Assembly (NCBI GenBank): GCA_965235115.1
Contig: OZ249447.1
Coordinates: 21,080,001-21,144,000, forward strand
DNA from: Laetmonice hystrix
Taxonomy: Eukaryota
Direction of reading: 5' to 3'
DNA length: 64,000 nucleotides
Shown here: positions 1-64,000 of the stretch, piece after piece
Numbering within the stretch: the stretch's first letter is position 1
Layout of the letters: each line of letters begins with the position of its first letter
Made by a program: the position numbers and the translations under genes
The notes under the pieces: model-generated
The model's input: the letters and a program-made list of their open reading frames with translations, nothing else
Told to the model about the DNA's origin: nothing
The model's database searches: none

Positions 1-3000
1 AATCAGACCTGGAACAAATGAATGGGGCTGACCTTCCAGAGATAGAACCGGGGAACATTTCATGGAACTAATGAAGTCCTTCATTGTCGTCAGGGGAAGT
101 GCCAGCAATCGCTCTCAGCAATTTGTACACGAATTGGCTTGCCACAGGAGTTGAAACGAGGAGGTTGATACATTTGCCTACTCAGAAGGCCGTGCCCTTG
201 CTAGTCTTTTGTTAAAGGGGGGGGGGGGGGGGTGAGCGCTAACAATAAAGGGCAGGTGAATGGCACGGTCAGGGCCCTGGAGAAATGGCAGGGATGGAAG
301 GTTAGACGAAAGGCTATAGGCACATCTCGGATTCCGTGAAGATTTGGCCGCGGTAAAAGGCCAGCAGAGGCCCGCAGTGAATGGTATTGAAATTAGGCAT
401 GAATTAAATGCCCTGGCAGCTGTCTGTGACATTTGAAATTATTTGGCGGCCGTGTGAGAACGTTAGGCTTTGGTTATATGGTCGCATTGTACGGAGACGG
501 AAGGTGGTCGGGGACTGCCTGTATGAGTGCTGTACTGGGGGGTATGGAATCTCGCAGTGTCTCCAGACATACGAGCAGTCAGCAGGCATACGTTGATGTC
601 CTTCGAGTTGGCCTGGATCGGCAGCATCCAGGTGTGCGTGATTATGGCATGCAGTCTAGGCTGCTGTTAGATCTGTCGATCTGGGAACTAGGAACTGGAT
701 GGGAACTGCAAGACCAGGCCCTCTCTGTACATGAGGACATCTGTCTGGTGCCCGGGGTGTGGGAGGGGAGGGGGGCTTCAAAGACCAACCGAACCGTGTG
801 AGTAGAAGGAGGCATTGTTCTCGAGGTCTCGATCACGGATATCGCAGTGTTTTATCCATTATTTAAAGGCGGGTATTTTCTCCAGGTCCTCTGTTCCATT
901 CTGGTGGTTATAAACAAGGAATTTAAAATAACATCGAGTTTATTAAAGCAGAGACCATAATGACTAAGTCAGTGGGTGAGGACAATTGATTGAGATTGAG
1001 TTCAGAGAGCGGAGTCAACCAACATTATATTTCCATAGGTTTTTTTACGTTATACTGCTGGGATATGTAAATTGATATTCACAGCTCGAGTCTTGATGGA
1101 TATGACGTTGATAATCCAGGCCATTAGATGTTCCAAGAAGAGTGGTAGTTTGGATTAACATCGCCGTATAAGGCCTGATGTATTGTATCCAATCTGTATC
1201 CATGTCCTCCTCAAGTGCTGATGTCTGTTGTCCGGCTCCTGCCCTCAACAACTAAATCTATTTATCAAATGACCCATCATTAAAAGCGGTGCCGCTCGGT
1301 TGTGTCTCAATGGTCACCTGTGCCCTGAAGACCACTGTTCATCACGGTATTTATAGATCAGCCCTGCCAGGTGTGAAATCAGAGAGTTATTACATTGAGG
1401 AGAGACTCCCTTATAGTCGTTCCACAACAATAGACTTCTATCGAGCGTTCAAAATACACTGGTTTAATGACACGGCAAGTTCGCGACAGATTGCGAACCG
1501 AACCCCTGAAGTTTTCACACCGCCACGCCCCGGGCTCCATGCTGGACGTAACATGACAATAGCCAGGACGGGGGGGGGGGGGGGGGCAGGGGGTGTTACT
1601 CCTACCCTGTTTGTTCGTTGGAATGGGGTGGGGGTCGGGAAGGAGTGAGGGCCAATCATTGAGACCCACTTACTCGGGAGGTCGGTCACAAGTAGGTTTA
1701 CATGCGATCTGTGATGAAATCCACTCGCAATGTACTATTGCGTACAGTAACACTATATATCATTGTGTGAATATAAAACAGTTCATCTATTCTACAGATT
1801 GATGCGATGTCAAGAGTAATCAACTGTAGGGAGGACAAGATGTAATTCAAATATATATGGGGTCATGGGCAAATGTAGCTCCCTGACTTAGGTGCCCATC
1901 TCAGTGGAGGAGGGGAGGGGGGTCTTTACAGAAATCCAACAGGCCTGCACAAGAAATATTGATTTCTTGTATGCAGTGGACAGTGATGTTTTTTGGTAAT
2001 TCAGTTTCGATCAATTATGTCGTCATTAAAGGAAGGAAAAAATGCTTTTTAAAAAAATTGACAGTTTCCCTTTAAAAGGTATAATTGCCCTTGGGTGGGG
2101 CAGCCGTTTCAATACAAAGCACTTTGAATATTCCTGCCGACCATATCAATCTCTTGAATGTGTCGCTGGCTGCCTGCCAAATGCAATAATCATGTAGCAT
2201 TTCAATCCAGGGCTGAGTCCAGAAAAGGACCGAGTCTTTTTGTTGTTGTCGTAGTGGGCTAGGTGCCTGAATGGTGTGGTGAAAGTAAAGGCAGGGTATT
2301 TGGTCGGCGACCTGCTTACACGAAATCTAACACCGACCCAACAAAACGGCCTCAAATTTGTCCTCGCCCACATCCTGCATCCTCTCATGTGATGTTACAG
2401 ACAGAGCAGGTGATGATGAATAAGTCCTCGTGGTATTATACTGCGTTTATTTTTTTTCCAGAGGGTGGCGGTCTATATTTACTATGAGTGACACTGCAGT
2501 TAGAAAAACATGTTAGCATACAATGTCATCACATACAGTTGTTTCTGGTTGAATGCTGCCAACAAGATGGCCTCATTGTATATGTATGGAGTTTTTTTTA
2601 GCAGAGTTCTGAACTGTTGAAGATATGAAATTTGGGTCATTAGGATTTGATTATATTGCATTTATAGAACTGGTTTAAGAGGGGTTGGAGTAATTTTGAA
2701 AATGCTCTTATTTAGGAAATTATTTATGAATTAGTAACACGTGGATGAGGGTAGGTCATTGTTAGATTCCGTTTTATTGCCGTACGTCACGGATGTTAAT
2801 ACAGATAGGTTTCGTATCAGTTTCAAGGTTATTTCAGTAACTTGATGCCTTCTCATAAATTATATGTGAATTCTGACAGTGTAGGTCACGGTGCTCTCGT
2901 ATCCTGAATACTAATGGCATAGTACATTCTTATAGCCACACAACAAGTAATCCAAACAAAAAAAAAAGGTTTCATAAATATTTAAAATGACTTTAAAACA

Positions 3001-4318
3001 AAACTTTTACACTCCTTTCGAAAGGCATTTCAAGAATGTGCAAAGGCCACCAATGTTCTGTGATAACTTTATAGCCTTTCATAGAAATTACACATTTCAT
3101 TAGGGGTATCTATGCCTTGAGGGGTGTTTGGGGTAGGGTTAAGGCCCCCTTCTATCGGGCAGATGGCCACTTTCCAACCCCTGGGAGTTGCACCCACTTT
3201 ATACCCCCGGGGCTGTGGTGTGTGTGACCCATAGTTCCAGGGACGTTGGTTTGTTGGTGTCGCCGCACCCGACCACTGCCTCCCATCCCGACCCTGTCGG
3301 TCTCCATTCAGCCGTAACCCCTCCCCCCCCCCCCCCCGGCCATCCTCAGCCTGGCATTATTTACTCTACCTGTACACACCAACACGGTACAGAACCAGCT
3401 GGCCATGAGTCCTTCACCCAGCCACCATCAACAACTTTGGCCATGAGGCGCATTCCAATATCGTCCTGAGCCTGTTTTTGGTGAAATATCTTTGTTAATG
3501 TGTGTAGTATGAGGAGAATTGTTCCTAGTTGATTGATATTAGCTGCAAACTACACAGTTATACAGAAAATGATTGAAAACAGATCTGGGAAAAAACTCCA
3601 TAAAAATGGGGTTAATGGTTGTGAGTGTGGCGAAGATGGCGTATTGTGGAGGTTATTGTCACGGTTGGCACCGACTGAGGAGTTGTCTGATGGAGAATGC
3701 CAGCAATCGATACTTCCACCCGTCGTACGGTAGTCCTTCAAGTGGTTTGGACATGGTTCACCAATTACCCTGGCTTTGTGTACGGGAGGGGAAGGATGTC
3801 GAGGGGGGGGGGGGTAAGCGGAAGGTATGGTATACTCTATGAACTTGCATCCGGACTTATTGTCATCTGTGGCTATTTGAAAACCCTGGGTTGGCACGTA
3901 AAGGGGTAATTAAGAGCCAGGGGTAGACATGCCAGGAGGTATATAATTGATGTTTTTCCGGGATGGGGTTGGAGGATGACGACCGGAGATATTTTGAGTG
4001 CTGTCGATAAGGTAATGTTGGTAATGTTCAGTGAGCTGGCCATGACGTGCTCCGTGACGGGTCGGACCGTTCAGGTGTCCGCCAATTACCCGTTATTACG
4101 GTCCGACCGACGGCTGCGTGCACCAGGCTCGTGTGATTAGTTGACACCTTCCGGTTTGCATGGTGGCGTCCCTCACATGATGTTTTGTGGCCCCGGTATC
4201 CTCAGCAACAAATTACGGCGAGCTCCGGAACCTGAACCAGAATGCACCGAATGACCTTACATGTTTCACCCCGAGTGCACCCCTGCCTTCCTCCAGCAAC
4301 CGGTTCTCCGGATTCAAT

Positions 4319-5162
4319 CCCAACAACCATAGATTGCTGTGTAAGGAATGAACTCCGGAGAGTCTCCCAACAACCACAGATTGTTGTGTAAGGAATGAAC
4401 TCCGGAGAGTCTCCCAACAACCATAGATTGTTGTGTAAGGAATGAACTCAGGAGAGTCTCCCAACAACCATAGATTGTTGTGTAAGGAATGAACTCAGGA
4501 GAGTCTCCCAACAACCATAGATTGTTGTGTAAGGAATGAACTCAGGAGAGTCTCCCAACAACCATAGATTGTTGTGTAAGGAATGAACTCAGGAGAGTCT
4601 CCCAACAACCATAGATTGTTGTGTAAGGAATGAACTCAGGAGAGTCTCCCAACAACCATAGATTGTTGTGTAAGGAATGAACTCAGGAGAGTCTCCCAAC
4701 AACCATAGATTGTTGTGTAAGGAATGAACTCAGGAGAGTCTCCCAACAACCATAGATTGTTGTGTAAGGAATGAACTCCGAGGAGTCTCCCAACAACCAT
4801 AGATTGTTGTATAAGGAATGAACTCAGGAGAGTCTCCCAACAACCATAGATTGTTGTGTAAGGAATAAACTCAGGAGAGTCTCCCAACAACCATAGATTG
4901 TTGTGTAAGGACTGAACTCCGGAGAGTCTCCCAACAACCATAGATTGCTGTGTAAGGACTGAACTCCGGAGAGTCTCCCAACAACCATAGATTGTTGTGT
5001 AAGGAATAAACTCAGGAGAGTCTCCCAACAACCATAGATTGCTGTGTAAGGACTTAACTCAGGAGAGTCACCTAACAACCATAGATTGTTATGTAAGGAA
5101 TGAACTCCGGAGAGTCTCCCAACAACCATAGATTGTTGTGTAAGGAATGAACTCCGGAGAGT
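4319..5162. repeat. Minisatellite, 47-bp unit, ~18 copies
   Basis: Unit caacaaccatagattgttgtgtaaggaatgaactc(a/c)ggagagtctcc read directly. Confidence 0.97.
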
Positions 5163-8100
5163 GCCAATAAAGGCCGTTCTGTGCAGTTTACATATGGGTA
5201 TTGATGCATAGGTTAATTCGTACGTTCTTTGTATACGGCCTGCCTCAAAGTGGTATATTTCTCGCCTTCAAGGTCATATTGTGATGGCAGCCGTCTTCAT
5301 CCGTTTCTAGCTTGATCAAAGTGTGTTCTGTCGTCCCGCTGAATAATTGGACTGCAATAGTCAAGATTGTTTGCTTGGAATTGTGGCTTTAATAGTCAAC
5401 AAAAAGGGATTGGCCTGAGTGCCTGCAGCACTTTGATGGAAATCATTTCTTGAGCATTTTAAGTGCCTGCACTGAGGATCTGATAGAGACTTGGCGTATG
5501 ATTGTTTCAACTTTTTTTGCCATTAGAAATGATCTTGGCTGCAATGCAGCAGGAGACCTGGCTGTGTTAAGTACTGTTTAATAAACAACATGCAATGAAA
5601 GTACTTGACTAAATAGTTAAAATAAAAAGAAAACATTTGTTCGCCATTGTGTGTTTGTACTTATTGTGCCGAATGAAAACGATGTTTTTCAATGTAGTGT
5701 GATGTATTCATAAACGAAGGCATCACGATTGGCGGCAGTACAATACGGGAGTTGATAACGTCAGATGACTGTGCATGTTATTTGTATTGGCTACCAAGGC
5801 TGAAGGGGCACAATGTCATGCAATTTTCCTCGGGTCTGATTTATTTACTATCAAACTTTGCTTCAAACTCATGTACACGGGTACATGTATATAGTTTCTC
5901 CTCCTGGAAATCCGGGAAAGGCATTGAAGGCATTTCTTTTCCTCGCTGATTAATTTAAGGGATGATTTGAGCGAAACATTGCTGCGGAATAAGGCGGCAG
6001 GGCACTGTAATCTCCCACTCGAGTGTCTGCCGTACTTCTGTTGTAGCCTTGATCTTCGTGCGTGGAGTGGTCCAAGGACGGCTCAGTTACCGACCTACAC
6101 GTGGGCGGTTACTGGGACGTTACGTCTTGTCATGACGTGACGTATAACAGCGTCTTTGTCACGTGACAGTGGGAGAGACGCTAACCACAGCGCTCTGTTA
6201 GACGACCCTGATTCCTGTTAACCTAGCTGTAAATGGACGTCGACTGAGGTGATCTGGGCCTGCATCACGGCAGAGAATTGTTTCTGCTGTGTTCGCGTTT
6301 TTATGTTTCTGAGAAAGTTTTTGGTCTGCGAGTGCTTGATTCGTTTATTGCTGTGTCCCCATGTGATTGGATACGTCACGGTGGCCGGACTAATTCTGGC
6401 TCATCTAAGCGAATTTGACTACATTTGACTACATGACTACAGAGTGCCACATTTGAGATGCAATTCAACGTTATGAATAATCTTGATACAAAAAACGAGA
6501 TCTGGTAAAAAAACCAGTCCCTAGATAAGATTTGTAAGGAAATGTCCACCACTGTCACCGGCAACTAACGCCGACAGCAAAAATGATGGAAAAAAGTTAA
6601 TTATCCTTCATAAAGCCTCGAACAAAATTAGTCCATTTAATTACAGTAATGTTCCTTTTGACTGAATGCCATTTTGAAAGTTCAGGGAGTGATGAAGCAT
6701 TTCAAAGAAGGCAGCTGAGAATGGCGGTTGGCCTGGGCCTATCTTTCATGTGGACATGGCGATTGTGACTTGCGTAATTGGGCAGTATGTTGAGGCTCTA
6801 ATTATGTAAAGTTTCATTGAGTTGTGTAACTAGGCAGTACGTTGAGGATTTACTTATCATAGTTATGGGGGTTTACATAGAGTTGAATAACGTGGCGGGT
6901 ACTTGTATGGACATGTGTGTGACATCAAGCCTGGTGTCCAGCCTCCTCATGGATAAATAAACGCATGACTGGTCGTGTGAGAGGGCCCTAGAGGGTATAG
7001 GGATGGGGTGGGGGAGGGGGTAGGGTGATCCGGGGTTCTGGCCGAAAACGGCCGACCACAGGGTGTTTTACGTAAACATGTCGCCCCCAAAGGAAGGATA
7101 TGGACCGAGGATATTTACAGGTCTGTTTGATGAAGACCCCTACCCCCTCCCCCAACAGGACTCATTCACTCAATGACCCGGCCCTGCTTACAACACAACC
7201 CATCACTGACTGGAGCCAGTGGGCAGACCCGCTCAGGAAGCTGGGAAACCCAAGGCTCCATGGTCATGGCCGTGTCAGGAAAGCTTGCAAAGTCCTGGAA
7301 ATCTTTGACAAAGTGCCATATGGTACAAATCCAATACAATTCAGTGTCAGCATTTCTGGACCGAAGGACAGGTTTTATTTTCCCTGAGAGGAATCAGATG
7401 AGTAGATGACCCAGTATCATGAAGAACTACCCCAGTACCAGTACACACAGGTGACGACGCGCTGGTTTGACGTAACGTAACGGAGTTATTGATTGCCTCG
7501 TGTCTGGCACATTGTTGGATATTCATTTCCGACCGCCGATAAATGTCAGCAAACATTGTGGTGTACATTACATCGCGAGGGCGATATCAGGTTTTTGTCT
7601 GGATGAGGAGTCAACATAATAAGACGAGCTGGTTTCGAATCGTCACTTTCATGGCCGCACAAGTTTGCCTGTAGTTATTATTGATACATTGTGAGGAGGA
7701 ATTAGGCCTAAAGATAAAGTAAGGATACAATGCCTCTTGGATGGCGTCATCATCACCCGATCCACTCGGTTTCTTGGTACATTGGCGATGAGTTTTTACC
7801 TTCCATAATTTTACCGAGAAAGTTGTCTTTAAAAGCTACTTATCGCATTTCTATACATCAACTTCCTTATAGATTAACGGTCCGAAGGACTTCTTGGAAT
7901 TTAAACTCAAACTGTCGTATCCTGGTCCATCGCCTTTCAGAAGTTTGTTTTGCAATGACAGAACAAAGTGCACATTTCTTTAGTAATTAATGAAGGGTAT
8001 TGCTCCATTGTGTACTGGAGGGATAGATTCTGAAGACGCGTAGTTGTCCTGATGTATTATTCTGATTATTGGCTGATCCCCCCCCCCCCTCCATGCACCA

Positions 8101-11100
8101 GTCCCGGCGGATGACCGAACCTTGATCCCGGATGCATGGTCCAGGAGTCGTTTGGAGGCTGGTTCCGGCCCAACGCCCCCTAACAACGACATCATTACGT
8201 TCCCTGCCCACTTTAGGATGCTCTTCTCTGGTAATTATATCCTGCCGTTATTCAGTGTAAGCCCGCACTGAGAGAGGAGAGCGTGGGGATGGGGTGGGGG
8301 TGTGGGGGAGGGGTGTGGGGGAGGGTGGGGGGGGGGGTAAGTCAGGATCCTCCTGCTGATGACGCTTGAACACAAAGTGAGCAAACCCTGGAACATGCAT
8401 GTCAGTCATAAACGGGTGTATGCGGACGTATGTAAAATTGGTGTCATTAATGTGTAATGAGGTGGTGAGCCAGCTAAATGATTTTTCCGTCCTACTGGTG
8501 GGGGCAGGGGGTGGGTGGGGGGGGGGGTAAAAAAAGGTGCTGGCGTCAAATTGATGGCGTGTGGTGAGTAGCTCGTTTGTAGGGACATCAGAAAGATATG
8601 AATGAATAAAATGGGCGGTGTTTTTTGTGAAAACATATCAAATGATTTAGCTCTAACAGTTATGAGAGTTTATGTCACTAGAAGTGCGACTAAAAACCAA
8701 GCTGTGCATACGCTAAACCGTACACAACTTCTGTACGCTTCAACAAACGTCCACACTTGATGTTGTACCATCACTAGATGAGCAATCTCATTTTTCTGTA
8801 AAAGAAATGAATCAGACTAAACAGAAAGTGTTTTGTTGGCAAGAAATTTCAGATAAATAATTTATGTTACTGTGTATCAAATCCCAGATTTTCTTCCCCT
8901 CTGAACCCTTTTTCTAATGTGGCCATCTTTTGTTGTTAAATAACACACGACATTGTTTTGATTTGTGTGACATACTTAGTACTAGTCACTTGGGTGGTCT
9001 ATTGTCGGGTGCTTTATCTGGTAAAGTTCTGAGTTCCTCGTATATGTCCACAATGGTCTCCACCGTGTCTGCCATCCCGGATGATGATGGCGAGGAGATT
9101 GGCGACGTGGCACATCCCAACACCAGCTGACCTGAGCGTATATACCGAGAGGTCAAATATTGCCCCCCAGCTCGGGTTCCGTGCTCGCCGGGGCATGGCC
9201 GGGCAGGGCCTGGAACCCCATGTAACAATGATGTACATCCCCATGATCTGCCCTAGATATGGGACGGGGAGCAGACCCACCATTGTCATCCTAATGGAGT
9301 TTGCCAACCACATTGCCCGTCAGTCAATAACATTACGACTCGATCCGGAGCACAAAATTCGGCAGCTGTATTCCATCAATGCAAACAAAAACATTGCCAC
9401 CATAGGAAGCGCAGCCGTGGTTATGAACTTTGCACCATACCAGTAATTGAATATTTCCAGTATGGAAATATATTGACTCTTCTGTTTGTATGGTATAGTA
9501 TAGTTTAGTTTGTCGTATACCATGGTATACTGCCAAGCTTCTGTGTATGAGTGTAGAACAAAGCCGGGATGTTATAAAACGAAACTGCACCTTGTGAAGA
9601 ATAATATACATGACTATATAGGTATATGAATATAATGGTTAAAAATATAACCGTGTCTTGCCGGGTTTCCAGTATACATACATACCGGGTATGTCATACC
9701 GTTTTGTGATACTATTCGGGCCATGCAGTCGGACGTCTTTTCAAAAAGCAAGCTGGGGTGCACTCAAGTAGGCCTTTAATGGACATACCAGGTCAGAATT
9801 AGAGAGTCGCTAAGATTGGGACGTTAATATAATGATGAGGCAGCACATTAATATTTTCTTCCCGTACTCCCCGCCATCACTGAGGGAGAAAAACCTGCTG
9901 GGTTGGCCATGACGTCATGGTTGGCCAATGAGACCCCTACATTTTGGCATGTAGCACCGTGACTGACAGACAACAAGTCGTTGGATGTCAGTCCTATATT
10001 ATTACCCGTATCGTGGTCACTAAAACCTCGTGACCAGGATGGCCTTATGATGGTCCAAACAATGGCCACATCCGGCCGGCCAGGCCAGGCCAGGCACGGG
10101 CGTTAATCAACATAGGATTGGGTTTCGATTCCCAATCTTACACCCTCATGATGTGAGAAATGTTTTAATGCTTAATGATGCAAAAAAAAACCATGAACGT
10201 CCAACTAATTGGATCACTACTCATGTGTTATATGTTATTTCAACATTTATTTGCATGGAAATTGGTCTGCAGGGTTCTAGTGTATAGTTATAGTTAATAT
10301 TGGCTGCGAAGCGTACTGGGTACATGTAATTAACCAATGTATTATCATGCCGAGGTGGCCAAGAACTCTTCAAGCATCCCTGTCGGATCAGAGGCAGCGG
10401 TTGCCTATTCCATCTGTGTTCATTTGTCAGGGATGGCCATGTGTCTGGTGCATCACATTAGGACGGCAGTGACACTGATTTACCATTGCCTCACTAGCGT
10501 GGTCGTTAGAGGCAATGGTTTGGATTTAGTTGGGCACGGCTAACGTCTGGACGTGACTGCCTTATCAGGTCCTCCACAGTTTGTGTCTGGAGTGGGTAGG
10601 TTGGGCCAGTCTGAACACCTGATCCAACTGATGACAGCCGCTAACTCCCTGCTCCAATGATCAACCACAACTTATCGACCCTCATTAACATTTTGATGGA
10701 TGCAGTGTGAGGAATTAGGCGGATAATGTTTACCATTGGTGGAGACCAAGAAGGGATAGCAGTTGATGGGTCGTCATAAGAAGTTGATAACACTGTAACG
10801 AATGCAAGACTGAAATATTATTATTACACGTTCATTCCATGCGTCAGTAGAATAGAAATAATTGAACAGGGACGAATTTAGACTTGCCATTTCAGACTTG
10901 ACTTGTTCAGAAAATGATGGCGTTTAATCCTAGAACAAAAAAAATGTTTTAGGTGATTTGTAGTTTGAGGCTATGTCCGTGCAGCAGAATGAGGTAGCTT
11001 CTCCAGTATCAGCGAGTATGTATAGTTGTATACATGACGGTCCTGCCCTCCCTCCACCTGTTTGAGCGGTCTATTGTTGCACTTTGTCCTTGGAGATTGG

Positions 11101-11784
11101 AAACGTGAGCAGACAGAGGTCATGGAGCAGATTGTGGCTCTTCAGTTTCATATGAGAGCAGTTTTTGTCCAGCTTGGCGGCCAGGTTACCGTTTATATCA
11201 GAAATATTAAAATATCTGTTTATACTATTGTCTGCTCACAGAGGCAAAACACCGCCGGTTTTCTCGGAAACTGTACATCTTGATTACCTAATGCGGCGTT
11301 GATAGATTTCTTAATTATGTAAAATCAATCTATTTCAATTTCACTTCAATTGTACGGCTGGTGATTGAGGTTTGAGTTGTGTGTTTAGAAGACCTGTCGA
11401 GCGTAGGGATTGATTTGATTTAGGAGTATAGCCAGACTGTGTATCCCATGGGATGGCATGTCGTTTGTTAACCTAGATAAGATGGATGGCTAGAATTTGT
11501 TGATGGCAGTGAGGGTGGACAGACAGACAGACTTTGATGACACGTGGGAGTGATAGACAGAGGTGGGATAGATAAACAAGGCCCTGATGAAGGATTGCTG
11601 TAGACGCGGTCTCAGGCCGCCCGCACTCTGCTGACCGGCTGGACGACCAGTCTCGTCTCCCCAGCTGCTCGCAGCATGTATCTCATTTGGCCAATTTGGG
11701 TTGATTATCTGGTTGGCGGCAAGTACGGTGGGAGGTCGTGTGTGGCCAGCCAGGCTGTACGTAGTTCTGTAAATACTTTACAGA

Positions 11785-12184
11785 TTGAAAGTGTCCACAA
11801 AAGTCCAGTTGTACATAACGGCAGTGTATGTAGATTTGTAACATAACATATTGAAAGTGTCCACAAAAGTCCAGTTGTACATAACGGCTGTGTATGTAGA
11901 TTTGTAACTTAACATATTGAAAGTGTCAACAAAAGTCCAGTTGTACATAACGGCTGTGTATGTAGATTTGTAACTTAACATATTGAAAGTGTCAACAAAA
12001 GTCCAGTTTTACATCACGGATGTGTATGAGTTCTTTTACTTTCCATATTGAAAGTGTCCACAAAAGTCCAGTTTTACATCACGGCTGTGTATGAAGCTCT
12101 GTTACTTTCCATATTGAAAATGACGACAAAGTCCAGTTGTTGTAGTTCTGTAACTTTACATGTTGCAAATGTCAACAAAAGTAC
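11785..12184. repeat. Minisatellite, 66-bp unit, ~6 copies, degrading to the right
   Basis: Unit ttgaaagtgtccacaaaagtccagttgtacataacggctgtgtatgtagatttgtaacttaacata; starts at 11785, 11851, 11917 and onward. Confidence 0.93.
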
Positions 12185-12947
12185 AGATGTTATCAAGCCT
12201 GGCGAGGAGTGTGCGGTATGGGTGGGGCAGCAAGGTCACAGCCTGAACTCCTAGGTGTACATGGATCATTGTAAACACTGGGGATGTATATCATATATAC
12301 GGGTAGATTACAGAAAGGTCATGAAGGACAACATAAACGTTATCCACGTGGTAAGGAGGCTGTATGCCCAGACCCAAATACCAAACTCAACCCCTATCAT
12401 TGAAGGGTACATTGGATTTATATAGGACGTGGGAAGTGTTCAATAGGCCACCTCCCAGGACAACTCCCACAAATCTGAGTGACCTCCCCCCCTCCGGCAC
12501 CGCTCACACATAGATTTATGTGAACGCTGTCCCATCCCCAAATGATGAAATATTGTCTGGATATTCTCTATTAGAATTCAGTTTATTGCTGACACTGCAG
12601 TCTGCATGGGTTCAAGGTCTGCAAGCAATTGTTCCTGCAGGACTGTGGACAGAACGAGAGACACCACTCTGAACCTCATAGCCTTCAATATTTTATTCAT
12701 ACCGTGAAGTAATCTTATATTGAGTTAAGTTATGATTAAATGCCTGGTATAGTTACTGCGTAATTCCTCTATCGAGGTTTATATAAAATTTGCATCTGCT
12801 GCCAATCAGGAACAGAAACTGTACAGACTCCAGCGTTCACGTTCTGTTAACCGCATTAAGTGTCCTTCTGAAGGCCAGCTGTGGCAGGGCCTGCAGGAAG
12901 AATACATTGTAATTAATTCTGTCCAGCTTACAACAATTAGGAGATTG

Positions 12948-13281
12948 TTAAAGCCATTCACGATTATCTCTGAGTTCAATATCTCCAAAATTCAGACATG
13001 GGCTGTTAGGTTAGATAAGGGATAGACTACATAAATCAATATATGTATACCCAAGGAAATGGGGAAATGGGAGGAAATCCAACATTCCAGTTGCCTGTTG
13101 TCGCTATGAAGCGATCGGCCTATGGCTGGTTGACCTAGCATTGACTTGAACAGCCAATGAAATTCATTGGCTCATCGCCTGATTGATTGATTTTATGTAG
13201 TCTCAGGCTTACATCTAACCTAACAGCCCATGCCTGCATTTTGAAGTCATTTAACTAAGAGATAATCGTGAATGGCTATAA
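12948..13281. mobile_element. Fold-back MITE (~326 bp, 12952-13277) with ~90-bp imperfect terminal inverted repeats; Kolobok-like ends
   Basis: 12952-13040 is the reverse complement of 13186-13277 at roughly 80% identity, with two 20-bp perfect blocks (catgggctgttaggttagat and agccattcacgattatctct). Flanks are TTAA and ATAA; termini are AG...CT. Confidence 0.65.
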
Positions 13282-14434
13282 ATGCGTCTGAATTCATGAA
13301 CAGGTTCACACCTCACTCCTTGATTGACTATATAATGTCTGTGCGACTCATCATTTATTGAAGACAAACATCTCTGGGCTGTTTGCCATTATATAATAGA
13401 GCACAGAAGCAATATTTGAAGCTGCGCCAGCACATTAACATAGAGGTAGATTGATGGTGGGTCTGGGCCAATAAATCTCTACATTGAATATTATCATCGA
13501 GATAATGATCAATAGGTCGGACCTACTCGCCACAAGCAGCCGTCGGCTCGCGCGTGGTCTCCAGTGTTACGATCATAATGGGGCCCTTTCAGTCTATAGT
13601 GGTGAAGGATCTAGTATTAGAAGAAGGATTAATTAAATCCTGTCAAGAAATTGCAAGGATTGTAAGTCTAGCTTTTATAACCTTGTCCCGTGCTTGACAG
13701 AGTTTATTGTACAGTTATAGTATGTACCATTGGATGATACGGGAGACTTGGCTGACGCACGGCTTACACTCTACGTAAGAGGGCTCTTTGTATGCAAGTC
13801 AGACCCGCGCCTAATCTTGTAATTTTCCTGGACGTACAAATGGACTTTATAAGGTGTCTTATAAAGGGGGGGCTTGTAGTCAGGCTCAAGCTACTATTTG
13901 TTTTATAGACGCTGGATTGATTTATTATGTTTTATGCGGATAGCAGCGCATAAAACATCTAAAAACAGTGACTTGTATTGGTATTTTTTGTTGCCTGAGG
14001 GATCGACAACATTAAATCAGAGCAAAGTCGGAAGATATGAATCATAAAGAAGGGAGTATACCGTAATATAAGAACGTGGATTCAGTATTAGTTTCCTCGT
14101 GCTGCTCTTTCTTCTCCTTCCTCGAAAATGTCATCAAATTTACTTAAAGAGGAAAACGGAAATGGATTTAAGTCACTTGATCTGTCGAGAGATAGCAGTC
14201 TAATTGGACCCGGTGGAGCGTAGTTAAAGTTAAGATGATTACTAGACGATCGAGTTATGTGGGCGATTGTACACTCATCAGGTATACACGACCCGATTAT
14301 TCCTGCCAGGCACGATGGTATAATTAATTAATTATGTGTATACCAGAGGTACAAGGACGATAGGGTCATTCCAGAATCGATGGTCACTGATACGTGCTGT
14401 AAGCTTTAGGCTATGCCCGGTAAAAAGCTATAGG

Positions 14435-14640
14435 GAGGAAGCTCTCTCCCCCCTTCCGATTGAGACGCTGGAGATGAGCTGAGCGTCCGATGGCAGAGGT
14501 AGATTATATCATAGAGAAGGCAGCCACGGTTTCATCGTGAGGAAGCCCCCCCCCCCCCCTCCGATTGAGACGCTGGAGAGGAGCTGAGCGTCCGATCGCG
14601 CAGGTAGATTCTATCATAGAGCAGGCAGCCACGTTTTCAT
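14435..14640. repeat. Tandem duplication, ~104-bp unit x2
   Basis: gaggaagc(c-run)tccgattgagacgctggaga...ggcagccacg(g/t)tttcat occurs at 14435 and 14539. Confidence 0.9.
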
Positions 14641-15077
14641 AGTTGACGCGGTATTCGTTTATCAGACTCCGGGAACCGCTTCTCTCCTGGGGTGGGAACA
14701 ATGAAACAACCAACTGGAGGCAGACAGGGACTTGATATAACCCCCCCCCCCTTCCTCCCCCCCCCCCCATTCCACCTATCCGCAGACAGGTATTCATCAT
14801 GAGTTGTTTTTGTCAGACAATGATTGGAGTTTCCAATCATGGACGGACCTCCAAATTGTACGGACCGAAAGATTGATAGGCAGTTGTTTGGGAATGTGGC
14901 TCTCAATTGAATGGATACATTGGTCGTCCTGAAGGTGCTGAGATTGTTCGAGGTGTTGGGTTCAGGTGATAGTGAGAGCCGTCTAGGGAGGGAACCACCT
15001 TGCCTGCAGGTGTGCCCGGAGGAGAGCAGGGGCAGTGTCTGGTGTAGAGGTGCCGAGACGGCCGTCATCCTGCAGGC

Positions 15078-15781
15078 TGGGGGGCAGCCTTGGAAGACCT
15101 CTGGCTGGCAGGCAGCCTTTGGAAAGCCTCTGGCTGGCAGGCAGCCTTTGGAAGGCCTCTGGCTGGCAGGCAGCCTTTGGAAGGCCTCTGGCTGGCAGTC
15201 TTTGGAAGGCCTCTGGCTTGCAGGCAGCCTCTGTAAGGCCTCTGGCTTGCAGGCAGCCTTTGTAAGGCCTCTGGTTGGCAGGCAGCCTTTGAAAGGCCTC
15301 TGGCTGGCAGGCAGCCTTTGGAAGGCCTCTGGGTGGCAGGCAGCCTTTGGAAAGCCTCTAGGTGGCAGGCAGCCTTTGGAAAGCCTCTGGGTGGCAGGCA
15401 GCTTTTGGAAGGCCTCTGGCTGGCAGGCAGCCTTTGGAAGGCCTCTGGCTGGCAGGCAGCCTTTGGAAGGCCTCTGGGTGGCAGGCAGCCTTTGGAAGGC
15501 CTCTGGGTGGCAGGCAGCCTTTGGAAGGCCTCTGGGTGGCAGGCAGCCTTTGGAAGGCCTCTGGGTGGCAGGCAGCCTTTGGAAGGCCTCTGGGTGGCAG
15601 GCAGCCTTTGGAAGGCCTCTGGGTGGCAGGCAGCTTTTGGAAGGCCTCTGGGTGGCAGGTAGCCTTTGGAAAGCCTCTGGGTGGCAGGCAGCTTTTGGAA
15701 GGCCTCTGGCTGGCAGGCAGCCTTTGGAAGGCCTCTGGCTGGCAGGCAGCCTTTGGAAGGCCTCTGGGTGGCAGGTAGCCT
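15078..15781. repeat. Minisatellite, 29-bp unit, ~24 copies
   Basis: Unit ggcaggcagcctttggaaggcctctgg(c/g)t; accounts for the 290-aa and 299-aa ORFs here. Confidence 0.97.
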
Positions 15782-16099
15782 AGGCCTACTGTACCGCTGT
15801 GTGAGTGGAGGTTGGGGCACTGGTGGACAGAGACGTGCCATGGTAAAGGTGTCCGCCCTCTTGGGTTGGGATTCTCTCCGTTCCTCCAGGATTGGGATAA
15901 CATCTTGGAGGATGTTCATCCTGACCAACACTCTGGTTATCAATGAAGGGGAAGACACTGCCATAGGCCTACTATAGATCTATTTGTATCCCGAAAAATA
16001 CGATGGTTGTATCAGTATTGTGAATTGTCGGCAGGATTCATCACTATACTCTACTGTACTATGCTTTGAGATCCTTGATATGTGATGTTTAATTTGACT

Positions 16100-16174
16100 T
16101 ACGGTCGGTTTTTGTTTTGCAGGTGAGTATACTCTGACTGAGTGACTGATTTATTGAGTTGGGTACGGGTAAGT
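16100..16174 (+). other. Candidate recursive splice site 1 with 46-nt cryptic RS-exon (16123-16168)
   Basis: ggtttttgttttgCAG|GTGAGTat at 16122/16123, branch-like ttgac/cttac at ~16094-16102, downstream donor CGG|gtaagt at 16169. The exon has stops in all three frames. Confidence 0.6.
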
Positions 16175-16430
16175 TTGAAAGTTTTTATAACTTTAAGGAG
16201 GTAAAGTACAATTTTGTAATGTTAAATGGAGCTTGTCAACATATATATTCGATTCATAAGTGCAAGTAGTTTTCTCTGTACTAGAGGACAATATCCTTTG
16301 CAGGCCGAATTCTTTGTTTGAGTCCGACGAGAACATAGGGCAGTGTTGTATGATTTTGTAATGTGACCAAATGAGTATCTCTCGACACGGTCTGTCAGGA
16401 CCATGTGAATGTGAACGCTAGCAGTAATCG

Positions 16431-16500
16431 GTGTGACGTATTGGAGGACGTGGGTTTAGGGTGTGACGTATTGGAGAACGTGGGTTTAGGGTGTGACGTA
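16431..16500. repeat. 30-bp tandem repeat x2.3
   Basis: Unit gtgtgacgtattggag(g/a)acgtgggtttagg. Confidence 0.9.
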
Positions 16501-16602
16501 TCGTCACATTCCTGGCGCCCCATCACGGAGGTGGTGGAGTGGTCGGTCAAGGTTATGGACCTCACTGATAACGGGGATTCCTGTGTGCTGATAGGAGAAC
16601 GT

Positions 16603-16676
16603 TTCCCAGCCAGACCGACCAGAGAGTCGGCCTTGGGGTTCCCAGCCAGACCGACCAGAGAGTCGGCCTGGGGGTT
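16603..16676. repeat. 36-bp tandem repeat x2
   Basis: Unit ttcccagccagaccgaccagagagtcggcct(t/g)gggg. Confidence 0.9.
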
Positions 16677-17102
16677 CTCTACCACCATACCGGCAGGGGT
16701 TAGGACCTCCGAGTTCTTGGGTCACTCAGACCTTGGGAATATTAAGTTACCGCAGATGATATCTGTAATGTAGAATGTAGCACCGTGTAGCAGACTGCTT
16801 AAAACACGAGTTTAGGGAAGCAAACAGTTTCCTATGGCAATATTTAGCGTAATAGGATTTAATCTAGAGATTTAATTTTACCTCAGTGGTTGCTTTTGTT
16901 ATCTCGGCGTAAGCAAATTATACGTTCTACCGCCACCGTTCGTACTATAATAAACGAATCTAGACGTGCATCTCTTGCCTTATGTAAACCGGAGGCACAA
17001 AATTACGTATTTCAATTGCTTTCGGTATAATTATATGAAGGATTCACCTCCTTTCTAAACCTCCACGGCAGCTTACCGAAAGATATTAATTTTCATTATC
17101 AT

Positions 17103-17234
17103 ATGACCTGACCCCATGGCTTGGACGTACAACTCACGCTGAGCATGACCTGACCCCATGGCTTGGACGTAGAACTCACGCTGAGCATCACCTGACCCCA
17201 TGGCTTGGACGTAGAACTCACGCTGAGCATCACC
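17103..17234. repeat. 42-bp tandem repeat x3
   Basis: Unit at(g/c)acctgaccccatggcttggacgta(c/g)aactcacgctgagc. Confidence 0.93.
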
Positions 17235-18049
17235 GGCACTGCCAAGTCTCCCGGGAGGTAGCCGTTTCCCACATAAAAAAAACACTGCTGCCTTGTCAAC
17301 TGACGATCAGACTGAGAAGTCAGAGATTGTTGGGTAAAACGGTCCAGGCTGTGTGGTCTGTCTGATGGGGCCGCCCCCCCCCCCCCCAGTGGTCTCTGCC
17401 CCCCTCAGATGTGGGCAGGGACTGTTGAAGAGCTCGGTGCCATGGTGTGATGACGGGGGCGGAATGGGTGTGTGTGTGTGGGGGGGGGGGGAGTTCCGGC
17501 TCGTGACGTTGTTATTCCGTTGTCATGGAAACTCTGGGATGTGTCACCGCCTGGTGGCGGTTTTGGCAGGTGGAGACAGCTCAGTGTCATGGTCCTTTTA
17601 GTAGTAGCCTTACGACCGCCCGCAATAGAGTGAATATATAGTGTGATCTAACTGGTGCTGTACTTAGTGAACCCGAGTGATCAAACATTGTTTGTTGTTA
17701 TGGCCTAACCAGCAGGTGTTAGTCATCACGGGCGTACATCGTTATAAATTGTTGCTGTGACACACTGCATGGGCACAAGGTCACCTTTAATACTGTGAAT
17801 GATTTAACCAGTGACTTCAGCTCGTAAGAAGAACCGAGTGAGTGCCCACGTTAGCTCGTCTACTGGCTGCAGCATAGAGGCCGTAACTTGCAACCAAGGA
17901 GTCCAAGTGTGGTTGATTTTCTGTACATGTTGTCATGGCAGCCAATTATACCGACTTGTGTTACCAGGAATTCGGTCCCTGCAGTGTTAACCTTGTACAT
18001 GAAGTCCTCCGCCGCCTACTCGTATCAGGAACTCCCACGATACCACAGC

Positions 18050-18506
18050 CATAGAACCGTTCCATTCCCCTAACCCCGACCCAGAGGCTGGAGCAGGCAG
18101 GCTTGGCAGTAGACATGGGTCTCACCATAGAACCGTTCCATCCCCCCAACCCCGACCCAGAGGCTGGAGCAGGCAGGCTTGGCAGTAGACATGGTTCTCA
18201 CCATAGAACCATTCCATCCCCCCAACCCCGACCCAGAGGCTGGAGCAGGCAGGCTTGGCAGCAGACATGGGTCTGACCATAGAACCATTCCATCCCCCCA
18301 ACCCCGACCCAGAGGCTGGAGCAGACAGGCTTGGCAGTAGACATGGGTCTCACCATAGAACCATTCCATCCCCCCAACCCCGACCCAGAGGCTGGAGCAG
18401 GCAGGCTTGGCAGTAGACATGGGTCTCACCATAGAACCATTCCATCCCCCCAACCCCGACCCAGAGGCTGGAGCAGGCAGGCTTGGCAGTAGACATGGGT
18501 CTCACC
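18050..18506. repeat. Minisatellite, 76-bp unit, 6 copies
   Basis: accatagaaccattccatccccccaaccccgacccagaggctgg... recurs at 18124, 18200, 18276, 18352 and 18428. Confidence 0.96.
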
Positions 18507-18759
18507 TGTCTGGGATATCATTGGGCTGTCAGGGTTGGAGACTATGGCGAATTATGTCCTACCTTTCGTTCGGTTGAGCCTTTGTGATGCGTCAGACTCC
18601 TGACTGACTCCAACCTGCCTTGGGGCTGGGGCTAGGGGTGGGGGTGGAGTGGGGTGGGGGTGGCGGTGCCGCACAGGTATGGCAGACCGCGGAAATCCAT
18701 GATTACGTACATACATCGATCGAATGAGGATAAGCTGTGAGACATAATCAGAACGGAAC

Positions 18760-19957
18760 TCCCAGATCAATCTGTGCCGATAAATACAGACTGTGGTGGT
18801 GTAGGAACAGATCATATCTCTAAGGTCAATCTCTGCCGCAGAGTGTGGTGGTGTAGGTACAGATCATATCTCCCAGATCAATCTCTGCCGCAGAGTGTGC
18901 TGGTGTAGGAACAGATCATATCTCCCAGATCAATCTCTGCCGCAGAGTGTGCTGGTGTAGGAACAGATCATATCTCCCAGGTCAATCTCTGCCGCAGAGT
19001 GTGGTGGTGTAGGAACAGATCATATCTCTAAGGTCAATCTCTGCCGCAGAGTGTGGTGGTGTAGGTACAGATCATATCTCCCAGTTCAATCTCTGCCGCA
19101 GAGTGTGGTGTTGTAGGAACAGATCATATCTCCCAGATCAATCTCTGCCGCAGAGTGTGGTCGTGTAGGAACAGATCATAATCTCCCAGATCAATCTCTG
19201 CCGCAGAGTGTGGTGGTGTAGGAACAGATCATAATCTCCCAGATCAATCTCTGCCGCAGAGTGTGGTGGTGTAGGAACAGATCATATCTCTAAGGTCAAT
19301 CTCTGCCGCAGAGTGTGGTGGTGTAGGAACAGATCATATCTCTAAAGGTCAATCTCTGCCGCAGAGTGTGGTGGTGTAGGTACAGATCATATCTCCCAGA
19401 TCAATCTCTGCCGCAGAGTGTGGTGGTGTAGGAACAGATCATATCTCCCAGATCAATCTCTGCCGCAGAGTGTGGTGGTGTAGGTACAGATCATATCTCC
19501 CAGATCAATCTGTGCCGCAGAGTGTGGTGGTGTAGGTACAGATCATATCTCCCAGATCAATCTCTGCCGCAGAGTGTGGTGGTGTAGGAACAGATCATAT
19601 CTCCCAGATCAATCTCTGCCGCAGAGTGTGGTGGTGTAGGTACAGATCATATCTCCCAGATCAATCTCTGCCGCAGAGTGTGGTGGTGTAGGTACAGATC
19701 ATATCTCCCAGATCAATCTCTGCCACAGAGTGTGGTGGTGTAGGAACAGATCATATCTCCCAGATCAATCTCTGCCGCAGAGTGTGGTGTTGTAGGAACA
19801 GATCATAATCTCCCAGATCAATCTGTGCCGCAGAGTGTGGTAGTGTAGGAACAGATCATAATCTCCCAGATCAATCTGTGCCGCAGAGTGTGGTAGTGTA
19901 GGAACAGATCATAATCTCCCAGATCAATCTCTGCCACAGGGTGTGCTCAGATCATAT
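18760..19957. repeat. Minisatellite, ~52-bp unit, ~23 copies
   Basis: Unit cagatcaatctctgccgcagagtgtggtggtgtagg(a/t)acagatcatatctcc, with interspersed junction and indel variants. Confidence 0.97.
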
Positions 19958-22240
19958 GGGATGCTTTTCTTTAATACACCGCGTTCAGGTATAGAAGAAG
20001 AATATAGGCGGAGATTTAATTCCCTGATTTGATATGGCGGTACGGTCTCGTGCGGGGAGTTAGTGTGACAGATAACTGTAGTCAGATAGATGAGTGATGA
20101 TGGCCATTCATCAGGAGTGTGTCTGGACTTCGGTTATTGGTGAGACAATTGGCGCCACTTTGGGAACTTTGGCCTGATGGTAGTATACTAACATATTATG
20201 AATAATTCGCCAAAGGTGAACCTTTCGTTCTTGGACTCGTAGTCCAAGCCTGGGTCGACGGATTATTACTAGGTTTGCCAACAGGTGGCAGGTCAGTCGA
20301 TGAGGTGTGTGCGACCTGTATATCGATACGTAACACAGGCCAACATGATTTCTGGAAACAGTACAATATATGACGCCTTGTCCGCCCAGGTCTGGTCTCT
20401 GAAAGGCCGACGGTACACCAGGGACAGGCTTTCCATCGTCCTCTGACATCAGATCATTCGTCCTCAGGAAACTAAAAAACTTTACTCGATTTATTTTTTT
20501 AACGATGTAGAAAACCGTCACTCTGCCTGCTCATTCCTCATCGTTCTTGAGGACACAAAATGGAATACCGTGACCAAGCCCCAGTTAGTTTAATTTCACA
20601 CATGGATGGCCACCATAGATTTTGTAGGAGCAATATCTGGCGCTCTCCTAAAACAAAACACATCCGTTAATCATTAACTGGGAAAGAAGAACAATGGGAT
20701 CGCTGGTTTTCAAACTGTAACGCAATTTGGTTTATTTAAAACTGAAAATGTAGATGGAGTTTGAAACAGTTGTGGACATGAAACGAGTAACTAATTAAGT
20801 GTGGATGAATGCGCCAGGAATATATGAGTTAAGTTCCACCATCGAATGGCGTTTAAGCTAGATTTAATAATCTAATCCGATTTTGTTATTTTATCGGTTT
20901 TATTAGCATAATAAAGCAGGCTTAATAATCGAATCTGACCTTGTGACTATATCGATTTCAAAAGAATAGAAAACGGGCTGAAATGTAGAAAGTGTTTAAA
21001 ATTATTGAAGCGCAGCAGATAGGAATTGAGTGAATGCATTTCCTTGATTCTGAAGTGCTTACTTCTGAATTTAATAATAAACTCGTTTTCAGTTGTTTCA
21101 CGCGATATATTACTAAGTACTGTTAGAAGTCCTTGGCCTAGTGTATGTGGTATAGCAGTATATGTTTTAGATTTCAGTTTGCATGAAACGGTTTGCATGA
21201 AACGGTTTTAATGGAAGATAGGTCTCTGTAGTCATAAAGCTGAAAGCCATTGGTAATTAGTGATGCTATGTTGATAGGAGGTCTCCTACTAGAACGTAAT
21301 TCAACTAGTATTGGATAATGAATCATTCAGTTGTAGTTCGATATCTGCTGTGAGAGGAATATTTTTCAATCAAGTTGAATCATTATTTTCATGTCACAAC
21401 CTTTTGTTTCGAAATGGAGCGGAATGATTATTTTTTTTAAATATCGCTGAGCTACTGTTGTTATTGTACAGTTGATTTCATTCCGTTTTTTTCCCCATCC
21501 AGTCGCAGCTGTTCTAAACTGCCATTTATAAAAGTAGGTCACACCGATTCAGTTTATACAATATGATTGAGAATCAATAATTGGGGTGTTACAATGAATT
21601 ACAGTGTAATCCAATTCTTGGATTATCTAAGGGATAGTTCTCTCAGTATTTAATTGGATCACACAGTATGAAGTAAACATTATAAAGTCTTGTTGCGCAC
21701 ATAGTAGTTGTACAGTCTGAAATTTAATGTTTTGGGTATGAAATTTAAATATTCCATCTCTTGGAAAGAGGGAAAGATGAAAATGTGCCCATTTTGAGTC
21801 GGAAGATGCTGGAACAAATTTCATTTGAAATTTCCAGCAGATTCCGTTCTGTAACCTTTACGTGCCAGTCATTAGAGAAATTCTATAAATGACAAATTTG
21901 TTTCTGACCCTCAAGTAAGAACTTGACTCCCCATCTTGAGGTCCCGAATATACCCAGAGGTCGGCCCAGAGGATGTCCCTTCCGTCAGAAGGCTTTGTAA
22001 GAGGCTAAACTCGTAGAAGATTAAAGAGATCATTATTAAAATGGGATTAGTGTCAGCCTATGGATGAGTTGTAGGCGTCACTCCCCCGGTAATTACCTCC
22101 AGGCTTACAGTGAGTCCATTTCCCCGAACAGTGAGAAGATCACCGGAAGTTGGGATTAGTGCCAGGGTCTCGGTAGATTATCTTGCCGTGTAATTAATCT
22201 GAGGTTGACGTCGGTTGGCCTTGGCATGTAGGTGATAATC

Positions 22241-22322
22241 AATGTTAGAAACCGAAGAGAAAGAGAAAATGTTAGAAACCGAAGAGAAAGAGAAAATGTT
22301 AGAAACCGAAGAGAAAGAGAAA
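22241..22322. repeat. 27-bp tandem repeat x3
   Basis: Unit aatgttagaaaccgaagagaaagagaa. Confidence 0.95.
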
Positions 22323-24838
22323 CGAGTTAGGATTTAACCGGAAAGATGATGATACCAAATCTTATCTCAATTTTTGTTTTGTCGTAGACGGAATATCTAA
22401 TATCTAGGTAGGTCAGTGTCTGGGCTACCCCTGAACCTCTCTCATAGTGTCTGGCCAATATTATAATAAAATAGAGACGCGCTAGGTGTACCAGGTCCAG
22501 CCAATAACGCGAGTCAATCTCAGAGCCCGCATTGTCAACCTTATACCAGTAATACCAGGATTGGATCGCCGCCTTTCAGCGGCCGGTTCAAGAGACGGAC
22601 AAGGATTGCCTGTACGTTGGAGAAATTGATGTACAGTATAGTCTTTCTTTACCTTTGAGGAATTTATGCCCAGGGCATTATAGGAAGGCCAGACAAAATG
22701 GGATCGTTGAGATAATGTGTTTTTGTCCGACCCGCAAAATGACCACAGGGGCTTTATGTCTCAGGAGTCATCGTTGATATAAGGAGGGGAAAACATCGGT
22801 GAGAACCGATGAGGTCTCGCTACGACGACTTTCTGTGAATGTTTATTACCCGTATCGCCTGCAACGTTTGTTCAGTTACCGCAATTAACTGAAAATAAAG
22901 CCAGGCAACAGTTGCAGCAGCAAAAACAGCAGATAAACCAAAGAACTGCAGAAACTGCAGTCTTCACGGACCTCATCACAGGACCCTTTGTTCATCTGAT
23001 ATTGAAGGCTCAGAATTCCTTACAAAAGTTTTAAGTTGTTTTTTTTTAGCTTCATCATGTTATTGCCATAGGTCAGCAAGAATATCTGACATTGTTCAAA
23101 TGCCAGTAGCTGGCGTGGTGCTATTGAAGTGGGTTATTTTTTTTGGGGGGGGGGGGATACTTTTTTCTCTCTCCCTGGGGGTATCAAATTGAAAGGTCAG
23201 GGCACTCGTATCTTTCTTGGGTAGATATAGTTCATTGCTCCAGGGACTGGCCGGGGTGTGGAGTGTGTGATTACTTGTACAAGGTTAGAAAGGGAATCCA
23301 GTGCAGGTTGACAGAGAATAGTGGTCGGTTCGGAGAAAGGCGCTGAACACTTTGTCCACTTTTCAACTTTGAATGTGTTAGGATTCCGATTGAGAAAAAA
23401 GGCATTGTTGCTCTCATGTGTGTAATCTGAAATGACTAGAAATCTTTAGAATCACTCAGGATTGGTGTAATTGAAATCGTGGCACAGAGCACGATTTGAA
23501 ATGATAACGAATATATATTTAGACATAGAAGCTGTAGCGCGCTATGGCCAGGGCAGATGATAAAAAAGGCTGTCAATGCTTCTTGCCTGAAGCACTGTTA
23601 TTTTCCAGCTCATTGCTAGCTCATTCTCATCAGCTAATGGAGCCTGTGCTTTGGAATGCCACTCGCTGCACCTTTGTGTATTTCATTATAACATTTCCCC
23701 TTAGTCAATCCCAATCCAGAGGGACATAGATTCGTGTCTAGGACGGAGAGAGAGAGAGCGACACTGCCTGTAGCAGTTGCAGGGCCTCAGGGCATTATTC
23801 GTGTAATTGTCTCTTGGTCCCTCGCCACTCTTTATGAATATTTGGTACAAATTACGCAAACCGCAAGGTGACGCCTGCCTTTCTGTTTTTCTTTTCTTTC
23901 CATGTTTCTTTTTCAAACTTTTGTTCATCCCGTAAATGTAGGGTTTTGGGAACGTTCACTTTAACTTCACGATATGAAGACGTATAGGGGTTGAAGACAT
24001 CGCTATTTTTATCTCTCACCATCAGAATGTCAATTAATTGTCGTTTTGTGGATCTATTATAGAATTAATGAGGGGCTAGGCACAGACCAGGCTGGTGGTA
24101 GGTTTCAAGGAAAACTTCTCAACTTCTTTGTGTTTCTTTTATGGTGTGTCCGACACCAGTGCCGGGAATGATCGTATTGGGATTCCTTGTACTCGTCCTT
24201 GGCACCGTTAATTATATTTGAGGGACCCATGAAAATGATGACGAGCAGGGGAACATTTGCTGGTAGGCGAGGGAGAATCTTAAGAACATCCCACCACTTC
24301 CTAACTTGATCACATCCACCACTAATGTAGTTTGTGCAGGAGTGTACATGATAAACGGGTTATTTCACACAAGTTAAAGTATGAATCTACTCTGAAGATG
24401 GTAAACGATGGGGATTCACAATTTATTGATTCCAAGCACACGGCAGATGAGAAAGTGTGATGTGATTAGGTATAGACTTGTGAAACACAAGAGACGATGA
24501 TTATTCAAGAACTGCATTTTTTTTAAACTTTTAAGAGTGAAGAACGAACTATCTTTCAGGTTTGGCAGTAAATAACAGTTTGAGAAATGTGTACATTCTG
24601 TCTCATTTACTCTTGCTGTGTACCGTTGACGTGCGGTCTCCATGAACTGAAGTAGTCGCAGGCGCGGGTCCAGGATTTATTGAAGGGTGGGGTTCAGGGT
24701 CTTCTCAAAGGGCACCGACTGACGGATTTGTTTGTACATAGCCTACAAAACAGCCGCAGATACAGCACTGCAAAGGGTGGACGCCCGGCAGTGTTACACG
24801 TCAAGTTGCGCGAACTGAAATTCACCACATCTATAGCT

Positions 24839-25376
24839 GTGCCGTTGTTCGTGTGCCCTCCGTGCCCGGTGCCGTTGTTCGTGTGCCCTCCGTGCTCGGT
24901 GCCGTTGTTCGTGTGCCCTCCGTGCTCCGTGCCGTTGTTCGTGTGCCCTCCGTGCTCCGTGCCGTTGTTCGTGTGCCCTCCGTGCCCGGTGCCGTTGTTC
25001 GTGTGTGCTCCGTGCCGTTGTTCGTGTGCCCTCCGTGCTCGGTGCCGTTGTTCGTGTGCCCTCCGTGCTCGGTGCCGTTGTTCGTGTGCCCTCCGTGCTC
25101 CGTGCCGTTGTTCGTGTACCCTCCGTGCTCGGTGCCGTTGTTCGTGTGCCCTCCGTGCTCCGTGCCGTTGTTCGTGTGCCCTCCGTGCTCAGTGCCGTTG
25201 TTCGTGTGCCCGCCGTGCCCGGTGCCGTTGTTCGTGTGCCCGTCGTGCTCGGTGCCGTTGTTCGTGTGCCCTCCGTGCTCAGTGCCGTTGTTCGTGTGCC
25301 CTCCGTGCTCCGTGCCGTTGTTCGTGTGCCCGCCGTGCTCCGTGCCGTTGTTCGTGTGCCCTCCGTGCTCGGTGCC
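24839..25376. repeat. Minisatellite, 30-bp unit, ~18 copies
   Basis: Unit gtgccgttgttcgtgtgccctccgtgctc(c/g); one 29-bp unit near 25005 shifts the apparent reading frame. Confidence 0.97.
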
Positions 25377-28300
25377 CAGATGATGTGAAGAAGATGTGAT
25401 TGTGAACGTGTAGAAGTTAGATATGCTTATGTCAGTGTCATCTCATGAAACATGGCTTCGACGGCTGCCGGGACATTAATCCTAACCCTATGAGCTGCGG
25501 AAATAGCTGTAGTCAGGAAATTAACATTTTCTGTAACTGCCGCTCTGGAACTGATAATGATGGGTTGTCTGTCTGATCTTTGATATTAATTATGACCATG
25601 GTGTTACTGAGTGAGGGAGGCAGGGTATGGGGAGGTACACACACAGGCAAAACGTCGCTCAAGAAATGGAGACTTGGCTGAACCGGTCTGATAATAATTG
25701 TCTGGATCACCGAGTCAGGGGTGCGTTTCAAAACCATCGTTTTTCTGTCTTGTATCAAAATCTCCTTGAAAATACATTAATGTTAACGATATACGATATG
25801 TTAAGCACAGGTTGAAACGCACCCCTGTCTCGGCCAATCTTGACCACGGCTCCTGGCAGTAGATGGCGCTACTGGTCGCATGCGTGGACTGACTGAAACA
25901 ATTACATGATCTGTATGGAATTCAGGGTTAGAGTTTATGATACCGACCAGGAATGTCTTGGTTATTAATAATCCTACTTATTGGGCCCTTATCCTCGTCC
26001 GTATATTTTGAACCATAGCCTCTCCCCTGTTATAGATCGCGAGCTAAGCGGCAGGGATGCTATTCGTCAGTCGTTGGCCTCCGTATGGAAGTTCACGCAA
26101 AATGTGACATGTAAAAAGGCTTGCCAGACATACGCTTTTAAGCAGCCGGGCATTTTGGAGAATATTGCACTTTAAGTTGTCACAGGAATGTCAGGACGCG
26201 TTGCCGGCTGCCCGTCTACATTGTTTATGTCATGCAGTGAGGCTCGTCATTTGACTAACGTCTTCTTGTGGTTAGTGTATATCGTCTTGTCATCTCAACA
26301 TGGTGAAAAACCGCCAGCAGCACGGCTCTTGAGGGTTGGTGAGATAAGAACTGACCACCGGGGGATGGCTATGTTATCAGAAATACTGCTAGGGCAATTT
26401 CTGCTGTTGTGGCGAATATCAGGAGTAATGGATGGCAGGCAGACGGCAGACTGGCGTTCCCGTTTCCTGGATGGATGTTTGCTCACTAGGTAGCGCCACA
26501 ATGGCAGCGGCGGTCAACCACGTCGTCGGATGTCATAGTGGTCATCTGTCATGGTCAGCGGTCCTTTCAGGACTGGACTGACTGAAATACCATACACATT
26601 GTGGTATATGTTTGCCAAGTGGGTGAGGCCAGGCGGGGGGCAACCTCCCTGTGGGAAAACCATAAGGCGCAAAGTGGGGGTTACCACGCATTGTGACATC
26701 AAAACGCCTCAATATGTTACATAAATATCGATCTCCATAATGGCTACAAACATAGGAAGATAACCTCCATGATGTCTAGGTTTTATGCATCGTAGTCCGT
26801 AAACCACCGGTTAGTAAACTTTCTGATATTTAAGAAAAAAGTATGTCTTGTTTCCCCTAATTTGACTTTTGAGAAGGAAATTAATTGCTATCCATTGAAT
26901 CGAACTAAAAAAGACTGCAGATTTCTAATGTGAATTATGTGTGACTGTGACCCGGATAAATATGGCTGATTTTACAGCCTGGTGTGGTTTGCCAGGAGAG
27001 CTGCAATCAGATGTAAATACCCTGCCATGTAAACAATAGGATGCCCCCGGTGTGATTTTTGTCCCTTCTTTCTGCATGATTGTTTATATAACACAGATAT
27101 TCTGGTTCTGAGAAGAGATCTCTGATGACAATTTACCCCGGTCGGTTTTTCTCCATCTAGAACGGTGGTTTAATATTAGCCACGTGAAGGCGAACGTCTT
27201 CACGCGGCGCTATCACGTGACTGACGTGTACTGGGCGGCCCCCTGGCGGCAGGCGGTGAAGACGTGTTGCTGTTGACAGGTCGCGAACCACGTATTGCCC
27301 TGTTATGTTTGCTGCCCTGCCCTGTGACACCCGAGGCATTGCGACATGTTTTAGTGACATGGGCGCCCTTCCGCTGCACTATCATGTCAACAGTTTGGGT
27401 TACTCCCAAACCTGGAAGATTCAATCTAGGACCACAAGCACGCACTCAATGGCTACTTTACTGCTACTGTGCATCATGGGGACATGGTTAGGCCAGTCTG
27501 GAGAGGAGACCCCTCTCTTCCAAGTAAAAGGGTTTTACAGGGTTGGAGGTTAATCAGACCACAGCTATTTTACTCTCTGACCTCCCAGTCTGGGCAAAGT
27601 TTTCAGGTCCATTTCTAATGTGTTCATGTTGTGAGTTTGGAGAAAACTAGTTCACACTTCTTTACCCCAGTGGCAAAATGTTCGTGTCAAAGTCTGCTGT
27701 GGTAAAAATAATGGGGAGGTTGAACCACCAGTCAGCCTGATGGTCTAATAGTACAAGGCCAGTTTATGTTACTGTGAATTAGGTAGCAGTCTCAGGCAAT
27801 TTACAAAATGTAAAGTTCTACATGGTTGCGACATGAAAAAGTCTAGGTGGAGGAATTACAAGAACTGTTTGTATCCGAGGGGATGGGATTGCTTGTTTTA
27901 TGGGAGTTACATACGTCCTTATTCTATTCTATTACTGACAAATAGACCATCTCTTTTGAAGCCATTTGCCATAATTACTGTCTGACAGAAGTTGTTAAAG
28001 TAGCAAACCAGCTGCAGCTGGTAAAGTACATGTGCCATTGTTTGGCGACGTTGCAGTGAGATTTCTTTCAGAAGTTCCTAAAAACCTTTTTCCTTTAACG
28101 TTAGCTGTGTGGAGGCAAGACGACCCCTTATACCAGCCGGCGATCGTCATTGAGAAGTAATACCGCCGATTACATTTTACGACGTTAACCCAAGCCAATA
28201 CCATGTTACTGAATTATATTTTTCTTTGGTTGAAGGATCAGGTTTACCTCCCAGAGTAGGCCGTGTAACTATGGTGATATGCAGACGCTTTGGCAAAGGT

Positions 28301-30332
28301 TAAACCCAGGTTAGATAATTGTGGTTTTCTGTTACTTAGGATGAGGACAAGAAGTGACATTACAGTCTTAATCTGTGGGAAACCGTGTCGGAAATGTAGT
28401 GAAGGTCATTATGGACATAGACTGAGAATTGTTGGTACGTGTGGGGTGTTTGCCATAGGTTTTGTACAGTCTTCGTGTACTTCAGTGTCTGTTTTCACCT
28501 TACCGATTGTCGTATTGGTCGGCTAACTGGTGAGAAATATGTGGGTGTAGAATGTATCAACAGGTGGATCGGGTTGAGATTGATGGTGTGGGTACAGGTT
28601 AATGGGGCCTGGCCCCGGGGGGAGTCGGCGGGAGGGGGGGGGTCATCATTTGGATCACCGGGCCCGGATGGTGGGCCGGCTGATCGGGAGAGTGAGGGGG
28701 GTTAGGGGGGAGCGAGGGGCAGGTTAAATAGACAAGGTGAAGGTATTTATGGGAGAACGGTTTGCAGGGATAACACGCTCACCGGGCTCTGGCAGATAGG
28801 GTAATGTCGTGGTTAGGGTCGGGTGGGGTGGGGTGGAAGGGGGGCTGCATGGGGGCAGGTCGGCTGGGGGGAGGTCAGGCTAATGGTGACATCTGACCCA
28901 CGTCAACACTTCCACGCCGGGTAACCAGGCGCCCTGCGGCAACAGGTATAATGCTGACCCGTATCCTAATTTAAACAGGGCTCGGAATTCACCGGGGATC
29001 GGGAGGTGGTCAAGGCAAGCGCCGGATCTCTCCGCCGCAGGTCAGGTTCCTGTCAGTGAGCTTACATGATACTGAGACCGTCTCAGGTCTGGGGATGAGA
29101 GAAACAACCCGAGATGGTACGATCTGTACGGTAGAATACAGGGAAAGATGCTGGGATTATTGACCACGCCTTACTGGTTGGTTATTGTACGTCCATCAGG
29201 ATCCCATCGTGACCAGGAGGTCAGGCAGGGGGTCGTAATGGAAAACACCGGGAGGGTCTCCAGCAGGGTTGGGGGTCAGAGATCATCCAGGTGACTGATG
29301 GATCTGTCAGTGTGGGTCACAGATCAACCCTCATGTGACTCCCCGGGCACAATGCCCTCCTGACGCGGGGGAGACGGGCCCACATACAGGCCTTTCTATC
29401 GTCTTCACAGTTGGCAAGTAAATAGAGGAGGGAAAGTACAAATAATGAGCGTATTCTGTCAGGTGGAGGTCTCTAGGTCTCCAGGCGTCGTTGGTTACAT
29501 TGATTTATTGATGTCATCAGTATTACGCTCATGTTTCCTGGTGAGATTGGTATAATAGTAAAGATCACCGAAGGAGGAAGATTGTCTGTTGTTAAAACTT
29601 GAAAAATCGGGGTTGTCCTTGTCAGAGCTTAAAGATCTGATACTAGGTCACTACAGTGAATGACATTTGATTTTATAGATTGGGCGAGTCATGAGAATTT
29701 TAGTAGGCTACCAGGGACAGTAGTTAATATCAGTGACTACCCCCCACGGTTATTCCCCCACTAAATGTGTGGGCAGGGGTTCGGGTTAAGGTCAGGGATA
29801 GGATAGTGATATGTTTTTTGGAGGTGTAGGAACCGCCCGGGGGTAGGGGTTAGGGATAAGGTCAGGGCTATGGATCTTTACTTTTGACCAAATTTCGTGT
29901 GGTTTAAGTTATCACGCGCGATGTACCCCCGTCCACTCCACCCACCCTACACGTCATCCGAGACAGACTGGTACATTATCTCAGAACACCTCACAAAAAA
30001 TGGACAGCTTTCAGTAAACCATCTCATCGTTTGTCTGCAGAGATTCCCCCGGGACCCTTGAAGTCTCCATTCTTCCTCCACACACGTGTTTCATTCATTT
30101 CCACCTCTCTTTTTTTCCCCGCCACCATCCTGACTCCCACGCAAGCTTTGATGCAACTTAGACAGAAAAACAAGAACATTGTGTAAGTGGTTTTGATGGC
30201 GACAACCCAACCTTTTTGTGTGCAGCTGGGACCGTGCACTTGCCACATATATACGTTATTTAAGCATGTATATAGCGCCATGTGAACAGGGCACGCCATG
30301 CGTACAACAGAGAATTTGAGCCGCTTTCTTTG

Positions 30333-30538
30333 NNNNNNNNNNNNNNNNNNNNNNNNNNNNNNNNNNNNNNNNNNNNNNNNNNNNNNNNNNNNNNNNNNNN
30401 NNNNNNNNNNNNNNNNNNNNNNNNNNNNNNNNNNNNNNNNNNNNNNNNNNNNNNNNNNNNNNNNNNNNNNNNNNNNNNNNNNNNNNNNNNNNNNNNNNNN
30501 NNNNNNNNNNNNNNNNNNNNNNNNNNNNNNNNNNNNNN
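30333..30538. other. Assembly gap (206 N)
   Basis: Run of N. Confidence 0.99.
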
Positions 30539-31686
30539 TCCTAATACTCGAGGATGTAAAATAGCTTTAACTACAGATGATAAGCCTTTACCAAAGAAAA
30601 TCATGTGCCCTTATAATATGTTTACAGGCATAGTTCATTTCTTTGTCTATGTCTCGTCGCAAAATAACTACTCTATAAGATCATGTAATAAGCCTATTTA
30701 CTGAATGAGTTTGCCCGTCTTTGCTATATTTCCCCCTCTTTACCCTTACGTATCCACGCTGATTACAGTAATTTTAAAATTAAATCCACAGCTTCATAAG
30801 ACGTGAGCTTATTTTCGTGTCCTTTATGTTAAGATGTTCGATGGCATCCTGTTTCCGCTCCAGGACTTGGAGATAATTCCTCATCGTTGACAGATACACA
30901 GGGTAGCAGATTTAGTCTTTGTACTGAGGTAATGAAATTAACGTAGCTTGACGTCTGGCATGGACCCTGGCATGGCATTCGGCAGACTTTAGAGCTGATA
31001 ATGCTGACAGGAGAGAGGCTAGCGGGGAAAGTTAGCTTTAGCCGTCAAGGATAATTAGACATGTTCAGACGGGGTTGTTTATGCGGGAGTGACTTTTCTT
31101 GTTGTGGTTGTCCCCTATGGGACATCGTACACTGTAAGAGTAATGGGCCGCGGAACATGACAGGATGGTTGATTCAGCAGGTTGAGTCTCACGTGATCAT
31201 TTCTGTAATGTAATCAACGTGTTCGAAATGACAGACTCCATCATGCATTATACCTTTTAGAGCATTTATTGGGTAAAAATTCGGTAAAAATTTCTGAATT
31301 AATTTAAAAGTTTCGTACACAACATATTATAATCCCACATAAAAGACCTATATAAAACAAGGCTTAGAACTACACTGTTCTACAGCCCCACAGTTTTAGA
31401 TATCTGTTGGTAAAGGAGAGAGAATGTGTGGCTGGCAGCAGAAGGTCAGTGACAGTATGCAACCATCCAGCTACCAGCCGGAAAACGTTATGCAGGAATC
31501 TGTAGACAGAGAATAGGCCTTCCCATCACACACTGCCATCCATTCATAGCGCCGGTCAGAGTGGCGTTCTAGGAAGGAGAAGAAAATAAACATCGTACAA
31601 TACGTGGGAGTACGGGCGGGGTGGAGATGGGGGCAGAACTGTGGCTGGTGTCTCACAACACAGCGTCCCTTGTGTTCTCCGAAACG

Positions 31687-31700
31687 CCGCTAGGTGGCAC
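31687..31700 (+). promoter_or_regulatory. CTCF-like motif (exact core match)
   Basis: CCGCTAGGTGGCAC matches CC[AG][CG][CT]AG[AG][GT]GGC[AG][CG] at every position. Motif only; binding is unproven. Confidence 0.35.
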
Positions 31701-33517
31701 CAGTGTCGTCCTCCTCGTCAGGTTTTGACCACACCAACATCTGTTTGAGCTCTTCGCTGCCGGAGGCGCCTCAGCCTCAATGCCTCAGATAAAAACACTG
31801 ACCGTATGGCAGCTTGGTGACATGTAACTTCCAATAACAGCCACATGTGACTCTAAATCAAAGTGGGAAACAGGTGTCTCGATTCTATGGCGTTAACGTT
31901 TTAAATAATGACAGACTGCCTTGATCCAATGACTTGTGCCCTCAGCGATTTTAATGTCTTTTCAATAGCAGTTCTGACGGTCAGTAAAGGTCTGTGTCCT
32001 ATTTTAGAATCCGGTTTCTGTTTGCTGAAAGGTTGTTAGGTTCACATGCATTTATAAAACAACATAAAGTGGTTACAACCACCATGGAGGACAAGGTCGA
32101 GGACAATTTCATTAGCTATCCCAGTAGGACACTGTTGAGAAGTATTTAAAGGCAGTTAGACATTATTGTTTCAGAGAGGTGACATCAGCTTGACTGATGG
32201 GATGAGGGTATGGGTATGGGGTGAGGGTAGGGGTGAGGGACAGAGATAGGGGTGGGTATAGGGGTGACGCTGGGCCTTGACAACACACACCGATGAAAGT
32301 GTTGGAAGTGTTTGTCGCCCATTCTGAAAATGGATCAGGTAGGACCAAACTGAAAGGGTCAGTGACTTTAACAATGAAGGACATTGCTGAGAAGAAATTT
32401 CTGTGTCATTTCGATACCAGCCTGGGACGATTGCGGATGTTAACCTTTACACCCATGGCTGAAAGAGTATGATGTCACAAAGTGTCCATGTGGTGAAGTA
32501 CCATAATAAACCTTTCTCCCCGCAGTCTGCAGGCCCTGTCACCGGCAGGTTTGCAATATGGCGGTATCCGGTACTTTGTTATTGGACCCCCTCCGAGACG
32601 TACGAACATTCCCTGAAAGGACCTGCCACATCACAGCTTGACACCCAGAGAAATATTTCCGCACAGTAGCTTGTTCTGTGCTGGGTCCCAAAGATGTATG
32701 ATTATTACAAAAAAATCTCTCTCCGTGACGTCAGAGCAAGTGTGAAGATAGGTGATCTCTGAGAAAATGGGAGGAGAAGCATGTCTGGTCCAGTGTTAGG
32801 AAATGATGAGGCTTTACGTCGGGATGGGACTGATGGCCACTGTGGATGCTGATGAAGGGCCCGGTGATGGTGAAATGTCAATGAGGCTTCTCCATCTATA
32901 TTAATGATATTTTCTCACTGACACCAAAGGCGAATCCTGTCTTTACAGCCTGATTTCTCCAGGACCCGGTAATTACCATGGCAGAATTGAATTTTCTTTT
33001 ACATCAAGGCGAGCGTCAGTCAATATGGACTTCCAGGGTAACCACTGTGAGTAGAAACAGTGGAAGGATACGGTGGCAGGAACGTAAGATGGAAATAATG
33101 TTCAGGAGGCTCACAGGGTAATTGATGAGAATAGAATTTGTCGTATCTCTTTGAGTTGTTACGTATCTTAATTTGTTTGTGACCTAAGATGGAGAGTGGC
33201 ACATAAACACAATGTGATTCGAAAATGATATTCATACATGTTTCTGTTAAATACATAGTTAAATAAATAGTTAAATACATATATTTCCAATGTGCACCTT
33301 TATTGATACTCTGCTATATTACGATTATTAATATACTTATTTTTTGTTGTTATAATAACATATCCAACGGAACATGAAGACAAGAATCTGCGTTTTGAAT
33401 GAATGGCTTGCAAGTTTAATTCCCCACTCTCTCTCCAGGTGTCGCTCACATCGTTACATGGTGCCTTAGCTCAGGGATTCTCGGTGGAAAATTAAAAGTA
33501 CCGCAGTTCCACTATTG

Positions 33518-33760
33518 ATAGGGCGTACCCAGGATTTGCAGCAAGGGGGATGTTCAACAGGGGCGGATCCATAAATTTAGAAAAGGGGGTGGGGGTGGGG
33601 GTGGGGTGACAGGTAACTTAAAGCAAACTATGAAGATAGAAGTTTAACTGGAATATACTTGTTGTCAGAATTAACGGGGTGGGGGGGTGGGGTGGGGGGG
33701 GGGGGTGCTCCTTGAGCACCTCGAGCACCCCCCCCCCCCCCCCGTCCCGGGTACGATTGA
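33518..33760. mobile_element. Possible degenerate GC-rich MITE with a nested second terminus
   Basis: Begins agggcgtacccaggattt and ends cgggtacg (7-bp inverted match), with an internal caggggcggatcc terminus-like motif, G/C runs and a ggtgctc/gagcacc hairpin. Confidence 0.3.
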
Positions 33761-34159
33761 TGCTATTTGCGGTTGGTTTAGTGCGAGGAGTTAAGTTTCA
33801 GTCTGATGGAGTGTCAGATTCAAGCCGTCAAGTTTAATCAGACTGACGTCAGGGTCAACATGTAAACAGACCTGAGAATGAACTGGCTCTCACATGACAG
33901 ATCTGTTTGGGGGAGGCGATTGTTTTCTGGTTGTATCAAGGAGCTTGGGATGAACTGGTCAACTTGATATTAGGAAATGTCTCTTTTGGTGAATTGGTAT
34001 TTTGGTGAAAGACAGCTTGATTTGGGCCTTTTGTGGAAAGGGGTATTTAATATCGTAAGTCAATTTGGCAATGCGGTAGTGAGCGCGCCCTGGAACTAAG
34101 TTGGTTCGAGTTTAAGACAAGGGAGCATTGACTTATAAATGAGTTTATATGTGCATGTA

Positions 34160-34219
34160 CAATGTCATCTTTCTATTTTCAGGTGAGTACCAGTTATCGA
34201 TAATGAAGTGAAGGTATTG
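34160..34219 (+). other. Candidate recursive splice site 2 with 31-nt cryptic RS-exon (34183-34213)
   Basis: catctttctattttCAG|GTGAGTac at 34182/34183, weaker downstream donor AAG|gtattg at 34214. The exon has stops in all three frames. Confidence 0.55.
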
Positions 34220-34809
34220 TAGATATTTTATCACCATGTAGAACATGAACACAGTACAGTGTACAGATGATATACTGTCAGGCCTTACATGTTGTGGTTA
34301 GCCGCCGGCTCCTCAGTGCCATTGTCAGTGTTGGTAGTGTCAGTGTTGGTAGTGTCATTGTCAGTGTTGTTAGTGTCATTGTCATCGTCCGTTTCGTACA
34401 AATCCTGTTGACGTTCACACCGAGTGTTTCTTTTTGTATTGACATTTTGTGTCATAATATCATCCCAAATTATCGCTGTTCACTTTCCTTCGCTCTGTAC
34501 TTCTGTAAAGGGCCCCAGTCGACGGTATCCGTGTGTACGTTGTTTCATACGGAATATTACTCTATATAAATAAGGGTAGGGGAGTGTACCTAATCTGTTC
34601 CATCAATTGTAAATAATTAATATGAAACCGACTCATCCCCAAGGCCCGAGGACTCTACCAATGTGAATATGTTCCATGTTGCATGGGCCATAACGTGAAA
34701 TTAGAAATTGGTGATGTTCTCCGATTGTATTACAGTTGATTGACAGTACCGGCATGCTCATTTTGTCATAATTGTTATTTTCCGGTATCTCATGGTATGA
34801 CAGTGAGCC

Positions 34810-34949
34810 NNNNNNNNNNNNNNNNNNNNNNNNNNNNNNNNNNNNNNNNNNNNNNNNNNNNNNNNNNNNNNNNNNNNNNNNNNNNNNNNNNNNNNNNNNN
34901 NNNNNNNNNNNNNNNNNNNNNNNNNNNNNNNNNNNNNNNNNNNNNNNNN
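34810..34949. other. Assembly gap (140 N)
   Basis: Run of N, abutting a microsatellite. Confidence 0.99.
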
Positions 34950-35022
34950 TTACAGACAGTCAGTCAGACACACATTCAGTCAGTCAGACAGACAGTCTGA
35001 CAGACAGACAGCCTTACAGTCA
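34950..35022. repeat. Degenerate (GACA/GTCA)n microsatellite
   Basis: cagacagtcagtcagacacacattcagtcagtcagacagacagtctgacagacagacag. Confidence 0.8.
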
Positions 35023-36294
35023 GCCAGAGAAGTACCGGTACATCATGTAAACCCGCAGCAGGGCAGTCAGACGGGGGAGCACGTCGTCTCGTTCCTGTCT
35101 CTACTCTTTTTGAATTAATATTTGAAACGCCTGTTTTTGATTCCACATAAGAGCCACTGATGAATGTTGTATAAAACAATGGCAGAGTGAATTCCAGTCT
35201 GACACGCCCCTGTCCATAATATATGGACTCTGGTATGTAATTCTAGTCATGCGATCAACAGTAGCAATATTACCGGGAAGAAAGTACGGTGGGGAACGTT
35301 GTAATTTCAACGTAAAGACATCGGTGTGTTCACATCGCAGTCATTAGACGGCCATTCCCAATCGGATTATCTCTATCGCGGTGTTTCTGTGTAAAATTGA
35401 TATATATATTTTCACTTCCCTATACACGCATCAAAGTGATGAATTTTAAAGTGTATCTGAATGTGATAGCTGACAACCGGTAAACTGCGTTACGAATCTG
35501 TCAGGATGGACTGGCATCAGAACTTCATGTGTAGATGGAGAGGGCGGGGTGATACCCTTCAGGGGCGCGTGTGAACGACTTTGAGGATCTCTTTTTAACA
35601 GTCTGTCTCATTCCTGACTCGCCACCCAGGCTGAGAGTGGGGAGTGAGGTGTCATTGGAATTTCCTACTCATCTCACTTGGAACATTTTTAAAGAGGGTA
35701 TCAAACATTTCATTTCTCAGAAGATTCGTCTGATTCGTTTGATAATGAAAAAAATAATCTCAAATGTGGAAGTTGACGTTGGAGGAGTTTTATAGGGTCG
35801 TTGAATGTTATCAGACAGGATGTTCCCGACAACAAGATGAAATCAAAGGATTTAACCTTTTTTATTTTAAGTTTCTATATTAAATCATACAGCTCTTACG
35901 GACATAACTAGTCCCTGATCAGCAGGGGCGGGCAGTTTCGGGTTCACAGCGCTGTGTCTGGGTGGAATCCAATATGACTGGGGCCCACTGGTCCATGTGG
36001 GACCTGTTAAACTTCCACTAAGATTATATTTGCATCTATTCACTGTCATGTAGAAAGCAAAGCTCATGATCAGACTGTTACTGGCTATGTATATGTATAG
36101 GAATGTATAGCCTGCTGATGTAAAGTTGTTTTCACAATGATTGGGGGGTTTTGTTTAGTAAGCTGACTGAATGCAGGCGACCAATGTGACCAACAATATT
36201 GGGTTGTTAACAAATCAATCTTAGATCGACTGATTGGCAGTATCATTGTCATGGATACATTAGTCTCCAGTTAGCATCAAAGATAAAGTAGGGG

Positions 36295-38870
36295 ATGTTA
36301 TCACAATGGAGGGAACTAATAGCTGCTCGCAGGGGGGTGACTCAGGTCCCAGATTCGTTACTGGTGTATGCCGTTAGGTATGGCGATGGTGTGAAGCTGA
36401 CTTGGGGCCCATACCAGCCCCATGGCACCGGCCCCATAGCAACAACACGCCGACGGTACGCTCAGTCAGGCTCTGTGAGTAGCAGCTCGTACTACTACGA
36501 CTACTACACTAGTAGAACTCAGACGGCACCGGGTGTGTCAGAACTTGTTGATGGCGAACAGTGGGCAGTAAGTGATAAGTGACTGGTGCCGCTACAACAC
36601 AGGTGTTGGAGGCCTCCGGGTTACCAGCTGGAGGACGTACCCCCCGACCCGATCCCACCCTGGGACCCACTACCCCATCCTGGACCCCTACCCTATCCCC
36701 GGAACCCCTCCACCCCGGACCCCTACCCCCATCCCCGGACCCCCTACCTCTCCACACACGCCGATGCCAATCCCGAGTCCCAAGCCACACCCAGTTAGTT
36801 TGGACCCTGACGCCTACCGCCTCCTGTTCTATGGTGTTACCAGGAAGATGGGGTCTGATGGGTGGTATCATGGAACTACGCTCTGGTTCTTCAATACATG
36901 GACTCATAACAAGAGACATTACACAACAATGATCAGTCAGTACTAGGAGATAATCTTGTATATAAAGATACTCTAAAAGAACATTATAGCAACACTTTGG
37001 ACTTGGTGGAAGTGGAAATTCTTGTGCCATCCCCCATCAGGACCCCAGGGTTAGGAGCCTTCTCAGAATACAGGAGTTGTGCCTGGGGGTATTCATCGTA
37101 TAGCACCCGTCAGTGTATAAGTAACCTGCTGTCAGCTGCCCTCCCCCAACACCACCCCGGCCAGGAGGTCTGATCCCTTCTGACAGAACACGTGTGAGCG
37201 GGAGGATGTGGAGGGTGAACTGTTGGTGATTTGTGGGTGACACCCTCGTCAGATGATCCTGTAGTCCGCCAGGACTCGTCCAGTCCATCAAGTGAGGGTG
37301 TGAGAAGAGACCCCGTGGATGTGGCACTTTGACAGCAGCCGTGTAGTACGGGTGGGAGTTGAGCTGTTAAAAGACAGTGGGTAACATTCCCTGTCATCGT
37401 GACTCAGCCATGAGGTAGCCAGCCACCATGCTGCAGGAGTGAGTCTTAGGTTAGGACTTCGTGGCTGGCTGGCTGACGTGAGGAGGCCCTCTTACCGTCA
37501 GCCCGTGTACCTACCACGTGCAAGAAGTCCACGGCCCATCCAGCTAAGACTTGGCTGTTGGTGAGGATGGTGAGTTCTCCGACCGTATTTGACAGCTCCA
37601 TCCAGACGTGAGGCTCTTCATCAGCTGCGAACATTGCTGGCTTCAAGAAGCAGGGACCACACACCTCCGGGAAGAACGTGGCCAAGGGTCCCGGACCGGG
37701 GGTTCAGGGGAAACTTACCAACCGAACTTACCAACCGTCTCTCTTCAGACAGGCGCCAGGAGCTACAGAAATCAGCCACCACAGGAGGGAACTGAAAGGT
37801 ACCATTACGGGAGGACGAGATAAAATATCTTCTTGATCCATCGACCCGAACTCCCAGCATCGAGCAGTGTTTGAAATGGATATACCGGTTTTATCTTTGA
37901 GAGTTTCGGCCGAGATAACATCCGATAATGATATTTGTACAGAGTGATGTTGATTGATAGTATCAGCGAACAGGGGATTATCCATAAGCAGCCAAAGATA
38001 TATCTGGTGGATTGCTTGTTCCAGAGGGACAGACTTCAGAGGATTGTTGATATTTAGTTGTCTCCATCACCAAGGGTACCAGGGTATCGGTAGAAACGAG
38101 CTGGGATATTGAGTGAAACTTTGGCTCAATTTGCGACAAATAATCTACATCATCCTGGAAAGGGAACTGCGTGACCCCAATTTGACATGAAGTGAGGGAA
38201 TTCTGTGCCAGACTTTGGTACTATGTCATCAGCACTCTCGGGTCTGTCAGAAATAACCATGGTAGATGGCATGAACGAGAGTGTGAGTGTATAAGTCAGG
38301 TATACGGGGTACATACCACTGGCATACCAAGTGTACACTGAGGTAAGGTATACACTCCTAGGGTGCTGATATTGTCACCGATCTGCTAGAACTGTTGGTG
38401 GGTCTCGTTGGTTCGGTATGTCCCAGGGACACGGCTGCAAGACATCTTTCAGCGAGCACCAGTCATTGGAGCCAGCATTGCTGTCAGTCGAAACTGGACA
38501 TTAAAGGTTACTGCTGTCACAAAGGGGGTGTTTCATCGCTGGACAGTCAGTGTGCTATATAGCAACACACAAGGTGAAGCATTGTTGAGAAAACGGTTTG
38601 TGGAGAAGACAACGGTGCTGGTTTTCACACTCAGCGTGTATTTTCGTCAGTGTGGCTACTGGCCTCAGCTCACCAACACATGTTTGGCCAGGCTGGAGGT
38701 CAAAGATATCTGCCTGATAACCCTATCTAAGGAAATATGTGTCGGTCTGATAGAACCGGGCTGTGGTGGCACACAAATTGATCATACCCACTTTGTTCAG
38801 GAAAGTCGCTCGCGCTTTCCCCTGCTGGGTTTAGTTATTTCGTCAGGAGTGGCAGTGTTTCCAAGTTAAT
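36295..38870 (+). pseudogene. Possible decayed coding relic (mobile element or viral?), family unassigned
   Basis: Stop-poor + frames: 36910-37173 (87 codons), 37448-37900 (few stops) and ORF 38408-38869 (153 aa). No splice structure and no recognised motif. Confidence 0.18.
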
Positions 38871-41800
38871 AGCAGCAGCTTCGTACTTTTTTCATGAACT
38901 CTTTTTAACGGGTTTCATGAGAATTGACGACTGTCACTCTAATCACTGAGATCACACGGTGGTCGTTCGGGCCGTCTGCTGAGTCAATTCGGTATTTCAC
39001 AGAGGCGTTCAGTAAAAAACGGAAAGACAGGAAGTATAGCTTGTAAAGAAGAGTGTAAAAATGGCCACAGGCAATGAGTACAACAGTGACAGCCGACGGG
39101 AGCAAACATTGCAAATGTCATGCTCATGTTGACAAGGATTATTACAAAAAAGGGAGCCGCGGAGAACTAGAGGAGGAGGAGGAGGTTTTTATAGGGAAAG
39201 AAGGTTCGTAATAGCTAGAAGCGTGGAAAGCTAGTCATCATTAAATGATGCCGCAAATTGTGTGTCTTTTGTTCCAAGTTGTCTTCTAGACAGAGCAGAC
39301 AACTATAGACAGCAAGTCGCCATCGCCTGCATGGGTACGAGGCCTGAATATAACGGGCATGTTGTGTTAATGGGTGAAGAGGTCTACACACATCAAGGGA
39401 ATAGAAACCCACACGGCATTGAAATCAGCAGGGTGACGTATCGTTGAGGTGGGGAGCTATAGTGGCTCCTAATTTATACAAAGGAAGGGCAGTCGTAATT
39501 ACGATTGACGGTGAACAAAGGGAAGTTTCGTTTTCAATCGTTCAAATAGGCGGCTGTCGGGATCGCCAATTGGAATCGGTCATTGTGTGAATGACAAAGC
39601 CCACAAACAATTTGTTAACGAAGATTATTTGTACTGAATGAACAGGACGTTGTATATCCTGTGTGGTCTGCGTACACGGCTCGAATTGTGTTTGCTAATC
39701 CCAGGTGCAGGAGTACTGGGGTGTTGACGGTCAACACTAGGCCAGACGCTGAAGCAGCAGCAGCCGTTAGCTCGATCTGAGAGGTTCCTGCTCGGATTGC
39801 CTTTGTCAAAACTGCAGACGTCAACACAACAACTGGCAATCCCGTGGGTGGGAGGAGGAGGTGCTGGAATTAGGGCCCTTTGAACCGTGTGGTGTTAGAG
39901 TGCTGATGGTGCTGTGGATGGGTATTTACTGAAGGCCTCCGCCGCCACCACCAGTCAGAGGAGGCTGACACCTGCAGAGTGTGTTACGTCACCAAACAGC
40001 AGACAGCACAGCTTTCACGACAGGAGAAGTGTCCAACGAGTGGACAGCTTTTAGTTGAAAATATAGGTGCGTACTTCTCAGACGCGACAGCTTTTGGAAG
40101 CTGTAAGACCCGTCCCTGTATGGACATAACCAGTAGACTGCCAAGTGTACAAATGGAACACCGTTATACTCTGTGATGAAGTACTACGTAACCAAGATGG
40201 CTCCCAATCCTTGTCGAGGTAAGTTGTATGAAACTTCAGCTGTATGATTTCAGTTATGAATCCCAGATCCCCAGTCAACAGGTTTAAGGGCCAGTCGGAA
40301 AGTCGACGGTGAGCTCACCTTCATTGTGCCTTGGCTTTGCAATAACACGATGACTTTCTCGTTGTGCCTTGGCTTTGCAATAACGCGATGACTTTATCGG
40401 CATCTGACAAGGGATACATTGGTGGCGAATATTGAAACCGTTGGGGTATACTTCACAGGCCAAACCTCAGAGCCCTGCAGTGACAAATTGATCCAACTAC
40501 TGCTTTATAAAACAGCCTTTGGAACGTCGGTATAAAATAGCGCGGACGTGGTTAATAATGAGTCTTGGTGTTGCTATTTGTGGCCAGAAGATAGATAAAG
40601 AGTACTATGAGTCGCCCGTTAAGTGGAGGTTTTGATGCTCGTTCGTTTCTGGTCAGTTAAAGGTAATTGTCGACTCAAGGCTTATAGCAGGCCTATACAT
40701 AGGTTTGTGGTAAAAATACGGATTGTCGACAAAGACTGCATTGTGACATTTAATTACCAAAGTCCTGACTTTATAGCTCGTTGTCCGTTTAGAATCATTC
40801 CTTTGAAGATATTTTGAAGTAGTGAGAGAGGAAAGTCCGAGACTTGAGACTTTGAAGTGGCGAGAAAGGAATTTGGGTCAGGGCGGGCACTTAAAAAGTG
40901 TTAAAGGTTAAGGGTATCGGCTGTATTTTCTTAACCCTTCGTGTGATCGTGTGATCTTGGTGGACTCCTCCGAGGTGTGACCTACCCCCTGACCTGCAGA
41001 CATAATCTGATCCGAGTTCATGATGCTGACAGTAGGTAACGTATACTGACATCGATTTTAAGTCGAGTTTCTGCTTGGATTTCACGACCAATTCATGAAA
41101 TTTCTTTTATTGACACTGACACATTGGTCAGATTGTCTTGAGGACCTGGCAGCTGACCCCAAGATAAGAGCTTCTCCTCGGTAAATGTACACAGTCCAAG
41201 GCGAACGTTACAGAGTACCAAGCGTTGTCTGTATAGAGGGAGGTTGTTGTGATACGTTAGATTATAAAGAGTGGAGATTACGTAATTCTCTATACATGTT
41301 GCTACAGCTGCGGGTGCATTATGACAACAGATGAAAGGTTTTATACAGACCAGTATGGAGTTTACGGATTGAACTCTAGCGCCGTTAATGATCGATAAGA
41401 ACACACGCTGACCGCCAACACTTAGCACCCCACGGCGGCGGGGAGGGGTGCCCCACCCGACTCTACCCAAACACCCCCGTCCAAGAGGGTGATATATTGA
41501 ATAGAGGGGAGATATGTCAATGCCGTCTGAGACATTGTGTTAACGAATGACATAGAAGGGGTCGGGGGAAGACAGGATGTGTGGGGCGGGGGGTGTAGAC
41601 AGGGTGTGTGGTCGGGTGGGTGGGGTGGGGGTGGGGTATACGTTCTCGCACCTGTCCTGATTATGGGGTGATTATGGGGTGGCACATTCCCACAGCACTG
41701 ATGGAATGAAAACATCCTCAGTTTGCCCACCTCATACCACTGGTAGCTTTGTTAGGCTGTGGGCGGGGGAGGGGGCATGGTATAATACTATAGGCGCCTA

Positions 41801-42326
41801 GAATGGACCAGTGTTAATGTTACAATATCTATAACACTACCCTGTGATTGGTTATATATGTCTGGACACGTCTGTGACGGTAGGATCTGGATGACAGGGG
41901 TGTACAACGTTAGGCTGTAAATACTCTATATAATATCTGAGATTGCGGGACAAAATACTGCAACTAGGAGTCGGTTTGCCCTATTCAGTTTGAATAGTCA
42001 CGCAACAAAAGTTACTATTAAAACCTAGAGGCGAGTGATTCATATCCTTTAGAATTCCGTCTAAAGAATTCTACGTCTTATACCAAGTTTTTGTTACACT
42101 ATTAAAGTATAAACACGTCAACACACACGTCCTCAATCATGTAATATGGACATGGGGGATGGGCTGCAAACATTTTCCAGTCGGCATTATTAATTTTTTA
42201 AACCTAGTGTAATTGCAGTAAGTGCGCTGTCTAGCACAACCTAGGTGTGCTGCATTAGTCAGAAGTGTGGGGCTTCAGGTGAGGACAAACCGGAGTCAGT
42301 GAAGCAATCAGTCAGTGTATAATCAT

Positions 42327-44342
42327 AGTGTGGAGAAACCGTACATAGTGTATACCAACAAGTGGATAGTGACGGTCCACACTGAGTTAGGTACAGATGG
42401 GTGAGTGTGGAGAAACCACACATAGTGTATACCAACAAGTGGATAGTGACGGTCCACACTGAGTTAGGTACAGATGGGTGAGTGTGGAGAAACCACACAC
42501 GGTGTATACCAACAAGTGAATAGTGACGGTCCACACTGAGTTAGGCAGAGGTGGGTGAGTGTGGAGAAACCACACATAGTGTATACCAACAAGTGAATAG
42601 TGACGGTCCACACTGAGTTAGGCAGAGGTGGGTGAGTGTGGAGAAACCACACATAGTGTATACCAACAAGTGAATAGTGACGGTCCACACTGAGTTAGGT
42701 ACAGATGGGTGAGTGTGGAGAAACCACACACGGTGTATACCAACAAGTGAATAGTGACGGTCCACACTGAGTTAGGTACAGATGGGTGAGTGTGGAGAAA
42801 CCACACACAGTGTATACCAACAAGTGGATAGTGACGGTCCACACTGAGTTAGGCAGAGGTGGGTGAGTGTGGAGAAACCACACATAGACTAGTGTATACC
42901 AACAAGTGAATAGTGACGGTCCACACTGAGTTAGGTACAGATGGGTGAGTGTGGAGAAACCACACACGGTGTATACCAACAAGTGAATAGTGACGGTCCA
43001 CACTGAGTTAGGTACAGATGGGTGAGTGTGGAGAAACCACACACAGTGTATACCAACAAGTGGATAGTGACGGTCCACACTGAGTTAGGCAGAGGTGGGT
43101 GAGTGTGGAGAAACCACACATAGACTAGTGTATACCAACAAGTGAATAGTGACGGTCCACACTGAGTTAGGTACAGATGGGTGAGTGTGGAGAAACCACA
43201 CACAGTGTATACCAACAAGTGGATAGTGACGGTCCACACTGAGTTAGGTACAGATGGGTGAGTGTGGAGAAACCACACATAGTGTATACCAACAAGTGGA
43301 TAGTGACGGTCCACACTGAGTTAGGTACAGATGGGTGAGTGTGGAGAAACCACACATAGTGTATACCAACAAGTGGATAGTGACGGTCCACACTGAGTTA
43401 GGCAGAGGTGGGTGAGTGTGGAGAAACCACACACGGTGTATACCAACAAGTGGATAGTGACGGTCCACGCTGAGTTAGGCAGAGGTGGGTGAGTGTGGAG
43501 AAACCACACATAGTGTATACCAACAAGTGGATAGTGACGGTCCACGCTGAGTTAGGCAGAGGTGGGTGAGTGTGGAGAAACCACACACAGTGTATACCAA
43601 CAAGTGGATAGTGACGGTCCACACTGAGTTAGTCACAGATGGGTGAGTGTGGAGAAACCACACATAGTGTATACCAACAAGTGAATAGTGACGGTCCACA
43701 CTGAGTTAGGCAGAGGTGGGTGAGTGTGGAGAAACCACACACGGTGTATACCAACAAGTGGATAGTGACGGTCCACACTGAGTTAGGCAGAGGTGGGTGA
43801 GTGTGGAGAAACCACACACGGTGTATACCAACAAGTGAATAGTGACGGTCCACACTGAGTTAGGCAGAGGTGGGTGAGTGTGGAGAAACCACACACAGTG
43901 TATACCAACAAGTGGATAGTGACGGTCCACACTGAGTTAGGTACAGATGGGTGAGTGTGGAGAAACCACACATAGTGTATACCAACAAGTGGATAGTGAC
44001 GGTCCACACTGAGTTAGGTACAGATGGGTGAGTGTGGAGAAACCACACACAGTGTATACCAACAAGTGGATAGTGACGGTCCACACTGAGTTAGGTACAG
44101 ATGGGTGAGTGTGGAGAAACCACACACAGTGTATACCAACAAGTGGATAGTGACGGTCCACACTGAGTTAGGCAGAGGTGGGTGAGTGTGGAGAAACCAC
44201 ACATAGTGTATACCAACAAGTGGATAGTGACGGTCCACACTGAGTTAGGCACAGATGGGTGAGTGTGGAGAAACCACACACAGTGTATACCAACAAGTGG
44301 ATAGTGACGGTTCACACTGAGTTAGTAGACACAGATGAGTGA
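42327..44342. repeat. Satellite array, 77-bp unit (two 82-bp variants), ~26 copies
   Basis: Unit gtgtggagaaaccacac(a/g)...gtgtataccaacaagtg(g/a)atagtgacggtccacactgagttagg(tacagat/cagaggt)gggtga; ORF-track starts repeat every 77 nt. Confidence 0.98.
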
Positions 44343-47300
44343 GGCTGGTAGTGCAGCCACTCGTTTATATGGTACAGATGGATGGAGAGGACCGGACCGA
44401 TCGATTTAATAGATTTGTGATTTGTGAATTGTAATACGGATAATTTTCTGAAGCTAGGATTTGTACGGGGGGACCGGGGTTACGTTTTATCGGATATTTC
44501 GGGACTTCGAATTATGTAAGGAGTTGTAGAATTGAACCAATTTTGTCTTAAGTTACGTCATGACCATAGCAACCGGCAACACACAACTACAGACCAACCT
44601 GGCGCACAGACCTGGGGGGGGGGGGGGATTACGAGGAACGGGATACGGGATGAAGGGGGGGGGGGTCTATCCGGGGCCGAGTCCCACGGCGGATAGCTAC
44701 CCTCCCCTCTCCGTCAACCCAAACCCCGGCTCCCGGCTGGCGTCATTCCCGTCCGATGACACGGAACGCTCTGAATGTTTCAACCATTGCTCGGGACGGC
44801 ATGCAGCCGACGGGGAATGTGGTGGATTGACTCATTCTGTCTTCATCATTTCTCGGTTTATGATGGAGAGTTGTGGGCCGAGACAAAGGTACTGCTGACT
44901 GATGCAGGATACAGGCTGTATAACCTCTGAGTTTCCATACTTGTGAGGGATTAAAATGACATTCCAGTAATTATGATGTAAGGCTCGTAGAGACAGAGCC
45001 GAAGGTCACTGCCCCGTTGGCTTGAACAGGCAGCAGAACGACTGAAATAGAGGCCAGCGGGTCCTGTTCCATTGCTTCCTTTTGCCGGGAAGAATAGGCA
45101 TGGACGCATGAATTGGTGTATAATTGATTTAGAGGGCGTCTATGTAGTGCGGGCCACTAATAAAAGAACCCCAAGTTCTAACCTAACAATTCGCACCGCC
45201 AGGTCTTACCATCACAGACATTGAATGGTGTAGGTTATAACCCGTGTTTGCAGGTCACGAGTCAGCCACTCCGAATGGTGCAGGCCGCTGTTTGCAGGCC
45301 CTCGGCGGTGATCCCACTTGGAGCACACGTCATGTCCGTTCCACGGGGAACGCAAGTCTCGGCGTCGGTACATCACGCCGACAGCATCTAGTCAGCAATT
45401 AATTAGTCTGATTTATAGCTCTGGTGTAATTAGTGTTTCCAGGCTTACCAAATGAGCTAGTATTGAGTAATGGCTCAGTCACGATTTTTACAAGTGACAC
45501 CCTCCAGGCATTTGTTGGACCTTAGTTAGAGTGGCGAGTACTATCACACTCGTCTCGGGTCTTGTTACGAGACCACTCTAGTGTAGCAGGTACGACACGT
45601 TAAAAGGGTACATAACTCATGAAAGTTACAATCACACGCCAGGTAGTAATAGTTCAGTGTAAACTTTGAGAAAGATCGGATTTGAACCGGTTAGAGGGCT
45701 GATGGCAGTTATAAATCCGGTTTTTGTGGGCATGAATCATCTGGACAAACGAATGCAGTTTTTGGAAAGGGATTTTTCAAATACCCAGGTACCTGTTCTG
45801 AGTCACATAAAGTATAGATGCAAAGTGATGAAATAACCTGGCAGCTTTTTTTCTCAGTCTTGTTTCCATCCACAAGGGCCATACTTATTGCGCCGAGCCG
45901 AGGACAGGCATTTTGTGAGAGCAGTGATGGTTCAGTCATGATCAAGGTAATTTGGTAAGTGGTCTGACAGTAATGTCTGTAGTCTGGCTTGTAGAAACTG
46001 ACGGCCCGACCCAGCCAACCTGCCCTCTGACACGTACAGTCGAGGCACCCGCCTCTTACAGTATGCTGGGTGAGAGTACCATGCAGAAATACTTGGAAAT
46101 TCGTATCAAATGGATCTCTACCGCGCACGTTAATATTTCCTCAGCTCTTGCTTTTTTTCTCATGCTACAACCACAGGCAAGGATTTTTCACCTTCATGTT
46201 TTGAGGTCTCTCTGCCTGTTCAATCAACATAAGGTGCCCTACGTTCAGAGGGTCATATTGACACTTGTTATAATAGTGCGTACATTTCACATGATATTAT
46301 GTGTCAGCCCTGTTGATATACCATGTCCCTTTCCCAGATCCAGTAAGTTTCATAACCACTTACCAGTAATACCCTTCTATTTCCTGACCAAACACAAACA
46401 GACAAGGTGTATCATGTAAAAGTATAATATTTCACCGTCGCCAGGTATGAGTGATTATAGCCGGAGAGAAATTCTTCAACCGTGGCCATTCAACCGGTTT
46501 ATTAGCTTTCATATCTATAGTAGTCTTGTGGTGGTAGTTTTGTCCCATCCGCTGAGAGTGTATAGTCAATAACTAGATACAGGAAAAACGGTGACGATTT
46601 CAGTCAAAAAGTATGGTGAAGAGCTGGAAGGTATAGCGGAGGAACTACTCTAGACGTGGAAGGTTAAGTGGGGAGGACAGAACACGTAGTTGCTCTCACC
46701 TTTCTCCCCCAGCCTGCCTTCGGCTATCTCTGTTTTCTACCTTTAGTTCGTATCATTGGGCGTCCTCTGTTAGTCTCTGTATTCACAAAGACCGGGAGGG
46801 GAGATTTTACGGGAACCTTTTATGTGTGAATTGTGTGCATTGCTACAGAGATTGTGTGTTGATGGGTGTGTCTGCATGGTGTGAAGGATCTGTGTGGCTA
46901 TTGTGCCGAGGTTGGTGATGCAGAAGGTATTGTTTGTATACAACCAGACTTTGTGTGTTATGGAGACAGCAGGGATTCCTCAGGGAAGAGGAGAGAATGA
47001 CCTGATTTGTAGTCGGAGGGCAGGTGAGAGAAAGAGTCCGAGAGAGGGAGGGAGGTCTTCATGGCCCCGAGCCCCAGTCGTCACAAGACGGGCCGGGGGG
47101 CCGACCGACCGGCCGGGGGGCTGGCGGAGTGGGGGTTGAGGGGACGTGAAGTTGGTCACTAGTCCGGGTCAGCCTTGAGGGCCTCAGCGACCGGCGGACA
47201 CCAATAGAAACCCGTCACTGACCACTGAACCCAGGTCACTCTGACTGGTCGTATTCTACTGGTCGTAAACACCACCAAATTAATCGGAATCGTTGGTTCG

Positions 47301-48206
47301 CCAGCAGCAGCAGCAGCTGACGAGATAGTTGGCTGTCACTATAGTGTGGGACAGTTGGTGGGCGGTGCACGGGGCAGCGGGAGATGATCATCACACAGTG
47401 CCTTCATGACACTCAGTCAGCAGGCGAGCGTGATTTTAACGCCACCAAGAGGCGCGCATGCATGGTTCCCGTCCTTGTGAAGGTGAAAACACTGATGACG
47501 ATGTGTCACGCCAGCAAATCCGAACTCCTGCAATAGGATTGGTCGCTGATATATGTATGTGCTCAGTAGACTGTGACACACTTTGTTGTTGGTGACCTTG
47601 ATGCTTGGTCCCTGCACATTAGAGCGAGCACGACTTGATGGAGTGAGACAGCAGAGAGTTGAGACTACGCGTCGGTCGGTCGGAGTATATAAAGGTAACT
47701 CAGCCACAAGGGGGTCTGCCAAGCCTTCAAGAGACCGGGACTTGTGTCTGGACGTCAGCCGAATGTGCAGGCCTCTCGACGGGTGATTGTCTGTGAAAGG
47801 ACTTGGCTGTAAAGGCTGGAGCAGGAGGTGGGTCTCCCGAGTATCAGGGTCCCCTTTCATGTAGTGTCTCGGTGTAGAAGGGAGTCCACAACATACACGG
47901 AGCGTCATCAAAAGGTACGGGTGTGTGTTCCAGCGAGCAGAGACAGCGACCGTGGCTGGTCAGAGCAGACAGACATTGGCCGGAGTGGGGATGACCCTGT
48001 CAACAAGGATGGACGACTCCAGGACACTGTGGGAATAACTAGCGATGATAGCGTGGGACAGACTACCAGCACAGATAAGTGGGGCTTGGACCGACTGACA
48101 ATAACAAGTTCAGTAAGTGGGGCTGGAAGAGAGGACGTCGAAACCCTGCCCCAGAAGGCACGACCGCGCGATACTGATCAGGTAACTGGAAACTTTCACT
48201 GAGTGA

Positions 48207-50066
48207 CCAGACTCCATTGGAGACAAACGACACACCTGGCTTCAGACAGGCACCAAGAGGGAGGTATTCGGCCTGGCCACATGCCTCCTTGGCATGTTTG
48301 CTTATAAACTCAGGTGTTCGCCTTAAAGGAGCCGGGTCAACATTGAGTGACATGCCGATTCTCATCACACTTGGATATACATGTACACAAATCTTGTTTT
48401 AAAGGAATGTACACTGTCACGTTGACGGCGGATCGCACTGTTTCTGAGAGGCTTGATTGAAACATGGTTGACGGCTTGCCAAGCTGGTGAAAAAGTGGCA
48501 TGTTTAGGACCATCAGAACAGCAATTTGCCGTGTTGGCCGACGTGCTCGGACACGGCCGAGTGACTGACGGGGTGTTGTTAAAGTTCAAGCCTCAGTAAA
48601 GTGACCAGGTGCGAGCAGAAGCGGCAAGGTGCACCTCAAGGCAGACATCCTTGGGTACGGATTGGGACAGGCAAGGCTACCTAAACATCTCTAAAGTGTC
48701 GCCGATGCTAAGAATCCAGTGGGAGGACATACACTACAGAGATAGAGACAGAGAACCGAGACAGACCTGCAAAGATTACACGTGAAGGGAAGCCTTAGGA
48801 ATGACATGAGCGGCTAACAAAGACTTTGGGGTGGGCCGACCTCTTTCAGCAACAGAGTGGGCCATTGGCTAGGCGACCGGACCCGTGCACGTGGGAGTTT
48901 GTCAGGAGGATGCTATGCTGTGAGAACACCTAGAGTAGACGGGCAGTGCTTAAAAAATACATTTAGAACCGAGCCAAGGGACCTTTCAGGTCGACTGACT
49001 GGCCGTGCATTCTGAACAGGCACAGTGGTTGGCACTGGGCGACCGTGATACATGTGTTATATATGTGGCGACCAGGCCGATACCTGGTAGCGTGATACAA
49101 TCTGGCCGGACAGAGGCATGCTGATGGGCATTTTTTCTGCTGGCTTCCATGAGGGCACATGTGGAGACCCGATCTCCAGGCTGTTTTGCTACATAACAAG
49201 GTGAAGGAGTGGGACGTTTACCTGCCACGTCCACCGACTGCAGTATCCACCGGATACATTCGCCTCCAGTTGTTTAGGGGAGTTGGCCAGCTCAGTTTCG
49301 CAACTCGCCACGGGGTAGCATCACGCGATCCTTGGCCCATTTACACAGGCGTTAACCTGAGCACAGACCTGCATTTAGTTTTTTTACCCCTCCCCTCCGG
49401 ACCATTTCATTTGATCCTGGGAGAAACAACTTCAGTCGAGGAAAGAGACATCCTTGTTGACATGGGTTGTTGTTGTGTTGACAAAAATTAAAGTGGCGGC
49501 CCAGAACTGGTGAACACAAAAAGTCACCAGTGCTGGTTGGACGCACGTATAAAACGACCTGTTGTTGTCAGGGTGGCTGACGTAGAGAGAGAAAGTTGTA
49601 GCTCTATGCACCTTCACAGCTACAACTGACACCTAAGAAAAAAAACTGTGTGCACTCCGATCCTAGCCCGCTGCCAAGTGGGGTCACACGTGGACCTTTT
49701 TAAGATCCAAACATCAACACACCTGTGGCTTGTCTTTTCAGGGCGAGACCGTCGCCGAGTTCAGAGGCCTGCAAGTTGGTCTTTGACCCTGACGCGAGGC
49801 CCTGGCGGCAGAACGGTGAACATCTGCCTTCAGGTATTGCGTATGTCGGGCAGGTGAGAGGCACCTTCTGCATCAACAGGTGCCAGTCAGGCAGATGCTG
49901 CTCGAGCACTTTGTCCACAGCATCCACTCTGGACAGTAGCCGTACAGCAACACTGAAAAAGGTCTTTGAACCTGCTGCCAAATTGTTTCCCGTATACAGC
50001 ACAATGATAAAGGCCGCTAAACTTGCGACAAGTTACATGTATGTCAGCCCAGGGCAAAACAGCTAA
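48207..50066 (+). pseudogene. Possible decayed coding relic, family unassigned
   Basis: Frame 48207-48785 (192 codons, 4 internal stops) and frame 48841-49491 (~217 codons, 4 internal stops) give protein-like text such as RIALFLRGLIETWLTACQAGEKVACLGPSEQQFAVLADVLGH. No confident homology. Confidence 0.2.
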
Positions 50067-50398
50067 TTTGTGACTTGGGGTCAACAGCTGATGAATAATA
50101 GTGTACAGGGGTGAGAAAAAAACCCGACAAGGAAATCTTCAGTGTGGAGTGGGTACATGGTGGTGACAAGTGTTTAGATTGCTGTGCAATATTATGTCCC
50201 CGGTGGAGTAGAGCAGTGTACAGTGTGTTGGTTGGAAGTGGTTAAAAACGGGAGAGCCACTCGTCAGGCGGATACTGAGGTTAGGTTGTGTGTGTGTGAC
50301 CTTCTCCACACATAGTATACCTCACCTGGGTGGTATACCTCACCTGGGTGGTATACGTGAGGTCCTGTTGTCCATCGACAAGTCGCGATACACCTAGA

Positions 50399-50628
50399 GA
50401 CAGTACATCTCAAGGTCACACGACAGTACATCTTAAGGTCACACGACAGTACATCTCAAGGTCACACGACAGTACATCTCAAGGTCACACGACAGTACAT
50501 CTCAAGGTCACACGACAGTACATCTCAAGGTCACACGACATTACATCTCAAGGTCACACGACAGTACATCTCAAGGTCACACGACAGTACATCTCAAGGT
50601 CACACGACAGTACATCTCAAGGTCACAC
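50399..50628. repeat. Minisatellite, 23-bp unit, 10 copies
   Basis: Unit gacagtacatctcaaggtcacac. Confidence 0.97.
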
Positions 50629-53600
50629 TGCATATATATATAGCCTGAAAACAGGGACACTAGGATATAATAGTGGTGCGGCGTCGGCTCCATTTACCAC
50701 CGCCGACGGCACCACCGGGAACCACCTGCCTGGGCGGATATCTCTGCCAGAAATAGCAGTAAGAGTGCTTCTATAAACCGGGGAATTTTATGACCAGAAA
50801 TAGATATTAACTTTTTTGACAAATGAATCATCAAATAAACACTTTCAGATTACAACAAAACGTGATATAAGTAAGATATGCTATAGTGTTCACGAGGACG
50901 AGGTAGACTATTGTGTGCGGTGGCGATGTATTTGTTGTTGACACATATTAAGGAGTGTTGACACATATTAAAGAACATGTCGGAGTGTTGGAGGTACAGG
51001 GTCACCTGGCTAGGACAACATGAGTGATGACACTGAGGCATTGGTGATAACACTAACCAAACCAACTTGTTCAACGAGAGAAAAGTTTGGTCTCCAATTC
51101 ACACACACACATTGGATTACAACCCCTGCCTGAATGTGTGCACAACACAGAAAACTGACCAGTGGTATTTCACACATACGGCATTTTGTTTCTGTGCTGT
51201 GAGAGCAGACTGATACAGTGATATGTGTGGTGTCCACTGAGTGTCAAGTGGTTGAGGTGACCACTGAGTGAGAGCATATAGTGTGTTGGAATCACTTCAC
51301 GATCCACATCCGTCATAATGCCTAAGTTACGCCGGAGTTGGTCGTGGTCGCCGTCCTGTGTGGCTCCACAGGCCACCTTTAGCGATGCATGGTATATTTT
51401 CGGTAAGTTTTTGTTCCATTCAACTCAAGCACCCGCCGAGCTGGCTCTCGAGCTGGCTCTCGACGGGTTGTTAATTGTGTGTTTTCTCCTTGGCCTTGTG
51501 GCAGTCTTCTTGATGACACAAGCGTGGTGATATGATATTATTATGTCAGGTAATTGACATGCTGTGGATTTCATACAGAATGTGACATCAGAATAACCTG
51601 CTTTAATCACTGATAAATTTGATCAGGTAAAGTTATTCTAGAATTTAGGTAGGACCAGAAGTAAAGAAATGACAAGGAACCTGAAAGTACAAGTGACCGA
51701 CGCTAACGTGGATGATGAATTTAATTACATCCTAAGAATGTCAAGTATGTGTGCCAGCCCAGAGATGAAAATAAACATGCCAGCCTGACCGTCTCAGAAT
51801 TATGTTGGCAAAAGTCACATTGGCAAATAGCATAATTAACCTGCTGGCGGAATTCACAAAGGATATATCTGAGAAACTCTTTCCTTGTACCTCACCACAC
51901 ACTAGCGTGAGGTCGAAGATAATATAGCCAGTTGTACAGAATCTATTGTTGTCAGGCCAGGTGTCGATGTTCCGTGCGTGAATCTTGTTGACCTGAGAGA
52001 AAATTGCTGCTCTGTTAGCTAGCGGTAAACTCTCAAAGTCCCAAGGTTTCAATTTAGGTTTCACTCCATTCAGTATCAGCTTCTTCACGTTCAATACATG
52101 TTGGCAAAGTCTCAAGTACCATCTTAATATCTGGTCGCCGTTATGTTTTGAATGAAATACGGGAAACAATAAGGTATGGCATATTGTAGCCAGATGGAAC
52201 ACGGCCCACTGGGCAGCCTTCACACACATCACTGCCTGGTGATACTCATGACAACTCGAACCAAACGACCTCGTCTAACATGTCACTTTAGTAGGAAACT
52301 CGAGCGGCGGCGTAGAATCAGTCTATGCACCAGCACACGCTGGCTCACAGGGTCATTTCCGTAAATTACCAGAGGAGCACAAAAAGTTGTCAGTTACGCT
52401 GTTACAGAATTGCATCACATACACAAGAGTAAATGTCAGGGCCGGGGGGTTCGAACTCCAGGCATTATTTGTGTGAAACAAACGGAACAGATGATGACAA
52501 TTGATGTGGCTATGTTTAATGGGGTTTCCGGTGTATCTGTTGAAGCCTACCAGCAATTTTCCTATGCGTGGACATTGTGATACCCCATAGCTAAGTGTGT
52601 ATGTACTGGACCGTGTTGTAATACATGTTGTACTCCCCTTTCACATCATTGCCCTGATGTGAAGGTTCATCACTTTAATGTAGGTGGTATTATAGACCGT
52701 CCAACATATCCTATCCAACTTATCCTAACTAGGAAATGCCCCTGGATCCTCTGTGAACGGACTGAGGTGTCCCAGCCGGTGGAACTGTATGACATTGTGG
52801 CTGTGTTAGGGGATCTAGGCGAACAACATATACCGGTAATTTTTTCCTGCCCGGTTGGTGTTTAGCAGAGAGCCAGGTCGGGAGGACTCTCCCCCGCCCC
52901 CTGCTCACAGCTCCTCATTCAGTGTGACAATGTCCCACTTGGTTGGATGGACGGACGGAAGGCTGCAGGCCATGGTCAGCCTAATTCCTACAGCTGACAT
53001 TATCATGGCACAGTCCTCATGATGGGCAGGTCAAGGTTTGTAGGTGGGTGGGTTGTCGGTTCAAGTGCGGGCCGTACCAACTGGGTGATACGATGGGCGA
53101 AAATAATGGTACCCATCGTGGAAACTTGTCAGGGGAGATATTCGTCATTCTCTGCCAATGGGTGCATCTTGATGGTTTCATAGACAGATTTCAGACCGGT
53201 GGAGCGGATGGGGGGGGGGGGGTTCTTGCTTTGGTGTGGTCAAAATCAAGCAGACGCTCAGAATGATGTGTCTCTTGGGAAATGTTTGATTTAAAGATGA
53301 GGTGGAGGAGTTTTTGCTAATTATACAAATATTTCTGAAACTTTGATGAGGACGTGTTTCACTTATAAACCGTTGTACTGAGACCGAAATGTACTGGTAT
53401 ATGAGGTAGACTATCATGAGTACACAGGTAGGTAGATAAGTTACGCTGCACATGTTGTTCTCATTTTCTTGCTGAGATAGAAAGGGAACTTTTGACATGA
53501 GAAAACCGGCGGTCAACTGATCTGTCTCCTTTAGGATACAAATTGGACAGGAATGGGAGGGGGAGGGGGGGGGGGTCGCATGCGACCAGCTGACTCTGGG

Positions 53601-55328
53601 GGCATGCGACACACAGCTGGCGCCACCTTGCGACGGTTTTTCAGATGGGGGAAATTCTTATCAACCAGAACAACGTGTAGGTTTGACAAGGACGCAGGTT
53701 TACTTCTAACATTGAATGAGGGGTTCATGAAGTGTGGAGGTAAGGGGGGGGACAACTTGAAAGTAACATGAGAGAGCCCTGTTTATTTTGTAACGCTTCA
53801 GGACATTTTCTCACGTGGAAAGTAAGTAAAAACTGCTTTTAAATAATAAAAACAAAAGAGGGGGAATATGCTTTTGAAAATATAAAAGGTATATGTAAAT
53901 CTGATATGGTTGAAAAGGGCCGGCGCTTTGGTTGCCTGCCTGGTTCTGTAGGAGGACAGAGTCCCGCTCATCTAGTTCTTCTGTAACAGCTGGGAACAGG
54001 TTTCGATCCCAAACCCACGTCACATCCCATCTGCTGTGGATAATTGCCCCCCCCCCCCCCGCAACGGAAGCAGCCGCGACGCCTGGTCAGGAAAGGTCCT
54101 CGCTAACTTTACCATGGAGTAGTGTTATTAATATACTGACTGGAGGGAGGGAGGGCGGCCGGGGTCAGGGTGGGTGTGGCGGGGTGAGGTGAGGGATGAC
54201 CGGTGACAGCTGTGGCCGCACCAACTCGAGGACCCACACCTTGGACAATGATATGAAACAAAAGGACGGGCAGCCCGTGTACCGTGTCGGAGTAGGAGAA
54301 GAAGACTGGTTTGGTGTGAGTGCACCTCTGGTCCGCGGACTGCCAGGGTGGGAGTATACGCTTGGTCGGTGCAGGGGATCCCAAGGATTAGTAGCACCTC
54401 GCTGGGAACTACCAAGAGTTGCTCCAGATTGAGAATACTCCATGTTGTAGCGTGAGTTGGAAGACGCCAGAGTATCCTATTCGTTAAGTTCCCAGTGAGT
54501 GAACCAAAGGATGGGTTCGTATAGGTCTGGGGACGTACGAGTTGATAGTGATGTATGCCAACATCACTAATGTGGAGTTATGATCAGTCTCAGGTCGACT
54601 AGGTGGACTGTCGGAAACTAAATGGTCCAAACTGGAAAATACGAGCTTGGACTGAGTACGTATCAATACGTGAACTGAAGTGGGCATGGAAAGCTGAAGG
54701 GAACCCTTCAATTTGAACACAAACGAAGCGAAAAGCATCAAGTCTTGGTGCTTAACGATCTTTTTGTCAAGTCTTCAAGGTCCAGTACATGTTTGAACAG
54801 AACTGTAAAATGTTGTTACTTCATCAGTCAATAACAAAAAGAAGCTACTCGTCTTCTGTTGGGACCCGTCAGGTCGGGGCAAAGGAGCTGTAACCTCATC
54901 ATAGACGTGAGTCTGTCCCAATTCCTGGCGGATCACGGCGGAGGGAACGGGAGAGTGGATTTATCCTGTGGGTTATCGTCGCGAGAGAGTCGGTGGGATC
55001 TTGTAGCCAGGGTGGAGTCGGTGTGACCGGTCAGAAGTGGTCACTCAGTCACCATGATGTGTCACAATGCCGCGAAGGTGTTCACTGTGGAGGACGTGCA
55101 GTTAGCTGGAGCTGTCACAGGTGACCCCTCTCATCATGTACACAGGTGTTGACAAAATATCCTGATACACATGTAGTTAGTTATACAGTACACAGAGCTG
55201 GTGGAGATGAGAAGGTATAATATCAGAAGACAAGGTCCATGTATGTAGATCGTTTAGATAAATCATGGTCTCTAACAGCATATAAGAGGCAAACGGTGGT
55301 TGACACGAGGCATGGTTTTCAATGTCCA

Positions 55329-55968
55329 GTTTGTCTAATCACTCTCAGATACACGTCAGAGTTTGTCTAATCACTCTCAGACACACGTCAGAGTTTGTCT
55401 AATCACTCTCAGACACACGTCAGAGTTTGTCTAATCACTCTCAGACACACGTCAGAGTTTGTCTAATCACTCTCAGACACACGTCAGAGTTTGTCTAATC
55501 ACTCTCAGACACACGTCAGAGTTTGTCTAATCACTCTCAGACACACGTCAGAGTTTGTCTAATCACTCTCAGACACACGTCAGAGTTTGTCTAATCACTC
55601 TCAGACACACGTCAGAGTTTGTCTAATCACTCTCAGACACACGTCAGAGTTTGTCTAATCACTCTCAGACACACGTCAGAGTTTGTCTAATCACTCTCAG
55701 ACACACGTCAGAGTTTGTCTAATCACTCTCAGACACACGGCAGAGTTTGTCTAATCACTCTCAGACACACGTCAGAGTTTGTCTAATCACTCTCAGACAC
55801 ACGGCAGAGTTTGTCTAATCACTCTCAGACACACGTCAGAGTTTGTCTAATCACTCTCAGACACACGGCAGAGTTTGTCTAATCACTCTCAGACACACGT
55901 CAGAGTTTGTCTAATCACTCTCAGACACACGTCAGAGTTTGTCTAATCACTCTCAGACACACGTCAGA
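55329..55968. repeat. Minisatellite, 32-bp unit, 20 near-identical copies
   Basis: Unit gtttgtctaatcactctcagacacacgtcaga; 640 bp equals 20 units. Confidence 0.98.
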
Positions 55969-57064
55969 ATACATAGAATTGTCTATATCCTGGCCTTCTG
56001 AAGGAGTATTGCGAAATCCAGTGGTGCGAATATTTTGTCGTTCCCTGCCTTATCTACAAGAAGAATATGGTGCTTACGGTATTTTTACCCCCAGAATTAG
56101 TTAGGAATCAAGCCAGTGATGCGAATAGTTACTCACTCCTAGCCTTATCAAGAAGATGGTGCGTAGGATATTTTTACTTACAGAATTAGTTAAGAGTCAG
56201 GCAATGCAAAGAATTAGCCGTCAGAAACGACTCGGAGCCTGGCGATACCTTGGGCGTGAACTGCAGGTCATAAACGACGGGCTAGGTTTATGATGGCAGT
56301 GAGTGGCTGTGAATGGTGGTGTAATGAAGCTTTGATGGACGACTAATGGCCAGTTTATAGGGATATGTACTCAGAGATCATAAACATCATAGCTTCACAA
56401 CCCAACAACACGTACCGCCATCCCAGCAAGCCCAGACTCAGCGCAGTATGATGTGTTCTACCGAGAATGGTTCAATCTATACTCTGAGGTTACAGTCGGA
56501 CTGTTAATAATATAACAGTCCCGAGAAATGGAGTCAGAATTCCATGTCACTACTTGAAATAACGGCTTGTGAGGAAATTGATCCGTCCTCATTTTTTCAT
56601 TTTTTTTTTCAAAAGACCAGGTTCAGAGTAGGTACATTACATTTACAGTCTAGGACAGAAGAGTGTCAGATTGGACTTTATAAGGCCTTTTCTAATTCAT
56701 CCATGTCCACTTATAAAGAATCAGAGATTCAATAAGAATGATAACGAATAGATAGTTACTGAAAGTTACGGACAACTAGAAGCAGGAAGCTGGACGAATA
56801 CAGCCTGTACAAGATTTAGGGTCAGAAGTTCAGAGGTGCCACCCACGACCCGACATGTCTGTCGGGTGTAAACCTCATTGACTGACTCCCGTGTCAAGTG
56901 CCCCAATTGCTTTCAGCAAAACTAGTGTGTCATCTATTTAGGTACTGGTGTTAAACGAGGCCAGGTCCTGTTTTTTTGGTAACAAAATGTACACCCAAAC
57001 TTTGAGCTGACATTTTTATTCTGACAGTAAGATACTAAAGGTCCATGCTTTGCGTTTTTTTCAG

Positions 57065-57248
57065 ATATGAGGCAGCAGCTGGGGGATCAGCTGAAATGTT
57101 TGGACTCCCGTCTTGACATGCAGATGGCCATGCTGATGGAGCTGCACGACTTCTACAAGCGGAGAGCCCAGGCCGAGATGGACTACAGCAAGAGCCTGGA
57201 CCACCTCGTCAAACAGGTCATGGCCAAACACAAACAGGAGAAACAGAA
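57065..57248 (+). CDS. SRGAP: srGAP-family F-BAR domain, internal coding exon (phase 1 in, phase 2 out)
   Basis: Acceptor ttttttcag ends at 57064; donor AA|gtgagt at 57249. Encodes (D)MRQQLGDQLKCLDSRLDMQMAMLMELHDFYKRRAQAEMDYSKSLDHLVKQVMAKHKQEKQ(K). By eye this matches the vertebrate SRGAP1-3 N-terminus pattern EIRAQL.EQ.KCL...LQDFFRKKAEIE.(D/E)YSRNLEKLAERF.AK. Confidence 0.93.
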
Positions 57249-57355
57249 GTGAGTACTTCTCGCAGAAACTGAGCGTCCTGCTTGGTCGCTTTCTATTCTG
57301 TGTGGGTGCAGGCTGTTTGATTTTATGGTTGAGATATTTGTAAGAGAAGCGAAGT

Positions 57356-57962
57356 TGTTGTAGTGTTGGAGGACGTGTTTGCAGGTCTTGTTGTAGTGTT
57401 GAAGGGCGTGTTCACAGGTCCTGTTGTAGTGTTGAAGGGCGTGTTCACAGGTCCTGTTGTAGTGTTGGAGGACGTGTTTGCAGGTCCTGTTGTAGTGTTG
57501 GAGGACGTGTTCGCAGGTCCTGTTGTAGTGTTGGAGGATGTTAGCAGGTACGGGGTACTGTTGTAGTGTTGAAGGACGTGTTCGCAGGTCCTGTTGTAGT
57601 GTTGGAGGACGTGTTCGCAGGTCCTGTTGTAGTGTTGGAGGACGTGTTCGCAGGTCCTGTTGTAGTGTTGGAGGACGTGTTCGCAGGTCCTGTTGTAGTG
57701 TTGGAGGACGTGTTCGCAGGTCCTGTTGTAGTGTTGGAGGACGTGTTCACAGGTCCTGTTGTAGTGTTGAAGGACGTGTTCACAGGTCCTGTTGTAGTGT
57801 TGGAGGACGTGTTTGCAGGTTCATTTTGTAGTGTTGAAGGACGTGTTCGCAGGTCCTGTTGTAGTGTTGGAGGACGTTAGCAGGTACGGGGTACTGTTGT
57901 AGTGTTGGAGGACGTGTTCGCAGGTCCTGTTGTAGTGTTGGAGGACGTGTTCACAGGTCCTG
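57356..57962. repeat. Minisatellite, 33-bp unit, ~18 copies, starting ~110 nt into the srGAP intron
   Basis: Unit tgttgtagtgttggaggacgtgttcgcaggtcc. Confidence 0.96.
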
Positions 57963-58348
57963 TGTGTCGGTGCTGTGGGCTATATTAGGCTGACACCGGC
58001 TTAGATTACATGTTGTCGAGTTTCTATTGTTACCGGGTAATACGGGGCCGATAGTGGCTGGTCGTCAGTCTGTGTCACCACCGCCATGTCTTGTATTCCG
58101 TCATCTAATCAGCGGTCCAGTTTCTGACCTTCGTCACAATAAGGGCGTCACTGAGACGTTGTTGAGAAGAACGGCAGGGAGGGACTCTACTCAAGTGTGG
58201 CTTGTTGTCGGTCGTAGTAATATTAGTATATTGTAAAATCTCAGTACATGTACCCCGCGAATTCATACACGCCCTTTTAGCTTGATAACTATAACCAAAT
58301 ATTCCACTACTCAAGAGGTTAATGTTCTTATTATGACTTTTAATTAAT

Positions 58349-58599
58349 CATAAAGCCAGATGGATTAATGCTCTCCAGGAATCTGATGATTTGTGAATGA
58401 AACAATTCAACATAAAGTCAGATGAATTTATGCTCTTCAGGAATCTGGTGATTTATGAATGATACAATTCAACATAAAGTCAGATGAATTAATGCTCTTC
58501 AGGAATCTGGTGATTTATGAATGATACAATTCAACATAAAGTCAGATGAATTAATGCTCTTCAGGAATCTAGCGATTTGTGAATGATACACAGTTCAAC
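58349..58599. repeat. 62-bp tandem repeat x4
   Basis: cataaagtcagatgaattaatgctcttcaggaatctggtgatttatgaatgatacaattcaa at 58349, 58411, 58473 and 58535. Confidence 0.93.
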
Positions 58600-60089
58600 G
58601 TTAAGGGAAGGATATCAAAATATTAGTGCGCCCGTAATTCATCTGTCAGACTAAAATGTCAGTGTTATATGTTAGAGTCCGAGGCAGGTCAGAGACCAGG
58701 AGAGACTACCGACACTCCAACACGGTGTATGTGTGTGTACAATATCTACATACACAACAGATTGACACACAAAGAGAAGATTGACACACAAAGTAGTCCT
58801 GTTACACATACATGTATCTAATTCTGGGTCGTGAACTGCCAACTCTGGTACTCTTTCACTCAGTGAGTCAGGACCTGACTCGGGTCCGATTTAAACCATG
58901 AGTGCTGTGCTGTAAACCTTTACTGTACTGTCTGTGTACTCTGGCGCCCTACACCGGTTCGTTTTGTAACCTTTTTACTAAAACTGTAAAAGAAATCCGT
59001 CAGTGTATTACAGGTTAACGTCAGATCATTTATGGAATTGTAAATAGAAACCTTTCAATATGTAGTGACATTATGCTCAGTCATTTATTAGCGGCAAACG
59101 GGAAGCCTGGCCAAAGACTTACCTGTCAAACCTTGGCTGGGGGTGTGGTAGGTTGAGAGTGAGGACGCCCCGGGTAGTTTTTGTGTTGGGCCGGGTTTTT
59201 ATGTACGCGTATTCACATAAAATTGGCTGCTCGTAACCATAGAATATATGATACACCCGGTGTGACGGTAGAATAATTCTACTGAATAGCCGTGATAATT
59301 GACCATTAAAGTGAAATTAAAAAAAAAAGTTTTTATTGCCACAGGCTGAAAACCAAAATGGGGCATACGAGTTTACAATAGGACTGGGTTAGTCACGTAA
59401 AGTAAGTTTATATTTAGGTCGATTCTGTGCCTTGTCTGGATCGGAGGCTACGTTTGGTAGTCACCAAGGGGACAGTATGTGGCCATTTGTCTTACACTAA
59501 ACCAGACCTAACTAATCCGTCAGTAGTTGATCCCCTCATCACCAGGTAATTGTCTACAGGTGGGGTCTGGAAACAGCGGGATTATTAGGTGTCATTGGTG
59601 GACACACCTGAGGTAGGCTGAGTGTTACCAGGCCGCCATGGTCAGCGGGAGGGAGGGGGCGGGACACTGACGTCTGAAATCACGAGACAAAGCGGCTGTG
59701 CCAGGTGTAGTTCTGTCTACTTCAGTACGTCCCAAGAGAAACTCAGCAAAGTCATGAAAAGAAGTCATGCGAACTTCTCACGGAGTGCAGATTATGAAAT
59801 GATAGGTCAAGCAAGAAACAACTTTTGTACCGGCGGCTGCTTAAAGGACATGACTACCTGGTATTAACATGACGATTGCTTTGCTAGTTGATTGACCGTA
59901 CATATTAGTGCATATTTAATTTTTTTTTTTAAACCCATAATCTGACGTAAACAGCGGCAGAGACGCTTAACTAACCTAGATTTCAACCAAAATACTATTA
60001 AATATAACATGACAGACAAACAGTCATTATTCGGGGATGGACCTCGTATTTACATAACATGTGGTAGGGGCCATTCTTCCACAATTTTG

Positions 60090-60166
60090 TTAGTGTCAAA
60101 TTTGGTTAGTATCAAATTTGGTTAGTGTCAAATTTGGTCAGTGTCAAATTTGGTTAGTGTCAAATT
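60090..60166. repeat. 16-bp tandem repeat x5
   Basis: Unit ttagtgtcaaatttgg. Confidence 0.93.
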
Positions 60167-62698
60167 CTAGTTCCGGACTGATAGGGAGCAAATCAAACCC
60201 CTAGCCTAAACTTTTAGGTCGTCTCTCCAGCATGTGACTTTTATCAGTGCATTTCACCTTTGCCCGCAATGTTTTCAACGTGGAAATTATTAGTATTTTC
60301 AGTTTTATCGGTACAAATTTATTTCTGTGACAGAAATATTTTAATTTTTGGTGTTTCCCTCTACCCTGATAATTTGACTACATTTAAGGAGAGACCTGCT
60401 GGTAACACTACCTTGTCAGAACCACCTTTCCTTCATTAACTATTTTTGTAACTTCATGCTTATTTAGTTAATTTTTTATTGTATTATGCTATATTTGTTT
60501 TCATTTTCCCAGGGCTGGTCCATTTGTGTAAGTATGACGTGTAAGGGGTAGCCTTGGTAATAGAGGGCGCTCCATACAACCACACCTGCACCCAATGCTC
60601 TAACCCCACACAGCAAACACTACAAACACCACAACCGTGGTCATGCTCATGAGTCATTATAATCTGGAGAAATATTTTACTGCTCCCTTATCATTTCAGT
60701 CCATGAAATAGTAAACAATTATCGGACATTATTTAATACTTGCTCTTGCTTAGTTGGCAAAATCATGAAGATGTTGAAATAAGCAAGCATTTTCATGCGG
60801 TTTCGACAATTTCTCGTAATTATATGACCTACGGTATTCAAAATCAAAGCTTTAGTTGACAATGATCACCAATTGATGAAAGAGATTTGTTTTCCATATT
60901 TCTGTATTTCTCCATGTAAAACCACTGACCCCAGCAGAAATATGACTTGAATGTAGCATGACAACGGTTCATGTGGACTGACAGCTTCTACTAGAACAAT
61001 GCAGGCGTGCAACAAGAAATTAATCCAGTGTCTTCAGCTTCCTACACACGCACTTCCCGGCAAGCGGCCATCAGAACGATCGACAGCCGTTGATGCCGAA
61101 TCCATGAATGCATTAAGTGCTGTACCCCCTCCTATCTTTGAAAAGCCGAGAGCTACCCTCCTTCAAAAACACCTCCTGACCTTCACACCGGAACACAGAC
61201 TTGTCTGGAAGTATCGCTCCGCTATTGAAATAATTCGTACATTCGATCGATACGGGGAAAAGACGAACAAAAAGCCAGCTGTCGAGGACAGTCGTATTGT
61301 CCCAAAGGTCATGCTGTCCCATCTTTCTTTCATGCACGAAAGTACCTGTAACTTGAGAAGAGGTTGGAAATTTTAACATTCCGTAAAGTTGTCATCGATA
61401 TAATTACCATGGTTAGGCCAATCAATTCATCAGCACATGTGAGAGATTTTCCAGTTATCACAAAACAGACAGTCCCGTACAACTTTGTCGCTTGCCTTTG
61501 TCGCTTAGTAAATGCGGGGGCCATATACGCAGCGAAATTCTGGTGTTATGATATTCTGATTTTGGTACCCCTCCCCCCGCTCCCGTGCCCTAAAACCCCT
61601 CTGTGCCTGCCCCCTCTGAGATACCACCGAATAGAGCCGGGCTCGACGAATGCCTGGAATCAATCGAACCAATCAATTACCGGGACAATTGCATGTCAGA
61701 AGATGTTATGTTTATTGACAGGTTCATGCAGTGTTCTTGTTTTCTTAGTCAAAAAAAAAAATGTTCCATACAAAAAGTGCCTGTTTCAGGGTGCGATAAT
61801 TGCGTTTCAGGAACTGTATTTGAAATTAAATAGTTTTTGTGTCATTAACTTACATGGATAGGATTTCAGTTTGTTGAGGCGTCAACAAGGATGAATAGTA
61901 TCATGGTGTGTTTTGAAGACACTATTGAGAAAAGCAACTTGACGACGTTTTCCAGTCGTATGTGTTTAGCATAGAGCATGCTAGTTTTGTGTGTAGTGAG
62001 TGATGGGTGAGACTAGAATAGTGAAAGTTTTTTTTTACCCATGCCCGTTTAGACATGGTTCATTTAGATATTTTTGCAATATTCCGAGTGTTTTTGATCC
62101 AATCTGGATAGAGGTTAGGCATGCCAGATTCACCAAGGATACCCCGGGAGACCATGGATATGATACTATCCTGTAGTATCCAAAATATTGTTACTTTGTT
62201 TTTCATTCACGGTTAGGGGGGAATTTTGAAAAGAAATTGTTCCTTTTTTCGCAAATTTAATTTTACAGATCACTTGTAACCCAGTGAGATTTGATGCTGG
62301 TTCAGCCCTGCTCGTCCTAGAGTTAAACTTCAAACGCTTAACATAAGGATAAGCTTAGATTAAGGAGATACACCTCGTAATCTTAATTTTGCTAAGATAT
62401 TCCCCTGGCTTATATTGTATCTGCAAGTCCCACAAATTTCAGAACAAAAAAAAAACTAAATCTTACGTTGCTTCATATGTATTTCCATGATTTTCCAATC
62501 ATTTATCGATGATTTTGAATTCAAAGTGTCTCTTATAGTGACTTTGACTGCCACACCCTTCTCCGTTACACGGGAGATAATAGCGCGTGACAAGAGGTTG
62601 CTGTGATTACCGGTAGATGTCAGCACAACGTTCTCTTGGTGACCATTATCGTAACCGTAGACCTGACAGTAATATTGACCCTACCTTTCCTTCCACAG

Positions 62699-62864
62699 AC
62701 GGGACATGTGGCCAGGTTACTCGACGTACACTTGCTGGCAGCGGTTGCTGGCCAGCACTAAGAGACAGAGCAAAGACCATCAGATCCTCTCCGATCTCTA
62801 CAATAATCAAATGTCCAGCAAGTTCACGGAGCTCATCGATGACACACAACGGATCTACAGAAAG
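62699..62864 (+). CDS. SRGAP: srGAP F-BAR exon (phase 2 in, phase 0 out)
   Basis: Acceptor cctttccttccacag ends at 62698; donor AAG|gtaagt at 62865. AA+A completes Lys with the previous exon. Encodes RDMWPGYSTYTCWQRLLASTKRQSKDHQILSDLYNNQMSSKFTELIDDTQRIYRK, resembling SRGAP CW.LLL.Q.KRES.DH..LSDIY. Confidence 0.93.
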
Positions 62865-63385
62865 GTAAGTCCACTTCTTCAAATGTTCTTCAACTTGTAA
62901 TAAAAAATGAAATCGCTGTTATTAAGAGTATTTGTGAAAATATGGGAGGGTTTCTGGAGAGAGATATTATTGGCGGGAAACATCTTGTATAAAAAAAACC
63001 CCCTCTGGCTGTTCGTCGAATGACAAGGGAATAATTAAATGTGAAAGTAATAACAATCTCCTGTCTATAAGAATAGAACGTGTATTTATCTGTGGTATGG
63101 GTGGTGCCTGTGTTTAGAGTGGGTCGTTATTTTAGCCTGTCTGGGGGCGTGTCTGTGCAGATCTCAGATGTCGAAGCCCTCCCCTCAATCTCAACCGACA
63201 ACGAATCGTTGCACCCGTGCACCCTTTGAAATTTGTGTTTTCTTCTTGGTCTGGGGACGTGGGCGAACTAGGATTGTGCAACGGAAGGGGATCATGTTCG
63301 TTTTCATTGCTAACTCTGCCCTGTTTTCACAAAGAACCACAAGGCGCGCAGACTGAGATGGAGTCATTTTATTTTTTTATTTCAG

Positions 63386-63448
63386 TGTCGGCAAATTGGA
63401 GTCGACAGTCATGAAGAGATCATTAAAGTGCTGAATGAACTTCAAAAC
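63386..63448 (+). CDS. SRGAP: srGAP F-BAR exon, 63 nt (phase 0/0)
   Basis: Acceptor atttttttatttcag; donor AAC|gtgagt. Encodes CRQIGVDSHEEIIKVLNELQN, containing the srGAP-typical KVLNEL. Confidence 0.92.
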
Positions 63449-63737
63449 GTGAGTCGTGCCAGTTGGTAGTTTGATGCTCTGCTCTCTGATTTATTTATTA
63501 TATTTAGATTATGAGAATATTTGGAATAATATAATTTAAGTGAATTCATGAAAAACGACTTTTGATAATATTGCGCGAATGCATTAAATGGAAGGGGAGC
63601 GCGGAATACTTACTGCTGTCTATGATTGCACGTCTGTAAGTAAGAAGAATAGGATCATGATTCAGGCAGACAAAATGTGACATATGGATGTGGTTTATTT
63701 GTCGTTGATTGTTTCAATATTTTTTTTCTGCCCGCAG

Positions 63738-63890
63738 ACAATGAAAACTTACCACCTATATCACGGCGAATCGAAACAAGCCGAGGTGAAGCTCCGCTAT
63801 CTCGAGTCACAGAAACTCAAAGTGGAACAACATGCAGGAAAGGGCACGCTCAGTAGGAAATTCAAGTCCTTCGAAAAACAGACAGAAAAA
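63738..63890 (+). CDS. SRGAP: srGAP F-BAR exon, 153 nt (phase 0/0); gene continues beyond the window
   Basis: Acceptor tttttttctgcccgcag; donor AAA|gtaagg at 63891. Encodes TMKTYHLYHGESKQAEVKLRYLESQKLKVEQHAGKGTLSRKFKSFEKQTEK, containing the srGAP-typical MKTYH.Y. Confidence 0.92.
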
Positions 63891-64000
63891 GTAAGGATTG
63901 TTGAGTGGGTGGGACGCCATAATGGTGCTGCCCCAGGCTCTGACGGGTTAATGAAAGAAGCTTTCCACTAACACAGATAAAACATAAACTATGAATGAAC

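What the first reader, a model, noticed from the sequence alone, without database searches (positions are those of the whole stretch)
16100..57064. Putative recursive-splicing (ratchet) system subdividing a >57-kb srGAP intron
Seen: the 10-mer CAGGTGAGTA occurs at 16120 and 34180, on the srGAP sense strand, each time right after a U-rich pyrimidine tract and followed by a second donor 31-46 nt later. I found no other CAG|GTGAGT by eye. A rough uniform-composition expectation for this 10-mer is ~0.06 per 64-kb strand. The sites cut the interval into steps of >=16, ~18 and ~23 kb. Established: 3'SS/5'SS junctions drive recursive splicing in long Drosophila introns (Ubx; Duff et al. 2015), and in long vertebrate neuronal genes they act through stop-containing RS-exons (Sibley et al. 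2015). Inference: this animal uses RS-exon-type recursive splicing in srGAP. I do not know of this being described for srGAP or for non-insect invertebrates.
Basis: partly seen in the sequence, partly recalled or inferred. Interest (0 to 1): 0.88.

Follow-up and report, generated by a model that had tools for sequence, protein, structure and literature searches.

The report
Likely recursive splice sites, srGAP intron
The huge first intron of this invertebrate's srGAP gene carries three sense-strand sites where an intron-end signal directly abuts an intron-start signal, so it is probably cut out in steps (recursive splicing, a known mechanism), but no RNA intermediates could be checked.

Summary
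CAGGTGAGTA occurs only at 16120 and 34180, both on the srGAP sense strand. Each follows a pyrimidine tract and has a second donor 46 or 31 nt downstream.

Coding exon 1 lies 59 kb upstream of the window, so the intron is 116,097 nt. It holds a third site of the same build 12.3 kb before the window start.

RNA-derived contigs join exon 1a directly to exon 2. They also reveal an alternative upstream exon 1b, 3.4 kb before the window, joined to exon 2. No mini-exon appears in these junctions.

Genome-wide, TTTNYAG|GTGAGT occurs only 269 times, three of them here. Non-repeat copies cluster on one strand (12 clusters against 3). In 54 sampled sites a second consensus donor is 11-fold enriched 25-66 nt downstream (P = 1e-7). 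That is the cryptic RS-exon build known from Drosophila and vertebrates.

Recursive splicing is therefore the best reading, at about 0.58. It is unproven: no splicing intermediates, saw-tooth coverage, lariats or cross-species conservation could be tested.

The mechanism is known. The animal is a spiralian with no named close relative, and the gene is a new case. The scan has noted similar site series in other long introns of this genome (ephrin and others).

The parts
16100..16128 (+). Candidate ratchet point s1. Pyrimidine tract and CAG (ends at 16122) abut GTGAGT (starts at 16123).
   Evidence: It has 13 of 20 pyrimidines and is single-copy in the genome.
16123..16168 (+). Cryptic RS-exon of s1, 46 nt, closed by the consensus donor CGG|GTAAGT at 16169. 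Read after exon 1a it gives GGT GAG TAT ACT CTG ACT GAG TGA, an in-frame stop.
   Evidence: The +46 donor falls inside the genome-wide +36..+57 band.
34160..34188 (+). Candidate ratchet point s2. Pyrimidine tract and CAG (ends at 34182) abut GTGAGT.
   Evidence: It has 15 of 20 pyrimidines. The site itself is single-copy; only a microsatellite about 300 nt downstream recurs elsewhere.
34183..34213 (+). Possible cryptic RS-exon of s2, 31 nt, closed by the weak donor AAG|GTATTG at 34214. It has an in-frame TGA after exon 1a.
   Evidence: The donor matches only 6 of 9 consensus positions, so this part is the weaker one.
1..57064 (+). The part of srGAP intron 1 that lies in the window. The intron starts at window coordinate -59032 after exon 1a (116,097 nt) or at -3384 after exon 1b (60,449 nt). 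A third candidate site, s0, lies at -12308 (ttgtccatcttttatag|GTGAGT, G000:C13:21067692).
   Evidence: exon 1a and s0; junction contigs; exon 1b.
30333..30538 (.). Assembly gap inside the intron, between s1 and s2. It affects only the s1-s2 distance.
34810..34949 (.). Assembly gap inside the intron, 628 nt downstream of s2. It affects only the distance from s2 to exon 2.
57065..57248 (+). srGAP coding exon 2 (F-BAR/FCH region, ..MRQQLGDQLKCLD..). The intron before it is in phase 1.
   Evidence: RNA contigs of run X5 cover exactly 57065-57248, with loose ends at both borders.
62698..62866 (+). srGAP exon 3.
   Evidence: The loose end behind 57248 reads ACGGGACATGTGGCC..., which is 62698 onward.
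63386..63448 (+). srGAP exon 4 (CRQIGVDSHEEIIKVLNELQN).
   Evidence: read in frame against the orthologues.
63738..63890 (+). srGAP exon 5 (TMKTYHLYHGESKQAEVKLRYLESQ...).
   Evidence: read in frame against the orthologues.

Best explanation
The long first intron of srGAP is most likely removed in steps by recursive splicing at cryptic RS-exons. Three sense-strand sites (s0 at -12308, s1 at 16122, s2 at 34182) each combine a 3' splice site (pyrimidine tract plus YAG) with a consensus 5' splice site (GTGAGT).

Inferred path: the spliceosome defines a short cryptic exon (about 56, 46 and 31 nt) using the acceptor and a downstream donor. Exon 1a (...AAAG) is joined to the site. This rebuilds AAG|GTGAGT, a 9-of-9 match to MAG|GTRAGT. 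That donor outcompetes the weaker cryptic-exon donor (8/9, 6/9 and 6/9 by my count), so the cryptic exon leaves with the next intron piece. The 116-kb intron would then go in pieces of about 46.7, 28.4, 18.1 and 22.9 kb. Transcripts from exon 1b would use only s1 and s2.

Shown: the motifs, their strand, the intron borders, the exon 1a-exon 2 and exon 1b-exon 2 junctions in RNA contigs, and the genome-wide architecture. Inferred: that the sites are actually used, and the order of steps. s1 is the strongest candidate; s0 and s2 are less sure.
For: - Motif and context are confirmed.
- In the 116-kb intron there are 3 sense against 0 antisense sites with at least 13 of 20 pyrimidines plus YAG|GTGAGT.
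- TTTNYAGGTGAGT occurs only 269 times in 627 Mb, against 193 for the reversed control. Three of them are in this intron, where local Markov models expect 0.03-0.06.
- My hand tally of the full list, with repeat copies removed, gives 12 same-strand clusters within 100 kb against 3 opposite-strand pairs. About 4.6 of each are expected.
- In 54 non-repeat sites, GTRAGT lies +25..+66 nt downstream 12 times, against 12 times in the other 25 kb. That is 11-fold, binomial P = 1e-7. All twelve lie at +36..+57, and s1 is at +46. This matches the roughly 50-nt cryptic RS-exon of Drosophila ratchet points (PMC8605326).
- RNA contigs join exon 1a and exon 1b straight to 57065, with no mini-exon.
- All three mini-exons carry an in-frame stop after exon 1a (and direct reading).
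- G>C skew on the sense strand starts near exon 1a and runs through the intron.
Against: - No RNA intermediate, saw-tooth or lariat could be examined.
- With an a-priori motif the excess is modest, P about 0.02-0.06.
- The strict pattern YYYYYYNYAGGTRAGT shows almost no genome-wide excess: 427 including tandem copies, against 343 for the control.
- The TTTS sub-pattern that includes s1 shows none: 106 against 100.
- The sense strand is G+T-rich, which by itself favours the motif about 3-fold over the antisense strand and can inflate same-strand clustering.
- s0 and s2 lack a GTRAG donor in the expected band.
Confidence: 0.58

Rival explanations
1. Chance or unused cryptic motifs. The three sites are fortuitous juxtapositions on a G+T-rich sense strand, and the intron is removed in one step.
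For: The a-priori test is only marginal. The strict motif has almost no genome-wide excess. The TTTS sub-class shows none. The composition of the sense strand raises the expectation about 3-fold. Some motif copies elsewhere are plainly repeat-borne.
Against: Three of only 269 genome copies fall in one intron, all on the sense strand, against an expectation of 0.03-0.06. The third was found by prediction in unseen sequence. The class as a whole carries a positioned second donor, and s1 has it.
Confidence: 0.2
2. Ordinary alternative or poison cassette exons, or the donors of further alternative 5' exons. The 31-56-nt exons are sometimes included, giving an early stop and mRNA decay or a changed 5' UTR, rather than serving stepwise intron removal.
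For: The gene does use an alternative upstream exon inside this intron (exon 1b). The mini-exons have both splice sites and in-frame stops. A short ORF (MCMYNVIFLFS) reads into s2 in the right phase. After exon 1b the rebuilt donor TAC|GTGAGT (7 of 9) is weaker than the cryptic-exon donor of s1 (8 of 9), so inclusion is conceivable.
Against: Only two upstream junctions to exon 2 appear in the RNA contigs, and neither contains a mini-exon. The RNA-type run X5 held none of the sampled words around s1. An ordinary cassette exon has no reason to begin with a consensus donor. No start codon reads into s1.
Confidence: 0.17
3. Repeat- or transposon-derived motifs with no splicing role.
For: A dispersed repeat family carries TTTACAG|GTGAGT at 99% identity on several contigs (L057, L059, L063, L074). 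Tandem arrays on C29, C30 and C8 also carry the motif.
Against: The stretches around s1 and s2 are single-copy in the genome. s0, s1 and s2 match neither each other nor the other 60 sites sampled.
Confidence: 0.03

Closest known systems
Drosophila intronic ratchet points with cryptic RS-exons (Hatton 1998, Burnette 2005, Duff 2015, Joseph 2018; summarised in PMC8605326 and bioRxiv 10.1101/006163)
   Same: - A juxtaposed (Y)n-YAG|GTRAGT on the sense strand of a very long intron.
- Several sites per intron, tens of kb apart.
- A short out-of-frame cryptic exon of about 50 nt closed by a weaker donor.
- The cryptic exon is absent from mRNA.
   Different: - The donor is GTGAGT rather than the fly's preferred GTAAGT.
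- The host is a spiralian, not an insect.
- Use of the sites is not shown by RNA.
- The genome-wide excess of the motif is modest (269 against 193), far from the 20-fold sense-over-antisense excess reported for fly long introns (PMC2773006).
Vertebrate RS-exons in long neuronal genes (Sibley 2015, Blazquez 2018; cited in PMC8605326 and PMC6110456)
   Same: - A long axon-guidance-pathway gene.
- An RS-exon defined by a downstream donor.
- A premature stop if the RS-exon is included.
- A possible dependence on which upstream exon or promoter is used (exon 1a rebuilds AAG|GTGAGT, exon 1b rebuilds TAC|GTGAGT).
   Different: No evidence here for promoter-dependent inclusion. No paper in the searched library reports recursive splicing for an SRGAP gene.
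Computed ratchet-point enrichment in long introns of non-insect invertebrates (Shepard et al. 2009, PMC2773006)
   Same: A sequence-only inference that ratchet-type sites accumulate on the sense strand of introns over 50 kb in an invertebrate outside the insects (sea urchin).
   Different: That study used annotated intron sets and no cryptic-exon criterion. Here one gene is dissected, and the positioned second donor is shown genome-wide in a different clade.

Membership tests
Recursive splice site (ratchet point with cryptic RS-exon) | A pyrimidine tract plus YAG directly abutting GTRAGT, on the sense strand, inside a long intron | tested here: met
Recursive splice site (ratchet point with cryptic RS-exon) | A cryptic exon of about 50 nt closed by a downstream 5' splice site | tested here: met
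   s1 has GTAAGT at +46. s0 has GTAAAG at about +56 and s2 has GTATTG at +31; both are weak. The genome-wide band enrichment has P = 1e-7.
Recursive splice site (ratchet point with cryptic RS-exon) | The rebuilt donor at the site is stronger than the cryptic-exon donor | tested here: met
   My count of matches to MAG|GTRAGT gives 9/9 after exon 1a, against 8/9 (s1), 6/9 (s0) and 6/9 (s2). After exon 1b it is only 7/9. No calibrated splice-site scorer was available.
Recursive splice site (ratchet point with cryptic RS-exon) | The cryptic exon is absent from mature mRNA | tested here: met
   RNA contigs join exon 1a and exon 1b directly to 57065. Contigs drop rare forms, so low-level inclusion is not excluded.
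Recursive splice site (ratchet point with cryptic RS-exon) | Splicing intermediates: upstream exon joined to the site, saw-tooth intron coverage, lariats from the site | not testable with these tools
   No raw RNA reads are on record for this animal.
Recursive splice site (ratchet point with cryptic RS-exon) | The AG|GT junction is conserved in related species while the cryptic exon body drifts | not testable with these tools
   The only near relative found (exon 2 95% identical, 188-kb ENA contig) has no DNA served. The Capitella gene model is compact at 8 kb. Other orthologues are not on record.
Recursive splice site (ratchet point with cryptic RS-exon) | Sense-strand enrichment over the antisense strand and over chance | tested here: inconclusive
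   This intron has 3 against 0. Genome-wide there are 12 same-strand clusters against 3 opposite-strand pairs. Strand composition bias can explain part of this, and the strict motif shows little excess.
Vertebrate-type stop-containing RS-exon | An in-frame premature stop if the RS-exon is included | tested here: met
   After exon 1a (phase 1, G), s0 reads GGT GAG TGA, s1 reads ...ACT GAG TGA and s2 reads ...ATG AAG TGA (and direct reading). This is weak evidence, because a stop within 10-18 random codons is common.

The most novel reading that the evidence does not exclude
This spiralian runs a genome-wide programme of recursive splicing based on cryptic RS-exons in its long, mostly neural, introns. 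In srGAP the programme would be coupled to promoter choice. After exon 1a the rebuilt donor wins and the cryptic exons vanish. After the internal exon 1b the weaker rebuilt donor (TAC|GTGAGT) lets the s1 cryptic exon in, sending part of that isoform to decay. That would be a promoter checkpoint like the one proposed for vertebrate RS-exons, and it would date the logic to the bilaterian ancestor.
Probability: 0.15. Interest if true: 0.6.

Novelty: new member of a known kind. Interest (0 to 1): 0.42.

Why it matters
Recursive splicing is established by experiment only in Drosophila and vertebrates. A clear case in a spiralian would support the view that removing long introns through cryptic RS-exons is ancestral to bilaterians. 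This one comes with a genome-wide sequence signature and a defined, testable gene: three sites, two alternative first exons and known junctions. It would also give annotators a rule for recognising such sites. It does not reveal a new mechanism.

Tried and rejected
- **RNA runs.** Two searches found no run recorded as RNA. Run X5 proved to be RNA-type only when laid on exon 2.
- **Relatives.** The 188-kb contig of a near relative has no DNA served. Lineus, Lingula and Owenia srGAP products are not on record. The Capitella model spans only 8 kb, so it has no long intron to compare.
- **Exon 1 in the window.** A search found nothing. It lies upstream.
- **Species identification.** Mitochondrial COX1 has 12 TGA codons, so no usable stop-free query could be made. 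HSP70 places the animal only among spiralians, with 77-79% identity to annelid, nemertean, brachiopod and mollusc proteins.
- **Repeat origin of the sites.** Rejected.
- **s1 as a coding alternative first exon.** Rejected, because no ATG lies between the last in-frame upstream stop and the site.
Full report
**Observation.**
- The 10-mer CAGGTGAGTA occurs exactly twice in the window, at 16120 and 34180, both on the + strand. Shuffles give a mean of 0.22 for both strands.
- YAGGTRAGT adds only one site, on the - strand.
- The contexts are ggtttttgttttgcag|GTGAGTA and tctttctattttcag|GTGAGTA.
- A consensus donor CGG|GTAAGT lies 46 nt after the first junction. A weak donor AAG|GTATTG lies 31 nt after the second.
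- Both stretches are single-copy in the 627-Mb assembly.
- The two assembly gaps (30333-30538 and 34810-34949) are intronic. They touch none of the motifs or junctions, so they make only the step lengths approximate.

**Gene structure.**
- srGAP runs on the + strand. Exon 2 is 57065-57248, exon 3 is 62698-62866, exon 4 is 63386-63448 and exon 5 is 63738-63890.
- Exon 2 starts in phase 1, so a coding exon 1 must exist. It is not in the window.
- In 200 kb fetched upstream it lies at window coordinate -59099..-59033. It encodes MALERRPKKEKEMTYEFEGQMK plus a G, with donor AAAG|GTAAGC. Intron 1 is therefore 116,097 nt.
- Run X5 behaves as RNA. Its contigs cover only 57065-57248.
- One X5 contig continues upstream of exon 2 with ...AATGACCTATGAATTCGAAGGACAAATGAA, which is exon 1a.
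- A second X5 contig continues with GCTCCAAGCGTGAGCCCTATTGGATCATAC. This maps uniquely to G000:C13:21076586-21076615, window coordinate -3385.
- That sequence is the end of a GC-rich alternative upstream exon, exon 1b. It has its own ATG (MSAVSAPAAVMEDRATT...REPYWII) and donor TAC|GTAAGT.
- The end behind 57248 reads into exon 3.
- So transcription starts upstream of both sites, and no mini-exon is present in the junctions seen.
- Sense-strand G>C skew begins near exon 1a and holds through the intron.

**A third site.** Scanning the whole intron gives three sense-strand sites with a good pyrimidine tract plus YAG|GTGAGT. These are the two reported and a new one at -12308, ttgtccatcttttatag|GTGAGT, with 16 of 20 pyrimidines. 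No comparable site lies on the antisense strand. The pieces would be 46.7, 28.4, 18.1 and 22.9 kb. Weaker candidates (CAG|GTATGT at -45829 and CAG|GTGAAT at -26455) might subdivide the first piece.

**Chance.**
- With an a-priori definition (at least 12 of 20 pyrimidines, YAG|GTRAGT) the window's + strand expects 0.33 and has 2, P about 0.06. The intron expects about 0.6 and has 3, P about 0.02.
- The post-hoc pattern TTTNYAGGTGAGT occurs only 269 times in the genome, against 193 for the reversed control. Local Markov models expect 0.03-0.06 in this intron.
- The excess over control sits in the sub-patterns with A or T at -4: 83 against 48 and 80 against 45. It is absent with C or G: 106 against 100.
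- A strict six-pyrimidine pattern shows little excess: 427 including tandem copies, against 343.

**Genome-wide class.**
- I tallied the full list by hand and removed repeat copies. Neighbours within 100 kb form 12 same-strand clusters against 3 opposite-strand pairs, with about 4.6 of each expected.
- The clusters include a second triple at C13:22239114/22266732/22303667.
- Strand composition bias could explain part of this, since it gives a 3-fold sense-over-antisense expectation.
- The stronger result uses 54 non-repeat sites fetched with 250-nt flanks. A second consensus donor GTRAGT lies at +25..+66 twelve times, against twelve in the remaining 25 kb. That is 11-fold, P = 1e-7. For GTRAG the counts are 20 against 39, P = 3e-8.
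- All twelve GTRAGT hits fall at +36..+57.
[quoted passage not shown] It cannot come from composition, because the flanks of the same strand are the control.
- s1 (+46) belongs squarely to this class. s0 and s2 have only weak donors.

**Mechanism.**
- The inferred path is as follows. Exon definition of the cryptic exon comes first. Exon 1a is then joined to the site, which rebuilds AAG|GTGAGT. That donor (9 of 9 consensus positions) beats the cryptic-exon donor (8/9, 6/9, 6/9 by my count). The cryptic exon is then removed with the next piece.
- Inclusion would give an in-frame stop in all three cases (and direct reading).
- After exon 1b the rebuilt donor is weaker (7/9), which leaves room for promoter-dependent inclusion. 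That is speculation.

**What is missing.** Intermediates, saw-tooth coverage and lariats could not be examined. Conservation could not be tested.

**Context.**
- The animal has invertebrate-type mitochondrial TGA codons.
- Its HSP70 is 77-79% identical to annelid, nemertean, brachiopod and mollusc proteins, with no named close relative. Its srGAP N-terminus is about 50-56% identical to those of Capitella, Lingula and molluscs. It is a spiralian.
- The open literature searched has no report of recursive splicing in molluscs or annelids or for SRGAP genes.
- Ratchet-motif enrichment in long introns was computed for the sea urchin in 2009 (PMC2773006).
- Earlier notes of this scan list similar site series in other long introns of this genome. 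I did not check those loci, but my genome-wide test agrees with them.

**Verdict.** This is a probable but unproven recursive-splicing case: a known mechanism in a new clade and gene. Confidence is 0.58 and interest is moderate.

Noticed in passing
L001:6480-6615 (G000:C13:21076480-21076615; window coordinate -3520..-3385): An alternative upstream coding exon 1b of srGAP lies in a GC-rich stretch inside intron 1 (MSAVSAPAAVMEDRATTSCGIGHIARTASFRNSLRRSKREPYWII, donor TAC|GTAAGT). An RNA contig joins it directly to exon 2. Only its last 85 nt are covered, so whether it is a first exon is not shown.
   Followed up: partly
G000:C13:22239114, 22266732, 22303667 (+ strand; L038-L040): A second same-strand triple of TTTNYAG|GTGAGT sites lies 1.1 Mb downstream of the window, spaced 27.6 and 36.9 kb. 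Their pyrimidine counts are 18, 12 and 15 of 20. Second donors lie at +39, +42 and +32/+66.
   Followed up: partly
L057, L059, L063, L074 (C18:5808463, C18:18356466, C7:18416480, C10:1987568): A dispersed repeat family, 99% identical over 412 nt, carries ttgtgatttggattacgtgtgtttttacag|GTGAGT. It is a young mobile element that gives false positives in ratchet-motif scans. Tandem arrays on C29:14950067-14950604, C30:1129390-1129737, C8:1170558-1171907 and C1:19017247-19018039 do the same.
   Followed up: partly
window 14900-15980, 24680-25400, 42250-43320, 57340-57960: Long tandem repeat arrays inside the srGAP introns give spurious long ORFs in several frames. One example is the roughly 40-nt unit gcaggtcctgttgtagtgttggaggacgtgtt just after exon 2.
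   Followed up: no
window 56300-56965: The DNA contigs of runs X1, X2 and X4 carry a second haplotype with 10 substitutions and 4 indels in 665 nt, so heterozygosity is very high.
   Followed up: no
G000:C35:4760-6100 (L021): Contig C35 is the mitochondrial genome. COX1 has 12 in-frame TGA codons (Trp).
   Followed up: partly
window coordinates -56000 to 64000 compared with -188000 to -68000: Sense-strand G>C skew of 0.05-0.13 starts near exon 1a and persists through the intron. The 120 kb upstream is near zero. One 12-kb bin at about -32 kb reaches 0.40, probably a repeat.
   Followed up: no
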